Below, piece by piece: positions 1 to 64,000 of a stretch of DNA of 64,000 nt. The number at the start of each line of letters is the position of its first letter. Within the stretch, counting starts at the first letter, position 1. The notes below the pieces were generated by a model that saw nothing but the letters and a program-made list of their open reading frames with translations, had not been told where the DNA came from and searched no databases. The position numbers were made by a program, and so were the translations under genes. Source of the DNA: a virus; the IMG/VR virus record IMGVR_UViG_3300021440_000015, positions 32,001 to 96,000 of that record; one strand, 5' to 3'.

Positions 1-1
1 T

Positions 2-391
2 GACAAAGAAGTCGTACCTGTTAACTGGGCTGCTATCAGAGTAGGGGAAAGACTCTGTACAGTAGGTTTGGAAGAATCTGCTAAGGTAGAAGTCAATGTT
101 CTTAATACGAATACTGAAGTAATCGTAGATAGAAACATAGAGACTGTAATAGATAAAAACTTTGATGTCTTTGATGTAAGTGTCAGTCTAGATAAAGTTA
201 TCACTTTGAAAAATGATGCTTTGCTAGAAGGTACTTACGACACAGATGTAAGTTTACTATTCCCAGGACATGTTATGGAAGCTGATTATCCAGGTTATGT
301 ACCAGGACTATACAGCCAAAAAGGTTATTTAGGACATGAGATCTATGAATCTCTGACTCCTGAAGAAAAGTCAGTTTTAAAATTTGCCTGA
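2..391 (+). CDS. 3' part of a probable virion structural protein (5'-truncated by window edge)
   Basis: Frame is open from position 2 (GAC AAA GAA GTC...) to TGA at 391; directly upstream of a structural gene. Confidence 0.6.
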   Translation, partial: DKEVVPVNWAAIRVGERLCTVGLEESAKVEVNVLNTNTEVIVDRNIETVIDKNFDVFDVSVSLDKVITLKNDALLEGTYDTDVSLLFPGHVMEADYPGYVPGLYSQKGYLGHEIYESLTPEEKSVLKFA

Positions 392-406
392 TAAACAAGG
401 ATCAAC

Positions 407-1246
407 ATGGAAAATATCGTACGTACAGTTTACAGCGCACACCTGCAAACAGCTCAGTACATGGATCTGCCTCTGACTATCAAACCCAATAGCACATTGA
501 ACGAGAAGTTCAACGTACACGCTGGATTGACTTTAGCTGGTGGTGAGTTACCCACACTTAAATATTTGTGTATCGGTAATGGTGGTGTTAGAGTTACGGT
601 GGGTGCTGACGGTACTCCTAAGACTGAGGTTGTGCAGCATCGTCCTCGTGACGCTGCTTTATATAAACATCTACCTTTTGTTCTGCGACCTATCGCCAAC
701 GATCTGACTGCTTCTGAGCGTATCAAGTATCGCATGCGTAGATTGGAAACGCATAACGGTGCTACTTACGCTGCTTATTACGCACGTTTGATGGATGTTT
801 CTTCTACAGTACCTGTTCTTGAATTGAGAACAGTGAACTCTGGTGTAGTTACCAGTGTGGAGTTCTCTCCTAACGTTGGTGATCTTAATCCTACTCCACC
901 TGCTATAGGCACTGGCGGGGTATTGGTCACTACAGGTGATTACATCGCAGCCAATGCCAAAGTACCTTTTACCATGGGTGTAACTGACATTGAAGAATTC
1001 ATGAACGTATGTAATGTGATCTATGGAGATCCTAACTACGCCATTATCTCTGAGATCGCTTTGTGCTCTGGTGTGGATCGTGTCGTGACCGGTGACTTCA
1101 ACGGTGCATCTATTGGTTACACCGAAGCCATAGCGATGCAGGTTTGTAACTTCATTGGTACATTCTTGCCTATGAACGCCATCAATCGTAACATGACGGT
1201 TATGCTGAACGTGGGTAGCGTTGAACCTTTGCTAACTCTTAGCTAA
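407..1246 (+). CDS. phiKZ-like virion structural protein
   Basis: 279-aa ORF with AAGGA SD; sequence (IGNGG, LPFVLRP, YAAYY, ISEIALCSGVD) resembles a conserved jumbo-phage structural family. Confidence 0.7.
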   Translation: MENIVRTVYSAHLQTAQYMDLPLTIKPNSTLNEKFNVHAGLTLAGGELPTLKYLCIGNGGVRVTVGADGTPKTEVVQHRPRDAALYKHLPFVLRPIANDLTASERIKYRMRRLETHNGATYAAYYARLMDVSSTVPVLELRTVNSGVVTSVEFSPNVGDLNPTPPAIGTGGVLVTTGDYIAANAKVPFTMGVTDIEEFMNVCNVIYGDPNYAIISEIALCSGVDRVVTGDFNGASIGYTEAIAMQVCNFIGTFLPMNAINRNMTVMLNVGSVEPLLTLS

Positions 1247-1250
1247 AACA

Positions 1251-1285
1251 TATCTGACTGAGCCACTGAAGGCTCAGTCAGATAT
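1251..1285. terminator. inverted-repeat terminator hairpin
   Basis: TATCTGACTGAGCC-actgaa-GGCTCAGTCAGATA right after the stop codon. Confidence 0.75.
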
Positions 1286-1338
1286 TTACCCTGTTTTTAT
1301 ATGCTATGAAATTGTATTAAATAAAAAAGGTAAGTCTT

Positions 1339-1923
1339 ATGCCTCTAGATATACCTGATGGCTTTAAATCGTATAACATGGTGTCTGTGGATCCAGGGTT
1401 AAATAGAACAGGTGTTTCAGTCTACGAAATTGACATGATGAGTAAGAAAGTGGTTGGTATAACTGCTTTCACTTTGGTTAACGAACATCTTGAAAACACA
1501 ATAGAGTTTGAAGAAGACTATCATCCTGAAAGAGTTTTTAAGTTGTATAGACTTAAGAATGCTTTTTCAAATGTGATCAGAACCTATAACCCTGTAGCAG
1601 TGGCTTGTGAAAGTCCTTTCTATTCAAGCTTTAGACCCAGTGCTTATGCTTCTTTAGTAGAAGTAATAAGTCATCTGCATGATTGTGTCATAACCCATAA
1701 TCACAATACACTCTTCAGAACCATAGAACCTATGGTGGTTAAGAAAACCATAGGAGCTACTATGAGCAGCGATAAAGGTTCTGTTAAGGAAGCTATCCTT
1801 AGGAATCCTTTAATACTACCTGTGTTAAAGGTTAGTTTAGATAGTCTGGATGAACACGCCATAGACTCTATAGCTATAGGCTATACTTTCATTAAGAACA
1901 ATGGAGAAATGAATTTATGTTAA
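1339..1923 (+). CDS. ruvC: RuvC-like Holliday junction resolvase
   Basis: Catalytic acidic motifs VSVDPGLNRTG, ACESPF, DEHAIDSIAIG. Confidence 0.85.
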   Translation: MPLDIPDGFKSYNMVSVDPGLNRTGVSVYEIDMMSKKVVGITAFTLVNEHLENTIEFEEDYHPERVFKLYRLKNAFSNVIRTYNPVAVACESPFYSSFRPSAYASLVEVISHLHDCVITHNHNTLFRTIEPMVVKKTIGATMSSDKGSVKEAILRNPLILPVLKVSLDSLDEHAIDSIAIGYTFIKNNGEMNLC

Positions 1924-2432
1924 CCGCTTTATTTGCAGGTAAGAAGTACGGTCTGTACTTGGTTATCATGCTCACTTTTCTGATATCTTTATTCATGTTC
2001 TTTAACATGGATCAGATCAGAGAGAAGTTTGGCTTTGAAACTGTGGCTAGTCTTAAGGTAGAACTAGAGAAACAAAACAAAGTCATAGAAGGCATGAAAG
2101 CAGTTGTTGCTTCTAAAGACAAAGAAGTTAACATACTTCAGAATCGAATCGCTATTTCTGAGAAATTGACTTTGGAATTGACAACTGAGTTAACCCAGCG
2201 TGATAAACGTACTGTAACCATACTGGCTAAAAAGGATAAAAGAATTTCTGATCTTCAGAAATCTAAAGGTATTAAAGACATCGAAGGATTAGACACAGAT
2301 CCTGGTGTTACAGATACAGATGTTGAAGCCTACCGTGAAAAGGCAAGTGAAGTAAATATCGAGGCTTTGTGGGAATCTTTTTGTGATGGAGATGAGAAAT
2401 GTTTCAAATCTGGTACAGCTACTGGCGTTTAA
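1917..2432 (+). CDS. putative i-spanin (Rz-like)
   Basis: N-terminal TM helix, long coiled coil, C-terminal Cys pair; overlaps a downstream lipoprotein gene. Confidence 0.7.
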   Translation: MLTALFAGKKYGLYLVIMLTFLISLFMFFNMDQIREKFGFETVASLKVELEKQNKVIEGMKAVVASKDKEVNILQNRIAISEKLTLELTTELTQRDKRTVTILAKKDKRISDLQKSKGIKDIEGLDTDPGVTDTDVEAYREKASEVNIEALWESFCDGDEKCFKSGTATGV

Positions 2433-2728
2433 TGGTGGTGATTTCCACCGTGGGTATTATGGGCTGCTCTACATTTAGAGCTGATCCTGTAACTGTGATT
2501 AAAACTGAATATAGTTATATCACTATTCCTAATGAGTTACTCAAAGATTGTGAAATATCCACCCCACCTAGTAAGACAGAATATATGTCTGCTGGGGATA
2601 AAGGTAGAGAAAGTCTTTTAATTAATCATTCTGTTGCTCTTAACAAACATCTGAAAGATTGTAATAGTCAGATGGGTAAAGCCAGAGACTTTCAACGAGA
2701 TATGCTTAGAAAGCTAGAGGTTAAGTAG
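2399..2728 (+). CDS. putative o-spanin (Rz1-like lipoprotein)
   Basis: Signal peptide with lipobox-like IMG-C; Pro/Cys pattern (IPNELLKDC...PP...DCN) typical of o-spanins; overlaps the i-spanin 3' end. Confidence 0.7.
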   Translation: MFQIWYSYWRLMVVISTVGIMGCSTFRADPVTVIKTEYSYITIPNELLKDCEISTPPSKTEYMSAGDKGRESLLINHSVALNKHLKDCNSQMGKARDFQRDMLRKLEVK

Positions 2729-2729
2729 T

Positions 2730-3443
2730 ATGTCTAAAGACAATCTCAAGGAATACATAAAGAATCAAACTCCTCAGAAGTTGAAAAACTTCACTGTGGT
2801 GGATAAGACACAGACTCTTCAGCCTTTTCTAATACGCATAGATAAGAACCCGCCTGATAGTTTCTATCCTTTAATGCCTTATAAGGCCACACCAGGGGAA
2901 GATAGAACTGTGCCTCGCATAAGTGCTTCTATGAATATAGAGGATTGTCTTAATGGGTATGTAGTTTTTCTGGATGACATTTTAGCTGATAAGACTTTGA
3001 TGGATTCAGATAAGTTCAAAAATGGCTATGTCATTTCTAGACTTGATTTTGAAGCTGCTTTGATACCTGATAAAACTTTGGTACCCGACGCTGATAGAAC
3101 AAGAGAACACTGGATAGTAGGGTATGACAAGGATCACACCAACTTCAATCAGCGTACAGTAGGTAAAATAGTCTTTGCAGATTTACTCCTACAAGGTAAA
3201 GCTGATCAAACAAACAGTAAGATTACGATCACTTGGTTTGTAGAGATAACCAATCCAGAAGGACTTTTTTATAAAGATGATTTGTTCTTACCTAAAGGGT
3301 ATCATAAGCTTGTGGTAGATCACAGTTCACCTAAATGGCAAACTTTGCACACCACGATCTCTGAGAAAGAATTCAAAGAAGTAAAGAAAGTATCTGCTGC
3401 TTTACTTTCTTTAGAACATAAACCAGCTTTTTTAAACTGGTGA
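2730..3443 (+). CDS. conserved jumbo-phage hypothetical protein
   Basis: 237-aa ORF coupled to upstream stop; motifs EDRTVPRIS and LVPDADRTREHW. Confidence 0.6.
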   Translation: MSKDNLKEYIKNQTPQKLKNFTVVDKTQTLQPFLIRIDKNPPDSFYPLMPYKATPGEDRTVPRISASMNIEDCLNGYVVFLDDILADKTLMDSDKFKNGYVISRLDFEAALIPDKTLVPDADRTREHWIVGYDKDHTNFNQRTVGKIVFADLLLQGKADQTNSKITITWFVEITNPEGLFYKDDLFLPKGYHKLVVDHSSPKWQTLHTTISEKEFKEVKKVSAALLSLEHKPAFLNW

Positions 3444-3453
3444 AAGGATATGT

Positions 3454-4209
3454 ATGAAATTATTCAACATGTTACAGTTAGCCTTTGAGGATGACACTGT
3501 TAATCAAAGTAAGTTAAACAGTGAAATCGAAGTAGCTATCTATGCTCACATTACCAATCCTGAAGGTTTGAAACAAGCCTCTGAAGTCATCGAACAAGAA
3601 CAAATCGAAAGTGAGTTCATGAACGGTGTCAGATGTAGAGTTAGAAAAGAAATTAGAAACACTGAGACTTCTTATACTTTTACATACAAGGTTAAGAAGG
3701 GCGGTGATAAGGCTCTGCAAAACAACACAGAGTATAATATCGCTATAGATCAAGACTTCTTTGAAGGTTTCAGAAACGTAGCTAAGAAACGTTTAAAGAA
3801 ATCCAGATACGTCTTTCACTCTAAATCTGTAGAGATGAAGTTGGTTAAAGAAGACGGATCTACGACTGTCATTGTCTTGCCTAATCTGACCTATGAAGTA
3901 GATGTCTATAAAAAGAAAGACGGTACTGAGTCTGAATGGTGTAAGATCGATGTGGAGCTAGATAACATACTGCCTTTGATCAATGAAAAGTCTGAGGGTA
4001 AACCTGTTAGGGTTATCTTGAAGGTTTCTCATCTTCCCTTTAAACCTGAGAAAAGTATGTTGGGTAGCTCTCAAGTATCGGCTGAAAAAGAACTCATGGG
4101 TAAGATCTGGGATAATGAATGGAATCTACCACCTTTTGATGAGACTCCTGAAGCTCAGAAAGTATCACAACCTGCTCAGGCACAACCTCTGCCTACACAG
4201 GGGTCTTAA
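3454..4209 (+). CDS. CYTH-superfamily (triphosphate tunnel) protein
   Basis: EIE N-terminal motif, RCRVRK, TYK, KSRY, YEVDVY, IDVEL in CYTH order. Confidence 0.65.
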   Translation: MKLFNMLQLAFEDDTVNQSKLNSEIEVAIYAHITNPEGLKQASEVIEQEQIESEFMNGVRCRVRKEIRNTETSYTFTYKVKKGGDKALQNNTEYNIAIDQDFFEGFRNVAKKRLKKSRYVFHSKSVEMKLVKEDGSTTVIVLPNLTYEVDVYKKKDGTESEWCKIDVELDNILPLINEKSEGKPVRVILKVSHLPFKPEKSMLGSSQVSAEKELMGKIWDNEWNLPPFDETPEAQKVSQPAQAQPLPTQGS

Positions 4210-4210
4210 C

Positions 4211-4627
4211 ATGTCCGATAATGTAAGTAAGTTCAAAAGTGCTTTACTGAGAATCAAGTCTCATGCTAACGATGATCATGATGGAGATGTGAGGGAAAAC
4301 ATCTTACCTATTTTCGAGACCTTAACTAAGCAAGAAAAGATCGCTATATTGGAAGATGTGGTGGACACTCACTTTGCCGAAGGCGATGAGATAGAAGATC
4401 ATAAAGCTGATACAGTCAGAGCTGAATTGGAATTGCTGAAAGCAAAAGATGATTTGAAGCGCTCTGCTGTGATACGCTGGGCACTTATCAGCGCTACTGT
4501 AGTGACTGTATTAGTGTTTAGTGTAGCAGCCATAAAAGCTATATTAGAACTTAGAGAAGGTGACGACATAGCATCTTTCTTTAAAACTGCTGCTGAGCTT
4601 ATGGCTATACTTTTGGGGTTTAGTTAA
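4211..4627 (+). CDS. hypothetical membrane protein
   Basis: ATG at 4211 just after the upstream stop; hydrophobic segments in the C-terminal half. Confidence 0.6.
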   Translation: MSDNVSKFKSALLRIKSHANDDHDGDVRENILPIFETLTKQEKIAILEDVVDTHFAEGDEIEDHKADTVRAELELLKAKDDLKRSAVIRWALISATVVTVLVFSVAAIKAILELREGDDIASFFKTAAELMAILLGFS

Positions 4628-4639
4628 AATAGAGCATAG

Positions 4640-4672
4640 TCCTATACCAGACCCTGAGGTCTGGTATAGGAG
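4640..4672. terminator. bidirectional terminator between convergent genes
   Basis: CCTATACCAGACC-ctga-GGTCTGGTATAGG. Confidence 0.75.
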
Positions 4673-4696
4673 TTATGTTTTTATAAGTTAAATATA

Positions 4697-7600
4697 TTAA
4701 ACACCACTGCCGTCGGGTGTGTTATTGGTGACAATTTCAAAAAACCCACCAGCACCATTTATTTTAACAGACGCTGGATAACTATAAGCAAAATGAGCAA
4801 GAGACCAGCCGTTGAACGGCTGAACAGGATTTATAGCCGATTGCATAATTTCTTTAAAAATTACCCCATTAACATCATTTAAACCGGATTGGGAGACATA
4901 TTCTCTATGATGACCGAACAGAGAATTGTATATTGGGTCTGTGATGGTACTAGGAGCCCCAAATGTACAACCACCAAACAAAGCATAGCTTTCATTATAA
5001 CTTGCGGATACAGCAAATAAAACTGTTCCTGGTTGTAATATAAATTTACCTGTTATTTTAAAATAACTGTAAGGTCCGCCATTTATAAGTCCTATATTTT
5101 CTATACTTGTCACCTGTGTCTGATTAACAATATAAGCGGAATGAGGTCTAGTTTGAAATATGATAGCGCCAGATTCTTCACTTGCGTAAAATCTTCCTAA
5201 TAAAAAATCAGCACTTACAACAGATCTAACTTTGGCATAATAGCTTTGACCGTATTCTAAGCCTAGTAAACCATAAGACTGACCTGCATAGTCTACATAC
5301 GACCCGCCTATTAAAGAAGCTGATGTTTCAGGATTACCGACTTTCCATAGTTTAAGATAAGTCTCACCTGTGAAACCAGACAGATTGCTAAATACAGATG
5401 TTGTTGGCGATATGGCAATATCACCATATGTTGGATCTATAACACCATTTGGTTGAGGTGACGTTACAGCCCCAACAAAAACATATGTTTGATATTGAGA
5501 TACGGTAACCACATTTGACAAACCAGCGGCTCCGCTACTCGATATTAATCTTAATCTCACATACATATCGCTATGTGCTGGAAGATAATGATTTGAAAAA
5601 TTAGTTGTATATGCGTTACCAGTTATTGGACTATCCCAATAATTAAACTGTGAGAAATCAGCAAACGCTGACCATTCCCAAACAGCACTTATTAATTCAC
5701 CAGCAGAGCTGTTGGCTGAGTATACAGTCGATGTAAAGGAAACACCAGGACCTGTACTGTCTGTTGTCGTTATAATTGGACTGTTTACAACAGGTCCTGG
5801 TGTTAAAGATGTGTCAGATATCCAAACTGTTTTACTCGCTACTATAGGTCCGCTTCCAGAACCAGTTCTCCATACAAGTGTTAAAGACTTATCCCCGTCT
5901 GTTGAGTTATCAGCAATTGTCGGTATATTGATTACATTTTGCGCAATAGGTGTTATACTTAACATTCCTATATCTGCGCCAGAAACTGTATAGTCAAAAT
6001 TACGAATAGCTGTTCCAGAGACATCTATGTGATCGCCACTTCCATCATCACGACTTTTAGTCAGGATGAATGTAGCCACCTGACCTTCGTTATAAGTATC
6101 AACACTAGAAGTTATGTTGTAAATAACAACAGGTTGCGCACCTACACTGACAGTACCTGTGGTGGAAGTTTTCACTTCAGTATATCCAGCAGAAGTTAAG
6201 GTATCTGTCTGTTCTACTTTCCAGTAGTAAGTAGTACCGTAAACCAAAGTAGCGTTAATTGTCGTGGAGATTGTGTTTATGTCTATGCCAACACCAGAAA
6301 AATCAGAAGTTGGATAAAGACTAAATCTGTAAGAGGTGCCGACACCGACGACGGTATTACTACCTCTATTCCAGCTAAATGTACCTGTTGCTTCTGCTAC
6401 AGTAGTTGTGTTTAAAGTAGGGGCTGTTAGATATGATCTAGAAGTAGAAGTCAGTACGTTAGAGTATCCACTATAAAAACCATTAGCAGATTTGTAACGC
6501 ATTCTGAAATACAGAACTGTGCTAGGTGGTAAATAGATACCAGTTAAGGAAGGGTTACCTGTACCGTTATAGCTGTCTTCTTGATCGTAGACAACACCAG
6601 ATGTGAAATCAGAAGTGCTATATACTTGCCAATGCATTTTACTGACAGGGCCAGCAGAATCGTTAGCTACATAGTAACTAGACAAAGCATTCAGATAAGG
6701 ATCAGCCCCGCTCACAAATGTGATTGTAGGGGTATCCACTAAAACACCTAAGGTGTTAAAGCTAACTGGAGCGCTAAAAGCAGTGCTTCTACCTTGATCA
6801 GATTTATACGAAACCCTTGCGTAATAAGTAGTAGCTGTATTCAGACCTAATACTGTATAAGTAGTCAGGTGAGTTGTACTATTGGTTACAGACTTGGTAC
6901 TCACTATGGTGGCGAAGCTGCTGTCTGTAGAAATCTGCCATGTGGAAGATGCATGAGTCTCACCCACATCACTGTGAAATGCATCTGCTGTCAATATCAC
7001 ATCGATATCCTGCTGACCCACAGGAGCTGTGATAGTAGGAGTATTTGGATTAGGGATAGCTCCAGACATAAAACTTATAACATCACTCCAATCACTAGGA
7101 GTAGTACCGATGTTAGAAGTATGTCTCATCCGAAGATAATAAGTACTTGCATAGTCTATGTTGTTCCAAATAGCATTTAACCCAGTCTCAGAAGAGCTGT
7201 TAATCAAAGGACTGAATGTATTAGACTTAGACAGTTGCCATTCCACATCTGCTAGTGAACTACCACTACTTCCAGTTAAGCTATAGGTTGAGGAAGTTGC
7301 TGTCAGATTAGGACCTAAACCTTCTTGAGCGTTCAGAGGAGATGTGATAGAAGGTTTGTTAGGTTTGTATACTGTTTTCGTAGTAAACATCACCACAGCA
7401 GACCATCCGCTCACAGACAGCATTTCGCCACGATGTCTAGCTCTTATGTAGTAAGTCTTGACAGCTTGTAAACTCGGTATTGTAAAAGATGTTTTACCTG
7501 CGATCTGATTACTGTAAGTCACAAATCCAGTTTCAAACAAAGGATCTTCAGCTATGTGGTAATCTGTACTCAGATGGTTATCTGTGCCGCCTGTGGTTTG

Positions 7601-8128
7601 AAAAGGAGATGTCGTGATCGTAGCATCAGGTCCTTTATCCAAACTGTTATTAACAGGAGATGTGATCGTGGGTGGATTAACATAAGCACCAGCAATAGCT
7701 CTCAACAATATCTTTTGCCCATTGATCGTAAAACCACACTCACCAGGCAAAGCTGGAGTGGTATAGCGTATTTCAGCGCCATTGACACTATCCACACTGC
7801 CATTAATAGCCACAACAACATACTTAGTAAAACTGTCGTAGTTGACAATGGTGTAAGTTTGCTGTGTGTTGATATCTGCATTAGTTAAACCAATCACAGA
7901 TACTCTATTAACGATGGCTTCATCACCTAGAGTTACCATAGACAACACAGGCTGACCACTCACAGATTCCAATAAAGCCAGACCTTTCTCTACGCCTAAC
8001 ATGTCTGTGGTCAAAAGACCTAGCTTATCAGCAGCCTGCGCAGCACTAGCTCCACCTGTGCCGCCGTTACTTATACTGGCTATATAAGAAGAACTACCAG
8101 AATCATTTTTATAAATATGTTTACTCAT
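4697..8128 (-). CDS. tail fiber / adhesin-like protein with repeated FN3/Ig-like domains
   Basis: 1143 aa, Ser/Thr-rich; repeated P-x-I-T-S-P ... W-Q ... Y-Y-x-R-x-R ... S-x-W-S modules; N-terminus paralogous to 10486 and 61927 ORFs. Confidence 0.75.
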   Translation of the reverse strand: MSKHIYKNDSGSSSYIASISNGGTGGASAAQAADKLGLLTTDMLGVEKGLALLESVSGQPVLSMVTLGDEAIVNRVSVIGLTNADINTQQTYTIVNYDSFTKYVVVAINGSVDSVNGAEIRYTTPALPGECGFTINGQKILLRAIAGAYVNPPTITSPVNNSLDKGPDATITTSPFQTTGGTDNHLSTDYHIAEDPLFETGFVTYSNQIAGKTSFTIPSLQAVKTYYIRARHRGEMLSVSGWSAVVMFTTKTVYKPNKPSITSPLNAQEGLGPNLTATSSTYSLTGSSGSSLADVEWQLSKSNTFSPLINSSSETGLNAIWNNIDYASTYYLRMRHTSNIGTTPSDWSDVISFMSGAIPNPNTPTITAPVGQQDIDVILTADAFHSDVGETHASSTWQISTDSSFATIVSTKSVTNSTTHLTTYTVLGLNTATTYYARVSYKSDQGRSTAFSAPVSFNTLGVLVDTPTITFVSGADPYLNALSSYYVANDSAGPVSKMHWQVYSTSDFTSGVVYDQEDSYNGTGNPSLTGIYLPPSTVLYFRMRYKSANGFYSGYSNVLTSTSRSYLTAPTLNTTTVAEATGTFSWNRGSNTVVGVGTSYRFSLYPTSDFSGVGIDINTISTTINATLVYGTTYYWKVEQTDTLTSAGYTEVKTSTTGTVSVGAQPVVIYNITSSVDTYNEGQVATFILTKSRDDGSGDHIDVSGTAIRNFDYTVSGADIGMLSITPIAQNVINIPTIADNSTDGDKSLTLVWRTGSGSGPIVASKTVWISDTSLTPGPVVNSPIITTTDSTGPGVSFTSTVYSANSSAGELISAVWEWSAFADFSQFNYWDSPITGNAYTTNFSNHYLPAHSDMYVRLRLISSSGAAGLSNVVTVSQYQTYVFVGAVTSPQPNGVIDPTYGDIAISPTTSVFSNLSGFTGETYLKLWKVGNPETSASLIGGSYVDYAGQSYGLLGLEYGQSYYAKVRSVVSADFLLGRFYASEESGAIIFQTRPHSAYIVNQTQVTSIENIGLINGGPYSYFKITGKFILQPGTVLFAVSASYNESYALFGGCTFGAPSTITDPIYNSLFGHHREYVSQSGLNDVNGVIFKEIMQSAINPVQPFNGWSLAHFAYSYPASVKINGAGGFFEIVTNNTPDGSGV

Positions 8129-8138
8129 TTTGTTTCTC

Positions 8139-9410
8139 TTAAGGTGTGAGGTTGTAACCAGATATCTCTAACATGTTACCCCTGGAGTTATAAAAACTTC
8201 TTTGATTAACTTCGTTGTTGTTAACTAAGTTCAGGTTGGTTGTGTTCTGTTGAGAGATAATGAAATTCTGATAATAGCTATCGGCTACTGTAACAGCCCA
8301 TCTCTGATTATCACCTTCATGTGTTTTCCAATACTCAGCGATCTTACCATGTCCCACAAATAGAGGATAAGAAGGATCTTGATAAGCTATGAACATACCT
8401 GGCATATTAGAATGCTTTATAGGTATCTTCTTAGTCACTAAGAACTCTTTATCCACCACCACTAAAAAGCTTTGACTTAAAGTCATGTACTTAGTTAGTG
8501 TAGTATTGCTGATCATTTCTGGTAAACTAAACAGATTAGGGTTGAGAGGATCTGCGTTTAGGTTTAAAGAACTCAGATTCAAAGTCTTACCTGATTCATA
8601 GATACGTTCAATATGAGGTATCTTGGTCCAATCTAAAGCAAAAGTATTGGTACCTGTTTGCCAGAAGACTCCTTGTTCAGGCATGACTATATAGCCACCC
8701 AGTATAAGTATGCAAGACTTTCTAGTTAAATCCACATCTACACTAAAGAATGTTCTATCTACCAAGTTACCAGAAGGGGTTTGAGGTATGATGTTACCTG
8801 GGTTCAGTTTTATCTTGGTGAGTCTACCCACATCTAGAAAACTGATGATACCTAATTTATTCATACGTGAGTGTTGAAGTGTTTTACCACCATCTACCAC
8901 ATACGCTTTCTCACCGTCAGTATCAGTCATGTGCACAAATCCATTCACAGTCACTAAACAGTGGCTGTGAATGAGAGACATGTCTGTGCTATAAATAGGT
9001 CTGGTCAAAACCAAATCAGGTTTATCTTCCACAGGGTAATTAGCAGGAAGATTAACACCTATTCTACAGATATCTATTTTATATCTGGCTCGAACCGCAT
9101 CACAATACTTCACAAACTTAACTTCTGTATTAGGGAACTGAGGAACAGTTTCTAATGTTCTAGATCCTAATAAAACAAGCATTTCATTCAGAGTTCCAGC
9201 AAAGCTGGAAAACTCTGATCTGAGTGTGTCTAGGTCGATGTATATATTCTGAGGAAGAGCTGGTAAGCTCAATTCGATGTACACCTTAGCGAAAGTGTCG
9301 TAGATAGAGAACACAACATGGTTCGATATATTCTGCTCTATCCATTGTGATCCGGCAGTGCGTGCTAAACACACCGCTTTTACGTAGCTGTACATTTCTT
9401 GTTTCTCCAA
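8139..9410 (-). CDS. phiKZ-like virion structural protein
   Basis: Long ORF in the structural cluster; CLVTVNGFVH motif; start may be the ATG at 9395. Confidence 0.65.
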   Translation of the reverse strand: MEKQEMYSYVKAVCLARTAGSQWIEQNISNHVVFSIYDTFAKVYIELSLPALPQNIYIDLDTLRSEFSSFAGTLNEMLVLLGSRTLETVPQFPNTEVKFVKYCDAVRARYKIDICRIGVNLPANYPVEDKPDLVLTRPIYSTDMSLIHSHCLVTVNGFVHMTDTDGEKAYVVDGGKTLQHSRMNKLGIISFLDVGRLTKIKLNPGNIIPQTPSGNLVDRTFFSVDVDLTRKSCILILGGYIVMPEQGVFWQTGTNTFALDWTKIPHIERIYESGKTLNLSSLNLNADPLNPNLFSLPEMISNTTLTKYMTLSQSFLVVVDKEFLVTKKIPIKHSNMPGMFIAYQDPSYPLFVGHGKIAEYWKTHEGDNQRWAVTVADSYYQNFIISQQNTTNLNLVNNNEVNQRSFYNSRGNMLEISGYNLTP

Positions 9411-9440
9411 ATCGGATGGTCAACTTCAGGAAGAACTTTT

Positions 9441-10118
9441 ATGCCGTCAACGTACCCTTTAGACACGACTGGCCTATCGCTCAGTAACAAAATCGTTAAT
9501 GAGCCACACACTTTTACCGAAGTCAACAATTCGCGTTATAGGATCATAATCCCTAATTTCGCACCATTTTATCTGGATAATCTCAGTGTTTCACACGAGG
9601 GTCCAGGTGGTGTGATTACACCTATGGCAGAGAACCAGCATTACATGCTTACTCTGCCGTATATAGGAGCGGCTAGATCTATCGGAAAAATGCTGTATGG
9701 CGGCATCAGTTTTAACACTGACTTCCCCAACGGCACTCTACGAGTAACGTATCAGACTATCGGTGGTGAATGGACAGCTAATTATAATTATGTTCTTGAG
9801 CGATTGGCCACTATGGCCTATAACCCAAGAACCACAGTCTGGGATGTCGTCACAGACAAACCCAGTGCTTTTCCACCCATCAATCACGATCAGAACTTAG
9901 ATTATGTTTACGGACATTTAGAACTGATCAATGCTATTAATGGTATCGCCACTCAGATTCTTACTAGACCAGCACCAGATAAGATCGTGGTGGGTCTAGG
10001 TAACGTTCAAAACTTACCTGTGGCTTCCGATGCAGAAGTATTGTCTGCTGCTCCAGTAGAGAAGTATATCACTCTCAGACAACTGGTTATGTTTTTTAAT
10101 CAGTTTAACACACCCTAA
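9441..10118 (+). CDS. phiKZ-like virion structural (baseplate/fiber-attachment) protein
   Basis: ATG at 9441 after AGGA; YPLDTTG, APFY, YQTIGG, PSAFPPINH, VGLGNVQN motifs typical of jumbo-phage fiber-associated proteins. Confidence 0.7.
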   Translation: MPSTYPLDTTGLSLSNKIVNEPHTFTEVNNSRYRIIIPNFAPFYLDNLSVSHEGPGGVITPMAENQHYMLTLPYIGAARSIGKMLYGGISFNTDFPNGTLRVTYQTIGGEWTANYNYVLERLATMAYNPRTTVWDVVTDKPSAFPPINHDQNLDYVYGHLELINAINGIATQILTRPAPDKIVVGLGNVQNLPVASDAEVLSAAPVEKYITLRQLVMFFNQFNTP

Positions 10119-10143
10119 CATTTTTTGAGATCAGGAGTCTATT

Positions 10144-10470
10144 ATGGCAAACGGTTTGCTTGGTAAAGCTATGGCTATAGCTAACAACTTTGTGAAGGTG
10201 TATGAAGTACCTTCTACTGGTGTGGTGTTTACTACTGCCAGTTATAACGCTTTGAACATGGACACAGTAGACGTGTTCCTTAAAGTGGCTATCACCACAA
10301 GTGAAACTCCATCTCCTGCTGACTTCGTTGACTTCAATGCCAAGATCCCTCAGGACGGCGGCATCGTTGAACGTAGTTGTATGGCTATGAGTCCTGGCGA
10401 GAAGATGTTCTTCCAAGCCAGTTCTAGCAACGTGTCTATTCGTGTACACGGTTTAGAAAAAGCTGTTTGA
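10144..10470 (+). CDS. small structural/hypothetical protein
   Basis: 108-aa beta-rich ORF with AGGAG SD between structural genes. Confidence 0.7.
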   Translation: MANGLLGKAMAIANNFVKVYEVPSTGVVFTTASYNALNMDTVDVFLKVAITTSETPSPADFVDFNAKIPQDGGIVERSCMAMSPGEKMFFQASSSNVSIRVHGLEKAV

Positions 10471-10485
10471 TAAAGGAGTAGGTCC

Positions 10486-12663
10486 ATGCCTCGTAATTTG
10501 CAAGGACCTTCAGCGAACCTCGGGGCTCTGGACAGAGTCCTGGGTATCAATGAAGGCGGCACTGACGCCACTACAGACTTAACAGCTGTGCAAAATCTTG
10601 GTGGTATCCACAGGTCGATGATCAATCGGCCTGGGGGTATCGCCGGTTTAGACGCTTTGGGTAGATTACCTATAGACCTTATAGATGCTGATACTATCAG
10701 TATCCAAGGTCCTGTTCTATTGAACTCCAATCAGGTAGCTACTTACACCATCACCAACTATGATACATTTACCAGTTACACTATCTCTGCCATAACTGGT
10801 ACTGTAAGTCGTGTAGAAGATGTGATCACCTATACAGCACCTAGCGCTAATGGTACTACAGGTTTTAGAATCAACGACCGGGTGTTTGACATAGCTGTTG
10901 GACAGACTTTGATTAACAAACCTGTTATTCAATCTCCTGTTAACTTATCCAACAATCTGGGTGGGGATGTTACTTTTGTAACTGCTCCTTTTGATGCGGT
11001 GGGTGGCACAGATACTCACAGCTCCTCATCTTGGCAAGTATCTAGCGATATTAACTTCAACACCTTAATAGGTGAAGCTGTTAACAGTACGATAAATAAG
11101 ATCAGTTGGACTGTAACAGGTTTGTCTGAGAATACCACTTACTATGTAAGAGTTAAGCACACAGGTGTCAACTCTGGTACATCCGGTTATAGTGATATTG
11201 TACAGTTCTCTACCAAAACTATCTTTCTTCCTATCGCAGAGAAGCAAATAGTTACAGCTAATAGCAAAGCCGGTTATACTGCATCTGCTGGTGAAAATTA
11301 CGGTGTCAACGTGGTTTTGTCTGGTGACGGACAAGTCATGGTGACCACTAGCTGTAAACATGACATTAACCTAGTAGCCAACCGTGCTCATGAGATAGGT
11401 GGTGACTATGCTGATATGTATGTGAAGTCAGGTGGTACCTGGTCCCATGTACAGCGTATACAAAGACCCACCGGTACATCAGGTGCTATCAAAGCCTCTC
11501 TTAGCTATGATGGTGGCGTGTTGACTTTGGGTGAACATAAGTTCTATGATTCTGAGTTTACTCAAGCTAATTTCTCTTACTCCACTCCTGTCTCACAATC
11601 TGCTAACTTAGATGGCACCACAGCGGTTGAAATCTATAACAGAGTATCAGGTTCCAATACGTGGTCTTTGAACAAAACTATTTCCCTGAATAACAACTTT
11701 AAAGGATACATCCTAAATACAGATGTGAAGATTTCTGGTGATGGCGCTGTATTAGTTATAGCTGATAGCTTTTATGGCGCAGCTTATAAACAGAGATGGA
11801 ACACACCTTGGATCTTTAACACAGCTGGTGCTAACGCTAGGGCTTTGGTTTATAGAAAGACAGCTTCTGATTGGGTGTTGAGTCAAACACTCACTATACC
11901 TAATACACTTGAGAACACAGGTAGTGTATCTATATCTAGAGATGGCAGAACCATTTCTGTTTTTGATACTTTAGATGAGTCCGCTACATATACAAATCCA
12001 GCTCAATACCCTGTGTCTTGGATGGGCGCTTTGCATGTGTATAAAGACAATGGCTCTGGTCAGTTTACTCTGATCCAAACGTTGAAGAGTTCCACACCCA
12101 GACACTCTGATCATTACGGTCATTTAGGTAACTCTGTTCACAACATGTCTTCGGATGGTAAGTTGTTAGCTGCTGCTTGTCGCGGTGTATTGGCTCCTAA
12201 TACAAATACATGGATAGCCGACCAAATGGTTGCTAAAAACATCCAGTATAGTGATGGTTATGGATATGTAGAGCTTTGGGACTATATCAACGGTGCTTAT
12301 GTCAGAGGTCAGAAATTGACCCCTAGCGGACAGCGTCAGTATTCTCATTTCGGTAAAAGTGTGTGGGTCTCTCCTAACGGTAAGACCATCGCTGTGGGTG
12401 CTGAATATGAAGACACCAAAGGTACTGATGCAGGCATGCTTTATATCTTTAAGAAGAGTGATGTCACTGGTATGTGGGCTGAAGTAGCTCGTGTATTCCC
12501 TGACTCAGCTATCGGCAACAATGAGAAGTTTGGTGTCGAGGTATCTCTTTCTGATGATCTTAAAGAGATGGCTGTGGGTGCATGGGGTAGAGATCCTGGT
12601 TTAACCAAGACAGCTACTCCTATAGCTCAAGCTGGTTACGGTGCAGTTTATCTGTACGGTTAA
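10486..12663 (+). CDS. tail fiber-like protein with FN3-like domain and FG-GAP-like beta-propeller
   Basis: Shared fiber N-terminus, one FN3-like module, then repeats such as FGKSVWVSPNGKTIAVGA and FGVEVSLSDD..MAVGA. Confidence 0.75.
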   Translation: MPRNLQGPSANLGALDRVLGINEGGTDATTDLTAVQNLGGIHRSMINRPGGIAGLDALGRLPIDLIDADTISIQGPVLLNSNQVATYTITNYDTFTSYTISAITGTVSRVEDVITYTAPSANGTTGFRINDRVFDIAVGQTLINKPVIQSPVNLSNNLGGDVTFVTAPFDAVGGTDTHSSSSWQVSSDINFNTLIGEAVNSTINKISWTVTGLSENTTYYVRVKHTGVNSGTSGYSDIVQFSTKTIFLPIAEKQIVTANSKAGYTASAGENYGVNVVLSGDGQVMVTTSCKHDINLVANRAHEIGGDYADMYVKSGGTWSHVQRIQRPTGTSGAIKASLSYDGGVLTLGEHKFYDSEFTQANFSYSTPVSQSANLDGTTAVEIYNRVSGSNTWSLNKTISLNNNFKGYILNTDVKISGDGAVLVIADSFYGAAYKQRWNTPWIFNTAGANARALVYRKTASDWVLSQTLTIPNTLENTGSVSISRDGRTISVFDTLDESATYTNPAQYPVSWMGALHVYKDNGSGQFTLIQTLKSSTPRHSDHYGHLGNSVHNMSSDGKLLAAACRGVLAPNTNTWIADQMVAKNIQYSDGYGYVELWDYINGAYVRGQKLTPSGQRQYSHFGKSVWVSPNGKTIAVGAEYEDTKGTDAGMLYIFKKSDVTGMWAEVARVFPDSAIGNNEKFGVEVSLSDDLKEMAVGAWGRDPGLTKTATPIAQAGYGAVYLYG

Positions 12664-12671
12664 AAAGAATT

Positions 12672-12706
12672 ACTCTATATCAGCTTAGGCTGGTATAGAG
12701 TTTTTT
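12672..12706 (+). terminator. Rho-independent terminator
   Basis: ACTCTATATCAGC-tta-GGCTGGTATAGAGT followed by T-tract. Confidence 0.75.
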
Positions 12707-12716
12707 ATTCGGCTTA

Positions 12717-12804
12717 TAAACTTTTTCAGTCACATATACTTAACTTGATTATTGCTGATAGTTTAATCTAGGTTTTTCTAGAACTGTTAGCTAAGGAGAT
12801 AATC
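12717..12804 (+). promoter_or_regulatory. repeated putative early promoter plus bulged-hairpin leader, copy 1
   Basis: TAAACTTTTTCAGTCACATATACTTAACTTGAT is identical (33 nt) to 17126-17158; hairpin 12754-12791; AGGAG SD. Confidence 0.7.
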
Positions 12805-13431
12805 ATGAAAGTTGTTTTCAACCTGTCCCCCGCGCAATCCTTGGTGGCTATTGCCATAAAAGCAAAAAAGTCAGCCTTGATGCGGCTGGAAGCCGGGGAA
12901 GGGCTGGGGAAACATTTCCCCAATTTGCTGAACGGCGAATTGCATTCAGCCCTTGGGGCTGAATGGGAGTTCAAATACGACGGCAATCTCGCCGTCGTAT
13001 TTAACGACGGCATGGCCGGGAAACAGACACTAGAGTTGTCCGAAGACAACTCTAGTGTAACCTACGAGGGTGGTCGGACCACCCTCGTAGACGGCATGGC
13101 CGGGTGTATCTTGACCCTGCGAGAAATCGCAGGGGGTGATGAGAAGAGTCTGAAGGTGATCTCTTACGAGACTACCGATCCCAGCCTAAGCTGGTGGGAA
13201 ACCACTAGCATGGCTATCCGACGTAAGTCGGATGAGGAGTTAGCTGCTCTGTCAAAGCAACGGAAAACCTGGCGTTTTCTAGATCAGGAACTGGACCACG
13301 AGGCCCGTCGGCGTATTCCGACAAAATTAGCCGACCTCGTGTCGGCTGGGAAAACAAAGCTGGTCTCGGCGAGTTTCACCCCCAGTGAAATCCGCCGTTA
13401 CACGGTTCTAAAGCCGTGTCTGGTTGAGTAA
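12805..13431 (+). CDS. hypothetical accessory protein (cassette gene, visibly GC-richer than flanks)
   Basis: 208-aa ORF with strong SD, its own promoter-like motif and terminator. Confidence 0.75.
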   Translation: MKVVFNLSPAQSLVAIAIKAKKSALMRLEAGEGLGKHFPNLLNGELHSALGAEWEFKYDGNLAVVFNDGMAGKQTLELSEDNSSVTYEGGRTTLVDGMAGCILTLREIAGGDEKSLKVISYETTDPSLSWWETTSMAIRRKSDEELAALSKQRKTWRFLDQELDHEARRRIPTKLADLVSAGKTKLVSASFTPSEIRRYTVLKPCLVE

Positions 13432-13477
13432 AATAACACCCCTAGCCATAACAGGCCGGGGGTGTTATTTTTTTTGT
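13432..13477. terminator. bidirectional terminator
   Basis: AATAACACCCCTAGCC...GGCCGGGGGTGTTATT plus T-tract; similar to 17752-17796. Confidence 0.75.
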
Positions 13478-14347
13478 TTAACAGTCTACTGCACAGATAT
13501 GTGGATTAGCTCTAGAAGCTCCGGCTGTATATTCCTCACCTGTGTTTTCCACTATGGGTGTGTCACATAACACTTTACCGGCTCTTTCAGTAATTGTCCC
13601 ACCGGCAGTATTGGTTATACCACCACCAGCAGTCTCAGTGATCTCATCACCTTTCTCATCTATCTTAGGAGCTGTGGTTAACACTCTCTCAGTAGCTTCA
13701 AAGTGTATAAACGGAGCTTTAAGATGTATCTTCTCTAAGGCATTTATAGTGATGGTGTTACTAGGGCTGTCCAACACATAGTAGTTACCCACATCATCCT
13801 TTACCTCTACATACCCCTTTCTGGTATCTATCTTTACATCATACTCAAAAGGTTCACCATCAGACTTTGTAGTCTTTAACCAAATATGTTTGTCTTTGGT
13901 GCTTACCTCATACCAGTAACTAGATAGCTTGTCGAAAGCTCTCTTAGTTATACCTGTAGCTAGATTACTGAAAGCGTATAAAACTCTTTCTAGTCTTCTT
14001 AGCTTAGGTTCTCTATAGATAGTAGTCCAATAGTACTTATCTGTATCAGCATAGCTAAAGATAATCACAGTTTCGTTCACTACCACATCAGGAGATGTGA
14101 TGCGGTTACTATGTGCAAAAGGAAACCATCTGGCTTCTATGATCACTGAACTTTCAGCAGATGCTTTCTTTATAGTACCTGACATATCTTTGTAGTCAGC
14201 TTTGAACTCTTCTTTATGTTCAGATAACTTACCGTCTACATAAGAGTATTCTTCTATAGGGACTACTTTGATCATATCTGTGTCATCTGGCTTAGTTTGC
14301 ACCACGATGCCCAGAGAGTACAGTTTTAACTTTGACTCAGTTATCAT
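13478..14347 (-). CDS. baseplate central spike/hub-like protein
   Basis: N-terminal OB-like region (SPDVVVNETVIIFSYADTDKYYW); C-terminal beta-helix-like repeats (ITETAGGG ITNTAGGT ITERAG). Confidence 0.65.
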   Translation of the reverse strand: MITESKLKLYSLGIVVQTKPDDTDMIKVVPIEEYSYVDGKLSEHKEEFKADYKDMSGTIKKASAESSVIIEARWFPFAHSNRITSPDVVVNETVIIFSYADTDKYYWTTIYREPKLRRLERVLYAFSNLATGITKRAFDKLSSYWYEVSTKDKHIWLKTTKSDGEPFEYDVKIDTRKGYVEVKDDVGNYYVLDSPSNTITINALEKIHLKAPFIHFEATERVLTTAPKIDEKGDEITETAGGGITNTAGGTITERAGKVLCDTPIVENTGEEYTAGASRANPHICAVDC

Positions 14348-14436
14348 TTTAAATCCTTGTTTAACATCACAAAATAAACTCTGATATTTCTTTAAGACTC
14401 AGATAAATCAGATGTATAAAGCCTAAAAGGATCGAC

Positions 14437-16935
14437 ATGCAGATAAAAGAAGTGGTGATTAAAGGCTATGAGAGAATGTCTTTGAACTCTATAGAGTATT
14501 TCAAATACAATCCAGATAAGAAAATACAACTCATCCTTGGTAGTAACGGATCTGGTAAAAGCAGTTTGATTAAAGAATTGAGCCCTCTACCTGCTGAGGC
14601 TTCTGAATATAAGAAGTCAGGTTACAAACATATAACCTACCAACATAACGGAAGCACCTATGCCTTAAAGAGTGACTTCACAGCTCTGGGTAATAAGTTT
14701 TCTTTTTGTAAAGATGGAGAAGAGCTTAATCCTGGACACACAGTAACTGTGTTTAAAGAACTTGTCAGAAAAGAGTTTAACATCACTCCAGATGTACATG
14801 GGCTTATGACAGGTAGAGTTAAGTTCAGTAAGATGTCTGTGGCTGAGAGAAGAAAGTGGTTTACGCAGATAGCTGATTGTGATTACACCTTTGCTATATG
14901 TTTCTACAACAAGCTTAAAGAACAGTACCGAGATATACAAGGAGCTGTCAAGCTACAGCAAGCTAGGTTAGTGCAGGAGACTAACAAGCTGCCTAATGAG
15001 CAAGAGCATATCAAATACAGAGAAGACATACGTCATCTGAACATGTTCTTAGACGGATTGCTTTCTCAAACAGATCAGTCTATTTTAAAGGCAAGCACAC
15101 TTTCTGATTTTGACGCTATACAGCTCAAGCTTAGGAAAGCAGCCACAGATACCGTTCAAGACAGAAACAAGTTCATCAATCCAGAAAACTATGTAGGTAA
15201 GCAAGAGATACTTGACGATTTGCTATTTGTTAAATCAGATATCAAGTCTTTAGAAACTCTTCTGCATAAGGTCTATCAGGAGATGGATGAGCAGAGTAAA
15301 TCTATAACTCTGTTAGAACAGAATAATCTGGCTTCATTTAAAGACTTGGATGTAAGCATCAAAGACATAGAAGAAGAAATAAACAATCTATCCAAACAGC
15401 TGTCATTCCCACTGGTCAAGAATCCAGATACAGTTTCAGCTGCTTTGTCTTCTGTTAAACCACAGCTAGATGAGTATCTGACAGAGATGCATAGGCATGC
15501 TAACAAAGGCTACTCAAAGGAAAGCTATCAAAGCACCGTTCAGACTTTAGATGAACTTATTCTTAAGCTTAATAACACCAAGTTTGCTTCTGATAAACTG
15601 TTTACCCAGCTAAAGGAATACGATCACGCTAAACAACACAACGAAGTCAGCTGCCCTAACTGTAAGCATACTTGGTTTAAAGGCTTCTCTCAGTCTCTGT
15701 ATGACGAGTGTGTGAGATCCAGAGAGATACTTGATAAAGACATACCTGTGTTAGAACAGCAAATCAAAGTTCTAGAGTCCACAAAGGCAGAGCAATTTGA
15801 GTATCTGACTTGCATGAGTATGTTTGTTAAGTTGATAACCCAGGTAGAATCATTAGACAGCATGTGGAAATACATCATGTCTTACGGTTCTCTGAGAACA
15901 GCTCCTATAGGTGTAAGACAAATGATCCAAACCTATAGTCAAGAACTGGACATACAGAAACAACTTAGCCTCTGTTCAGATAAGCTATCTGAATTTCTTA
16001 AGATCAAACAGATCACAGCTGAGAACCAAAGCAATGATTTGTCTGCACTTAAAATCAAATATGCTAAGTTAGAACTGTCTGCTCAGGACTATCAGGTAAA
16101 AATCAGAAGAAGTAAAGTAAAAGAACAATCTTTACTTAAGTCTATTTCTATCATAGAGAACCTGGATCTTAAAAAACAAGAGTTAACCAATCTACACATA
16201 GCTCATAATTTTGCTGTAAGGGACATAGAGAAAACTATCAGTCAAGATTTTATAGCTTCTTGTATCAGGTTGGTTAAGTCTGAACTGGCTAGTTTGACCC
16301 AGATGGTGTCGAGGATAGATATCCAAGCAGCTCTGCTCACCTCTATAGAGAAACAGATAGCTGAGTACCAAGAACAAGCTGAAGTGTATAAGATCATGTT
16401 GAAAGAGTTAAGTCCTACTGAAGGACTTATCGCTAAGGGGCTGATCAACTTCATCAATCACTTCGTCATACAGATGAACGCCATTATCAAGAAAGTCTGG
16501 TTATATCCTCTTGAGATACAGCCTGTCTTTCAACTAGACGATGAGTTAGAACTTGATTATAAGTTTCAAGTCAAAGTCAATGATAAGAATGATATCTCTG
16601 ATGTAAGTCTGGGATCATCTGCTATGAAGGAAGTGATAGACATGGCTTTCATGAGAGTGTCTATGAAGTACCTAAAGCTAGATAAAGCACCTTTGTTCTT
16701 AGATGAGTTTTCTGTTAACATGGACTCTGCTCACAGAAAGTCAGCTTTCAACACTGTAACTGACCTGATGACTAACTCTAATCATAGTCAAGTCTTTCTG
16801 ATATCTCATTATGAAGACAGCTATGGTAGTATAGCCAATGCAGATGTGGTAGTACTATGTCCTAACAACGTGGTAATACCTAAAGGCTGTGGATATAACA
16901 ACTGTGTAGATTTTACTGAACCTGCTTTAATGTAA
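14437..16935 (+). CDS. sbcC: SbcC/Rad50-like SMC ATPase
   Basis: Walker A GSNGSGKSS, long coiled coils, central zinc hook CPNC, Walker B LFLDE, ISH motif. Confidence 0.88.
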   Translation: MQIKEVVIKGYERMSLNSIEYFKYNPDKKIQLILGSNGSGKSSLIKELSPLPAEASEYKKSGYKHITYQHNGSTYALKSDFTALGNKFSFCKDGEELNPGHTVTVFKELVRKEFNITPDVHGLMTGRVKFSKMSVAERRKWFTQIADCDYTFAICFYNKLKEQYRDIQGAVKLQQARLVQETNKLPNEQEHIKYREDIRHLNMFLDGLLSQTDQSILKASTLSDFDAIQLKLRKAATDTVQDRNKFINPENYVGKQEILDDLLFVKSDIKSLETLLHKVYQEMDEQSKSITLLEQNNLASFKDLDVSIKDIEEEINNLSKQLSFPLVKNPDTVSAALSSVKPQLDEYLTEMHRHANKGYSKESYQSTVQTLDELILKLNNTKFASDKLFTQLKEYDHAKQHNEVSCPNCKHTWFKGFSQSLYDECVRSREILDKDIPVLEQQIKVLESTKAEQFEYLTCMSMFVKLITQVESLDSMWKYIMSYGSLRTAPIGVRQMIQTYSQELDIQKQLSLCSDKLSEFLKIKQITAENQSNDLSALKIKYAKLELSAQDYQVKIRRSKVKEQSLLKSISIIENLDLKKQELTNLHIAHNFAVRDIEKTISQDFIASCIRLVKSELASLTQMVSRIDIQAALLTSIEKQIAEYQEQAEVYKIMLKELSPTEGLIAKGLINFINHFVIQMNAIIKKVWLYPLEIQPVFQLDDELELDYKFQVKVNDKNDISDVSLGSSAMKEVIDMAFMRVSMKYLKLDKAPLFLDEFSVNMDSAHRKSAFNTVTDLMTNSNHSQVFLISHYEDSYGSIANADVVVLCPNNVVIPKGCGYNNCVDFTEPALM

Positions 16936-16946
16936 AGGAAAGAATC

Positions 16947-17120
16947 ATGTTTGAAAATATCAAGACTCGTGAAGAGTTTGAAAAAGTGGTGAGTGAGCTT
17001 ATCGAACAGGCCAAGAAGGAAGATAAAGTTCTGGAGATCTATACAGAACCTACCAAACCTTTGCGCATGGGTGGATATAAGATGATATCTTCTGTGAGAG
17101 AGGCTAGAGTGCTTTCTTGA
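16947..17120 (+). CDS. small hypothetical protein (57 aa, MFENIKTREEFEKVV...)
   Basis: AAGGA SD, ATG 16947 to TGA 17120; below the ORF-track length cutoff. Confidence 0.6.
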   Translation: MFENIKTREEFEKVVSELIEQAKKEDKVLEIYTEPTKPLRMGGYKMISSVREARVLS

Positions 17121-17125
17121 CCTTG

Positions 17126-17215
17126 TAAACTTTTTCAGTCACATATACTTAACTTGATGTATAGCTATAGTTTAATAGATCTGTTCTGATCTGACTACTA
17201 GCTGAGGAGTACATT
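17126..17215 (+). promoter_or_regulatory. repeated putative early promoter plus bulged-hairpin leader, copy 2
   Basis: 33-nt identity with copy 1; hairpin AGCTATAGTT-taat-AGATC-tgttct-GATCT-GACTA(c)TAGCT, then GAGGAG. Confidence 0.7.
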
Positions 17216-17308
17216 ATGGATTGGCTCGATATCATTGTGATCGCCTTTGCGGCGATCACCACCCCAGCAATTGTCTGGGAAGCAGTGACGGATCGCCGCC
17301 GTCGCTGA
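17216..17308 (+). CDS. 30-aa hydrophobic peptide MDWLDIIVIAFAAITTPAIVWEAVTDRRRR
   Basis: GAGGAG SD 6 nt upstream; single TM-like segment with a basic tail. Confidence 0.6.
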   Translation: MDWLDIIVIAFAAITTPAIVWEAVTDRRRR

Positions 17309-17394
17309 CTTCCCAAGAGGTTGACAACTAACCTCTTTAAATAAATGGTTGGGTCGTAACCTGCCCTGACGCTTGGCCAGCAAAAAGGGATTAC

Positions 17395-17445
17395 TGATCT
17401 GTCTAAGTTCACATGTCGTGAATACAGATTAACAGGAGAAACAAA
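17395..17445 (+). promoter_or_regulatory. bulged-hairpin leader without adjacent promoter motif (copy 2b)
   Basis: TGATCTGT-ctaa-GTTCAC-atgtc-GTGAAT-ACAGATTA followed by AGGAG. Confidence 0.55.
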
Positions 17446-17751
17446 ATGAGCATGATACCGCTCAGAGAAAGGGCAGAAGGCTGGACAACTGATGAGTCAG
17501 TTGTCCGTCAGCTGCGGCAGAAGGCCGCAACGAAGGCGGCGGAAATCGCCGCTTGTGGTGATGATGACTACATCCATTATAAGGATGTGGTGCTAGCCAC
17601 AACGCCAGTTGGTGAAAACTGGCACGAGTACGAAACACTTCTTAGCACTCGCGACGAAGAGTTAAAGAAAGAGCTACGTCCAGTTGATGCCTGGATGTGG
17701 AGCGGCAGGAGCAAAAAATGGGTATACCGTTGCAACGGTTACCTAGATTAA
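17446..17751 (+). CDS. hypothetical accessory protein
   Basis: 101-aa ORF with AGGAG SD, followed by a terminator. Confidence 0.7.
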   Translation: MSMIPLRERAEGWTTDESVVRQLRQKAATKAAEIAACGDDDYIHYKDVVLATTPVGENWHEYETLLSTRDEELKKELRPVDAWMWSGRSKKWVYRCNGYLD

Positions 17752-17796
17752 AAAATCATCCCTAGCCCTTACAGGCCGGGGATGATTTTTTTTGTT
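17752..17796. terminator. bidirectional terminator
   Basis: AAATCATCCCTAGCC...GGCCGGGGATGATTT plus T-tract. Confidence 0.75.
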
Positions 17797-18417
17797 TTAA
17801 ATGCTTAGTCTTCTTTTGATATAAGCTTCTAGCTCAGCTATCTTAGCCAAAGCCTGATCATGTCTGTATAACAGTTCCATATATCTGGCTCTGTCAGTAC
17901 CTCTACCTTGAGATACACCGGCTCTAGCAGTAGTCAGCGTATCATGCTTACCAGAGGATACTAACACCACACGACTGCTTTCCACAAACTTCACTGTAGG
18001 TACTACACCCAGAGTATCCATACACAGATTACGCACTTCTGTTTGTAAGAAGCTCAGATCTCTGTCTACAGGAAAAGAAGGTAGAGAAGCAGTGAGTACA
18101 TATGACCTGTAAGGTATGCCGTTTACCATAGGGTAGGTAGAGATGTACCTAGCAGGCACATATAACCAATGTCCTATGTCAGACTGTAGAGAAACGATAT
18201 GCATGTTGTTCTGCAGATCGAGTTCATAGTCAGCATCTGGTATCCGGTACTTAACGTAGATATCCTTATAAGGATCTTCGTTATTAGCCAGATAGTCATT
18301 TAAGGATCTTATACCCTGACACGTATATCTTTCACCTTCTGTGATAATAGTATCAAAAGGAGCTAAAAGTTTATACGAGCCAGAAGATCCTATCGTGGGT
18401 AATACATTATCACTCAT
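17797..18417 (-). CDS. conserved phiKZ-like hypothetical/structural protein
   Basis: 206-aa ORF translationally coupled to 18414..19727. Confidence 0.65.
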   Translation of the reverse strand: MSDNVLPTIGSSGSYKLLAPFDTIITEGERYTCQGIRSLNDYLANNEDPYKDIYVKYRIPDADYELDLQNNMHIVSLQSDIGHWLYVPARYISTYPMVNGIPYRSYVLTASLPSFPVDRDLSFLQTEVRNLCMDTLGVVPTVKFVESSRVVLVSSGKHDTLTTARAGVSQGRGTDRARYMELLYRHDQALAKIAELEAYIKRRLSI

Positions 18418-19727
18418 GATGCAAAGTCTGTGTTAGAAGCTGTAGCTACCATGTAGTTGATGTTATCATACACAGTAGAGATATACAACTTACCATTTCT
18501 GGTGATGCGTCTGAAGTTATTAGGAAGAGATGTGTACACAGATGTACTTTCAGCAGCTACCAATAACTTACCCAACAGTATAGCGAACTCAGAAGTCTTG
18601 ATAGACATACGAGCGAAGTCTAAGGACGTGCTAGGTACAGCTATATAGTCAGGAAAGAGTTCTACCAGACTGCGTCTGCCTAAGATGTTAGTTATACCTG
18701 GGAACACAGCTAAGCTTATACCTTTATAATCATAAGGCATGATAGACAGATTATCAGCTATGTAGTTAGAAGGATATACCGTGATAGGGTACATAGTCTC
18801 TAAGAAAGCTTTTATCTCTGTGAACTTAATGATGCTGCTATACAAAGCTGACAGGTCTGTCAAGTTAGGTATAGACTTCTTATGCCACAGAGGCACCATG
18901 ATGAACTCTGTTCTTCTAAACAGTTCAGGTAGAATATTTTCCCAATCGGTTATAGATCTGGTAGAGTTAGCTAATACATAAGCTGTAACAGCTTCTTTGA
19001 TAGCATCGATATGATCCCCAGCCTTACCATAAATAACCACAGACCAATTGGTAACTATTTTTTGTGTAGGGTTTGTACTGTTGCTATATTCAAAAGGCAG
19101 TATTCTGATAAAAGTTTCAGGATCGCCATTCTTAATAGCGTCTATTCTTTCATAGATCGTGGCTACTGTGTTGGTGGCTATAGCTGCGGCAGCAGGAGCA
19201 TAGAAACCAAACAGAACATTCAAATCAGTAACAGGTGGTATGACTTCTATTTCATATTCATCGTATTGATCTCTGAAAGAAGAATCTGACAACCAAATCT
19301 TGATCTCATCGTTAGTAGTAGCTAGATCCACCCACGACAACCACTGAGGCATAGCCACGGGTCCGTTAGAAACAAACGGTCCAAAGTTTAAGCCAGCGAT
19401 CTTATCGTTATGAGCAGAGATGACTGTGTTTCGGAAATCGTTTGAATCAAAAGGTTGTATGTGATTAGTCGAGTAATTGAGACATGTGGAAACAACATCC
19501 AAAATATGTTTTACCTGTAACGCAGGTAAAACATAATGTGTTTTGTCTGATATCTTAATAGATTTGAAAGTCGTTAATTTCAGATTGTTATAAGCAGGGT
19601 CAGAGTACTCTCCTTTTTCTCTGCTGTACGTTTCTGACCATGTGCTGAGTTCACCCAAAGGTGCCACTTGTCCTTGAGTGTTATTAACATAACTGTTTAT
19701 GTTAATGAAACCTTTGATTATGTTCAT
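18414..19727 (-). CDS. phiKZ-like virion structural protein
   Basis: 437 aa; GELSTWSETY, IKIWLSD..F..QYDEYEI, TEFIMVPLW motifs seen in jumbo-phage structural proteins. Confidence 0.65.
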   Translation of the reverse strand: MNIIKGFININSYVNNTQGQVAPLGELSTWSETYSREKGEYSDPAYNNLKLTTFKSIKISDKTHYVLPALQVKHILDVVSTCLNYSTNHIQPFDSNDFRNTVISAHNDKIAGLNFGPFVSNGPVAMPQWLSWVDLATTNDEIKIWLSDSSFRDQYDEYEIEVIPPVTDLNVLFGFYAPAAAAIATNTVATIYERIDAIKNGDPETFIRILPFEYSNSTNPTQKIVTNWSVVIYGKAGDHIDAIKEAVTAYVLANSTRSITDWENILPELFRRTEFIMVPLWHKKSIPNLTDLSALYSSIIKFTEIKAFLETMYPITVYPSNYIADNLSIMPYDYKGISLAVFPGITNILGRRSLVELFPDYIAVPSTSLDFARMSIKTSEFAILLGKLLVAAESTSVYTSLPNNFRRITRNGKLYISTVYDNINYMVATASNTDFAS

Positions 19728-19755
19728 ATCGTGTCTTTACCTGAAAGAAAAAAAA

Positions 19756-20151
19756 ATGGAGCTAAAACCATTAAAGACCATCATCAGGGTGGTCTATACC
19801 AGTTTTAAAATAGGCTTTAATGTTAAAAAAGGGGAGCTAGACCCTTTCAGCAAGAAGTTCAACATCTGGCTTGCTATCATATTAATTATCATAGTCAGTG
19901 TACTTACCTTTGGTGCTTTGCTAATATATAATTCAGTGTCCACTGGTGTCACTGTTATGAAGCAGAGAAAAGAAATAGCGCTGTTAAATAAAGACTTGGT
20001 TTCTAAACAGTTGACTATAGAACTAGATAAGAGGGATCTTGAAAATTGCAGAGTCAATGAAAGAGCCTATGAGATAGTCTGTGGGAAGCTTAGACGAAAA
20101 CAACCTGAGGAAATGGTCAATGAAATCGTCAATCTAAAAAGTAACAAGTAG
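19756..20151 (+). CDS. hypothetical membrane protein (TM plus coiled coil)
   Basis: Strongly hydrophobic segment IWLAIILIIIVSVLTFGALLIY; ATG 19756 avoids overlap with the divergent gene. Confidence 0.6.
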   Translation: MELKPLKTIIRVVYTSFKIGFNVKKGELDPFSKKFNIWLAIILIIIVSVLTFGALLIYNSVSTGVTVMKQRKEIALLNKDLVSKQLTIELDKRDLENCRVNERAYEIVCGKLRRKQPEEMVNEIVNLKSNK

Positions 20152-20187
20152 ATTTATCAACTGACTTGTTATTTAAAAGAGAGCTGT

Positions 20188-21660
20188 ATGGACACACAAA
20201 TCAATGCCGTGGTTTACATCGACGGTTCTGCCAGACCCAATCCAGGTAAAATAGGGTTTGGCACTCACGGCTATCTGTTTAGTTTAGAAGGTAAACCTTC
20301 TGTTAAGTTAGATGGTGGGTATCTTCTCACCAATAAAGGCTATAAGAAACAGCTTAAAGACGGCATCGTCGAAGTATCTCCTACGCAGTTTATAGATTTC
20401 ATTGGTACCTCAGCTGTGGATGGAACCAACAACCGAGCTGAGGTCTTTGCTTTTCTATCCACGCTTAAAGAACTACAACAGCATAAACCCAAGTCTATTC
20501 ATTTTCTCACAGATAGTGAATATGTCAAGAAAGGTTTGACTGAGTGGTGTAAAGGCTGGGAAAGAAATAATTGGATCAAGCAAGATGGTCTGCCTGTGGT
20601 TAATGCAGATATCTGGATGGAAGTCTATGCTTACTATAAGCAACTTCTCTCTGTAGGACAAGAGATCACGATTGAGTGGGTCAGAGGTCATAACAACGAC
20701 ATGGGCAATACCAGAGCAGATGCTTTGGCTGTGATCGGTATGAACTACTCCACAGACAATCTCTGTAAGGATCATTATACCTACAGCGACCCTAAGGGTT
20801 ATTGGAAATCATCAGTAGACCGCCATCCCTTCCTGAACTTTAAAAGAGTTTATTTCAATACCACCCAAGAGTATAACATAGCTGGCAGCTATTTCCAAGC
20901 GGAACCAGGTAAAGGCGTGGGTGATTTCATCATCGGTAAGCGTATACCTGAAACTGGTTTTGCTGTGGTGAGACTCTATGAGCCTGAAAAAGTCATTGAG
21001 GATGTCAAAGCCAAACAAATTGATCATGCTAATAATCACAACTCTATAGTGATGATGAAGCTAGATCGGGTATACAGCAAAGAAGTCTATCCTTATCTAG
21101 AGAAACATGGTAAGTATTGTTTACTTGGTGACAAGAAGTCTAAAGGGTTGAACTTCCTAGATAATCAATCGGTTACCGTAGAGCTGAATCCAACTAACCT
21201 GTCCATGAGAGCAATCGAGACTTTCAACTTCCTTGAGGATATGTTGATTAAGTTTCAAACTTACTCTAAAACAGGCTGTGATCTGCCTGATAACCACAAC
21301 GGTTTTCAGATCCATGATGTTACAAGTACATTCTATGACCTGGAATCTAAACTTGTAAAAAAGGAGTCCGTCACTCAACATGTTCTTAAACCTGAATATA
21401 CTTCAGCTCTGAAAAACATTAAGCTGTCTATCTCTGTCACCTACAAGGAAAGAACTGACAAGATAGACCTACCTGTGTTATTCGGTCTGGACATTCCACC
21501 CCGGAATAACCTTAAAAAGCTAGAGGATCATTCTCCTAAGATTTTTTTAATCTCTTGGAGAGACTCAGAAAGAACTCTTCGCTATGCATTTGTAATAGAA
21601 TGTAACTCTGGTATCGGTATATGGTCTAACTATTTTGCCGATAGAATTTTTCTTAACTAA
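20188..21660 (+). CDS. rnhA: RNase HI with long C-terminal extension (phiKZ gp155-like)
   Basis: YIDGSARPNPG, TNNRAE, TDSEYV, WVRGH, GNTRADALA. Confidence 0.88.
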   Translation: MDTQINAVVYIDGSARPNPGKIGFGTHGYLFSLEGKPSVKLDGGYLLTNKGYKKQLKDGIVEVSPTQFIDFIGTSAVDGTNNRAEVFAFLSTLKELQQHKPKSIHFLTDSEYVKKGLTEWCKGWERNNWIKQDGLPVVNADIWMEVYAYYKQLLSVGQEITIEWVRGHNNDMGNTRADALAVIGMNYSTDNLCKDHYTYSDPKGYWKSSVDRHPFLNFKRVYFNTTQEYNIAGSYFQAEPGKGVGDFIIGKRIPETGFAVVRLYEPEKVIEDVKAKQIDHANNHNSIVMMKLDRVYSKEVYPYLEKHGKYCLLGDKKSKGLNFLDNQSVTVELNPTNLSMRAIETFNFLEDMLIKFQTYSKTGCDLPDNHNGFQIHDVTSTFYDLESKLVKKESVTQHVLKPEYTSALKNIKLSISVTYKERTDKIDLPVLFGLDIPPRNNLKKLEDHSPKIFLISWRDSERTLRYAFVIECNSGIGIWSNYFADRIFLN

Positions 21661-21674
21661 CTCGTTCGTTTATC

Positions 21675-22121
21675 ATGTTAACAACTACAATGATGGAGCG
21701 ATTTTCAGACAAAGTACAATCAGCCGTCGGTTTTATACTTCCCGGTATGTTTAAGAGACTGATGTATATCTCCAGTCTTCTTTCTGTGATAGATGTGCAA
21801 CCCACGTCCGATCAGGCTTTGGCTAGAAAACTCAATGACATTTTTCAATTGGGCAAGAATCCTTCCGCAGTAACAGACACTATGTTTGTTAAAGAAGTGT
21901 TGTGGAAAGAATTTGCTCATGAGAAAAGTTTTACCTATCATGGTAAAAGCTTTAATCTAGATCAATTCAAAAGCGGTAACTACACAGCTTCTGATCTAGA
22001 CAGCATGGCTCGACACTTGATTGAAACCACACCGCAGTGGATCAAGTATGCCAATGAAGATGTCATGCGCTATGATATCAAGAAATTGGTACGAAGCCTG
22101 CCTGAACTGAGTGCAGCTTAA
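21675..22121 (+). CDS. hypothetical protein
   Basis: 148-aa ORF between RNase H and a terminator. Confidence 0.65.
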   Translation: MLTTTMMERFSDKVQSAVGFILPGMFKRLMYISSLLSVIDVQPTSDQALARKLNDIFQLGKNPSAVTDTMFVKEVLWKEFAHEKSFTYHGKSFNLDQFKSGNYTASDLDSMARHLIETTPQWIKYANEDVMRYDIKKLVRSLPELSAA

Positions 22122-22134
22122 CAAAAAAAGCATT

Positions 22135-22172
22135 TAAGATGCTACAGGACCATCAGGTCCTGTAGCATCTTA
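22135..22172. terminator. bidirectional terminator
   Basis: TAAGATGCTACAGGACC-atca-GGTCCTGTAGCATCTTA. Confidence 0.8.
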
Positions 22173-22177
22173 TTTCT

Positions 22178-23014
22178 TTACTTTGTTACTTTATCTAAAG
22201 TCTTGACAAGCAAATCTACGGACTGAGAAGCCTGCCTTACTTTATATTCAAAATAAGCACATAGCTCAACATATCTAGCCACAGACATTGCACACTCTGA
22301 CAGTTGTTTAGATGCATAGCCAGAAATAGTTTGTATTTCATTATTACTCACTATTTTGTCTATATAACTCACACATTCATTAACAGATCTTTGAATTTTC
22401 TTAAGATTGTCAACGTGGTTGTCTTTTGTTAACTCAACAACAGCATCCACAACTAAACTAACATCTGAAAATCTGGAAATAACTTTTCTTAGTTCAGCTT
22501 TAGATAAATTATCATCTTCTTTAAAATAAACACCAAGTTCTTTTAGAATTTGCTGTCTCTTTGCATCGGCTCTCGTATAAACTTGAGTATGCACACGAAG
22601 CGACGTTTTATCTTCTTTATTTGTGATAAAAGATGAGAGAACAAGATTATACTCCGCTATAAGTTCAAAGGCTTCTTTAAAGATTACATTTTGAACACGA
22701 TTCAAACTGTTCACATAGTCTAAGAAATTTCCTTGAAATCCTTCTGGTATTTGCACCAGCACAGATTGATATTCTAAAAAATTGTTTTGCGACAAACGCT
22801 TTGACAGAACCTTATATTCTTTAAGGATCTCTAAAGACGGATTGTCGTAACTACTTATATTTAATTTTGAAAGAATATTTGTGAGTTGTTCGCCGAGTTT
22901 TGGAAAAAAATCCTTCATTCTTGAGACTGCATTGTCCACGAAAGAAGATTCGAGAGAGATAACCTGGGCCATTTGTTCCAGGCTCTGTACCGGAGCTTCG
23001 AAATTAAGATTCAT
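22178..23014 (-). CDS. putative virion head protein
   Basis: 278 aa, helical; N-terminal SLE motifs match the phiKZ-type prohead protease site; position next to UvsX. Confidence 0.6.
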   Translation of the reverse strand: MNLNFEAPVQSLEQMAQVISLESSFVDNAVSRMKDFFPKLGEQLTNILSKLNISSYDNPSLEILKEYKVLSKRLSQNNFLEYQSVLVQIPEGFQGNFLDYVNSLNRVQNVIFKEAFELIAEYNLVLSSFITNKEDKTSLRVHTQVYTRADAKRQQILKELGVYFKEDDNLSKAELRKVISRFSDVSLVVDAVVELTKDNHVDNLKKIQRSVNECVSYIDKIVSNNEIQTISGYASKQLSECAMSVARYVELCAYFEYKVRQASQSVDLLVKTLDKVTK

Positions 23015-23119
23015 TGATAACTACCTTGTAAAATGAGCGCTAGAAAGCAAATGAAAAAACTAGCACGAGTTTCCATACTATGTGCAGCGTAAACCCGCTA
23101 CGTCCCTCAAGGAATAATT

Positions 23120-24526
23120 ATGATCAAACAAGGTTTTCAACCAGCTCCCAGTGTCAAGATCATGCTCAACATCGGAGCTTGTCTGGATATACCTACAGGT
23201 TTCTATGTCAAGGGTAAACACGGAGAGAGTATTTTACTAGGTGGTCTAGGTGCTTTGACAGGCATCACAGGACGTGGTAACATGTTCAAATCCACCATCA
23301 TGCATTACATGATGTTGTCAGCAGCAGATCGTCTGATGTCTACAGCTGAAACTTCTATGTCTACTTATGACACAGAAATCAACATCCACGAAGAGCGTCT
23401 TCGTCAATTGACAGACCAGTTCACTTCTTTCACAGGTAAGGATATCATTACTGACGGTACTTGGGTTATCACTGACCGCACTGTTTATCACGGTAATGAT
23501 TGGTATGAGAAACTAAAGTCTTATCTGAAAGAGAATAAGAAACAGGGTGATAGCTCTATCATGTATGAAACTCCATTTATGGAGAGAGACGGTAAGACAT
23601 TGATGAAGACCATCATCCCTACCTTTTCTGAAGTGGATAGTTTTAGTAGGTTTGAGACTGAAGATGTGGCCAGAATGCAGGATGAGAATGCCCTGGGTGA
23701 GTCAGGTGGTAACACCATCCATATGCGTCAAGGTCTGGCTAAAATGAGATTTCTGATGGAAGTACCTGGTCTAGCAGGCACACACAACCATTTCATGTTG
23801 TTATCAGCCCATCTTGGTCAAGACACAGCCATTGCATCTGGTCCATATGCCGCACCACCGCCTAAGAAACTTCAGCATATGAAGATGGGTGAAAAGATCA
23901 AAGGTGTCACAGATCAGTTTTTCTTTTTGACTAACAATTTCTGGATGGCTAACTCAGTTACACCTCTGGTCAACCAAGGTACAAAAGGACCTGAATACCC
24001 TAAATCTAGTGACAATAACGCAGCTGGTGACCTTGATCTTAATTTGGTCAGTTTGAAACAGTTGAGATCCAAGTCAGGCCCGTCAGGAAATACCATTGAA
24101 ATCATCGTTAGTCAGACCGAAGGCGTACTACCTGGGTTGACCGAGTTCAATTACATTAAAGACTCTGGGCGTTTTGGTCTAAACGGATCTTTGCAGAACT
24201 ATGCTTTGGATATTTATCCTGAGTGTAAGTTGTCTAGAACTACGGTTCGTGGTAAGTTGGATAAAGATTTAAAACTCCGACGTGCCATGAACATCACTTC
24301 TGAGCTTTGCCAGATACAAGAATACTTTAAAGCTCAATCTGAATACTTCTGCACACCAGCAGAACTCTATAAAGATTTGAAAGAGCTGGGTTATGATTGG
24401 GATATGATCCTGTCACAAACCCGTGGTTGGTGGACCGTGAATAACGAAACCCACCCACTGAAGTTTTTGAGTACCATGGATTTGCTCAGAATGCGCAAGG
24501 GTGAATATAAACCCTATTGGCTGTAA
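23120..24526 (+). CDS. uvsX: UvsX/RecA-like recombinase (phiKZ gp152-like)
   Basis: P-loop variant GRGNMFKST, YDTE, EVDSFS, RSKSGPSG. Confidence 0.8.
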   Translation: MIKQGFQPAPSVKIMLNIGACLDIPTGFYVKGKHGESILLGGLGALTGITGRGNMFKSTIMHYMMLSAADRLMSTAETSMSTYDTEINIHEERLRQLTDQFTSFTGKDIITDGTWVITDRTVYHGNDWYEKLKSYLKENKKQGDSSIMYETPFMERDGKTLMKTIIPTFSEVDSFSRFETEDVARMQDENALGESGGNTIHMRQGLAKMRFLMEVPGLAGTHNHFMLLSAHLGQDTAIASGPYAAPPPKKLQHMKMGEKIKGVTDQFFFLTNNFWMANSVTPLVNQGTKGPEYPKSSDNNAAGDLDLNLVSLKQLRSKSGPSGNTIEIIVSQTEGVLPGLTEFNYIKDSGRFGLNGSLQNYALDIYPECKLSRTTVRGKLDKDLKLRRAMNITSELCQIQEYFKAQSEYFCTPAELYKDLKELGYDWDMILSQTRGWWTVNNETHPLKFLSTMDLLRMRKGEYKPYWL

Positions 24527-24592
24527 CTTAACAAAAAACATGAATGACCTTGATGGTCATTCATGTCTCATTTACTGAAAAGAACAAACATC

Positions 24593-24922
24593 ATGAGTCA
24601 AGATTATTTTAAACCAAGAGAAGAAAACGAAATAGACCTAGTGGCAGAAGTTCGACAAATATTGCTAACGAACGGTTTAGGACAATCTATAGATGCCTAT
24701 GACAACAATCGATTTATCACAGAAGCTGCAGACAAATGCTCATCTGTTCAGCGCTTTCAGTTAAATCGTTATTTCAGCATGCAGTTGATTATGGCAACAG
24801 CTGATTCCACTGAAGAAAGATTCTGTCTTATTCCTAACGGAGATGTATCAGATTGGCTGTCTTTATTTAAAGCTAAGATATTGCCGTTTCTGATACAACA
24901 TAACCTTCCAAGATCTGTATAA
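24593..24922 (+). CDS. hypothetical protein
   Basis: ORF after hairpin 24539-24565; the earlier ATG lies inside that hairpin. Confidence 0.6.
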   Translation: MSQDYFKPREENEIDLVAEVRQILLTNGLGQSIDAYDNNRFITEAADKCSSVQRFQLNRYFSMQLIMATADSTEERFCLIPNGDVSDWLSLFKAKILPFLIQHNLPRSV

Positions 24923-24931
24923 GGCATAGAA

Positions 24932-25597
24932 ATGGCTAATAGAAAAGAAGCAGAATCGGTTATTATAACCTACATGGAAAAAATAGCTCCTGGTTCAGGT
25001 AATAGCCAAATCTATAAAAATATATTTGCAGCTATGACAGATGTGGACTTTGATAAATTTATCAAAGATCTAGAATCTGGTAAAAATTTCTTAGTCATTC
25101 AATTGCCTAACTTTCGTGAAACCGGAGTTACTATAGAGAATAACTTAGAAATAGCTGACGAACTGGAACATAATTTCTTTCAAAGAGTCTGGATACTCGG
25201 AAAGAAAGACACACCAGATCACATGTCACCAATAGAATCTTTGATATTAGACCTGCCTGTGAGAAGAGCATCTCAACTCCTTATTAAAAAGATATCTGTT
25301 CCTGATGATAGTAAAGTCGTAGACGCCATTACAGGACAACCAACTGGTGAGTCTAAAGGTGCTAAGTTATCTTATCCTGAATTACAGATATGCGCTGCTA
25401 TGGGGTTAGATAACTCAATGGTGGAGTTGATGAAGTATAGAGGTGGTGATAATAAAGGTCTAGTGGCCTTTAACGCTATGCTGAGTAAATACGGTCGTGT
25501 TAATTTAAAAAGCGTTGAGCCGTATTCCTCAGGCGTAGAGTCTACAAAGACCTTAAAAACTTTCTTAACATCCATGATGCTAAAGAGTACGTTGTGA
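24932..25597 (+). CDS. virion RNA polymerase beta C-terminal subunit (phiKZ gp149-like)
   Basis: ITGQPTGESKGAKLSYPELQICAAMG...ELMKYRGGD aligns with the RpoB C-terminal TQQP.GG...GEME region. Confidence 0.8.
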   Translation: MANRKEAESVIITYMEKIAPGSGNSQIYKNIFAAMTDVDFDKFIKDLESGKNFLVIQLPNFRETGVTIENNLEIADELEHNFFQRVWILGKKDTPDHMSPIESLILDLPVRRASQLLIKKISVPDDSKVVDAITGQPTGESKGAKLSYPELQICAAMGLDNSMVELMKYRGGDNKGLVAFNAMLSKYGRVNLKSVEPYSSGVESTKTLKTFLTSMMLKSTL

Positions 25598-26280
25598 CTG
25601 AAAAAATAGCAAGACAAACAATCTTTACTGATTTAGATAGTTTACTAGATACCAGAGCTGGTTGTATATCTACATTTGGTAAAGATAGTCTAGAAACAAA
25701 TATAACACCTAGCTATTTTGACAGGTTGAGCGATAAGTTTCAAATAGAAGGTTATGGCGATAGATACAAGGCAAGAGATAAGTCCGTACTTAGTAACTCT
25801 TCACTGACACCTATCATAACTCTCATAATGGAATTCGTAGCCTCAACCTTACAAAATAATTTAAATTCACCACATGTTTTTAAACCAACAGTCATCATAA
25901 ATACATATCCTTATGTTTTAAACGATGAAGAATCTAATTTAGTTATAAGAATCATCGTAAATAAGACAAAAGAACATGCTGATGTACAGTTAGTGTTTAT
26001 GGATTATGATGAGCTAACGCCTGCATACGTGAGAAACAATGTGTCTCTTATGGTCATGTATGATGGTGTTAATTGGTTGGACACGCAGGCCGATGCTGGC
26101 AGATTTAATAAAAAAGCCTGTCCAGAAGTAGGTTTGATTGTACCGGCTATAGGCACAGGACCGGATCCTAAAATGGATAAAAATCCTTTTGAGATCATGG
26201 AAACTATAACAGCACCTATAATAGGGTTAAAGTTTTTACCTGTTGAGTCTTTCTCTCTTTTACTGAATCCGTTTAAATAA
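25594..26280 (+). CDS. conserved hypothetical protein (HAD-like DxD start)
   Basis: IFTDLDSLLDTR; INTYPY motif; GTGA-coupled to the upstream gene. Confidence 0.65.
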   Translation: MTEKIARQTIFTDLDSLLDTRAGCISTFGKDSLETNITPSYFDRLSDKFQIEGYGDRYKARDKSVLSNSSLTPIITLIMEFVASTLQNNLNSPHVFKPTVIINTYPYVLNDEESNLVIRIIVNKTKEHADVQLVFMDYDELTPAYVRNNVSLMVMYDGVNWLDTQADAGRFNKKACPEVGLIVPAIGTGPDPKMDKNPFEIMETITAPIIGLKFLPVESFSLLLNPFK

Positions 26281-26322
26281 ACAATCCCATACTGCTCTTC
26301 AAAGAGCAGTATGGAGTTGATT

Positions 26323-26715
26323 TTAATTTGGCTTTGTGAAAGTTTCGTAATCTAAGTTACTAGAATCCTGATCGGTTTCACCCAATACTTTATCAGTAAC
26401 CTGATGTTTCTGATCAATGACGGGCGCCTCTCTTTGACTATCTGGTAGTCTAGCTGTGGTTCTGATGAGAATTTCTGAAAGACTTTTAGCAACAGCCTCT
26501 TGAGTCTTTTGACCATTGTCATCTGTTTTGATCTTAGCTTTACCTAAGATAGTAGCATCCATGGTTTCCATGATCTTTAAAAGAAAATACCTGTCTTTAG
26601 GATTTTCAGGCATGGCTCCTTTCTTAGTAAGTTCTCTGATCATGTCTTCTCTTAGAGAAAGACCTAATTCTAACCTACGCTTATCATCAGGATCTAATAC
26701 ATCTTCAGATGCCAT
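26323..26715 (-). CDS. hypothetical protein
   Basis: 130-aa ORF with AAGGGG SD; terminator hairpin at 26288-26315. Confidence 0.65.
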   Translation of the reverse strand: MASEDVLDPDDKRRLELGLSLREDMIRELTKKGAMPENPKDRYFLLKIMETMDATILGKAKIKTDDNGQKTQEAVAKSLSEILIRTTARLPDSQREAPVIDQKHQVTDKVLGETDQDSSNLDYETFTKPN

Positions 26716-26793
26716 GTATGGCCCCTTTCTTTAATTAGTAAAGTAACATATATTTTAGTTGAGTCGACCCACACTAACCATTCTGAGGATTCA

Positions 26794-27291
26794 ATGTTTC
26801 AAAAAATCAAATCATGGTTTCAAAAACCAAGAGAACCGACACAACAAGAAAAAACAACTAAACTTATTCGTAAACTAAAAAACTTGGATTACGGATTTGT
26901 TTATTCATCAGATTTAGCTTTGGTTAGACTTAATCTAGTCAAGAAAAATATTTCTGACTATATCAGTTATCTCAGAAAGATCAACAGGATGCTTTCAGGT
27001 AATGATGAAATCTATCCAAATTCTATTTCGAGTATTCGATATCAGATACAATTACCAGATTGGTTTATTGTAAAAGGTGGTTTTATTAACCCAAATGAAC
27101 AAATGGTTTTATTCTTAGAGGAAATAGAATCGTTCATGGATATTTATAACAAGCTTGATAATAATCATGCTCGTACCTATAATCAAGATCATAATCTGAA
27201 AATCGTGGGTAATATCTGCGGTGATCTTCTACTATTTATGAAAGATATTGAAAATGTCTGGAATCAATCCCTTCAGTCTGGATCTCAATAG
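26794..27291 (+). CDS. hypothetical protein
   Basis: 165-aa ORF, GAGGA SD, preceded by a degenerate promoter motif AGTAACATATATTTTAGTTGAG. Confidence 0.65.
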   Translation: MFQKIKSWFQKPREPTQQEKTTKLIRKLKNLDYGFVYSSDLALVRLNLVKKNISDYISYLRKINRMLSGNDEIYPNSISSIRYQIQLPDWFIVKGGFINPNEQMVLFLEEIESFMDIYNKLDNNHARTYNQDHNLKIVGNICGDLLLFMKDIENVWNQSLQSGSQ

Positions 27292-27991
27292 ACAAATTAA
27301 AACAGGTAGTGTTAACAATATGCTGACACGTCTCTTTATCGAGATGTTGAAAAACATGGGTGTTGACAGTATCATGTACGAGAACAGAATAGACCAGTAT
27401 ATAACGAATGCAGGTCTTCCCAAAAACATGAAGGAACTCAGTTCTGTTCGTGGTAATATCAAAAAAGAACTTGCCAAGTCATCTATGTCTTGGAAAGTGT
27501 TTTTGAAATCTATGGTTTTTCTGGGTGTCAAACAGTTTAATCTGTCTGTTACTTATAAGGACATAAATGATGTAATTAAAAATATCGAACAGCAACATAC
27601 TTTTGATTACAAAACCATTAACATGAAGTTGTTTGGCGGTACTGATAAAGAAAAAGACGATGTTGGAGAAACAAACGTTCTACATAGCCTTTATCAAAAA
27701 ATCCATCAGGACTTTGTTAATTCAGGTGTGACCGAACAGTCTATGGTCGTCAATTATGCTAAGAAAACTATGCTTAATAAAGACGAACGTGACCTGTCGG
27801 CTATAAAAGGCAGCATCAAGAAAGAAATTTCTCGTGGTAATATGACTTGGAGAGTCTTTATCAAAGGACTTTGTTTCTTGGGGATAGAACATTACGTCAT
27901 TGCTTTAGAAGTGATCAGGTTTGATAAAAGGGTGTTCCGAGTAGGTTTCCCTGTATCAATGACTGCCGCTGATATTGAAAATGACTACTGA
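27254..27991 (+). CDS. hypothetical protein with internal domain duplication
   Basis: RGNIKKELAKSSMSWKVFLKSMVFLG versus KGSIKKEISRGNMTWRVFIKGLCFLG. Confidence 0.7.
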   Translation: MSGINPFSLDLNRQIKTGSVNNMLTRLFIEMLKNMGVDSIMYENRIDQYITNAGLPKNMKELSSVRGNIKKELAKSSMSWKVFLKSMVFLGVKQFNLSVTYKDINDVIKNIEQQHTFDYKTINMKLFGGTDKEKDDVGETNVLHSLYQKIHQDFVNSGVTEQSMVVNYAKKTMLNKDERDLSAIKGSIKKEISRGNMTWRVFIKGLCFLGIEHYVIALEVIRFDKRVFRVGFPVSMTAADIENDY

Positions 27992-28000
27992 TGAAAATAT

Positions 28001-28543
28001 ATGTACAAATCAAACATAGTATCGGTACTCAACGCTGTTGACAGCAGTTGTGTCAAGCAACTCATTCTGTCAAAAACTGATAAAGATGCTGGGAATGTGT
28101 TAAATGAATTCTTTGAAATGGCTTTGGGATTCCAACCTTTTTATGCTTTCATGCCCACGCGACTAGCTCATTTCGTAGACAGGATTCATTCTGACTCTGC
28201 ATTGCGTGATTTTGTTTACAACACAGCTGAAAGTATGGTCTTCAAACTGAGATGTTTAAAAACATCTGAAGGTGTTGATGAGTACGCAGAGCTTGTTAAA
28301 ATAATAGCATCCATACCTTCAGTGGCAAGAGATCACAACAATCATCTTTCACCAGAAGCTTTTCTTTCGACCGTGGATATCGCCAGTAGATATCGAGACA
28401 TCACAGGCAGCAGCACATCCTCTTCTGTAAAGCTGCAAGCGTTTCTTTACGCCAATCCCATTATTGTGATGTTCTATGTGTTATCTCAACATGTAAATGA
28501 ACTTCAGACATTTAACGAAATCTACATCAAGGATAGAAAATAA
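28001..28543 (+). CDS. hypothetical protein
   Basis: 180-aa ORF in operon. Confidence 0.65.
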   Translation: MYKSNIVSVLNAVDSSCVKQLILSKTDKDAGNVLNEFFEMALGFQPFYAFMPTRLAHFVDRIHSDSALRDFVYNTAESMVFKLRCLKTSEGVDEYAELVKIIASIPSVARDHNNHLSPEAFLSTVDIASRYRDITGSSTSSSVKLQAFLYANPIIVMFYVLSQHVNELQTFNEIYIKDRK

Positions 28544-28545
28544 TC

Positions 28546-29412
28546 ATGGCACAAAAATCTCTCTATGACGAACTTGTTCGTATTAAAAAAGCTCGGCTGA
28601 AGAACTCCGAATACGACAACAACAAACAATCAAGGTCTGGTTTTAGAGACAATCGTCGCTTTAATAATGAACCAGAATACATGAAACCTTTCAAAGATGT
28701 TATGTCTTTGCTCGGTGATGGTGTGGATCACATCAATGTCTGGACAGGCGCTGAAACAGATTTGGGCATGGTCTTGGATCACGCAGGTCCTTTGCCGCTT
28801 AATCATCACGTCTTTGGTTTCTTTGACAACATGACCAGCTTTTGGTTTTACCTACAGAGTGTGGAGCGTGATGACAGAATCCGCAGAATGACACCACAGG
28901 CTGCTTTTAAGTTCAGTAAAAAACTAACGTTTCAAAAGGTTCTGAATTTCAAAGCTATCATAGCTGATTCTAATTGGCAGCGGATTAAATCTAAACCAAT
29001 ATTGATGAATCTGCTTAAGAAATCGACGTTGCCATTTGACGCATATATGGTCAACCCAGAAACTGGTTTTAGAACAAGACCTGCATTCTTCGGTTGGTTG
29101 GTTTGGTCTTTTGAAGAGATTCGACGAGCCGTTAAAGAAGACCGCGAACCAAACTTCAACGAAATCATGGATCGTAAAGATTCTGATATTTATGATTTTG
29201 CTGTAAGACATCTTCAACATCCTAATAACAGCAGTGGTGAAAACCGTAAAAACACGGTGAGTGAAAATCTACTGAAGGATGAACATAGCAATTTGTATGA
29301 AAAGACTGAAGTCCCACAAAGTTACTCAGACGCAATTGAAGTAATTCCTGATTCAATTCCCGAAGTAGCTTTGGATAATAACCAGGCAACGCCTGTTGTT
29401 GTTCACAACTAA
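28546..29412 (+). CDS. conserved phage hypothetical protein
   Basis: 288 aa; DGVDHINVW...FG.F...FWFYL motif; followed by terminator 29434-29462. Confidence 0.65.
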   Translation: MAQKSLYDELVRIKKARLKNSEYDNNKQSRSGFRDNRRFNNEPEYMKPFKDVMSLLGDGVDHINVWTGAETDLGMVLDHAGPLPLNHHVFGFFDNMTSFWFYLQSVERDDRIRRMTPQAAFKFSKKLTFQKVLNFKAIIADSNWQRIKSKPILMNLLKKSTLPFDAYMVNPETGFRTRPAFFGWLVWSFEEIRRAVKEDREPNFNEIMDRKDSDIYDFAVRHLQHPNNSSGENRKNTVSENLLKDEHSNLYEKTEVPQSYSDAIEVIPDSIPEVALDNNQATPVVVHN

Positions 29413-29502
29413 GTCTTAAATCAGGTAAGAACGACAGGACCCTAGGGTCCTGTTTTTTTTTTCTGTTCGCAATCTTATAGTTGTTAAACAAAGGATTGAG
29501 AA

Positions 29503-30570
29503 ATGGCAATAGCTTCAAAACGTTTTTCCATTATAGGAGAAGAGACTAATTTAAGCATTACAGATATAAACGGTCTAGAAGATACGTTTATACGTAACGA
29601 CCCTGATGCTGATTACAGTGAAATAAGTGATGAGTTAGAAGAGTTTGTCCAGGATATGATGGACGAAGTACCTTTTGACTATGAAGATGCTATCGATGAA
29701 GCCACCAGAGCTACTAAAGATCTGATAGCTGATATGAAAGATGTGAATCTCTTAGATGTCAAAGAGATGGATAAGAGAGTACAGGATCTGTTTCCAGATA
29801 ACCCTGTAGCCAGGTCTGTGTTCACACAGATGTCTGACAAATGTAAGAGAGAGCCTCTTAGCATGCAAGGGTTGGGTAAACCTTATGACCCTAGTGTTTC
29901 TTGCAACGGTAGAAAAACCAATACTAAGAATAACAGCTGTAATGCAGGTAAGTATGGAGATATACTTAACAAGCTAACAGGTGGTGCTTATAATTCTTCT
30001 TATGAAGATTTGAACGCCATGTTGAAGAAAGCCATGGCTTTGGCTTCCTTCGGTTACAAAATGAACATGTGTGGTGTGTTCAATGCTGTTACCAAAGACA
30101 TGACCAACAAGCCTATGCTCTCCAGAGCCTCTGCTGGCCTTCTAGGCATGCTTAGCAAGTCTAGCAATAGCCTAGGTGCCCTAGACGTGATAGCGAGCTC
30201 TACAGGCTTATCTCCTTTAAGAGAATTACCTGGTGCTTTATCCATGACTCTATCCTCTTTCAAAATGCCATCTGGTATGAAGGAGTTTGATATGGCTGAG
30301 ATGTCCGATCGCATGATGGGTGGAGCTGAGTTGCTAGATGGTGAGTTTGACAGAAGTGAAGATATGTTATCAATCTCTGAGTTTGGAGAATACAACGAAG
30401 ATCTTTCAGATGTCATGACTGCCAGAAGAACAGCTATAGCTATCGATGAAGACAGTTTGGATTTTATACCTGATTCAGATCAAGTCTTTTTAAGTTCTGC
30501 TTATGAAGCTGCTGGAACAGATGACTTCTATAGTGATGCGGCTGGATTGGTGAGTGAGGATCTTTGGTGA
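29503..30570 (+). CDS. acidic hypothetical protein, possibly structural
   Basis: 355-aa D/E-rich ORF with AAGGA SD; terminator 30580-30618. Confidence 0.7.
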   Translation: MAIASKRFSIIGEETNLSITDINGLEDTFIRNDPDADYSEISDELEEFVQDMMDEVPFDYEDAIDEATRATKDLIADMKDVNLLDVKEMDKRVQDLFPDNPVARSVFTQMSDKCKREPLSMQGLGKPYDPSVSCNGRKTNTKNNSCNAGKYGDILNKLTGGAYNSSYEDLNAMLKKAMALASFGYKMNMCGVFNAVTKDMTNKPMLSRASAGLLGMLSKSSNSLGALDVIASSTGLSPLRELPGALSMTLSSFKMPSGMKEFDMAEMSDRMMGGAELLDGEFDRSEDMLSISEFGEYNEDLSDVMTARRTAIAIDEDSLDFIPDSDQVFLSSAYEAAGTDDFYSDAAGLVSEDLW

Positions 30571-30608
30571 AGGCTGAATAAAAGTTTACACAGGGGATTT
30601 CCCCTGTG

Positions 30609-30696
30609 TAAACTTTTTTAGTCATATATATTCTATTTGAGCTATTACCAATGTTTAAGTTACACATCTGTAACACTATTGGTCAAGGAGATACTC
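30609..30696 (+). promoter_or_regulatory. repeated putative early promoter plus bulged-hairpin leader, copy 3
   Basis: AGTCATATATATTCTATTTGAGCTAT; hairpin ACCAATGT-ttaa-GTTACA-catc-TGTAAC-AC(t)ATTGGT; AAGGAG. Confidence 0.7.
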
Positions 30697-30909
30697 ATGA
30701 TTCAATTCAACAAAGAAAACATCATTGCTTTTGCAGTGGGCGCCGCAGCAATCACTGTTGTCGATGCTGCCTGTCGCGCAATCTACCGCGCGCGCAAAAA
30801 CAAAAAAGCTGCAGAAGCCACAAACAAAGCAGCTGCAAAAGAAGCTGGCGAAACAGCAACCACTGCTGGCGAAACAGCAGCGGCAGCCGCCGCAGCTGCT
30901 GCAACCTAA
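30697..30909 (+). CDS. 70-aa Ala-rich small protein with N-terminal hydrophobic helix
   Basis: AAGGAG SD; MIQFNKENIIAFAVGAAAITVV...AAAAAAAAAT; followed by terminator 30922-30958. Confidence 0.65.
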   Translation: MIQFNKENIIAFAVGAAAITVVDAACRAIYRARKNKKAAEATNKAAAKEAGETATTAGETAAAAAAAAAT

Positions 30910-30960
30910 GTTGCTGCGGTCAAAAAAGACACCCTTTTTAGGGGTGTCTTTTTTTTTGCT

Positions 30961-33111
30961 TTAAACGCGTGTTGCGTCTGTGGCTCCGCTTAAAATAGAT
31001 GAGTTACCAACTATACCTTCTAATATATTACCGACTAATGTCCATGACAGTGAACCAGATGTGGTTGTGTCATGTATTATAGAAGCCCATTCTGCTGAAG
31101 AAGTTAATCTATTAAGTCTGAGCATTTCTTTAGCCATTCTTAATTTAGCCTTAGGGAAGGAAAAGAACTGGCTGTAAAGATCTTGACCAGCGAGAACTGC
31201 TAAATAGTCATGCAGGATATTATCTTCATCTAAAGTCATCTCAACTGTACTTCCAAAAATACCTGATGCGGTTAAAGGCATATGCATAATAGAAGACAGA
31301 TCAACAACTGTAAAGCTTACATCAAGGGCCAGTGCAGTACCTTTTGTATTGAAAGGTAGATTAGACGTGCCTCTTGTTATAGTGAGGGATTCTATCATAC
31401 CTAGTTTAATTTGACATCTACCCCTGTCGTACAGCTGACAGATCATAGGGCTACCATAAGCTGCCCTGCCTACTGACATAGGTAATGTACCAGCTAATAG
31501 CATACACAAAGGTATGTATATGTTCTGCATTTGAGACATCACGTTTCCATAAGGACTTATGAGTTTTATTTTATAACTTCCTGATGGTAAACGAGCATTT
31601 GAATTTTGCCAGTGTTTGGGTATGTCTATATAACCAGCACTAGCCAGACCCATTAAGAAATTAGAAACACCGAAAGTCACGCTGCTGAGTCCGCCAGATA
31701 CCATATCGCCTATGGCTCCTGTTACACTCTTAGCCATATCAGTTATAGTAGAGCTTAACAGATTACCATCTGCCAACGAAAAACGTATGTCCCTTATACT
31801 AGATGCTGTGCCGTTTAGCGTAGAGGATATTTGAGATTCCACACTAACGTTAGAAAAAGATTCTGTGACACTCCCAGTATTATCTACTTTAAAGATAGCA
31901 AATTGGCTACCTTGTCTAAACTCAGCATTAAAATATTCAGCAAAACCAGCTGGTGGTTCTTTAACTTGACTATTTTCTTTGGATGATGAATCTATTCTAG
32001 GGTCTAATTCAGTTTGACTAGCCTTACCATCCGGTGTTTCACTTTTGGTTTTATAGTAATCGGAACCAAGCATGAACTTACTGTTAAGCCAATTCCCAAG
32101 ATTACTGAATATATCATTCTCTCCTGGGTTAATATCAGTCAAAAGAACATCACTTCTTTTTTTCAAAAAGCCTTTATAAGCTGTAAGAGTGTCTTGTTTA
32201 TTGGCTTCGTATTCAGCCATAAATACTCTATTAGCTGTTCTTTGGGCTTTTGAAGCTATAGCGAAAACGTCTATGTAGTTAGCGTCATCTTCAGAAACAC
32301 CAGTAAATAGATCAGGCATCAGACCTCTGATTTCTTTAAGATATTCTTTATCTAATTCAAAAGGCTGACCACCAGCTTTTTGTGCAGTTTCATCTCTAAG
32401 AACTTTAGGCATCAATCCTCTGTTAATAGCTAAAGTATTGACAAGCACATTAACAGCTGACCAGTACATATTCATAGTTGGTTTCAATGAATAGAACTTT
32501 GTTGTAGGTCTGCCAAATATGGCAGTGGTCACATTACCTAAGAACACACCTAAAGCTATTAACGGAAATGCTCTGGCACCAATAAAGGTACCGGCAGCCT
32601 CACCTAGTTTATAAAAAAAGCTAATACCTCTGCCTGTTTTAGCTAAAGTAGCCATATTGCTATCATAGGCTCTTGTTAAAAAGTTTAAGAGCCCATTAAA
32701 CTGCGGAACACCAAATCTTAAAAAGATAGTTTGACTAGGGTCATCAATAGCTTCTGAATAGTATCTACCCATACCACTATTTCTTACTGACCCCACTGTG
32801 GGTTCAGTAAATACACTTTTATTTTTTCCTTGTCTTATATCAGCATATGGTGTAAAACCAGGTCTTGCATTCATCCCTATGTTGTTTCCAAGCTTAGTGC
32901 TTGTGAATTTTAAAGACGCTGAGGTGAAGTATCTGTTATAGATATCAGCCGCATCATCTATTTCAGAATCTGAAACTAAAAATGCCTGTTTGACCCAAGC
33001 TGCATCTCTTTGCAATCCTGAAGAATCACTTACTACCTTCTTAATAGGAAATATAGAACCACCATCTGGTGTTTCTACTATACCTGTATCTATAGTGATG
33101 TTGTTTGCCAT
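30961..33111 (-). CDS. tail/baseplate structural protein (phiKZ gp182-like)
   Basis: 716 aa directly downstream of the lytic tail protein; MGRYYSEAIDD, RFGVPQFN, SPYGN, GMIESLTITRG motifs. Confidence 0.7.
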   Translation of the reverse strand: MANNITIDTGIVETPDGGSIFPIKKVVSDSSGLQRDAAWVKQAFLVSDSEIDDAADIYNRYFTSASLKFTSTKLGNNIGMNARPGFTPYADIRQGKNKSVFTEPTVGSVRNSGMGRYYSEAIDDPSQTIFLRFGVPQFNGLLNFLTRAYDSNMATLAKTGRGISFFYKLGEAAGTFIGARAFPLIALGVFLGNVTTAIFGRPTTKFYSLKPTMNMYWSAVNVLVNTLAINRGLMPKVLRDETAQKAGGQPFELDKEYLKEIRGLMPDLFTGVSEDDANYIDVFAIASKAQRTANRVFMAEYEANKQDTLTAYKGFLKKRSDVLLTDINPGENDIFSNLGNWLNSKFMLGSDYYKTKSETPDGKASQTELDPRIDSSSKENSQVKEPPAGFAEYFNAEFRQGSQFAIFKVDNTGSVTESFSNVSVESQISSTLNGTASSIRDIRFSLADGNLLSSTITDMAKSVTGAIGDMVSGGLSSVTFGVSNFLMGLASAGYIDIPKHWQNSNARLPSGSYKIKLISPYGNVMSQMQNIYIPLCMLLAGTLPMSVGRAAYGSPMICQLYDRGRCQIKLGMIESLTITRGTSNLPFNTKGTALALDVSFTVVDLSSIMHMPLTASGIFGSTVEMTLDEDNILHDYLAVLAGQDLYSQFFSFPKAKLRMAKEMLRLNRLTSSAEWASIIHDTTTSGSLSWTLVGNILEGIVGNSSILSGATDATRV

Positions 33112-33166
33112 GTTTCACCTTTTCGGAAAAGTAGACAGGCGTTTAAAGCCTGTCTACTTTTTTATT

Positions 33167-36100
33167 TTAAACGGTTCTTCTTCTCAGGTCCAATGCCGGA
33201 TTTGGTAAAGTATCTTTCTTTTGAGCATCTGGCATCTTAGGAGAAGGTGCTGTTTGCTCAGAAGTAGGTTTCTCACTTGCTTGAGATTTACCAGCTATAA
33301 GGCTATGTATTTTACTCAAGACATCCAGCATTTGTTTTTGGACATTCAAAGAATCCCCAAGATTAGTATTCACAGTATTAAGATCCGTGTTATTATTTTT
33401 AACACTATCAGGAGCTGTTTTGACAACACCTTGTAGATCTGGGGCCTGTTGATAAGAACTAAAAGATTTCTTCTGAGGCACATCTTGATAAGATGTATTC
33501 TGAATACCTTCTTTAGGTTTATTATTCTCAGTTGGGTTTATAGTAGCTGTAGTCGACACTGCTGTATTTGTAGATGTCGGACTATCATCTGTTTTAGATT
33601 TCAACTGACCAAGTGCTTTACCACCGGCTTTATTTACTTTCTTTTTAAATAGCTCGTAGATTTCCGCCAGAGTCCTCGGACGTCTTCCGTCATAGAAGAT
33701 TTCTTTATTAGAACCAGCAGCCGCTGGAAATAACTGAGATCCAGGTACGTTAGGATGTGATGATAGAAATTTACTAGCACCAGCTGGTCCTAAGAAATGA
33801 GCCAGATATAAATCTAAATCATCGGGATTAGGTTTAACTTTAGATAGTGTTTCTATATTACTTTTAACATACTCACCTGCCATTAAACTGGCTGGTATGG
33901 GATCTGTAGGACTTGCATCCGTGGATACGTTATGTTTTCTGCCATATTTTCTTAATTGTTCCAACCACGTAGCTTTGGTGAATTGGAATAAACCTAAAGC
34001 AGAAGAGTTAGGATTCTTTGCGTTTGGATTCATGTTAGATTCCAGAACAGCAAAAGTCTTAAGTAAATTAGCATCAACACCTGTTGAAGAAGCAGCCTTT
34101 TGTATAGCTGTTTGAACATCAGAGTTTTTATTATCTGTGCTATTACCAGTAGAAGGTTTATTAGAGCCATCCTCACTACCAGTTACATTACCCATAGCGT
34201 CATAAGAAGCTGCGGGTGTTTGTTTGAGAACAGTAGCTGGCGGAGCCTTAGCTGCTTTAATAGAAGATTCGTTAGCCACACCTGTAAAATTACCTAAAGC
34301 GTCGTAAGACTCAGAATTATTAAAATAATTTTCCTGAGGTTTTTCTTCTTTAGGTTTAGGTGTCATAGCTTTACCGGCTATATTGACATCATCTTCTTTT
34401 AATTGATTATTGATGGTCCCATTAGCTGTAGATTCTAGCAAAGCTTTAGCCATATCATAGTTCCTACCAGATAGACCACCCTGCATAATAGTGCCATATC
34501 CACCACCACCGCGACCTATGCCATAATTTATAAGTTCAGATGCTTTACCAGGATCTGCTTTAGAATCTTTTAATGATAATTGAATACCAGCTGGTTCAAA
34601 ATGCCATGGTTCTGAACCAACAGGTCTTGTGAACCCGTATTTTTTCATCAGACCCATTTTATCAAGTTCGTTAAGTATAGTTCTATCAGCATCAAGTGCT
34701 AGACCGAATTCATGTAATGATTTTCCTGGTGGTGCTGACGTGCCAGGAGATCTTCTGTGTATCTCAGCTTGTTTCTGATAAGATCTAAATGCATCATTTA
34801 GAGAAACTTTCTTACCAGTTAGCTCACCATATTCCTGAGCCATAGCTAATAAATTCTTTTTAACGTCAGGGTGTAGGTTTTCTATATCCACCTCATCTTT
34901 TAAACTGATGAATTGCATTCCGGTACTACCATCACGCATGGGTCCATTAGCTAAGCCTGGTGTTTTAAAACCAGATAATGGAGTGTCGGTTTTACCTGTG
35001 TTGGTTTTATCCGATATTTTACCATCTTCACTGTCGGTGCTCACAGAAGCAGTTTTCTTATTGATTTTAGATGGTTTTATAAGATCTTCCTCAGGCTTAG
35101 TTATAAGCACTGGGGTTTTCTTCTTTTCAGCCTGTACTTCGTTTTCAGTTTTAACAGGTTCTGTTTTAACTAAATTAGAAACCTTAGCCAATAGGTTTCT
35201 AATCTCTATTTTAATAAGTTCTCGATTATCTGAAAGTTCTGCAACATCTTTAACAGGACTCACTTTTAAATCATGAGGTCCGTCGTCGAAAGATGTCAAT
35301 TCAAGATATCTTTTTAACTCAGTTGGCTTAAGTGTGTCTACCTTAGATAAAGATATCTTAGGATTGATTTTAGATAAAACTCTTAAATGGTTTATAAAAA
35401 AGAATTTGAATCTATCACTAAACCAAGCTTTTAACTTTTGGGTCTGTTCTTTATCTTCTTCATTAACACCAAAGATACCGGCTATATCTACCCATTTAAG
35501 ATTGTTTGATATTTTAGGCTCGTCGCCAGATAAAGACACATTATCATCTAACATCAGAGCTTCAAGCTCCATTAGTTTATGATGATGCTGGGAATGTTCG
35601 GGACGATTACTAAAGCCGTATTGATAAGCTCTATAAAGCTCGTATTTATTAAGATTGTTTTTGGTAAGGCTTTTATAGCCTTTGTAAAGGCCGTATCCAG
35701 CACCAGCTATGACCATAGCGGCTATACCAGGCGGTGATAATAACGCACCTAATGCAGCAGTACCTACAGCAGCAACAGCTCCCACAGCACCACCTAGGGT
35801 ACCGGCTGTCAAGGCTGTCAAAGCAGCTGGTAAAGCTCTTGCTATAGTAGGTAAGTTACTGACAACGGCTTTACCGACGCCAAATATACCATTACCGACA
35901 AATTTACTTACAGAAGCAAGTCCTCTAAATACGGTACCCACACCACTTATTAAACCGCCGATACCGGTTATCAGTCCTGATAATTTTCCAAGCAGATCAT
36001 TTAAAAGACCGCCTTCTCTATATTTAACAGTCATATCAGGTTTATGTTCCTGATTTGGTTCCTTATTCTGGCTGGGATCTTTATTAGATTTAAGTTTATT

Positions 36101-39100
36101 TAATCTATCTATCCAGGATCCGTCGCGTCTACCGCTTCCATCCTTATCATTGAATAGCTTTGTCTGCTGCCTGTCCTCTATTCGCTTAAGGCGCTCTTCG
36201 CGTGTTCCTTTTTCTGCCTTAACAGGTATTTTCTCACGTTTTGTTGCTACCGTTTGTGATTTTATACTAGATGAAGGTAATTTACCAGCAACACTTTTAA
36301 AAATACCTTTCAATAAAGAAGGTTTTTCATTTTTATTGCTTTGTTCTCTTCTAGTCTCTATTCGTTTAAGACGCTCTTCTCTAGTACCCTTTTCTGCCTT
36401 GGTAGGCATCTTTTCTTTTTCTTTGACAGAAGCAGGTTCTGAATTATCAGATACCATACTTGAGATACTACCTGAGATTTTATCTTTATAAACTTTCAAG
36501 TCTGCTGAAGCACCAGACTTATCCATAAGAGTTTTAAATTTATTATCTAATCCGGTTAACTTTACTATAGCAGCTAAACCATTTCTTCCTATGGCTTTTA
36601 TCAAAGTGCCTCTTGGATCGACAAGACCTTTAGCGATATCACTGCTCTGTAGGACAATATTACCTCTCTTGTCTATTACGTCGCCTTTTATATCTTCATA
36701 TTTAGATATAGGTTTACCAGAGGCTTTGTCAAAATAATAACCAGCGTCGGTTTTATGTTTTGTCATTCTAGGTAAAAATTCACCCTTTATATACAAATCA
36801 GTACCTATTACTGTATTTTTAGTTTCTCTATATATACCTTTAACATAAGCAACTGCTAATTTCTTAGTTATGTCAAAAGCTGCTTTACCAACATAACTGG
36901 TTACTTTAGCAGCGCCGCCTGCTAGTAACCCTAAGTTTTGCATACTTGAGTTTATGTTGTCTTTATTATCGGTTATATATTTAGTTACCTTCTGAGAAGT
37001 AACAGGCGCTTTCTTAACAAAAGCTTCTGTGAGCTTTCTACCTACTCTGCCAGAACCAACAGACATACTTTTCAATATATCTTTAATGGTGAGTGTTGAT
37101 TTGGATAATTCTTTAACGAAAGGTTTAGTTGGTTTTATTTCCTCAGACTGTACTAAGGATAGCTTAGCCATATCGTCTATTTTACCAGACATCGCCTCTG
37201 TCAAAGAAAGTGTGTTTTTTATATCCAGAGCGGTTTGTACTTCTGGATTTATTTTATTTTTCGATAACTGAGCAGAATCCGCACCAGCTTTAACTTTAGA
37301 AACATTTGTGATTTTATCGTCTAGCTGCTTAATAGCCGACATAGTTATGCCGTTTAAAGAAACCAAATCGATCTTTTTACCACCAGGCGCTACAGAGTCG
37401 CCAAGGTTACGTTTCACATCTTGAGCCATAGGACCGATTTTATAATCTGTGTCTTTTAAACCTGATGTTGTTTTATATTTCCAAGAAAAGTCTGGGATAT
37501 TCTTAATAGCAGTTAGAGCTTTAGACGAATCAAAAGGTTTTCTGTCTGTCTTGACATTAACATCAGAGACAGCCTCATCACTTTCAAATTCCATCTTAGT
37601 TAGGAACTTTTTATAGTTTTTAACATTAAGTTTATATTTACCATCTGATTCAAGAGTCACCAATCCTTGTTTAATCAGTTCCTTGTCTTGCCCAGCTGAT
37701 AATAGCTTGTTTATATCTGTTTGGACGTTCGGTGAATACTTTCTCATGGTAGCTATAGTTTCCATGAACTCATTTTTATTACCGATTGCGTCTCTATCTA
37801 TATCAGGATTATATTTTTGTGAGAATTTATCTTTGAACCTGGTTTGCTGCTCTGGACTAAGTTCCTTAAAACTTTCGGATCTCAGCAAAGCATCAGGACT
37901 GCTGTCACCTCTATGTTCTTTAGAGAAAGAGCTAAGTAACTTTTTAAAGGACTTTTCATCCTCACCAGTCAGCTGACCTTCAAATAACTTCTCTGTGAAG
38001 TCTTTAGCTGTTTTCTGATTGCCGTAACTAGTATCTTTTATTTTTTTCTTTAAACTAGCTAGAATGTCTTTAGACAAAGCGGTCTCAGTTTTAAATTCCC
38101 CAGTTAGTTTATCGAAAACTGTTAAAGAGGTTTTATCACCGAGTCTGGTAGTTTGCAATTCTCTATAGATCCTAGCTAAATATCCAGGTATTATTTCAGT
38201 TACGCTGATATTTAGATTATTATCTGTTTGCTTGTCTATAGTGGCTATATCACCAGCATAAGCTTTTTTAACATTTATTTTACTCTGTGCATCTGAAGGT
38301 GATAGTAATCCTAAAACATCATCAGCCACTGAGTAAGCCATCCCTTTAACTAAATTGTCGCTATATAAGCCATCTTCCATGGCCTCTGAATTTCTTATTT
38401 TGCCGACATACTCGAAAGGATTAGCTATGACACCGGCTAATTTTTTACCAGTTTCGTCTAGCTTAGGGAACTTCTTATTAAGATAAGTACTCATCTTACC
38501 ATATGGAAGTTTTTCCTTACCGTAGTCCATCATCATACTGGTGACAGCACCACCTGCTAACTTAAATGGCGATGATTGTCCAGCCATAGTTTCTTTAGCA
38601 TTGTAGACTTCTTCCGTCATAAAGGAAGCTTGCTCAACACCTTCTTTGAATTCATCTATTTTCTCTTTAGTATAAGAAGATATCTTTTCAAGCGTTTCAT
38701 CTAGCCAATCATTATCACCAAAGAGTCGTGTATTGATTCTATTGGCTAATCTTCTTTGCATCTCTTCTTTCATTATTTCACTTTTTTGAATTTTAGTGAA
38801 TTCTGGAAGAGCTGTATTTATAATGATGCCTTTAAATTGCTCAGATGATGTTTCTTGATATCTCTTTGTCGTAAAAAGTAATTCTTTTTGAACAAAAAAG
38901 GATCTTAATTGTAACTCAAGACTTTTCTTTTGATAGGCTTGAGTTATAGTGTCATTATAACTTGTTAATCTAGCTATATTGTCACTCATTGACGACAATA
39001 CGCCAAACTCTGATTCAAATCTTTTCTTAGTTAAATTTTCTTTAACAAGATCTTCGGCGTTGTCTCTTGCTCTTAACTTTAGATCAAGCTCTTGATTAAC

Positions 39101-39586
39101 TTTAAAAGTATCAGCTATTGTACTTTGAATAGAGCTTTCAAGAGCAGCTTCAGGGTTGTAACCGCTAGTTACATATTCTTCACCACCTGTAGCGTCTAGT
39201 AACTTATCGACTATTTTTCTTAAGAAGCCTTCTTCTTTAGGTACAAGCTTATCTATCTTTCTAGCTAGACCGTTTGCCTGAGGTTTTATTTCCTGGATAG
39301 ATTGATCATATAGCTTAGATATACCAGTAGTAATTTTTTCACCGGCGTTAAAGATCGTGGTATATTCCTTAGGTAGTGTTCTCTCAGCTATGTCTTTTAT
39401 AAAATTCACATCCTGAAGAGTATCACTTGCCTGAGAGATGACACCTTTGAAAACCTCAGATACGGGCTTTCTTTCTTTAGGGTTAGTAGCTTCTAAATCG
39501 TCAGGGAAATCAAAGTCACCAAAATCAAGTTCGTCATCAAGATCGAACTCATCTCTTTTTAATTTTTTCTTAACATCCTTAGCCAT
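33167..39586 (-). CDS. tape-measure-like lytic tail protein (phiKZ gp181-like) with M15 peptidase and lytic transglycosylase domains
   Basis: 2139 aa; central hydrophobic Gly/Ala region; M15 motifs RSYQKQ, SLHEFGLALD, EPWHFE; SLT motifs ESNMNPNA, GLFQF, YLAHFLG; divergent from vRNAP beta'. Confidence 0.85.
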   Translation of the reverse strand: MAKDVKKKLKRDEFDLDDELDFGDFDFPDDLEATNPKERKPVSEVFKGVISQASDTLQDVNFIKDIAERTLPKEYTTIFNAGEKITTGISKLYDQSIQEIKPQANGLARKIDKLVPKEEGFLRKIVDKLLDATGGEEYVTSGYNPEAALESSIQSTIADTFKVNQELDLKLRARDNAEDLVKENLTKKRFESEFGVLSSMSDNIARLTSYNDTITQAYQKKSLELQLRSFFVQKELLFTTKRYQETSSEQFKGIIINTALPEFTKIQKSEIMKEEMQRRLANRINTRLFGDNDWLDETLEKISSYTKEKIDEFKEGVEQASFMTEEVYNAKETMAGQSSPFKLAGGAVTSMMMDYGKEKLPYGKMSTYLNKKFPKLDETGKKLAGVIANPFEYVGKIRNSEAMEDGLYSDNLVKGMAYSVADDVLGLLSPSDAQSKINVKKAYAGDIATIDKQTDNNLNISVTEIIPGYLARIYRELQTTRLGDKTSLTVFDKLTGEFKTETALSKDILASLKKKIKDTSYGNQKTAKDFTEKLFEGQLTGEDEKSFKKLLSSFSKEHRGDSSPDALLRSESFKELSPEQQTRFKDKFSQKYNPDIDRDAIGNKNEFMETIATMRKYSPNVQTDINKLLSAGQDKELIKQGLVTLESDGKYKLNVKNYKKFLTKMEFESDEAVSDVNVKTDRKPFDSSKALTAIKNIPDFSWKYKTTSGLKDTDYKIGPMAQDVKRNLGDSVAPGGKKIDLVSLNGITMSAIKQLDDKITNVSKVKAGADSAQLSKNKINPEVQTALDIKNTLSLTEAMSGKIDDMAKLSLVQSEEIKPTKPFVKELSKSTLTIKDILKSMSVGSGRVGRKLTEAFVKKAPVTSQKVTKYITDNKDNINSSMQNLGLLAGGAAKVTSYVGKAAFDITKKLAVAYVKGIYRETKNTVIGTDLYIKGEFLPRMTKHKTDAGYYFDKASGKPISKYEDIKGDVIDKRGNIVLQSSDIAKGLVDPRGTLIKAIGRNGLAAIVKLTGLDNKFKTLMDKSGASADLKVYKDKISGSISSMVSDNSEPASVKEKEKMPTKAEKGTREERLKRIETRREQSNKNEKPSLLKGIFKSVAGKLPSSSIKSQTVATKREKIPVKAEKGTREERLKRIEDRQQTKLFNDKDGSGRRDGSWIDRLNKLKSNKDPSQNKEPNQEHKPDMTVKYREGGLLNDLLGKLSGLITGIGGLISGVGTVFRGLASVSKFVGNGIFGVGKAVVSNLPTIARALPAALTALTAGTLGGAVGAVAAVGTAALGALLSPPGIAAMVIAGAGYGLYKGYKSLTKNNLNKYELYRAYQYGFSNRPEHSQHHHKLMELEALMLDDNVSLSGDEPKISNNLKWVDIAGIFGVNEEDKEQTQKLKAWFSDRFKFFFINHLRVLSKINPKISLSKVDTLKPTELKRYLELTSFDDGPHDLKVSPVKDVAELSDNRELIKIEIRNLLAKVSNLVKTEPVKTENEVQAEKKKTPVLITKPEEDLIKPSKINKKTASVSTDSEDGKISDKTNTGKTDTPLSGFKTPGLANGPMRDGSTGMQFISLKDEVDIENLHPDVKKNLLAMAQEYGELTGKKVSLNDAFRSYQKQAEIHRRSPGTSAPPGKSLHEFGLALDADRTILNELDKMGLMKKYGFTRPVGSEPWHFEPAGIQLSLKDSKADPGKASELINYGIGRGGGGYGTIMQGGLSGRNYDMAKALLESTANGTINNQLKEDDVNIAGKAMTPKPKEEKPQENYFNNSESYDALGNFTGVANESSIKAAKAPPATVLKQTPAASYDAMGNVTGSEDGSNKPSTGNSTDNKNSDVQTAIQKAASSTGVDANLLKTFAVLESNMNPNAKNPNSSALGLFQFTKATWLEQLRKYGRKHNVSTDASPTDPIPASLMAGEYVKSNIETLSKVKPNPDDLDLYLAHFLGPAGASKFLSSHPNVPGSQLFPAAAGSNKEIFYDGRRPRTLAEIYELFKKKVNKAGGKALGQLKSKTDDSPTSTNTAVSTTATINPTENNKPKEGIQNTSYQDVPQKKSFSSYQQAPDLQGVVKTAPDSVKNNNTDLNTVNTNLGDSLNVQKQMLDVLSKIHSLIAGKSQASEKPTSEQTAPSPKMPDAQKKDTLPNPALDLRRRTV

Positions 39587-39673
39587 TTTGGGTAATCCTT
39601 TTTAGGCTGATACAAAAGTTTTCATAAGATTCATTTTAGATTTGATAAAATGGAGCTTTTAAAGAGGAAAAAC

Positions 39674-42035
39674 ATGCAAACTGCTATGCTGCCATTTAAC
39701 ATAGACCTGTTAAACCTTTCTGACATAGACATCAGAACCATCAGACCTGTTAAGGTTCTAGACATAACCGATGGGCTGACCAAGAACTTTCATCCGGATG
39801 GTTTATTCAGCACCCAAACCTTTGGTATGGTGGGTGAAGAAAAACGAAATAGGATGTTCTCTTATATTAATCTGAATATAAAAGTGCTACACCCTATCAT
39901 CTTTAAATCTTTATACGATCTAAAGTCTCTTTATGGAGATATCATGTCGTCTAAAGCATACGCTATATTTGACCCAGAGTTGAAAGATTTTGTAAAATCT
40001 GATCAGATAGATGGTCAAACTGGTTTCGATTTCTTCATCAAACATCTACCAGAGCTTAAATTTGAACAAAACAGTTCTGTAAGAAGACAGTTTAATATCA
40101 AGCTAGTGGATAAGTACAGACAAAAAGCTCTTATAGATAAGTTTGTCGTAATGCCTGCTGGTTTAAGAGATTACGTTTTAGACGAGAATAATCAACCTAG
40201 TGAGGATGAAATAAATACACTTTACAGAAGAGTATTATCTTTATCTAGTATTATAGGTACCGTAAACTCACAGCTAAATGCTGAATACTTCAACAACATG
40301 CGGTTTCAGCTACAGCTTGCCTGTAATGAGATTTTTGAATACATAAAAAATCTTCTTGAGGGTAAAAGCAAACTCATACTTGGTAAATGGGCAGGTAGAA
40401 AAACCTTTCACTCCACCAGAAATGTTATTACGTCCTATATCAGCAAGAATACACAGCTATTTGGTCCTAGACATGTATCATCCACGCAAACTGTAGTAGG
40501 CCTGTACCAGTATTTAAGAGCTACTCTGCCTTTATCCATAAAGAATGTGAGGGACGGTTTTATAGGAAGTGTCTTTACAGGGCCGAACTCACCTATGATA
40601 CTGGTGAATAAAAAGACGCTGAAAAAAGTAGTAGTTCCTATCAATCCTAAGGAATATGACAAATGGATGACTAATGAAGGCTTGGAGAAAGTCTTTGCTA
40701 CCTATGGACAAGAGAACCTCAGACACAGTTATGTGGAGATATCTGATCACTACGCAGGTTTAATTTTTAAAGGTAAGGACGGGACTTATAAAATCTTCCA
40801 GGACATAGATGAGTTACCCGAACGTTACAGTAGAGAAGATGTGACACCTCTGACTATAACAGAACTCATTATGTTGAGTGTCTATGGAGATTCATCTGAA
40901 ACACCTTGTTTCACAACAAGATATCCTATTACAGGATATGGTAGCATATATCCCAGTTATGTATATCTTAAAACCACAGTAGAATCTGACACAAGAACCC
41001 TGCTAGATGACAAATGGGAACCTACCGAATTTGCTTGTGCTGAGTTTCCAATATACGGAAATGGGTTTTATAATTCCTTTTCAGTAGCCTCTAAAAATTT
41101 ATCAAGACTTGGTGCTGATAAAAAGGATAAAAAATGAGTTAAACGTATTCTCATTTTGTTATCCAATTGTCCTCTTAAATAGTAATATTTAAAGAGATTT
41201 TTCTTGAATTGCTGGAACATCCTAAAGTTAATCCACCACCGCTAGATGAAAATCAAAGCCAAGGTTTGAAAACGGATTAAATGAAACAATGGGTAATCAG
41301 CAGCTAAGACGCTAAAGTTGACTCTATAGTCAACCATGCGTAAAGTTCAACGACTAACCCTTAAGCAAGGTGTAGGAGATAGTATCTCCGAAGTGGGAAA
41401 CGCCCTACTGTTTATACAGAGGGTGAAGATATAGTCTGCTCCTTTGGGAAAGCCAAAGGCGGGTGTCTTAACACACCGGGTTACTTTATGATAGGTTTGA
41501 AACCGAACGACTGTAACTGGACAATAGGTTCGATAAGTAACATTGTCGCATACAGAAGAAATTCTGTAATGAAAACTTCTTGAATTGCTGGAACTCCCTT
41601 AGAGCCTAATCACCACTGCGAGGCGAAAGCTAAAGCCAAGGTTTGAAAAGATTAGGATTGGGTTATCAGCAGCGAAGCACCGTATAGGTGAACGTTCAAC
41701 GACCATCCCGTAAGGGAGTAGGATCTAGCAGATCCGAAGTGGGAAGCATCTTATCAGATAAAGCTGAAGATGGTGATATGGTCTGTTCCTGTATGAAAGT
41801 ACAGGCGGGTGTCTGAGCACACCGGGTAAAGAGTGTAGGTTTATATAACCGAGCGACTTTACTGGACAATAAGGGTGATACAATGTCCTTAGTTTGCGTT
41901 ATGTCTGAAGAAGCTAAAGCAGAAATCAGAAATAAGATAAACTCTAGAGATTTTTACGTGGGTGTGAACAATAAAATGAACTTTAGTGGTTCTGATGATG
42001 TTCTTGACCTTACCTTAGCTAATATGACGGGCTAA
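39674..42035 (+). CDS. virion RNA polymerase beta' subunit (phiKZ gp180-like), spliced: join(39674..41119,41529..41534,41874..42035), about 537 aa
   Basis: FHPDGLFS, VMPAGLRD, GKWAGRK, TRYP motifs; joining the exons restores catalytic LGADFDGDTMS in frame; alternative start 39650. Confidence 0.9.
41120..41528 (+). ncRNA. group I self-splicing intron 1 in vRNAP beta' (no endonuclease ORF)
   Basis: Exon ends in U; IGS TTGTC (41167-41171) pairs GAT|AA with U.G at the splice site; P GAATTGCTGGAA, Q AATCAGCAG, R GTTCAACGACTA, S AAGATATAGTC; P7.1/P7.2 hairpins; terminal G. Confidence 0.9.
41535..41873 (+). ncRNA. group I self-splicing intron 2 in vRNAP beta' (no endonuclease ORF)
   Basis: IGS TTGTCG (41543-41548) pairs CGAT|AA; P GAATTGCTGGAA, Q TATCAGCAG, R GTTCAACGACCA and S GATATGGTC (compensatory P7 change); terminal G at 41873. 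Confidence 0.9.
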
Positions 42036-42039
42036 AAAC

Positions 42040-45000
42040 ATGCAAAAACTTTTCAATCTTTTCTATAAAGAAGTAGGCACAAGACGGATACAGAATCTTG
42101 CCAGTCCTAAATTAATAGACTTTATAAGCTTCCCAAGAAACTCTGTATATCACCATCACACCAGAGATGATGGAAGAGAGTTAGATGTATCTAAATTGTA
42201 TTTCAAAGGTTATAAAACAAAAATAGCCGTAGACTACATAACTGAATCTATTTTCACAGACGGCGGTGTCAGAAAAGTTAACCTGAATATAAAGAATCTC
42301 ATAAGAGACTTCTTTAATACTAATAAACAATTTCAATACAGACCTGATGCTTTATCCGTAGTTAAAGATTCCGGTACTTTAATAGTAGAAAATTATAACT
42401 ATCTGAATGATAGTTATAAATACATAGAAACATCTCTCACCCCCTACTATAAATTTCTAAATCATTACAGAACCATTCTGTCTAACATGGCTCTCGCCAT
42501 GGATAAAAACGACAGACAACATTTCTTTTTTGTAAACACACCCAGAGAGATACCTGCTTTAAGTTTTATAGTTCAATTTTCATCAAGCAAACCTTCGACA
42601 GGGATGCTTACAATTTTCAATAATGAGGAAAAGTTACTTATTCTAGAAATGTTTAAATGGTTAAATACAGAGAAAGCTTCTGAAAGTATTTTCTCTGTAT
42701 TTAAAAAATCACATCTTTCTAGAATTAACTTTGTTTTCTTCAGCAGAACAAACAAAGCTTCTATATTGAACTTAGGTTATTTACACGGTTGGGTCAAAGG
42801 CAATGACCTTAATACAAATTCAACCGATAAAGTTCAAGTAGAAGACAACGACCTTCAAAAATTATTTCTTAAGTTTCTTTTAAGTATTAATTTTGTCTCT
42901 GATGTTGAAGAGATTACAGAACACCCGACTGATCAAGACAACTTTACCTTAAAAACAAGATCTGATTCTGAACTAGGTGATGACTTTGATGAAAACTTTG
43001 AGATCAGCCCAGAGTTCACAACATTAAAAACCACACCTGTGATAGACCTTTCACCCAGTTCGATAAATACAAGTATCCCATCCTTGGATGAAATACCTGA
43101 CGATTTAGACTCAGATATATCTACAGACGAAACTATTGCCGCCTTACTGAATCAAATTGAACAAGATTTATCTGTCACAGAGAAGAAGCAGAAAATAACT
43201 CTTTCTAAAAAAGGGATTTCTATAGGTTCAGATGGTGATCTAGTTCAAACTAAAGTCACTAAGGAAATGACAGAAGAGCAAATTACTTCTGAAGTTTTTG
43301 GTGATAAAACATATCGGGAAGGGTTGCTGTCAGCTATTGAAGCAGCAGCCGATACTGGACGATTGTCTGCCGCAGAGTATAGAAAATTTCTAACTGCTGT
43401 GAGTGACTTTGAAAATATGCCTGATCCCTATAAAACAGGCAAGGTTATTTCAGAAGTTAACAAGGTAACCGTTAACGATATTGTCATTAACGACTCTGAA
43501 AATGAAATTGTGACATCAGAGATGATGATAGACAAAACCATGGGTGAGTCATCTTTACAAACTTTTGACAGTAAGTACATTAAAAATGTTTTGTCAAAAG
43601 ACATGCTTATGATGGTGTCCAGCATTCAGAAAGCTGGTGTTGTAATAGCCAGTTATGAAATAGAAACTGAAAGAAGCATAGCTGGAACCTATCAAGTACA
43701 TGAGATTCAGTTAAAACCAGTCGATGGTGCAGGTTCTACTCTTAGGTTTAGAGTTCCGGTTCCTGATGAAAATGGTGTTATGAAAGTTGGTGGTAGTCTC
43801 TATAGCTATAGAAAACAGATAGTAGATCTACCTGTCCGTAAGATAGATCCGGTAACAGTTGCTTTATCTAGCTATTACGGTAAGACCTTTGTAGCTGTGT
43901 CTGACAAAAAAGCCAATAGTTCTTATGACTGGTTGTTAAGAAACATATCTAAATTAAGTATTTTGGATAATCCGGTCATTACTGATTTGGGCCCCGCTGA
44001 TGTTTTCAACAATTTATTCAAAGCTCCTTATCTTTATAGTTTCTTATCTAAAAACTATAAAACTTTCAAAATAAAAGGTAATACTTTTGTTTTTGATGAA
44101 AGGGAAAGATCTATAATCTACCCAAATTTCTCAAAGATAGAGAAAAACGGTAGTGTGGTTTGTGGTTTCACAGAGACATCAGAACCTATAGTCATGTCAG
44201 AGACCGAAGAGTTTCTAATCTATAGAGCTGGCGGTTATGTCAGTCTCGGTAACATAGAAACTATGTTAGGCATAGACAAGACTAAGTCACCTGTAGATTT
44301 TACTGAACTAAGGGTCTTTGCTAAAACAGTTCCTGTGGGTGTGGTTCTTGGTTATTATATCGGTTTTGGCAAACTTTTAAAATTGATCAAGGCTGAGTAC
44401 AGAGCTGTAGAAGGTAGATCTCTTAAGAATTTACAAGCAGATGAATATGTTGTAGCATTTTCTGATACTTCTTATATCTTTACAAGAAAACAAAGAGCTG
44501 TAAGTCTCATGGTTTCTGGTTTCCTTGAGTATGAGAAGGTAATAAAACAGTTTCCTGTAGAAACATTTAACGATAAAGATGTTTACTTCAATCTTTTTGA
44601 CAGTAAATCTATGTCTGCTCTGTATATAAGAGAGTTGGACATATATCGTCAGTTGTTCATAGACGGCATAACTAAGACTATCTTAGAACAAATGGGTCTG
44701 CCTGTGACTTTTGAAGGTCTTTTAGTAAAGTCTACTGAAATGCTTTGTGAATATGGTTACCCTGATACCCAGGATATGAATCACATGCGCATCAGAGGTT
44801 ACGAAAGAATACCAGGTATCGTATACAGTCAATTGGCTACTGCTATACGTCAGTACAGAACAAAGAATATCTCAGGCAGATCCAAGATAGAGATGTCGCC
44901 TTTTGCTGTATGGTCTACAATAATGAAAGACCCTGCTATTAAGTTAGTGGAAGATATTAACCCTATCCAGAACATGAAAGAATCTGAGATAGTCACATAC

Positions 45001-47717
45001 GTAGGTGAAGGCGGAAGAGGAAAAGAATCTATGAACAAAGCCACTAGGGCTTTTCATGTTTCTAATGTGGGTGTGGTATCTGAAGCCTCTGTAGATAGTG
45101 GTGACGTAGGTATAAACTTTTATCTTTCATCTAACCCTAATTTTAAGGACATGCGAGGCATAGTTAAATCTGACAAGAAGATAACTCCTACGTCTATGGT
45201 AAGTACAGCCACCATGCTTGCACCAGGTAGTAGTAAAGATGATTAAATATATACAGTGAGGAACTGTATATGATTGAATGTAATACACCTAATTTTAAGA
45301 TTCCAAAAGGTTACTCTAAATACAGAGTCTCGCCAGATGGAAAAGTTTTTTCGTTTCATAAAGAAAAGTTTTTAAAAGGGTCTATAAATCCAGCAGGTTA
45401 CACCAATATTAGATTAACATCCGATAATGGTGTAACATTAACTTGGGGATTGCATAGACTGATAGCGTTTTGTTTTATTTGTAGTGATTATGAAAAGTTT
45501 GGTGAGTTGTATGTAAACCATAAGGACGGTAATAAACACAACAACGCACTTGAAAATCTTGAAATCGTAACACCTAAACAGAACGTTGAACACGCAGGTC
45601 TTAACAACTTAAGTAGAAAGTGTTTACCTATTTTGGTAAGAGATGTTAAAAGTGGTTTGATATCGGAATACCCTAGCATCATTGAATGTTCCAAACATCT
45701 TGGTGTTAGTAAGGATACTGTTTTATACAGATTAAGATATCTAGGTAAGAGATTATCGCCATCTGGTCAACAATTCAAACTGAAGAAAGATAAAACACCT
45801 TGGGTTGAAATAAAAGATTTAGAAGAAGCGAAAAAACTTTACGGTAGGAACAAAAGCGTTGCGGTGAGAACATATCCAGCTATTGAAAGAATCACTATCT
45901 ACAGTAGTTGTAATGAAGTATCGTCAAAATTAGGCTTAAGCGCAGGTTATGTTTCTCAGTTGTTTTACAACAAAGATCAGCCGGTTATAGATAATTTTAT
46001 TCAGCTTAAACCTAATGATAATTCGATACCTTGGGTAACACACACAGATTTCATTGAAAGTTATGAAAATTTCACAGGGTGTAAAGTCATAACTGTTTGG
46101 AACTGTTTGACAGACGAAAGAAAAATATATAAGTCTGTCACAAGTTGCGCTAGTGATAATGGTATTAAAATAACTACCTTACATTGGCGTTTAAACCAAG
46201 AAGCAAAGGTTCACCGTGACGGTAGAAAGTATGTGTATTACAGTCAGTTAAGTCCTTTGGAAAAGAAACTTTTCAAAGAATCTCTTTGAATTGCTGGGAA
46301 CTCTTGTTAGATCACTGAACCACTGCGAGGCGAAAGCCAAAGCCAAGGTTTGAAAATCAGTGAGTAGAGACAATCAGCAGCTAAGACGCTAAAGTTGATT
46401 CTGATCAACCATGCGTAAAGTTCAACGACTAAGGTTTTATCAACCTGTAGGGTACCTAGCGGTATTCGAAGCGGAGAGCACCCTACTGTATACAGAGGGT
46501 GAAGATATAGTCTGTTCCTGTATGAGAATATAGGCGGGTGTCTGAGCACACCGGGTAAAGAGGGTAAGCTGTGAAGCTGAGCGACTTTACTGGACAGTAA
46601 GGGAAAACGCGTCAACTTTGTCCAAATACAGATGTCTCATTTAATCGCGTGTAAAGATTATCATCAACCTATCGTAAGAACAGGTTATGAGTATGTAGTA
46701 CCTAATAGAACATCTGAAATATTTGCCTATAATGCCAAAGACGACGGTGAGGTTATCTCATTGGCTAAAACTGGTTTGATCGTCAAGTATAAAAACGGCG
46801 AGCAAAAAGGCATACAGCTTGGTCGTATTTACGGAAAAGCTGAAGGTAGTGTATACCCACATGACATTGTTTCTAGTGTTAAACTCGGTGATAAGTTTAT
46901 CAAAGGTGATAACATAGCTTATAATACAGGTTTCTTTGAGAAAGATTTACTTGATCCAAAAAGAGTAGTTATGAAAAACTCTATGACGATCAAAGTAGCT
47001 CTGATGGAAACCAACCAGACTCACGAAGATAGTTGCTCTATTTCTAATAGAGTGTCTTTAATGTCTAGTGCCAAAACCACAAAAATGAAATCGGTCACTG
47101 TTTCCTTTAAACAAAACTTGCACAATGTTGCATCTTTTGGACAAAGAATAAAACCGAATGATATTTTGATGGTAATGGAAGATGAAATTACTTCCACAGG
47201 TCATTTTGATGAAGAATCACTTTCACTATTAGCCGACTTATCTAAACAGTCTATTAAGTCTAAATACGACGGGGTTTTAGATAGAATAGAAGTTTACTAT
47301 CACGGTAGTAAAGAAGATATGAGTCCTTCTTTAAGAGCACTTGCTGATAAAAGTGATCAGGTATTAGAAACTATATGTAAATCGACTAACTCGCCTGTAG
47401 TCACGGGTGAAGTTAACGATGAATACAGAGTAGCTGGTTCTCGTCTGAGTTTAGACAAAGCTGAGATAAAACTTTATATAACCATGGATACAATCAGCGG
47501 TACAGGTGATAAACTTGTGTTCGCTAATCAAATGAAGAGTGTGGTGGGTGAGGTAATGGATTATGATGTAAAGACAGAATCCGGTGAGAGAGTAGATGCC
47601 ATATTTGGTTTTCGCTCAATCATGGCTCGTGTAGTGACATCACCTATAATCATAGGTACCACAACCACCTTACTTAAAAAAGTTGCTGAAAAAGCTGTCA
47701 AAGTTTACAAAGGTTAA
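42040..47717 (+). CDS. virion RNA polymerase beta subunit (phiKZ gp178-like), spliced: join(42040..45243,46602..47717), about 1439 aa
   Basis: RpoB-like motifs SEASVDSGDVG, RTGYE, HEDS, GDKLVFANQMKSV; joining gives KDD|GKRVNFVQIQ, equivalent to RpoB HDDANRALMGANMQ. Confidence 0.9.
45244..46601 (+). mobile_element. mobile group I intron 3 carrying an HNH homing endonuclease in the P1 loop
   Basis: Exon ends GAT; IGS ..AAGTC near 46250-46254 followed by P2; P GAATTGCTGGGAA, Q AATCAGCAG, R GTTCAACGACTA, S AAGATATAGTC; terminal G at 46601. Confidence 0.9.
45270..46289 (+). CDS. HNH homing endonuclease (NUMOD4-like N-terminus, HNH, repeated NUMOD1-like HTH modules)
   Basis: IPKGYSKYRVSPDGKV, LHRLIA..F, VNHKDGNKHNNALENLE, three Y.S...C/V....G modules. 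Confidence 0.9.
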   Translation: MIECNTPNFKIPKGYSKYRVSPDGKVFSFHKEKFLKGSINPAGYTNIRLTSDNGVTLTWGLHRLIAFCFICSDYEKFGELYVNHKDGNKHNNALENLEIVTPKQNVEHAGLNNLSRKCLPILVRDVKSGLISEYPSIIECSKHLGVSKDTVLYRLRYLGKRLSPSGQQFKLKKDKTPWVEIKDLEEAKKLYGRNKSVAVRTYPAIERITIYSSCNEVSSKLGLSAGYVSQLFYNKDQPVIDNFIQLKPNDNSIPWVTHTDFIESYENFTGCKVITVWNCLTDERKIYKSVTSCASDNGIKITTLHWRLNQEAKVHRDGRKYVYYSQLSPLEKKLFKESL

Positions 47718-47719
47718 TC

Positions 47720-47911
47720 ATGGCAATTCCTAACTTAACTGTGCATAATACAGTTGTCATAGCTAATATCGGTCAAGTTGTTAATAGCATTTTGACTAAT
47801 ATTGCTGGTAATGACATTTCTAACGCTATCAACGGCTCTAAGGCTACTGTTGAAGTAATTCACAGCTTGGTTAAACAACGCATCCAAGCCAAAATAAAAA
47901 ACACTAAATAA
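47720..47911 (+). CDS. small hypothetical protein
   Basis: 63-aa ORF coupled to the vRNAP beta stop; hairpin follows at about 47919-47948. Confidence 0.6.
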   Translation: MAIPNLTVHNTVVIANIGQVVNSILTNIAGNDISNAINGSKATVEVIHSLVKQRIQAKIKNTK

Positions 47912-47980
47912 AAATAGATACCTAGCTAGGTAATACTAGCTGGGTATTTAAACACCGCATTCTTTCTTTAGGAACAGATC

Positions 47981-49444
47981 ATGTTAGATAAAGTAATTTT
48001 GACTTCTTCGTTTGAATTGGCAGAAAGACTCGCCAGCGAGAAAAAAGTTATAGTTGTAAATTCAAATAGCTTACTTGGACAGCTGACTGCTTTGTCAACT
48101 GCTAATGTAAACAACAGTGTGCTACCTCAATCTGCTGAAGCTAATACACCAGAGCAGATTTCTTTTTTAGCAGACATTATTTCTAATTTTACATCTGGAA
48201 ATGGTGAAAATGCAACATTACACGACAGTGCTCTTGACGACATAGTCAGCAATCTGAGTAAAGTTGTTACTAACCACATAGCTATTGCAAGAACCGTTGT
48301 TAAACCGCATGTATTAGACTTTATGTCTGATTACGCAGAATATTGCAACAGGACCAAACTTATAGATCCAGCCGGATCGTTTAATATTGTTCAAAAAGAA
48401 CTTCCATCTTTATTTGAAGATGAATCTTTTATAGAGCAATTTAAATATTACGAAGGTAAAATGGCTGTGATGCCAAAGACATATGTAGATATGTCTAATG
48501 TAAGGTTGGATCCTGAAACTATTTTAAAGACAGGTTCGGCTCGTATCGACAAAATGATAGATGAGATCGCTCAGGAAATGGGGCCTGATTTCATCTCTGG
48601 TGTTTTAAGTTCTTTTATAACTAAGAACAACGTAACATCCAATGATGTTGGCTATAGTAACTTAGGCCAGCAGAACTTATACGACGCTATGTATATTTCA
48701 CTTGTGTTGTATCTGAGTGCTCAGAAACTACACAATAACGTACCTGAAGGACTAGACACAAGTCTAGAAATTTATCAGAACTGCATGCTTGAGATAAGAG
48801 ACTTTGCAGGCTCCATGCTTAACAACCTCATTAAGCGTGCCTATTTCATGCTTAAGAGCAACACTCTGATATTGAAATCTGACAGTCGGAATAAAACTGT
48901 CTACGTTCAAGGGTCTGTTTATAGATCTTTCATTGAGCAGGGCGGTGCTGTTGAGATGATTTTAGGTATTTGTGCGACGGATAGCGGTTTGGCTATTATG
49001 GGCTCTATACTTGACAATAGAGATGTACTAATTAAAGGCTGGAATTCTTACTGTACCTTTATGTCAGTAACAGCTGAAAATTCTAAACTTGAAAATACCA
49101 AGTCGTATTTAACAAGTGTTTTTAACACGGCTATGAATAATCTGTCCGATGTTGAAAAAGAATACTCGCTGAAAAATCCAAAATACGTGGAAACTGCAGT
49201 TAAGCTTGCTAATGATTATATCAAAGAACTCAAGCTGCATGATTTAGACCTTGTATCCGAATTATCACTCAACCTGATGGCTAATTGTCGGTTCTTCTTT
49301 ACTGCTGGGTATCAGATTTTGTCCGGTATTGAACAAGCCACCAAACTCAATGTGAATCTTGATCCAAGAGAAGCTGCTTTGGTCTCCGCTGTTAACTACA
49401 TTACTGATTTCTTAGTAGATCAGACTACAATAGCACAAGTATGA
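47981..49444 (+). CDS. conserved phiKZ-like protein (probably virion-associated)
   Basis: 487-aa ORF between vRNAP beta and the protease, as in phiKZ-like gene order. Confidence 0.65.
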   Translation: MLDKVILTSSFELAERLASEKKVIVVNSNSLLGQLTALSTANVNNSVLPQSAEANTPEQISFLADIISNFTSGNGENATLHDSALDDIVSNLSKVVTNHIAIARTVVKPHVLDFMSDYAEYCNRTKLIDPAGSFNIVQKELPSLFEDESFIEQFKYYEGKMAVMPKTYVDMSNVRLDPETILKTGSARIDKMIDEIAQEMGPDFISGVLSSFITKNNVTSNDVGYSNLGQQNLYDAMYISLVLYLSAQKLHNNVPEGLDTSLEIYQNCMLEIRDFAGSMLNNLIKRAYFMLKSNTLILKSDSRNKTVYVQGSVYRSFIEQGGAVEMILGICATDSGLAIMGSILDNRDVLIKGWNSYCTFMSVTAENSKLENTKSYLTSVFNTAMNNLSDVEKEYSLKNPKYVETAVKLANDYIKELKLHDLDLVSELSLNLMANCRFFFTAGYQILSGIEQATKLNVNLDPREAALVSAVNYITDFLVDQTTIAQV

Positions 49445-50154
49445 AATACATACGCAGCTCAGCGTGTAAAAGAAATTTAATAGAAAACGAAAAAGGACAG
49501 ATCATTACAAAAGAAAATTGTAAGATACAGATACCTTTTCGTTTTTCTGTTAGAGGTCTTGGTGAAGTAGGTGTTAACACTCGTGCTTATGGGTGCTTAC
49601 CTATCATCTTTGAGAATGGAGAATTTACTCTGTGTAATGTAACTGCTATTTTAGATTTAAATCCATTTAAAACAGCTGTTGTAATGATAGATGATGTTGA
49701 GTACTATGAATTTACATTCAGAGCAGGTGACGTCGTTATTAAGAACACAGAGGTAGTTAGAGATGACCTGTTAATGTATAACATCTTTGACGAGTTTATT
49801 TTCAAAGGTAAGATACCTTGGTATATGGGCTATGAAGATGTAGGTAAGTTATTCGACACAGCCGATAGCCATGCTGGTAGTGCGGTTGCTTCTAACTATG
49901 AGGTTATTGAACTAATAGCCTCTATGGTTACAAGAAGTAAAGATGACAGAACTAAATATATACGATCTGTTGCTAAAACTGATGAAGATTTTAATGACAG
50001 TAAAATTAGTTATGTACCTCTAAGTAGTATTTTCTACTCTGTTAACAGCACAGTTAACAAAATAGCTGGTAGTTATTTCTCTGATGGTGTTGTGAGTGCT
50101 TTGGTTACTCCTACTACTAAAGTAGATAAAATTGAAAGCATACTTCGAGCTTAA
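49441..50154 (+). CDS. conserved phiKZ-like protein
   Basis: 237 aa; GKIPWYMGYED, KIAGSYF motifs; ATGA-coupled. Confidence 0.65.
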   Translation: MKYIRSSACKRNLIENEKGQIITKENCKIQIPFRFSVRGLGEVGVNTRAYGCLPIIFENGEFTLCNVTAILDLNPFKTAVVMIDDVEYYEFTFRAGDVVIKNTEVVRDDLLMYNIFDEFIFKGKIPWYMGYEDVGKLFDTADSHAGSAVASNYEVIELIASMVTRSKDDRTKYIRSVAKTDEDFNDSKISYVPLSSIFYSVNSTVNKIAGSYFSDGVVSALVTPTTKVDKIESILRA

Positions 50155-50246
50155 GCCTATCTGGAGCCATTAGGCTCCAGATAGTTCTTATCGTTTTTAA
50201 TTAAATACAGTGGTTGCAGTTATTTTTATCTTATATTGAGGCAGGC

Positions 50247-51020
50247 ATGGGACAAATCAAATTTACATCTACCAGGCTTGAGGGCACTGGTAAAAAAGGG
50301 TTATTGAAACCTGACAGTGCAGGATACTATACACTGCCTGTAGGTGGTCTTAACGTGTTTAATAGCGTAGGTCAGTTCTATACAGCAGATGGTGCTAAGA
50401 AGTTGTTTGAGGCTAGTAGCATCTTTATGCGTAGAGTTAAGTCAGGATGTCTTAAAGGTGAATCAGGTCATCCTAAGAGATCACCTGGTATGTCTATGGA
50501 TGACTACCTGAACAGGATACTGACTATTGAAGAAACCAATGTGGTCTGTCACTTTTCTGAGATTTGGCTAGATGAAGATTTCGGAAGAAGAAATCCTAAG
50601 TTTAACAACAAAGATTTGATAGCTATTATGGCTAGAGTGAAGCCAGCTGGTCCTCATGCTGCATCTTTGGAAGCTTCTTTAAATAATCCTGAAGAAGAAG
50701 TTTGCTTCTCTATCAGAGCTTTAACCAGAGACTTTATGTTTAAAGGTACGACCCATCGCGTACTTGAACAAATCGTAACTTGGGATAACGTGGTGGAACC
50801 AGGCTTATCCTTAGCTAAGAAAACATACAGTCCTGTATTAGAGTGCATGGCTGAACAGGAAGTTAAAGTAAGTCAGCTTGAGAAATTAGCTACAAGCATG
50901 GGTTCTTTAGTAGCTACTGAATCTTCTCTGGCTTTGGCTAAAGAAGCTTATGAGGCTGTTAGGAACACAAACCCTTCTGGTCTTAAAGTAGTTACTCTTC
51001 CAACGTTTTCTCGTTGGTGA
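50247..51020 (+). CDS. prohead core protease (phiKZ gp175-like, T4 gp21 family)
   Basis: LKGESGHP, FSIRA (catalytic Ser), TWDNVVEPG. Confidence 0.85.
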   Translation: MGQIKFTSTRLEGTGKKGLLKPDSAGYYTLPVGGLNVFNSVGQFYTADGAKKLFEASSIFMRRVKSGCLKGESGHPKRSPGMSMDDYLNRILTIEETNVVCHFSEIWLDEDFGRRNPKFNNKDLIAIMARVKPAGPHAASLEASLNNPEEEVCFSIRALTRDFMFKGTTHRVLEQIVTWDNVVEPGLSLAKKTYSPVLECMAEQEVKVSQLEKLATSMGSLVATESSLALAKEAYEAVRNTNPSGLKVVTLPTFSRW

Positions 51021-51088
51021 TAAACATCTATCTATACACCCGAGCCATATAGGCCGGGTGTATAGATATATCTGCTTATAAATAAATA

Positions 51089-51168
51089 CAGTCACATATA
51101 TTTTATTTGAGCTATCGCTGTGGTTTAATGGATCTGTTCTGATCTGACTCTCAGCTAAGGAGATAATC
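51089..51168 (+). promoter_or_regulatory. repeated putative early promoter plus bulged-hairpin leader, copy 4
   Basis: CAGTCACATATATTTTATTTGAGCTAT; GCTGTGGTT-taat-GGATC-tgttct-GATCT-GACTCTCAGC; AAGGAG. Confidence 0.7.
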
Positions 51169-51462
51169 ATGAGGGATGTGATGAAACATCTCATCCACCC
51201 GACTTTGTCGGCGTGGGTCTTCGGTCTCGTCCGAGAGGATGAGACCGTACTCGCCTTTGGGTGGGTTGACGACACGGGTGCGAAGACCCGTGTAGGCTCC
51301 ATCACACGAGAGTGTGATGGAGAGGGCTTCATTGTCCTCACCATGAGTGGTGAGGAAGCCCGGCCGTCCAGCCAGAACGAACTGTTCTGGTTTCTGTGGG
51401 CGCTTGACGCCCACGGCGGGGACATGGACAAAGCCACGATCTGGATGCACAGTCGTGGCTAA
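51169..51462 (+). CDS. hypothetical accessory protein (GC-richer cassette gene)
   Basis: 97-aa ORF with strong SD; terminator AAAGATACCAGGGA-aa-TCCCTGGTATCTTT follows. Confidence 0.7.
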   Translation: MRDVMKHLIHPTLSAWVFGLVREDETVLAFGWVDDTGAKTRVGSITRECDGEGFIVLTMSGEEARPSSQNELFWFLWALDAHGGDMDKATIWMHSRG

Positions 51463-51584
51463 AAAGATACCAGGGAAATCCCTGGTATCTTTTTTTTTGT
51501 TTTAAATATCTATTTATGTATGTAGATTTTTTTTGGGCATATTTACTTAAACTGAACAAACTTCAGAACCCAGAAAGGACACAA

Positions 51585-52178
51585 ATGTTTATCGAAATCA
51601 AAAAAGAAATAGCTGCTAAGTATAGCCAGCATTGGGAATTGCTAGATCCAGCACATCGCCAATCTCATTTTGATATGGTTTTTAATAACGGACTGATCAT
51701 ATCAAAAAGACTCAACATCGACATTCGACCTGAAGAAATATTGGCAGTGGCTTATTTTCACGATCTGTTTACTTGGTCTAGGTCAAATCACCATTTTCTG
51801 TCGGAGACTTTTATACGCACTACAAAGTGTAGTATTGTGCAGTCACTTTGCGACACTTCTGAAAGTATAGAAAGAGTAGCTTTAGCGTGTCGTGAACACA
51901 GGGCGTCGTAGACTGGTTCCTACAGTGGGGATTTAAGTATTGTAATGTCAGCTGCTGATAGAGATATACCTAAGACAGCGTCTGAGTTACTAAACAGATC
52001 TGTACTGTATACAAAAACCCATAATCCTGAAATGAGCGCTGCTGAAGTAAGAGATACTGCTATAACCCACATCAAGGAAAAATATGGAAGAAATGGCTAT
52101 GCTAGAATACCTGAAATTCATAAAAGAAGCTATGTAAATGAGTATGAAGTTCTGTATAAAGAAATAGATCTTTTATAA
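51585..52178 (+). pseudogene. HD-domain phosphohydrolase interrupted by one in-frame TAG (51909-51911)
   Basis: H...YFHD...HH...EHRAS*TGSYSGDLSIVMSAADR continues in the same frame to TAA 52178. Confidence 0.7.
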
Positions 52179-52192
52179 GTTCTTGTAAAATA

Positions 52193-52274
52193 TTTCAGTC
52201 ACGTATATTCTATTTGAGCTATCGCTGTAGTTTAAGTCGTTCTTTCTGCGACACTATCAGTTAAGGAGATACTC
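52193..52274 (+). promoter_or_regulatory. repeated putative early promoter plus bulged-hairpin leader, copy 5
   Basis: TTTCAGTCACGTATATTCTATTTGAGCTAT; GCTGTAGT-ttaa-GTCGT-loop-GCGAC-ACTA(t)CAGT; AAGGAG. Confidence 0.7.
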
Positions 52275-52763
52275 ATGATCAAATTAAACGGCATTTTGGC
52301 TGTGTCCAATGGCGTGAACCTGTCTGGCGTTGAAGGTATAGTGGGGTCTAATAGCCTGTGTCGGTACAAGCTGGTGCGTAGTAAATACTTGCCCGTATTC
52401 GTTGTCATCACAGACTTTATTTGCGATGATGATCCTGCTGAGATAATAGCCGCTATTGACAGCGGCAAGTTTGATTTCAAACCTTTGAGGACATTCAAAG
52501 GGTATGATGCTATACCAGAACTTCGGAAAAGTCTGATCGATAAGATCAAGCAAGAAGAAGCAGAGAAACGCTTCGAGGAAAAAGTCGCTCTGATTGGTTT
52601 GTCAGCTGAAGAGCTGCAACAGCTGAAAACGGTGGACTGGTATCATGATTATACTGATGACGGTGCAGTCTGGCGTTCAGCAGAAGCTCGTCATAAAGAG
52701 GTTAAATCTTCAGTCGGAGAATGGAAGTATAACGAGTATCGAAACGCGGTACTTGACAAGTAA
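52275..52763 (+). CDS. hypothetical accessory protein
   Basis: 162-aa ORF with strong SD; C-terminal DWYHDYTDD..VW motif; terminator at about 52764-52799. Confidence 0.7.
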   Translation: MIKLNGILAVSNGVNLSGVEGIVGSNSLCRYKLVRSKYLPVFVVITDFICDDDPAEIIAAIDSGKFDFKPLRTFKGYDAIPELRKSLIDKIKQEEAEKRFEEKVALIGLSAEELQQLKTVDWYHDYTDDGAVWRSAEARHKEVKSSVGEWKYNEYRNAVLDK

Positions 52764-52929
52764 AATAAACCCTGGCTTCGGCTGGGGTTTATTTTTTATT
52801 CAGAACCCTATTCTTTATGGCTGGTTTTAAACGGCCTTTGTAGAGTAAGTTAGCTACTTAAACTTTACTTGACTATATCAGTCACTTTTGCAAAAGTTGT
52901 ATTTCAACCCAACCATTTAAGGAATTAAA

Positions 52930-53403
52930 ATGTCTGAATCCAAACTCAAAGAACGCGTGTTGTCTCTGGCGACACAAATCGAAGCCAGCATTAAGCTGGA
53001 TAAAGCGACTGGCATCGGCACCAGTGAAGGTGACGTGTATGGCAGCAACTTGCCCGAAGGTATTACCATGGAGACCGTGAAGACGGTCAACGGTTATGAC
53101 GCTGACTACGTCGCAGCTGGTACCTACGCCTTCGGTAGACTCTCTGTCGAAGCCATGAAGAAGAACAAGGGTCTGGAGAAGACCTCTGTTGAGCTCGACA
53201 TGGGTGTCAACAAAATGACAGTGGCATTTGACCGCACCAAAGAGTACACTAACTCTTTGGCAAAAGAAGGCGAACCAAACAAGATCACCAAGTTCGGCGT
53301 TGCTACAACCACCTTCGAGGTGCGTGGTGGTAAGAACTCTGGTGAGCTGAAGAAAGCTCGTCAGGAGCTGAATTCATTGGCGCAGGAAGCCTTTGGTAAG
53401 TAA
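52930..53403 (+). CDS. conserved hypothetical protein, probably highly expressed
   Basis: 157 aa; TAAGGA SD; C-ending codon bias like the sheath and tube genes. Confidence 0.75.
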   Translation: MSESKLKERVLSLATQIEASIKLDKATGIGTSEGDVYGSNLPEGITMETVKTVNGYDADYVAAGTYAFGRLSVEAMKKNKGLEKTSVELDMGVNKMTVAFDRTKEYTNSLAKEGEPNKITKFGVATTTFEVRGGKNSGELKKARQELNSLAQEAFGK

Positions 53404-53407
53404 TCAA

Positions 53408-53487
53408 GATACCAGACTTCGGTCTGGTATTTTTTTTCAGGAAAAATCCACTCCCCTCTAGACCCGAAGGTCTAGAGGGGAGTGGTC
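53408..53487. terminator. two back-to-back terminators between convergent genes
   Basis: ATACCAGAC-ttcg-GTCTGGTAT plus T-tract, and CCACTCCCCTCTAGACC-cgaa-GGTCTAGAGGGGAGTGG. Confidence 0.8.
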
Positions 53488-53498
53488 CTAGCTGAGGA

Positions 53499-54362
53499 TT
53501 AGGAAATGATAGCAGACTTGCTCAGATCATCAGTACCCTTGAAGTAACCTTCAGAAGTTTCACTGATGTTGGAATCCATCTTCTGAATGAAGGAAGGACG
53601 CAGATATGGGTTAGCGTTAGTCAGATTGATCTTATCAAGGATCGACTGAGCAAACTTGTTGGTACCCAAGTTGAACTGAGAGATACCAGTGAAAGGAATT
53701 GTCAAAGTCAATGTTTCACTTGCAGCAGTCAGATCGCGCTTGCCTTCAATAGCACCAGTTTCCTTAGGGAACATGTTCGTGGTAACCCACGACTTGACCA
53801 CGCGACGATGCGTAGGATCTGGTTCAAAGAACAAGCAGCTTGCAGAATACCAGTCAGGCAGCATGTCGGTAGGGCGTTCACCACCCAAAGTACCCACCAT
53901 GGCATACTTGGTATCAGGATCCATCAAACCGTAGGTGATCCAGTTATACAGGAAAGTCTGGATAGGCATACCAGCTTTTTCCATAAACGTGAATGAAGGT
54001 TCGGTACGAGCGCGAGTAACGTTAGTCACTTCGTCTTGCATCTCACCAGCGCCACCCACAGGATGCGGATCCGTTTCAACAGTAAGAGCACCGTTGAAAC
54101 CTTCAATAGAACGCGCATGCAGTTCAAACAAAGACTTCAGGGTATCTACCCATTTCTGTGGCTCAGGCATCAGTTGGAAGAACCGTGGCGATTCCAATAG
54201 AATGCAAACCAGATTACGACGAACGTAAGCTTGGTTACTGACCCACTCGGTTAAGTTAGGCGCCCAGCCAAACTGACCACCGTGAACCGGATCCAGCATG
54301 TACTGATTGGCATTCTTACCGAAGGCTTTTTGATCAAGCAAAGCTTCTGTAATACGAGACAT
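53499..54362 (-). CDS. tail tube protein (phiKZ gp30-like)
   Basis: 287 aa directly downstream of the sheath; GGQFG..P....WVSNQAYV, EPDP, NMFPK motifs. Confidence 0.8.
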   Translation of the reverse strand: MSRITEALLDQKAFGKNANQYMLDPVHGGQFGWAPNLTEWVSNQAYVRRNLVCILLESPRFFQLMPEPQKWVDTLKSLFELHARSIEGFNGALTVETDPHPVGGAGEMQDEVTNVTRARTEPSFTFMEKAGMPIQTFLYNWITYGLMDPDTKYAMVGTLGGERPTDMLPDWYSASCLFFEPDPTHRRVVKSWVTTNMFPKETGAIEGKRDLTAASETLTLTIPFTGISQFNLGTNKFAQSILDKINLTNANPYLRPSFIQKMDSNISETSEGYFKGTDDLSKSAIIS

Positions 54363-54425
54363 ATTTTAACTCCTGTTTTTTGTTCAGAGAGGGAGAGTGT
54401 TTAAGCTCTCCCTCATGGTCATGGA

Positions 54426-56510
54426 TCAGGCCGCAGGCAAATCGCTGATGCGATAAGCTTGGACATAGGTAGTCATGACAGTCTTCATGGATGGAGCGTA
54501 CAGCTTGATAGGCAGAGTCCAAGAGAACCCGCGAACCTCATCCATGTCGGTGAACAACGCATCGGGTTGGATCACAAACCGTCCGTCAAATTTACCCTGT
54601 ACCCGTGCAGTCACAGCGTCGTTAACACGAGAAGCCAGCTGGGTGTTGGTCAAGTGACTCACGCCAGTAAACTGACGCCATACGCTGTTGGCAACTTTGT
54701 TCAGCTGTGCACAAGCCATAGCCGTGAAGTAGCTATTCAGCACAGAAGTGTCATTGTCATAAACAGTCTTCAGCGCAGGGAAGAAGTACGATTTACGATC
54801 ATAAGTCAGAACCCAGTTCAGACCCACATCCCAGAAACGATTCCGAACAGAAGCAGGCACCCAGGTGATATTGATATCAGTGAAGTTATCAATAACAGAA
54901 CCAGGCGCTCCATCAAAATGGAAACCATTCTTCCAACGACCGTCGGCAGCGCCCATGTACTTAGCAGACTTGATCAACACCTCACCAGTCATAGGCAAGC
55001 GATCGGTGTACTGACTGTTACGCAGAACACCAGAACAACCCATGATCATACCACGAGACACAGGAGTGCCGAAGTAATCAGATTCAGGATACATCTGCAT
55101 GTGAGTACGCAAAGCAATAGCCACAGATTGTTCTTCGGACTGAGTCAGCGCACGTTCGCCAGCGGTATGTGTACCAACAGCAACAAACGTATCCTTACGG
55201 ACAGCCATGATAGAGCAAAGATCTTTCTTAGTCTGAAGTGGGAATCCAGAGTCATAGACAATAGATTCAACATGGTAAGCCAGATCCATCAACTCATCGT
55301 TGGGGTTCAGATACCGAAGAGCTTCAGCAGAAGTCAGAGCTGCGTGTACTGTGTTGTTCATTGTGCCGTCAGAACCACCTTTGGCATAGACGTTAGTTAC
55401 TTCAGACAAACGAGTCGAAGTAGTGTCGTCAATGAAAGTGAAGCTGTGGTATTTCACGTTCTGGCTGGAAACACCAGATACAATATTGAACAGATGTTTG
55501 TCTGCTGTATTAGCTGTGAAATCACTGAATCCGTCAATATGAGCCACTTCAGCAGCGTGGAATTGACCCAACAACAGTTCTAAGTTAGCCTGATAAACAT
55601 GAAGCTTACCGAAGTTACCAAACAGCTTAGGATAACGTGCGTCAGTCAGGTTCTGATAGCTATTCAGGAAGACTTCTGTCAGATTCATAGACCGATCGGT
55701 CAGTGGATCAATAACATTTTCCTTCAGAGTAACCATCAAACGTTGTTCACCAAACAACGTAGGCACCACAGCAGCAGAAGATTGCGCATCAACACGCTCA
55801 ACCACAGAGATGTAATATGGATAAGCTTTCTCAGCCACCATCATCTTGTTAGGCATAGCCGACACTGTTTTAACAGTAGGCGCCCACAGACGCAGACCAG
55901 AGTTATTACCCCATTCGCCTTCGCTGGAGACTTCCAGTTCAAACATAGGGTAACGCTGAGACTGCACACCAGCCGTCACATCAATCTGATCACCAGCAGA
56001 AATAGCAGCCAAACCAAATTGAGTAGTTTGATCTGCAACAGTAGTGCGGTTAGTGAAAACCCATTTTACTTTGTGACCAGTGGTGGTACCGATCACTTCA
56101 GGTTGGTTCAACGCATCCAAATAAATAGAACCATCGGAATTCCGACGATACAAATCTACGGTGGTGGGAAGAACGTCAAGCCATGCGATGATGTTAGACT
56201 TAGGACCCATATCTGTTGGGAACAGACGCTGGATCATGCAGGCATTACCCTGAGCATTAGCTAAGTTAGCAAAAACCGTCTGGTGATTAGAGAATTTACC
56301 TCTGTAATCAAAAGACGCAGAACCGAAAAGACGGTCGCGTTCAGCTCCAGAACAAAGTTGCGGAGCCTTGGGTCCCTTCTGGGTAAACAGGTAGAACTTT
56401 GGTAGATGTTGTGGAATTGCTTCCGGTACCCGAGGGGGCTGACGAGTGCTCAAGTCTTGAGTGCCGTACTCCACCACCATCGGTGCTGCATTGACAATTT
56501 GATTTGCCAT
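54426..56510 (-). CDS. contractile tail sheath protein (phiKZ gp29-like)
   Basis: 694 aa; PQHLP, GGSDG, YDSGFPLQTK, YPESDYFGTP, TVYDNDTSVLNS motifs. Confidence 0.88.
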   Translation of the reverse strand: MANQIVNAAPMVVEYGTQDLSTRQPPRVPEAIPQHLPKFYLFTQKGPKAPQLCSGAERDRLFGSASFDYRGKFSNHQTVFANLANAQGNACMIQRLFPTDMGPKSNIIAWLDVLPTTVDLYRRNSDGSIYLDALNQPEVIGTTTGHKVKWVFTNRTTVADQTTQFGLAAISAGDQIDVTAGVQSQRYPMFELEVSSEGEWGNNSGLRLWAPTVKTVSAMPNKMMVAEKAYPYYISVVERVDAQSSAAVVPTLFGEQRLMVTLKENVIDPLTDRSMNLTEVFLNSYQNLTDARYPKLFGNFGKLHVYQANLELLLGQFHAAEVAHIDGFSDFTANTADKHLFNIVSGVSSQNVKYHSFTFIDDTTSTRLSEVTNVYAKGGSDGTMNNTVHAALTSAEALRYLNPNDELMDLAYHVESIVYDSGFPLQTKKDLCSIMAVRKDTFVAVGTHTAGERALTQSEEQSVAIALRTHMQMYPESDYFGTPVSRGMIMGCSGVLRNSQYTDRLPMTGEVLIKSAKYMGAADGRWKNGFHFDGAPGSVIDNFTDINITWVPASVRNRFWDVGLNWVLTYDRKSYFFPALKTVYDNDTSVLNSYFTAMACAQLNKVANSVWRQFTGVSHLTNTQLASRVNDAVTARVQGKFDGRFVIQPDALFTDMDEVRGFSWTLPIKLYAPSMKTVMTTYVQAYRISDLPAA

Positions 56511-56557
56511 AATTTCCTCTTCAGCTAGGTTTCCTAAAAAATCACAAAGGTTTCGTC

Positions 56558-57535
56558 ATGTCGATATACAAAGATGCTTACATGACTTCGATCGGATCGA
56601 TGTATCCAACACGACAACTCGAAGTCTCCATCAAAGAAGCCCTAATCAAAGATCCAGGTCTTCAAGACGAAAGTCTAGGTCTTGTCGATAACGGAGAGTA
56701 TCGAGCTGTTTTCATCACCGGAAAATTTTCAAGTGAAGTCGACATACCGCTATTCACTCATCCGATAACCATAAATAATTTCCAAGGAAAAAATTTTTTG
56801 GTAACGGATTTGAGACTGTTTCTCGGTAAATGGTCTTGGGACACTAAGATAGAAGATCTTGTTAAAAATAGAACTGACTTTAACTTTGCAAAAAGCAGAG
56901 CTATGTTGAACCTCATTTGGTTAAATGAAGGTCCATCAGTTCTCAAGAATAACATGGCTTTTTCAGCAAGTGTTTTTTCCTCTGTTGTCAGTGAAACAAT
57001 CAGCAGAGCTTTTGCTCTCGACTTTAACGATCTTATCACTATCGGTGTTCTTGCAGAGATATATTACTATAGCCTCTTTTTAGAAACCGAAAGTTTGTCA
57101 GATGACGACAAACAGAAAATTGTTGTCCATATTATCAGATCAGGTAAAATTAAGGCTGATTACATATATGACATTTTGGACAGAATAGAACCCATGAAGG
57201 ATTTATCAGGTTTCTGTCTGAATGTCGGCAAGGTTGTTCAAAACGTTAGATTGAATAAATTTAACTCGGCTATTTTACTTAGCATTCTATCTAATAGTTG
57301 GTACGGCATAAATGCTAAAGAAATCATCAGTGTTTCTTTAGAACACCCGCCTACATGGACAGCTCTGGTTTACACAGCCCTTTCTGAAAAAACTTTTAAA
57401 ACAAGTGCTATTTTTAAAGCAGCCGAAAGATTAGGCAAACGAGGCGTGGCAGATCAATTTATGTTGACTTACGCGTCTGTTGTTAAAAATCATACTTTAG
57501 CTGTAGAAAAGTTAGCAATACGGGACTTTGAATAA
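56558..57535 (+). CDS. virion structural protein (phiKZ gp28-like)
   Basis: Divergent from the sheath; IPLFTHP, SLEHPPTW motifs. Confidence 0.7.
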   Translation: MSIYKDAYMTSIGSMYPTRQLEVSIKEALIKDPGLQDESLGLVDNGEYRAVFITGKFSSEVDIPLFTHPITINNFQGKNFLVTDLRLFLGKWSWDTKIEDLVKNRTDFNFAKSRAMLNLIWLNEGPSVLKNNMAFSASVFSSVVSETISRAFALDFNDLITIGVLAEIYYYSLFLETESLSDDDKQKIVVHIIRSGKIKADYIYDILDRIEPMKDLSGFCLNVGKVVQNVRLNKFNSAILLSILSNSWYGINAKEIISVSLEHPPTWTALVYTALSEKTFKTSAIFKAAERLGKRGVADQFMLTYASVVKNHTLAVEKLAIRDFE

Positions 57536-57536
57536 A

Positions 57537-60128
57537 ATGTTTAACCACCTGGTAGACCACGCAATTAAAAATGTCTGGTGTACACCTAGACAAGATAACA
57601 GTTACGTGTTCAAACCAGCTAGGATCAGCAAGCCCACAGGTGAACTGAATCGCATGTACTTCATGGGAAGATATGTGACGTTTCCTGTGTCTTCTGTTAA
57701 GATGCATGTTTACCAGGTAGGTCAGGTAAAACCTGAGGTGCTTGGTTTAACTACAGATGATCCTGGCTGGGTCAGAGAAACCTGGAAATCATTTTCGACT
57801 GTCATGAATGAACAAGAAATCCATGTGGATCTCTATAATGACAATGGCGTACAGCTACCAAGATATAAAGCTTGGTATATGTACACCAACGAAAACAATT
57901 TACTGGTGGCTTTCTCTGAAACACAAAGACTACCTATTAATTACACAACAGATAACATCTATCTGAGGTTTTACAGCAACTCTTATTTTGAATCGGTAAG
58001 ATCTGGTGGTTCAACCACCAAACTGTTTACCACAGGCAGAACAATACTTAATAACCAAGAAGTGTTGCAACTTCAGTTTGATGAGGGTAACTATAGGACC
58101 ATGACTGGTTCTGTTAAGTCTTATGTCAATGGTTTTGTGGTTGATAAAATTGATCTTCTAAACGCAACTGTTGGTGATGAGGTAGAATTTGTATATGACG
58201 CCAGTGTGAAAACACTGGTTTCTTTTCCTTATTCTGGTTTAAACACTTTCTCGTCTACGTTAGATAGCTGCTATAAGTATCTGTTAAGCTTTGATGGTGA
58301 TGGAGACCAGATCGATTATCAGGATGATATAGATGTTTATATCTATAAAAGAACTGGTGATAAATACAGAGGATTGTACTTTTCAAGGAATCTTCTTAAA
58401 CACCATCGGATGATCACGCATAAAGATTATGCGATAGATCTGGCTCAGGCTGAAAACTTATTCAGTTTCATGAGAGAGATCTCTGGAGTTATGGATAATA
58501 CAGACATGGTCGTACAAGTAACTGTGCGTAAGTCTGGATATGCCAGACCTTTGATCTACGAGAACAGTCGTATCTTTGAACTGTTTAAACTCAGTTATGA
58601 AGAACGAGTGCAGGCTCTATTGGGTTTACAGTCCAGCTTAGATATCTGGACAGCACCTTATCTAGAGAATAGTGGTTATACAGAGTTGATGAGGGCTGAC
58701 ATGAATACTGTCGATCAGAGTATGGTGCAGAGAGCTTATGGATACAACTCTATAAGTAAATTAGTGGGTAACACACCTACTAAGACTGTATTAAGAAGCG
58801 GTCGACAATACGTATCAGTACCTTACTTATTAGCTGAAGGGTCTACAGCTTATGAGTACGATGCTGATGGCTATCTGTTAGGCAGCTATTATCATCTGTC
58901 AGGCACTGATTACTACTGTCAGAACAACAATGCCAGGCTAGTGGAAATGATTGCCGGTAGAGGTAGTGATACCCCTAACGTTATCTTTGGTATAGACAAC
59001 ATACTCTTACCCGCTTATGATAATTATAGAGTATACATGTCTGGCATGATAGCTGGTAACTCTGATGAAAAGTGGGTAGACATAACAGGCAGTGATAAAT
59101 ATCATGTCTCCGGTAACAGATTGGTTTGGGACAGTCCTGTCACTGACTATTTACTGATGGTCAGAATCGATAGTGATTTTCTAGAGTTTGATTTAAGTAT
59201 GTTACCTGTAGCAGGTAATCTACATTTTACACTTTTTGAAAAGGAAAATCGAAACGGTAGTTTGTTACCTCACACTCTACCTGTGCCTATGGGTGAGTTG
59301 GACATTTGGCTAAATGGTAGGTCTTTGATACGTGGTTTGGACTATGTATTAGACTTCCCTGAAGTTCATTTGGTCAATAAGAGATATCTAAGGCAGCAGT
59401 CTGGAAGTGGATTACAAGATATCAAAGTAAGGTTCACAGGGTTCTGTGATGCTAATCTGTCTGTAGATGCTATTGAGGACTATGGGTTTGTCGAGCATGG
59501 TGTGTTGTCTAATAACAATAGATACGATGTCAGAGATGATAAAGTAATGAGAATATCTTTAGGTGGTAAGTTAGTTACTGCTGAAGATGTGGTATTCTCA
59601 GAAGAACACTTAGGCATTAACGTAACCTCAGTCTTAAACGGATTGCCTTACCAGATCAAAGATATCGTGGTGCCTCTTAAGGGATTGGTGAATGAAAACA
59701 CCTATAGCCTAAGAAACAAGTCTATGGTAATAGATAAGAAGGTATCCGACTTCATGACGACCAGGTTGCCTCAACCTGCCAGAAATGGCATCTCAGCTAT
59801 ACCTGGTAAATATGAGTTGCTAAGTCCTTTCTTTTCACACCTCATCAATGACCTAGCCAGTGAACAGATCAACACATCACACGTCATGGATGCTATCACA
59901 GATATGCAAGTCATGGATGTGTGTAAGACTTATGAGCATCTTCTTAAGTATGATCCTATCACTTACAGGGATTCACTGAACTGGGATTATCTGATCCTGC
60001 ATCCACACAACTTAACCAACGTCGTGACTCTCACTCTTTATGAGTATAGATTTCTGACTAAGGTTGTACGACTTTATGGACATGGACTGATTAATCTTTC
60101 CTCGTTCGTGAATTTCACTGAACTATAA
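57537..60128 (+). CDS. virion structural/baseplate protein (phiKZ gp27-like)
   Basis: About 863 aa; NVWCTPRQD, RMITHKDY, LNGRSLIRGLDY, SNNNRYDVRDDKV motifs. Confidence 0.72.
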   Translation: MFNHLVDHAIKNVWCTPRQDNSYVFKPARISKPTGELNRMYFMGRYVTFPVSSVKMHVYQVGQVKPEVLGLTTDDPGWVRETWKSFSTVMNEQEIHVDLYNDNGVQLPRYKAWYMYTNENNLLVAFSETQRLPINYTTDNIYLRFYSNSYFESVRSGGSTTKLFTTGRTILNNQEVLQLQFDEGNYRTMTGSVKSYVNGFVVDKIDLLNATVGDEVEFVYDASVKTLVSFPYSGLNTFSSTLDSCYKYLLSFDGDGDQIDYQDDIDVYIYKRTGDKYRGLYFSRNLLKHHRMITHKDYAIDLAQAENLFSFMREISGVMDNTDMVVQVTVRKSGYARPLIYENSRIFELFKLSYEERVQALLGLQSSLDIWTAPYLENSGYTELMRADMNTVDQSMVQRAYGYNSISKLVGNTPTKTVLRSGRQYVSVPYLLAEGSTAYEYDADGYLLGSYYHLSGTDYYCQNNNARLVEMIAGRGSDTPNVIFGIDNILLPAYDNYRVYMSGMIAGNSDEKWVDITGSDKYHVSGNRLVWDSPVTDYLLMVRIDSDFLEFDLSMLPVAGNLHFTLFEKENRNGSLLPHTLPVPMGELDIWLNGRSLIRGLDYVLDFPEVHLVNKRYLRQQSGSGLQDIKVRFTGFCDANLSVDAIEDYGFVEHGVLSNNNRYDVRDDKVMRISLGGKLVTAEDVVFSEEHLGINVTSVLNGLPYQIKDIVVPLKGLVNENTYSLRNKSMVIDKKVSDFMTTRLPQPARNGISAIPGKYELLSPFFSHLINDLASEQINTSHVMDAITDMQVMDVCKTYEHLLKYDPITYRDSLNWDYLILHPHNLTNVVTLTLYEYRFLTKVVRLYGHGLINLSSFVNFTEL

Positions 60129-60141
60129 GGAGTTTAACAAT

Positions 60142-61821
60142 ATGCCTAACAATGCAGCTTTGCTAGGGATTGTAGGAACTGATGGCATCTCACCGGTTTA
60201 TAACCCAGACAGCAGATGGTGTTGGTGGGGTCTACATGAAGTCTATCGCGGCGAGACCGGCACTAATATGTATGTGCCTAAAGTCAAAGACTATGTAATG
60301 GATACAGAAAGTTACACTGCTTTTGTGGTAGACCATCTGGATCCTGTCACTCTCATACCCACACTGAGAGAAATCAGACCTGCTAATATGTCATTCAGTT
60401 TGTCAAGGACTGATGTGTTATTTGGTACTGGTCCGGGTACTGCTTCTGAAATCTACAGAGTTTACATTGATAAATCTGTAACACCTCATGTGTTATCAGT
60501 AGATGCAGCTCTTAAGGTAGCAGGAACGCAGTGTCAATATGCTAAGATCTTCAGATCCACAGATGTGACTGTGATGGGTAAAGTGGTCAGTATGGTGTAC
60601 GATTCCAGTGGGAATCTGATCACTAATAACGTACCGCTTGAGTTGGCTGCTATGGACAGTCATGTAAACCACACTGTCAAAGTAGTGGCTCCTTGTTTCA
60701 CTACAGAGAATTTAGTGGACGGTGAGTTAGTAACTGTGGTTTATTACAGTGCTGCTGGACATGTAGTGCATAAGAGACAATTGATGGTGGAAGTATCTTC
60801 TTTCATCAGGAATATCAATGCGTCTACCAAGTACATCAGCCATATTTCGTTGGATACAGCTTTCTTGTCGCCTACTTTGGATCACGTCATCAACTTCCCT
60901 GTCAACATACCGTTGAACAGCTTAAACATGATGGGTGTGGTTCATTATAGTGATGGCAGTACTTTGACTCTGCCTGTAGACGGCACCAAGTTCAGAATGT
61001 TTGGATTGGATCAGTATGTATCTACTATAGTAGGTCAATCTGTTAATCTGGTACTGAGTTATGAATTAGGTGCTGGTGAGGTAGCTTACAACGGACTGAG
61101 TGAAGACAACAGACGTATCAATGAACCTTACGATCTAGTCACCGTCAATCCTAATAACAGTTACGCTGTTAAACTCTTTGTCTATCCTGAATGGATTAGT
61201 GAGTTGGAAGGATACGGACTGAGATGGTGGATGTTTAACATGGATAGAAACGTTTACTTTGATGTAACCGGTAAAGTCATGTTGAATAGTCAGACCGGAC
61301 CTTTTGCACAAAAAGGTTATGGTTATCAACAGGTCAAGAACGTCAGTGTTAACTTAGGTGAAGTATCTAGTATCTTTAAGAACTTCATCCATACACAAAC
61401 CGTGGAAGTGAATTTGTTTAGACATCCTAACGAAAGTGCAGATGCTTGGACTGTCAGTCATGAGTATGTGGTGGGCAGACCTACTTACGGTGCTGGGTTA
61501 CTGGCCAAACTAGTCAATAACTTTACAGTAAGACTTAAGTCTGGTGCAGAAACCTATACAGAGTGGAAACAGAGAGTTTACTTGAGCACACACCCTATCT
61601 TGGATGTGATGAACACAACAGCTCCGCCTGAACCTACCCATTTCATCCTTCAAGTAGGTGGTGTGATTAAAGAATGCACCATCGATCAGTGGGGTGATGA
61701 TATTGCTATGCCTGCTGAAATTAACCAATACGCTAATAAGAATCTGTTTATCAGGTTTGTTAGGAAGATTGGATCTCAAGAATTGCAGTTGGGTATGGCT
61801 GCTATGGTCATTAAAGCGTAA
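60142..61821 (+). CDS. virion structural/baseplate protein (phiKZ gp26-like)
   Basis: 559 aa; YVPKVKD, GVVHYSDG, YAVKLFVYPEW motifs; terminator at about 61828-61860. Confidence 0.72.
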   Translation: MPNNAALLGIVGTDGISPVYNPDSRWCWWGLHEVYRGETGTNMYVPKVKDYVMDTESYTAFVVDHLDPVTLIPTLREIRPANMSFSLSRTDVLFGTGPGTASEIYRVYIDKSVTPHVLSVDAALKVAGTQCQYAKIFRSTDVTVMGKVVSMVYDSSGNLITNNVPLELAAMDSHVNHTVKVVAPCFTTENLVDGELVTVVYYSAAGHVVHKRQLMVEVSSFIRNINASTKYISHISLDTAFLSPTLDHVINFPVNIPLNSLNMMGVVHYSDGSTLTLPVDGTKFRMFGLDQYVSTIVGQSVNLVLSYELGAGEVAYNGLSEDNRRINEPYDLVTVNPNNSYAVKLFVYPEWISELEGYGLRWWMFNMDRNVYFDVTGKVMLNSQTGPFAQKGYGYQQVKNVSVNLGEVSSIFKNFIHTQTVEVNLFRHPNESADAWTVSHEYVVGRPTYGAGLLAKLVNNFTVRLKSGAETYTEWKQRVYLSTHPILDVMNTTAPPEPTHFILQVGGVIKECTIDQWGDDIAMPAEINQYANKNLFIRFVRKIGSQELQLGMAAMVIKA

Positions 61822-61926
61822 CGATATAGATACAGGAGACCTAATGGTCTCCTGTATCTTATTGTCTTTGTTTAACTCAATCAAGTGGTTCAAGTTTAAA
61901 TAGTCGTATTCGACGGAGAAGCAAAC

Positions 61927-64000
61927 ATGTTTAAAACATATTACCCGAGTCTGGTCGATCAGTCTGCCGTACCTATCCAAAAAGGTGGTACAGACGGTGT
62001 GACTGCGATAGAAGCCACAGACAATCTGTCAATGGTGACAGATATCATGAATAACAAACCCAACGGTTGGTTGGCTATGCCTGCTGGTGGCATAGTAGAC
62101 CCTTCAAGATTGCCTTTGGGTATGCAAAGTAAAAAGGTTGCGATCTACGGACCTTTGACATTAGTGGGTGGTGTCCCTACTGAATATCTGATCACCAATT
62201 TTGATAGCTTTGATCAGTATGTGTTTACTGATGTAGATGGTACTATCAGCAGAGCAGATGATATCATTACGTTCATACCATTGATTTCAGGTGGTGTGTT
62301 GGGTTACGCAGTTAATGGCTGGAGATATGAGTTTGACGTAACGCCAGTGACTGTGAATAAACCTATTATCGACGGTTTGGAAAACAGTACTGATTTGGGT
62401 CCTTATCAGAGTTTCACATCTTCTCCGTTTAGCGTGGATGGTGGTACTGGTACTCATGTGTCTTCTGACTGGCAAATCAGTGAAAGCAATAGTTTCTCTA
62501 GCATTTTACCTAGTTCGGTAAATGCTTCTACTGGTAATAAGACTTCTTTTGAGGTAAGTAATTTACCAGCTAATAAATCTTTGTTTATTAGAGTCAGGTA
62601 TAATTCTCAGATCCATGGCGTAAGTGCGTGGAGTGACCCTGTGTCTTTCAGCACACGAATGTCTTATCTGCCTGAGACACCTAGCATCACTTTCCCTGTG
62701 AATAATGCTACAGGTATATCTAGCTCTATCACCGTTACTTCTACAGCTTATGTAGGACATGGCACTACTTCCACTGGTATGGATACCATGACAAGTGCTC
62801 AGTGGGAGTACAGCGCTGATAACACATTCCCTGGAGCCAACACAACATCTGTTATTAAGTTAGTGGATAACAGTCCCACTAATTTAGCCATAACTGGACT
62901 GACTGCAAATATTTCTTACTATGTAAGAGTTAGATATTTAAGCAGTCTGGGTGGAGCAGCTTTCAGTGATTGGTCTCCTACTGTGATGTTTACCACAGCT
63001 GTGAGTTTTAAGCCTGGTGCGCCTAGTATCACTTCTCCTTCTTCTGGCGCTATAGAGCAAGACAGTAATCTGACGATCACAAGTTCTGCCTTTATCACCA
63101 CAAGTGGCGATACTCATCAGGGTACCTCATGGGAAGTTAATACAAACGCTAGTTTTAGCGGTACTTCTTATGCAAGTGTCAATAACTCAGCTACGAATAA
63201 GTTGTCTTTGTCTCTGGTGAACTTACCAGCCAACACAACTCTGTATGCCAGAGTGATGCATCATGGTGTTGTTACAGGGGCTAGTGATTGGTCTTCCCCT
63301 ATTAACTTTAGAACAAAGACAGTAACTATAAACACACCTAGTGTCAGTGGTAGTGCTACGGTATCTATACTGACACCCAGTTTTACATCCACAGCTTATG
63401 CTTTAAGCGATCCTGCTGCTACGTTAGACGCACACCTGCAATCTATCTGGGAAGTATACGCAGTAGCTAATCCAAGTGTTATCATAGCTGATAGTCAAAA
63501 CTCTGTAGGTAGCAAGACTGCTTTCCAAGTAGGTGCTGGATTATTGAGCTATGGTACAGCTTATGCTATACGTGTTAAATACATCGGTAGTCTGTATGGT
63601 GAAAGTGCTTACAGCACACCTTTTAACTTCTCTGTAAGTTCCGTAACGGTAAATACACCCAGTGTGTTGATAGCTGCTTTCGGCGGCGGTGGCGGAGCTA
63701 CAGTAAATAGTATCACACCTACGTTTACATCCAGCGCTTTTGCTCAAACACCTACTTCGGGTGGGTTGATACATATACAGTCTACCTGGGAAGTATCGGA
63801 TACTTCTTCGTTTACAAATATCATGTCTACCAACACAGGGTTTGTTATTGGTGGTAGCAATACTCTTACGTCTTGGACTGTAGGTACAGGTACTGTCAAT
63901 ACACCTATGGTGGCTGGTGGGTCCTATTATGTACGTGTTAAACATACAGGTACTGGCAACATAGACAGTCAGTGGAGTACACCTCAGGCATTTACAGTAA
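61927..64000 (+). CDS. tail fiber-like protein with FN3-like repeats (3'-truncated by window edge)
   Basis: GGAG SD; MFKTYYPSLVDQSAVPIQKGGTDG...ITNFDSF... paralogous to 4697..8128 and 10486..12663; absent from the ORF track, apparently because it runs off the window. Confidence 0.75.
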   Translation, partial: MFKTYYPSLVDQSAVPIQKGGTDGVTAIEATDNLSMVTDIMNNKPNGWLAMPAGGIVDPSRLPLGMQSKKVAIYGPLTLVGGVPTEYLITNFDSFDQYVFTDVDGTISRADDIITFIPLISGGVLGYAVNGWRYEFDVTPVTVNKPIIDGLENSTDLGPYQSFTSSPFSVDGGTGTHVSSDWQISESNSFSSILPSSVNASTGNKTSFEVSNLPANKSLFIRVRYNSQIHGVSAWSDPVSFSTRMSYLPETPSITFPVNNATGISSSITVTSTAYVGHGTTSTGMDTMTSAQWEYSADNTFPGANTTSVIKLVDNSPTNLAITGLTANISYYVRVRYLSSLGGAAFSDWSPTVMFTTAVSFKPGAPSITSPSSGAIEQDSNLTITSSAFITTSGDTHQGTSWEVNTNASFSGTSYASVNNSATNKLSLSLVNLPANTTLYARVMHHGVVTGASDWSSPINFRTKTVTINTPSVSGSATVSILTPSFTSTAYALSDPAATLDAHLQSIWEVYAVANPSVIIADSQNSVGSKTAFQVGAGLLSYGTAYAIRVKYIGSLYGESAYSTPFNFSVSSVTVNTPSVLIAAFGGGGGATVNSITPTFTSSAFAQTPTSGGLIHIQSTWEVSDTSSFTNIMSTNTGFVIGGSNTLTSWTVGTGTVNTPMVAGGSYYVRVKHTGTGNIDSQWSTPQAFTV

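Follow-up and report, generated by a model that had tools for sequence, protein, structure and literature searches.

A repeated, covarying leader behind early-type promoters at gene cassettes of a putative phiKZ-like giant phage

The closest described counterparts of the element analyzed here are the PeSL (promoter-early stem-loop) units, regulatory cassettes of T4-type phages (Arbiol et al. 2010, PMC2839356), and the early promoters of the phiKZ/AR9 type. In the accessible text on the latter, the AR9 early consensus is given as a block followed by N6 and G, and transcription in phiKZ and phiR1-37 starts 6 nt past the block (PMC5312081); the same paper reports an unexplained motif in AR9 early 5' UTRs (its Fig. 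S3). A structured covarying leader is described nowhere in the accessible text of the phiKZ/AR9 promoter papers (PMC5312081, PMC7598289, PMC8244752, PMC11512511). phiKZ-like giant phages transcribe for themselves, and the stability, translation and switch-off of their early messages are almost unexplored.

The DNA analyzed is a window of 64,000 nt inside a contig of 120,257 bp. Judged from its sequence, the source genome is an uncultured freshwater phiKZ-like giant phage. Its tail sheath is 46% identical to that of Burkholderia phage FLC9, itself a giant phage with a 322-kb record, genes for a split multisubunit RNA polymerase are present, and a chimallin homologue is found in the relatives G002 and G003. 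A second conserved motif, absent from the window, adjoins the chimallin gene in relatives. Assembled contigs place the phage in three metatranscriptome runs and one DNA run; one RNA contig covers 17191-17435 and another covers the 26741 promoter.

Early-type promoters and the repeated unit

The first-pass annotation had listed six bulged hairpins, and all six are present where it placed them, with the stems it gave, the GT-(T/C)TAA context and AGGAG just 3' of the outer arm. It had also taken them for copies of one element, which holds for five that are homologous; the sixth is treated separately below. The five (12754, 17163, 30647, 51117 and 52224) form the middle of a repeated unit of ~95 nt, which consists of a phiKZ/AR9-type early promoter (CAGTCACATATAYT-N6-G) and a leader of 60-63 nt counted from the predicted +1. 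The +1 positions are predicted from the start-site rule of AR9 and phiKZ, as given in the accessible text of PMC5312081. The promoters in the window are:

12714-12746, + strand: early-type promoter block (TTATAAA..CAGTCACATATACT-N6), alignment and motif match; predicted +1 = G12747
17123-17155, + strand: early-type promoter block, alignment and motif match; predicted +1 = G17156
26728-26796, + strand: same promoter type with two mismatches and a different, weakly folded leader (z +0.20); ATG 26794
30606-30638, + strand: early-type promoter block, hairpin overlaps upstream; predicted +1 = G30639
51076-51108, + strand: early-type promoter block, alignment and motif match; predicted +1 = G51109
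52183-52215, + strand: early-type promoter block, alignment and motif match; predicted +1 = G52216

The pattern CACATATAYT-N6-G occurs 11 times on the + strand of the whole contig and never on its - strand; its one-strand matches number 11 in G000, 8 in G001, 9 in G002 and 10 in G003, with 0 in reversed controls. The promoter stands directly 5' of the leader in all 28 of 28 distinct family members. It contains a TTGTAA-like hexamer and TATAYT ~15 nt apart; the spacer and the +1 region are conserved as strongly as both hexamers. The layout appears to fit the AR9/phiKZ early type better than host sigma-70, and these units would be transcribed by the virion polymerase.

Predicted fold and covariation of the leader

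A covariance model (R1) built on this family and run over the contig finds exactly nine copies of the leader, at 56.2-83.3 bits with the next best at 15.2. All nine are on the + strand and four lie outside the window; together with relatives from IMG/VR and metagenomes they make up 31 distinct leader sequences, in keeping with the earlier view of a multi-copy cis element in the 5' UTRs of a co-regulated gene set. Matches listed for a loose leader pattern on IMG/VR were mostly chance: 77 new loci among them, screened with the model, yielded 5 matches, four in already known contigs and the fifth borderline at 29.3 bits and without a promoter (L077).

The predicted fold has three helices. In P1 the predicted +1 end is bound to the SD-AUG spacer, while P2 corresponds to the outer stem of the first-pass annotation and P3 to its variable inner hairpin; an invariant UUAA bulge lies between P2 and P3, and the SD (UAAGGA) occupies a second bulge. 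This fold is the MFE structure for eight of the nine own copies. The window copies, with the helices of copy 5, are:

12747-12807, + strand: leader copy 1, P3 TCTAG/CTAGA, ATG 12805; R1 67.4 bits, MFE -19.6 kcal/mol, z -4.01
17156-17218, + strand: leader copy 2, P3 AGATC/GATCT, ATG 17216 opening a 30-aa ORF; R1 56.2 bits, z -2.29
30639-30699, + strand: leader copy 3, P3 GTTACA/TGTAAC, ATG 30697; R1 75.4 bits, z -1.58
51109-51171, + strand: leader copy 4, P3 GGATC/GATCT, ATG 51169; R1 71.4 bits, z -0.07, the weakest fold among the nine
52216-52277, + strand: leader copy 5, ATG 52275; R1 83.3 bits, MFE = centroid, -15.5 kcal/mol
52216-52223 with 52268-52274, + strand: P1 of copy 5, predicted fold
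52224-52231 with 52253-52261, + strand: P2 of copy 5, predicted fold
52232-52235, + strand: UUAA bulge of copy 5; P3 at 52236-52252 and SD bulge at 52262-52267, predicted fold

Covariation around a fixed bulge, claimed from the stems alone, is borne out by the 31 sequences. In an alignment made with MAFFT only, 87.1% of the cells are paired against 75.4% after shuffling (0 of 500 shuffles match), and sliding the partners lowers pairing to 29.5-51.5%. Changes on both sides are seen in 14 of 21 pairs overall, including 5/5 in P3 and 6/8 in P2, and RNAalifold, unaided, recovers the outer and inner stems with 13 pairs, 11 of them compensatory. Covariation is therefore strong for P2 and P3 and partial for P1. 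P1 is absent from the RNAalifold consensus and is not universal, reaching -5 kcal/mol or lower in 21 of 31 sequences and being weaker than -3 in 8. Some paired changes are nevertheless seen: a paralogous copy in a relative (L037), at a position orthologous to the 12746 cassette, has ATACA/TGTAT where the 17155 copy of the window has ATGTA/TACAT, and copy 2 has its own P1 sequence (GAUGUA/UACAUU). When a 5' arm is matched with the 3' arm of the same leader, the duplexes average -4.97 kcal/mol; arms from different leaders give -3.12, and 0 of 5000 permutations equal the former value.

These results make it very improbable that the hairpin is a functionless palindrome carried along in a promoter repeat of recent duplication. 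The single-sequence z-scores are indeed modest (-0.07 to -4.01, below -3 in two of nine copies), and the copies are paralogous repeats, so that much of their sequence identity is by descent; however, the 17 different 5' arms of P3 are all competent to pair, the both-sided changes in P3 and P2 and the loss of pairing with slid partners speak against it, and a module of unrelated sequence with the same fold, the sixth site, is kept in two phages.

17395-17448, + strand: sixth site, ATCTGT/ACAGAT stem, CUAA bulge, GTTCAC/GTGAAT hairpin, AGGAG, ATG 17446; descriptor and fold

This site is an internal module of P2, bulge, P3 and SD, lacking promoter and P1, and it lies inside an operon just 3' of a terminator-like hairpin. 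It is no sequence relative of the other five, scoring 7.7 bits against model R1 (E = 0.13 for a search space of 251 nt), and the P2-P3 module was covered by a descriptor scan; the structure-only descriptor plus SD finds 0.04 such sites per shuffled genome. In the G002 orthologue the fold is kept, with a compensatory change of T-A to C-G and a UCAA bulge. This module would have to act away from any 5' end, which counts against the function proposed below for the leader.

Cassette ends and gene exchange

Downstream, the genes behind the leaders are closed by hairpins that fold as terminators:

13430-13476, + strand: hairpin and T-run terminator closing the 12805-13431 cassette, by fold
17750-17794, + strand: terminator closing the 17446-17751 cassette gene, by fold; G002 homology resumes at 17751
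30922-30958, + strand: terminator 3' of the 70-aa cassette gene, by fold
52762-52800, + strand: terminator closing the 52275-52763 cassette, by fold

Exchange was assessed by blastn of the nine cassettes, with 1.5-kb flanks, against the G002 and G003 loci. At four loci the flanks are conserved and the genes replaced or missing. The flanks are 87-96% identical to those of G002, where other genes stand in place of those at 12805-13431, 17446-17751 and 30697-30909, homology resuming directly past the stop of the first of these; 51156-52777 is missing from G002, which has an empty cassette there. Promoter-leader and terminator ends are sites of PeSL-like gene exchange among related phages, as confirmed against a relative. 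For the 17446-17751 protein no homologues were found in G001-G003, and comparison of the cassette proteins with Pfam and PHROGs gave nothing informative except two paralogues in phrog_5063 (unknown function).

Exchange at these units bears on the possibility, raised in the first-pass annotation as a ssDNA recombination site, that the hairpin works at the DNA level, as a small cruciform or as a hairpin of the single-stranded top strand, in recombination, replication or polymerase loading, with the RNA fold incidental. A gene for an SbcC-like palindrome nuclease also lies between two cassettes, and single-stranded DNA allows G.T pairs as well. Among paired cells, however, G.U occurs 64 times and A.C 3 times, so the fold is kept on the sense strand only; the opposite strand would be unable to fold, which argues against a cruciform, and the stems are just 5-9 bp long. 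The folded strand is always the coding one, the fold takes in the SD-AUG spacer, and the spacing between promoter and bulge differs by up to 9 nt, contrary to a fixed DNA site downstream of the promoter. Common promoter and terminator sequence would moreover suffice for exchange. A role as DNA is accordingly given little credence.

Proposed function and comparison with known systems

The leader is probably, at a moderate level of confidence, a cis-acting element of early mRNAs for 5'-end protection and SD presentation, which would also supply ends for cassette swapping. Transcription would start at the conserved G, six bases past the CACATATAYT block, and the first 60-63 nt would form a rod in which P1 joins the 5' end to the SD-AUG spacer, the SD is kept open in its bulge, and P2 and P3 make the bulged hairpin. 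The paired 5' end and compact hairpin may shield early messages from 5'-end-dependent decay, and the leader may keep the ribosome-binding site from pairing with the downstream gene; with that site unpaired, every plug-in gene would be translated efficiently and to a similar extent. The weak helix P1 would open as the 30S subunit binds at the exposed SD. With the promoter-leader in front and the terminator behind as common ends, small early genes could be exchanged, gained and lost.

Predicted accessibilities over the nine own copies bear on this scheme. The SD has an unpaired probability of 0.31-0.77 (at least 0.54 in eight of nine) and the AUG one of at least 0.58 in eight of nine, against 0.03-0.57 for the SD-AUG spacer; P1 lies over this spacer, and a translation brake is therefore equally possible. 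The pyrimidine loop could also pair with AGGAGA, although controls of matched composition would do so too. The first 4 nt are unpaired with an average probability of 0.33 in the family (n=26), compared with 0.37 where the same promoter precedes a leader of another type (n=10) and 0.59 for random GA starts (n=300).

A second reading, possible but distinctly less probable, makes the leader the operator of a factor acting in trans (a nuclease, or a protein of phage or host) that reads the UUAA bulge and pyrimidine loop; the outcome, common to all early messages, could be their shut-off or cleavage at the middle switch, or loading of a factor onto the polymerase for terminator read-through, as with nut, put and TAR-type elements. 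The GUUUAA bulge is identical in 31 of 31 sequences while the adjoining stems vary freely, divergent members retain GU-YYAA...AC (CUAA, UCAA and UCAA), and pyrimidines make up 85% of the P3 loops, where 2 of 110 positions are G; because bulge and loops are more conserved than a plain stabiliser requires, a binding partner is indicated. The occurrence of the module within an operon, just past a terminator-like hairpin, and the strong terminator at the end of every cassette are likewise in its favor. However, no candidate binding protein was identified, the cassette genes belong to no informative Pfam or PHROGs family, and P3 comprises 22 different hairpins among the 31 sequences, so that any reader must disregard most of P3. 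Furthermore, the element embraces the SD and spacer and is equally apt for a ribosome-centred role.

More speculative, and unlikely, is that the GU-YYAA bulge and pyrimidine loop form a factor-read 'self' tag on the early messages of a nucleus-forming phage. The privileged handling could then be passage to ribosomes from where early transcription takes place, preferential translation, or protection when the phage induces an attack on host mRNA, with the variable P3 as spacer and the bulge as address.

Relative to the first-pass annotation, the promoter-leader repeat, the third helix, four more copies, the cassette terminators and the gene-swap junctions are new. A covariation-supported leader of ~62 nt is carried by almost all early units of a phage clade, and its one invariant, mutable bulge gives a concrete experimental handle on early messages. 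Promoter-leader and terminator ends would organise gene swapping in phages without host-type promoters, and the whole is a small self-contained expression part of possible use in phage engineering.

The earlier statement that the element belongs to no known RNA family stands: none of the sites has an Rfam match at the gathering score or at E up to 5, and elsewhere Rfam gives only three group I introns and chance matches. GenBank phages have no match to the 93-nt unit, and the leader is described nowhere in the literature searched, subscription journals and supplements aside. In a kink-turn, tandem sheared G.A pairs come after a bulge of 3 nt; the present element does not fit, its bulge being of 4 nt and the first P3 pairs variable Watson-Crick or G.U. 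Integron attC sites are imperfect hairpins at the 3' end of promoterless cassettes, read by the integrase; an attC-type site does not fit either, the present element being at the 5' end and joined to promoter and SD. Closer in character are the 5'-terminal stabiliser hairpin of ompA and the strong-SD phage leader of T7 gene 10, which share a stem at or beside +1, an exposed strong SD and occurrence on highly expressed phage messages. Those, however, are single genes or simple hairpins, whereas the present leader ties its 5' end to the SD-AUG spacer, places the SD in a bulge and has pyrimidine loops and an invariant UUAA bulge besides.

As far as the accessible text of the promoter papers extends (PMC5312081, PMC7598289, PMC8244752, PMC11512511), phiKZ/AR9 early promoters share with the present ones a long conserved AT-rich block, 6 nt and a conserved G, an upstream T-rich stretch, and some ten or more single-strand copies before small early genes; the block sequence here is clade-specific. 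PeSL units, to the extent described in the accessible text of PMC2839356, likewise combine a repeated early promoter, a stem-loop and an SD and start codon before small genes of unknown function, in copies that are scattered, also within conserved gene blocks, and that provide common ends where close relatives replace, gain or lose genes. They differ in that PeSL promoters have the host sigma-70 consensus, the layout here appearing to fit the phiKZ/AR9 early type better, and in that the PeSL stem-loop, placed at the promoter or upstream of it, terminates upstream transcription, whereas the stem-loop described here is 3' of the predicted +1, would be transcribed and has no U-run. It belongs instead to a covarying leader whose three helices surround the SD, and each cassette ends in a terminator of its own.

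Genome fragment, promoter and repeat

The window covers bases 32001-96000 of one virus contig of 120,257 bp (39.8% G+C), rated by CheckV as 44% complete. Its tail sheath shares 46% identity with the one in Burkholderia phage FLC9, ahead of matches in Ralstonia phages RP12 and RP31, and it also has split multisubunit RNA-polymerase beta genes, a giant tail-fibre/transglycosylase protein and an SbcC-like nuclease. In the close relatives G002 and G003, both of which share the leader element, the phiKZ nuclear-shell protein has a homologue (E 1.7e-23 and 1.4e-21), and public runs containing phage sequence are labelled as freshwater or aquatic metagenomes. From the tail sheath, the split polymerase genes, the shell homologue in relatives and these habitats, the window is identified as part of an uncultured phiKZ-like giant phage from fresh water. 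A perfect inverted repeat between two genes (window 1249-1286; TCAGTCAGATAT and its complement) is probably a two-way terminator, and group I introns, three in number (78-88 bits), are situated within and around the split polymerase genes:

window 41139-41458, group I intron
window 41525-41805, group I intron
window 46229-46534, group I intron

The first-pass annotation had described six copies of one bulged hairpin, and at each position the sequence agrees with its description; five of the sites (12754, 17163, 30647, 51117 and 52224) share one repeat, whereas the sixth (17395) lacks that sequence. Alignment of 120 nt around each site delimits a ~95-nt repeat centred on the five hairpins, in the order TTGTAAA-like hexamer, CAGTCACATATAYT, TTGAG, start codon. 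When the whole contig was scanned for CAGTCACATATA with up to two mismatches, full promoter context was found in 11 of the 23 matches, every one on the + strand; a stricter 18-nt promoter pattern matched 11 times forward and never in reverse (reversed-pattern control, 0), and three relatives show the same one-strand bias (8/0, 0/9 and 10/0, forward/reverse). The two scans combined give 12 promoter-like sites, nine carrying the leader and three the following:

contig position 111818, divergent leader copy behind the promoter
contig position 21564, other leader type behind the promoter
contig position 58741 (window 26741), other leader type behind the promoter

The repeat, its copy number and its strand are established: in the contig R1, a covariance model of the leader family built from 15 sequences, picks up nine copies and no others (56-83 bits; next best at most 15.2 bits). 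With the threshold set at 45 bits, R1 gives 8 copies in the related G002, 13 in G003, 5 in G004 and 1 in G005; the relative G001, complete at 272 kb, has none. All 28 distinct members are directly linked to the promoter.

At metagenome loci L161, L162 and L158, and at 21564 of the present contig, the promoter is followed immediately by a strong hairpin and U-run; these units may be small RNAs or attenuators instead of mRNA leaders. A second conserved block, TACTAATACYATATACTTTATGTGA, stands upstream of the gene adjoining the chimallin homologue in G002 and G003 (loci L170 and L171) and is absent from the window; it is early-block-like yet distinct, and may be another promoter class.

Compensatory changes maintain a sense-strand leader fold

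The promoter reads TATAYT, six bases and an invariant G, and across unrelated leader types conservation stops two bases past that G. PMC5312081 gives the AR9 early consensus as an AT-rich block, six bases and a G at the start site, with phiKZ and phiR1-37 start sites 6 nt past the block, and according to a review (PMC7598289) such blocks are centred near -10 in all giant phages that encode a polymerase. By analogy with the AR9/phiKZ layout, transcription would start at the invariant G, so that helix P1 would begin at +1; the assignment of a polymerase to this promoter is likewise something that we infer. The predicted 5' end is on average 0.33 unpaired in the leader family and 0.37 in other leader types, compared with 0.59 in random GA-start controls.

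Eight of the nine own copies, when folded between the conserved G and the AUG, are predicted to form the same three-helix rod. Taken alone, the stability of the nine copies is unremarkable (z -0.07 to -4.01). In P1 the first 7-8 nt are paired with bases of the SD-AUG spacer; UAAGGA occupies an SD bulge of six bases; P2 (8-9 bp) is the outer stem of the earlier description; UUAA forms a four-base 5' bulge flanked by closing G-C and U-A pairs; and P3 has 4-7 bp and a loop of 3-8 nt. The SD is open in this predicted fold (at least 0.54 unpaired in 8/9 copies), as is the AUG (at least 0.58 in 8/9), the spacer between them being mostly paired.

For covariation, 48 matches were reduced to 28 distinct sequences and joined by three from metagenome contigs. 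Pairing cells amount to 88.7% in the model-fitted alignment and 87.1% in a MAFFT-only alignment of the 31 sequences, against 75.4% when shuffled in either case and 27.7-53.4% and 29.5-51.5%, respectively, with slid partners. The proposed covariation around a fixed bulge is borne out: in the MAFFT-only alignment both partners vary in 14 of the 21 pairs (P3 5/5, P2 6/8, P1 3/8), and GUUUAA is invariant (31/31). From the same alignment RNAalifold predicts P2 and P3 (13 pairs, 11 compensatory) and leaves out P1. P1 duplexes of own 5' and 3' arms average -4.97 kcal/mol versus -3.12 when cross-paired, none of 5000 permutations being as good; P1 reaches -5 kcal/mol or lower in 21/31 sequences and is weaker than -3 in 8/31, mostly one G003 subfamily. 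Its arms change in step, clearly between locus L037 and window 17155, and likewise in L033 and L163. Since the sequences are kin, the permutation figures given here exaggerate independence. Paired cells include 64 G.U and only 3 A.C, and the fold is therefore kept on the sense strand only; action of the hairpin at the DNA level is unlikely.

The sixth site scores 7.7 bits with R1 and lies inside the unit started at 17136, where a terminator-like hairpin and a 30-aa ORF precede it. A strict descriptor based on structure alone matches the contig at 6 sites (1.44 in shuffles), or 4 with an SD (0.04); a relaxed one finds 9, of which the 8 with an SD are seven family members and the sixth site. The fold persists in the G002 orthologue of the sixth site, where one stem pair is C-G instead of T-A and UCAA replaces CUAA, and the 111818 leader has GU-UCAA...AC around its own hairpin. 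The core common to these sites and the family is thus GU, a bulge of the form YYAA, a hairpin and AC, with the SD next. The 30-aa hydrophobic ORF (window 17216-17308), directly 3' of leader copy 2, seems to encode a genuine small membrane peptide, being kept in G002 with several substitutions.

Function of the leader

Every functional statement on the leader is one that we infer. The reading that we favour, with somewhat better than even confidence, is that it acts in cis, where it would shield the 5' end of early mRNA and offer the SD independently of the gene context behind. P3 is diverse (22 hairpins, 17 distinct 5' arms), and pyrimidines make up 85% of its loops, where 2 of 110 positions are G. 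An operator for a trans-acting reader is a good deal less probable and yet a serious rival, because the invariant bulge and pyrimidine loops suit such a reader better than a plain stabiliser. No Rfam family matches, in keeping with the first-pass annotation, which had assigned none, and the unit has no match among 50,697 GenBank phage records. No description of such a leader was found by literature searches or in the available text of giant-phage transcriptome papers and reviews; a motif in early UTRs is mentioned without explanation in the AR9 paper (PMC5312081).

Gene cassettes and their exchange

By blastn, each of the nine own units was compared, together with flanks of 1.5 kb, with G002 and G003 loci. 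Genes are swapped at these units: the flanks are 87-96% identical, and the genes at 12805-13431, 17446-17751 and 30697-30909, and that behind contig position 21094, are replaced. Missing from G002 is window 51156-52777, which carries four genes and a second promoter; at its position G002 has an empty cassette, L039 (G002:C1:8444-8502 and flanks), with promoter, P1 5' arm, P2 and P3 intact and a T-run in place of SD and gene. Two of the nine units are conserved throughout. A strong hairpin and T-run closes every cassette examined, several of these terminators forming one sequence family, and many units are one- or two-gene + strand islands amid - strand genes. The cassette proteins matched no known family. 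G+C is 44-47% at cassette-gene stretches (window 12001-14000 and 52001-56000) versus 35-41% across most of the window, which fits acquisition from elsewhere. Contigs of DNA run X1 join window 12807/17316 and 30645/13431 at leader/terminator edges; with short sides of only 27 and 39 nt, these joins may be artefacts of repeats or else variants within the population.

In genome plasticity the units act like the promoter-early stem-loop (PeSL) cassettes of T4-type phages. However, they are not PeSLs: their promoter is probably of another type, its layout fitting the AR9/phiKZ early type better, and the PeSL stem-loop sits at the promoter and acts as a terminator (PMC2839356).

Follow-up and report, generated by a model that had tools for sequence, protein, structure and literature searches.

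Two group I introns flanking a six-base exon interrupt the DFDGD codons of a giant-phage virion RNA polymerase gene

DFDGD is the metal-binding motif of the RNA polymerase catalytic subunit, and at the locus described here its codons do not lie together. The gene is found on the plus strand of the 64,000-nt stretch of DNA that we analyzed (the window), which comes from an uncultured, phiKZ-like freshwater giant phage, and it encodes the beta-prime N-terminal (catalytic) subunit of the virion RNA polymerase (RNAP). Its DFDGD codons are interrupted at two points by group I introns, and the exon that remains between them is 6 bases long. Exon 1 (39650..41119) ends in ...LSRLGAD, its last six bases being GCTGAT, of which GAT (41117-41119) encodes the first catalytic Asp; its reading frame continues into intron 1 and stops after KKDKK (ORF 39650..41137). 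Intron 1 (41120..41528, 409 nt) is located between the first Asp and the Phe codon, the micro-exon TTCGAT (41529..41534) codes for Phe-Asp and thereby supplies the second catalytic Asp, and intron 2 (41535..41873, 339 nt) is located between this Asp and the Gly codon. Exon 3 (41874..42035) starts with GGTGAT ACA ATG, encodes the third catalytic Asp at 41877-41879 (GAT), and reads GDTMSLV...ANMTG up to its stop codon; all of these features are on the plus strand. A preliminary description of the locus had given exactly these boundaries and had assigned the three catalytic Asp codons to three different exons, and both assignments hold. Neither intron carries a homing endonuclease gene: intron 1 contains no plus-strand ORF of at least 40 aa, and the only sense ORF overlapping intron 2 is one of 42 aa.

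When compared with the PHROG beta-prime profile phrog_2986, exon 1 matches profile positions 1-484 of 539 (E 6.7e-167) and exon 3 matches positions 487-538, so that exactly two residues (FD, positions 485-486) are absent between these exons. Joining all three exons gives RLGADFDGDT, which aligns without gaps to intron-free homologues, with Ralstonia phage FLC4-3B gp43 and Bacillus phage AgentSmith gp80 aligned through ADFDGDT. The beta-prime DFDGD appears solely after this joining, as the preliminary description had predicted for the spliced protein. We found no contiguous DFDGD-coding stretch within the window and, besides the gene itself, no second copy of the beta-prime subunit in the 120-kb record (about 44% complete). 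A twintron, in which one intron is nested in the other, was ruled out, as the two introns are side by side with six coding bases between them that the protein alignment requires. Over the 53 codons of exon 3, differences from relatives were synonymous rather than non-synonymous by 23 to 7 and 26 to 10, and judged from these codon changes the exon is under purifying selection with its frame kept in the relatives. The order of genes is the same as in phages U5, EL and Goslar, where a large virion or lytic protein gene is followed by beta-prime N and then beta, and from homology and gene order we infer that the beta-prime subunit is packaged in the virion.

Both introns match the Rfam group I intron covariance model (RF00028, 253 positions, gathering score 50 bits) over its full length (1-253/253), intron 1 at 41139-41458 (78.1 bits, E 3.8e-18) and intron 2 at 41525-41805 (79.9 bits, E 1.1e-18), scores that cannot be put down to coincidence and that bear out the earlier proposal of two complete group I cores. 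Across eight related introns, 36 of 78 base pairs have changed on both sides, compared to 3-10 in slid-partner controls, and the proportion of paired cells is 95.3% versus 81.4% in shuffles, a level reached by 0 of 500 shuffles. The core helices of the group I fold are kept by compensatory change, with P7, for instance, having UA in five rows and CG in three. Model score and covariation thus support the predicted fold and the group I membership of both introns, the cores of which are unlike one another in P6, P7, P8 and P9. The tenth helix drawn by RNAalifold pairs GUUCA with the 3' tail UGGAC, without covariation.

The canonical U| and G| splice boundaries that had been proposed agree with the bases found at both introns. 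A U.G wobble is present at each proposed 5' splice site, formed by U41119 with the G of guide UUGUC in intron 1 and by U41534 with the G of guide UUGUCG in intron 2, and each intron has a 3' terminal G (G41528 and G41873), with identical ends in the IMG/VR relatives L003 and L004. In minimum-energy folds of the 5' segments of introns 1 and 2 and their orthologues, P1 with its U.G wobble was formed in five of six; the exception is intron 1 of L003, whose 5' segment carries a long insert and folded without P1. In intron 1, the 5' strand of P1 (41117-41121) and the guide (41167-41171) enclose an extended P1 hairpin (about 41125-41166), and the pairs that span the splice site when this 5' segment is folded to minimum energy are G-C, A-U, U.G, A-U and A-U. 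The guide of intron 2 (41543-41548) pairs with CGAU|AA, drawing CGAU from the micro-exon; the exon had been expected to supply this P1, and these four bases are indeed paired in the fold, while the RF00028 alignment of P1 also takes in micro-exon bases. By inspection, a possible 4-bp P10 was seen for intron 2 and none that was convincing for intron 1 or for intron 3, which interrupts the next gene.

That gene encodes the beta subunit of the virion RNAP on the same strand. Its exon 1 (42040..45243) ends in ...SSKDD and matches profile phrog_3148 (E 1.7e-266, positions 4-1050 of 1424), and its exon 2 (46602..47717) starts with GKRVNFVQIQMSH..., with a frame open from 46602 and an ORF from 46632 that matches profile positions 1061-1422. 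Intron 3 (45244..46601), a paralogous group I intron scoring 87.6 bits with RF00028, follows two conserved Asp codons and contains an HNH endonuclease ORF (45270-46289) with HNH_3, NUMOD4 and NUMOD1 matches. When its P1 was folded with an artificial linker, a different GUC was chosen. In phage PhiPA3, the vRNAP beta gene gp210 is reported to carry, after two conserved Asp, a group I intron that encodes an HNH nicking endonuclease, for which a role in competition was shown by experiment (Birkholz et al. 2024, PMC11620839). Intron 3 of the window, placed after ...KDD, shares this insertion layout, and the PhiPA3 case differs from the doubly interrupted gene in that it concerns beta rather than beta-prime and involves one intron and no micro-exon.

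The doubly interrupted layout is not confined to the window. Three related IMG/VR contigs from other samples, two of them mutually identical, all have the same two-intron arrangement with two RF00028 matches each (3/3), and the six bases of the micro-exon are unchanged in the three related loci. In comparison with relative L004, the introns are 95.3% and 97.6% identical and the exons 74.3% and 78.0%, with identity stepping sharply at the intron borders. Because introns are 95-98% identical between phages where exons are 74-78% identical, this suggests that the intron pair has recently moved laterally between diverged phages. Scanning viral contigs for the junction pattern of intron 1, micro-exon and intron 2 returned three matches, all of them contigs already found; of 23 matches in metagenome contigs, none (0/23) was similar to the introns or exons, and we attribute these to chance, given that four positions of the 20-mer query were degenerate. 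No cultured phage matched the locus by megablast. In a core tree, which is unrooted and built from introns that are mosaic, the window cores group weakly with introns of the same lineage and not with those of cultured phages.

With protein-level comparison, the same insertion sites could be located in cultured phages. Exon 1 matched 313 phage records by tblastn (best identity 46.2%), and we viewed a spread sample of 60 of these, in which 52 rows extend past residue 490 and are uninterrupted and 8 end at residues 487-490. Five of the eight were looked into, leaving out fMGyn-Pae01, IR-QUMS-PaBa1 and MIZ-Pa99. Site 1, after the first Asp, is singly occupied in Pseudomonas phage U5 (Phikzvirus), Vibrio phage Yong XC31 and E. 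coli phage Goslar, and site 2, after the second Asp, in Pseudomonas phage EL and Vibrio phage C-ZP2022. Rfam group I scores are 93.4, 69.9, 51.1 and 40.7 bits for the introns of U5, Yong XC31, EL and C-ZP2022 collectively and 67.7 bits for that of Goslar, and an HNH_3 ORF is found inside the intron in all four cases tested (U5, Yong XC31, EL and C-ZP2022). The window phage thus has the gene and both insertion points in common with these five phages, but the cultured phages have one site filled by an HNH_3 intron, whereas the window phage has both sites filled by ORF-less introns around a six-base exon. Intron-free alleles of the site exist and signs of lateral transfer are present, as is typical of mobile introns. 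The GenBank CDSs of U5, Yong XC31, EL, C-ZP2022 and CF8 are truncated at this gene, just as the preliminary description had said gene callers would do.

Where that description went too far was in its claim of novelty, considering the single occupancy in cultured phages, a 13-nt micro-exon in Goslar, and mitochondrial mini-exons down to 3 nt and 1 nt (PMC8971849). By our own reading, the NADFDGD codons of the Goslar non-virion RNAP beta-prime gene (GenBank MK327938) are interrupted twice, leaving the 13-nt micro-exon, (F)DGDA, between a first intron with an HNH ORF and a second intervening sequence without an Rfam match. The polymerase and the insertion points are different from those of the window, but a doubly cut catalytic motif and a micro-exon are common to both. 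We found no description of this micro-exon in the literature, and the Goslar genome paper (PMC6563267) never uses the word 'intron'. In Staphylococcus phage Twort orf142, a 23-nt exon lies between two similar IA2 introns (introns 2 and 3), with splicing and exon skipping demonstrated by RT-PCR (Landthaler and Shub 1999, via PMC10136302). Similar tandem phage group I introns in one protein gene, a short exon and the possibility of skipping make this a close parallel, but the exon predicted in the window, at 6 nt, is well under the 23 nt of Twort and sits in a catalytic motif. The same source reports exon skipping for a 34-nt exon in Coxiella and, in a figure legend (Figure 8), that distinct recognition elements suppressed skipping in an engineered tandem system (PMC10136302). 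Mitochondrial exons of under four codons are said to 'occur regularly' and to be overlooked by gene modellers (PMC10352661); these are found in organelles, frequently with protein factors assisting the splicing, whereas the gene in the window is that of a phage and has two introns, paralogous to one another, at neighboring Asp codons. Our literature search, which covered main texts, found no published case of such a phage arrangement. As far as these comparisons go, the arrangement is an extremely compact instance of a habit known from mobile introns, with single occupancy and mini-exons already known.

The reading that we consider very likely is that two homing sites, six bases apart, are each occupied by a separate ORF-less group I intron, that the two introns are related, and that each would remove itself, restoring DFDGD. 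We infer that both introns are spliced, each through the standard group I pathway of two steps, in which guide UUGUC of intron 1 would pair with GAU|AA where exon 1 ends, and guide UUGUCG of intron 2 with CGAU|AA of the micro-exon. Exact removal of both would give GCTGAT-TTCGAT-GGTGAT and, in translation, ...LGADFDGDTMS..., the sole frame predicted to yield a catalytically complete subunit. The two introns are probably spliced one after the other, since the same six bases serve intron 1 as its 3' exon and intron 2 as its P1 strand, and either order would lead to the same product. The introns may be regarded as selfish elements lodged where imprecise deletion would kill, and the pair with its micro-exon would have spread recently among diverged phages. 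Counting against this reading, the guide of intron 1 pairs with just three exon bases (GAU), intron 1 showed no convincing P10, its L003 counterpart folded without P1, and neither intron has an endonuclease ORF that would account for its mobility. In addition, introns 1 and 2 share near-identical recognition elements, both having GUC as the core of the guide and CTGGACAATA(G/A)G as the 3' tail, whereas in the engineered tandem system it was distinct elements that kept skipping down.

These shared elements are also the starting point for a different reading, in which the tandem pair acts as a splicing switch. As both introns recognize nearly the same sites, some transcripts might skip the micro-exon, and the resulting in-frame dead subunit without Phe-Asp may serve to titrate the output of virion polymerase or to time it. 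The product of joining exon 1 to exon 3 would indeed be in frame (...LGADGDTMS...), both guides hold GUC pairing with GAU, the 3' tails are nearly identical, and skipping has precedents in the Twort and Coxiella exons mentioned above. However, the differences in P6, P7, P8 and P9 should keep each core self-contained, and a skipped product might simply be waste; we regard such a switch as unlikely. A joint reading combines several of these elements: the six-base exon would force a strict ribozyme order, because its bases cannot serve the 3' exon of intron 1 and the docked P1 of intron 2 simultaneously; the pair would travel as one cassette; double occupancy would confer immunity to both HNH nicking endonuclease classes that competing giant phages have at these sites; and the subunit made by occasional skipping, in frame but catalytically dead, would modulate how the virion polymerase assembles. 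Taken as a whole, we find this combination rather unlikely.

It could also be argued that the introns are decayed relics that do not splice, leaving the gene a pseudogene with the enzyme function supplied elsewhere. Neither intron has an endonuclease ORF, and the phiKZ gp179 intron, which goes back to a 2002 prediction (cited in PMC10914365), was without splicing evidence in a long-read phiKZ transcriptome under the conditions of that study (PMC10914365), which counts against our preferred reading as well. Against decay are the full-model Rfam matches with compensated pairs, the purifying selection and in-frame conservation of exon 3 in relatives, and the negative searches for a second subunit copy in the record (about 44% complete) and for a contiguous motif in the window, making this explanation very improbable. 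An assembly artefact, with one intron duplicated by repeat mis-assembly, was assessed with Logan contigs of sequencing runs X1, X2 and X3 mapped to the window; among the 20 sequencing runs listed, none was of RNA. A 392-nt contig of run X3, from another study, spans 41303-41694 and crosses the micro-exon without gaps, and the outer borders, from exon 1 to intron 1 and from intron 2 to exon 3, are covered by contigs of X1 and X2. Others have joints, from 41223 to 41290 (X3) and from 41377 to 41775 (X2), letters inserted at 41481/41851 (X1) that match intron 3 of the window, or loose ends, several in number; the joints and inserted letters are most likely due to cross-mapping paralogous introns of other phages. 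None of the contigs joins 41119 to 41529 or to 41874, a result that, coming from contigs, cannot show absence of such joins. Membership of the introns in a repeated family, with paralogue contigs that cross-map, would be in line with mis-assembly, but the copies are substantially diverged (72% mean column identity among the three window introns), and the three contigs with the same layout come from other samples. Together with the X3 contig, these results leave an artefact with hardly any probability.

The DFDGD codons of giant-phage virion RNAP genes are an intron hot spot with at least three insertion points, after the first Asp, after the second Asp and after the Gly. Given that truncated CDSs lacking the active site are present in public annotations of several cultured phages, gene models and protein family counts for these phages are wrong at this locus. 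The window offers a natural and conserved test case of how two ribozymes of the self-splicing type cope with sharing almost an entire intervening exon, and the near-identical introns across diverged phages point to freshwater phage communities in which ORF-less introns are actively exchanged.

In the window, the virion RNA polymerase (vRNAP) beta-prime gene of this uncultured freshwater giant phage is divided so that each predicted exon encodes one of the three aspartates of the catalytic DFDGD motif (codons at 41117-41119, 41532-41534 and 41877-41879, plus strand). The ORF at 39650..41137 reads ...LSRLGAD as far as 41119, the end of exon 1, and then KKDKK and a stop codon inside intron 1 (41120-41528). 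The micro-exon TTCGAT (41529-41534, plus strand), coding Phe-Asp, separates this intron from intron 2 (41535-41873), both introns being preceded by T and ending in G, and the exon 3 frame GGT GAT ACA ATG... is open from 41874 to a stop codon at 42033-42035. The sequence thus matches exactly the layout given in the preliminary description (truncated ORF, TTCGAT between two introns, GGT GAT ACA ATG restart), and its placing of the three catalytic Asp residues in three exons holds as well. The profile of a phage RNA polymerase subunit, PHROG 2986, matches exon 1 at positions 1-484 of 539 (E 6.7e-167) and exon 3 at positions 487-538, leaving a gap of exactly two positions that is filled by the Phe-Asp of TTCGAT. 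By tblastn, 313 records of cultured phages contain beta-prime homologues, none of which reaches 60% identity; the phages are mostly phiKZ-like giants of Pseudomonas, Erwinia, Vibrio, Ralstonia and other hosts, and several of the homologues are annotated as virion RNA polymerase beta-prime subunit. An alignment of the spliced protein to homologues had been suggested as a check; the 545-residue protein obtained by joining the three exons by script aligns gap-free across RLGADFDGDT with its counterparts in Ralstonia phage FLC4-3B and Bacillus phage AgentSmith, whose genes are uninterrupted. Read directly from the sequence, a shift of one base in the borders of either intron fails to restore the motif.

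Both introns match the Rfam group I model RF00028 over its full length, at 78.1 bits (E 3.8e-18) for intron 1 and 79.9 bits (E 1.1e-18) for intron 2 against a gathering score of 50, in agreement with the earlier reading of two complete group I cores; the whole 120,257-bp virus record contains five RF00028 matches. When 5' segments were folded alone, a P1 with a U.G wobble at the predicted 5' splice site formed in five of six folds (intron 2 of the window and of the related IMG/VR contigs L003 and L004, and intron 1 of the window and L004), the exception being L003 intron 1, where P1 did not form in the fold and its loop is 120 nt longer. P1 of intron 1 pairs GAU/AA with UUGUC, using three exon bases, and that of intron 2 pairs CGAU/AA with UUGUCG, including four of the micro-exon's six bases. 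Across eight related introns aligned, the consensus fold comprises 78 pairs, and pair-keeping changes on both sides are seen in 36. Paired cells reached 95.3%, a level attained by 0 of 500 column shuffles, which gave 81.4%, and slid-partner controls gave 32-44% paired with 3-10 compensated pairs. The guanosine-binding helix P7 is itself compensated between introns 1 and 2 (U-A in five rows, C-G in three).

Searching IMG/VR with exon 1 identified three related loci at ~80% amino-acid identity, two of them identical to each other across 9,449 bases. All three have a tandem pair of RF00028 matches and keep the order GCTGAT, intron, TTCGAT, intron, GGTGAT/GGTGAC. The L003 introns differ in length from those of the window (526 nt for intron 1; 364 nt, at 5979-6342, for intron 2), so the arrangement persists though the introns themselves vary. 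Logan contigs came from four freshwater or aquatic DNA runs of four studies, of which X1 is possibly the phage's source sample. One 392-nt contig from run X3 bridges the micro-exon gap-free, covering 41303-41694 with 8 differences, and contigs from X1 and X2 run over the junctions of exon 1 with intron 1 and of intron 2 with exon 3. The same structure in all three relatives, together with the gap-free X3 contig, rules out an artefact as the origin of the tandem layout. Word depth in X3 (41110-41850) was 45-216 for contigs on the intron pair and 0-4 for the flanking exons; in that run this family of introns, like the contig bearing the junction (depth 63), seems to belong to genomes far more abundant than this phage. 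Among the 53 codons of exon 3, those differing from the relatives are mostly synonymous (23 versus 7 non-synonymous, and 26 versus 10), which argues that exon 3 is translated in this frame and that exact removal of both introns is needed. Judging from sequence, we consider it very likely that both introns are removed at these borders.

Each intron would act as an independent group I ribozyme, with guanosine attacking after U41119 and after U41534 and the freed exon ends then attacking after G41528 and after G41873. Because the micro-exon would supply all of intron 2's P1 and intron 1 would require only the GAU of exon 1, the same mRNA would result from either order of removal. The six bases of the micro-exon would be the 3' exon of intron 1 and also four-sixths of intron 2's P1, a double role proposed in the preliminary description and borne out by the predicted pairing of CGAU with UUGUCG. 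This dual use would place the two active sites about two nucleotides apart; the two reactions could presumably not be docked together and would be sequential, probably from 5' to 3' since intron 1 is transcribed first. Skipping of the micro-exon is a plausible side reaction, as the recognition elements of the two introns are nearly identical and the skipped product, lacking Phe-Asp, would remain in frame. For an engineered tandem pair, distinct P1, P10 and P9 elements are described as suppressing skipping (PMC10136302).

Interruptions in cultured phages were surveyed by tblastn with the uninterrupted AgentSmith protein, viewing an evenly spread 60 of the 313 records. The alignment ends at residues 487-490 in eight of these 60, five of which were read in detail. 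The site after the first Asp (site 1) is filled in Pseudomonas phage U5 (Phikzvirus) and Vibrio phage Yong XC31 (...GAD / ~1.4 kb / FDGDT...), and the site after the second Asp (site 2) in Vibrio phage C-ZP2022 (...GADFD / GDMLS) and Pseudomonas phage EL (...DSDHD / GDQLS), whereas the window phage has both filled. All four long intervening sequences carry an HNH_3 ORF, with RF00028-type scores of 93.4 (U5), 69.9 (XC31), 51.1 (EL) and, under threshold, 40.7 bits (C-ZP2022). That gene callers would truncate such a polymerase is confirmed in GenBank, where the upstream exon in each of these phages is a separate truncated CDS. Aeromonas phage CF8 (MK774614.2) is interrupted at a third site, between Gly and the third Asp (...GGDFDG / 257 nt at 3848-4104 / DQLS...), by an ORF-less sequence, possibly a small or atypical intron, that starts after T, ends in G and goes unmatched in Rfam at E values as high as 1. 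In E. coli phage Goslar, site 1 of the virion beta-prime gene holds an HNH-bearing intron, annotated in GenBank as an Intron_gpI feature, and the non-virion beta-prime gene (MK327938.1, minus strand, ~167.6-170.9 kb) has two interruptions inside NADFDGD. The first of these scores 46.9 bits against the group I model and contains an HNH ORF, the second (~340 nt) has no Rfam match, and by our reading they would leave a micro-exon of ~13 nt. With several points of the motif interrupted in cultured phages, the DFDGD codons are an intron hot spot, and the window pair is the tightest double occupancy among the cases verified here.

DNA identity between the window and L004 is 74.3% in exon 1 and 78.0% in exon 3 versus 95.3% in intron 1 and 97.6% in intron 2, and 60-base bins show a jump at the intron borders, from 63-80% to 93-100%. 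The simplest reading is that lateral transfer or gene conversion recently carried this ORF-less pair between diverged phages. Compared with its L003 counterpart, intron 1 shows 93-98% identity in the 3' half and 67-80% in the 5' half, indicating that the introns are mosaics.

A third, paralogous group I intron (45244-46601, plus strand; RF00028 match 46229-46534, 87.6 bits) interrupts the adjoining vRNAP beta gene after ...SSKDD, with exon 2 restarting at 46602 (GKRVNFVQIQ...), a type of site also used by the PhiPA3 gp210 intron. The window intron's 339-aa HNH/NUMOD ORF (45270-46289) precedes the ribozyme core. All three window introns share the guide core GUC and are inserted after a GAT codon. 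Outside the window, in the same virus record (G000:C1), a thymidylate synthase-like gene is split between ...LLMFQR and SVDTPIGAPYN..., beside its conserved QR-S-x-D region, by an ORF-less group I intron at 6788-7090 (69.1 bits), and a fifth group I intron lies at 10262-10563 (minus strand, 85 bits), with an ORF upstream, flanks ...RRVRNFCAT / RGTFVVTPHQLS... and an approximate 5' border. Upstream of the beta-prime gene, a 2139-aa protein is encoded (33167-39586, minus strand) whose N-terminal part is tail-fibre-like and which also contains an internal Peptidase_S74 chaperone domain (aa 674-728), a VanY-like region and an SLT transglycosylase domain; in U5, EL, CF8 and Goslar this position beside the beta-prime gene also belongs to a large tail-fibre or lytic protein.

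That phage introns interrupt essential genes at active-site codons is described as a recognised pattern (PMC12908238). A 2002 prediction, cited in PMC10914365, placed endonuclease-bearing introns in phiKZ gp56, gp72 and gp179, and the same source reports no transcript evidence of their splicing under the conditions used, a caveat for the whole class. Exons reported between group I introns measure 23 nt in Twort and 34 nt in Coxiella (PMC10136302), compared with 6 nt here, while mitochondrial mini-exons of fewer than four codons are said to 'occur regularly' (PMC10352661) and to be as small as 3 nt and 1 nt (PMC8971849). In the article texts searched, we found no description of a phage micro-exon inside the polymerase DFDGD motif. 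Comparative sequence evidence supports the structural interpretation first put forward, and the tandem pair is an extreme form of a known intron habit rather than a new mechanism.
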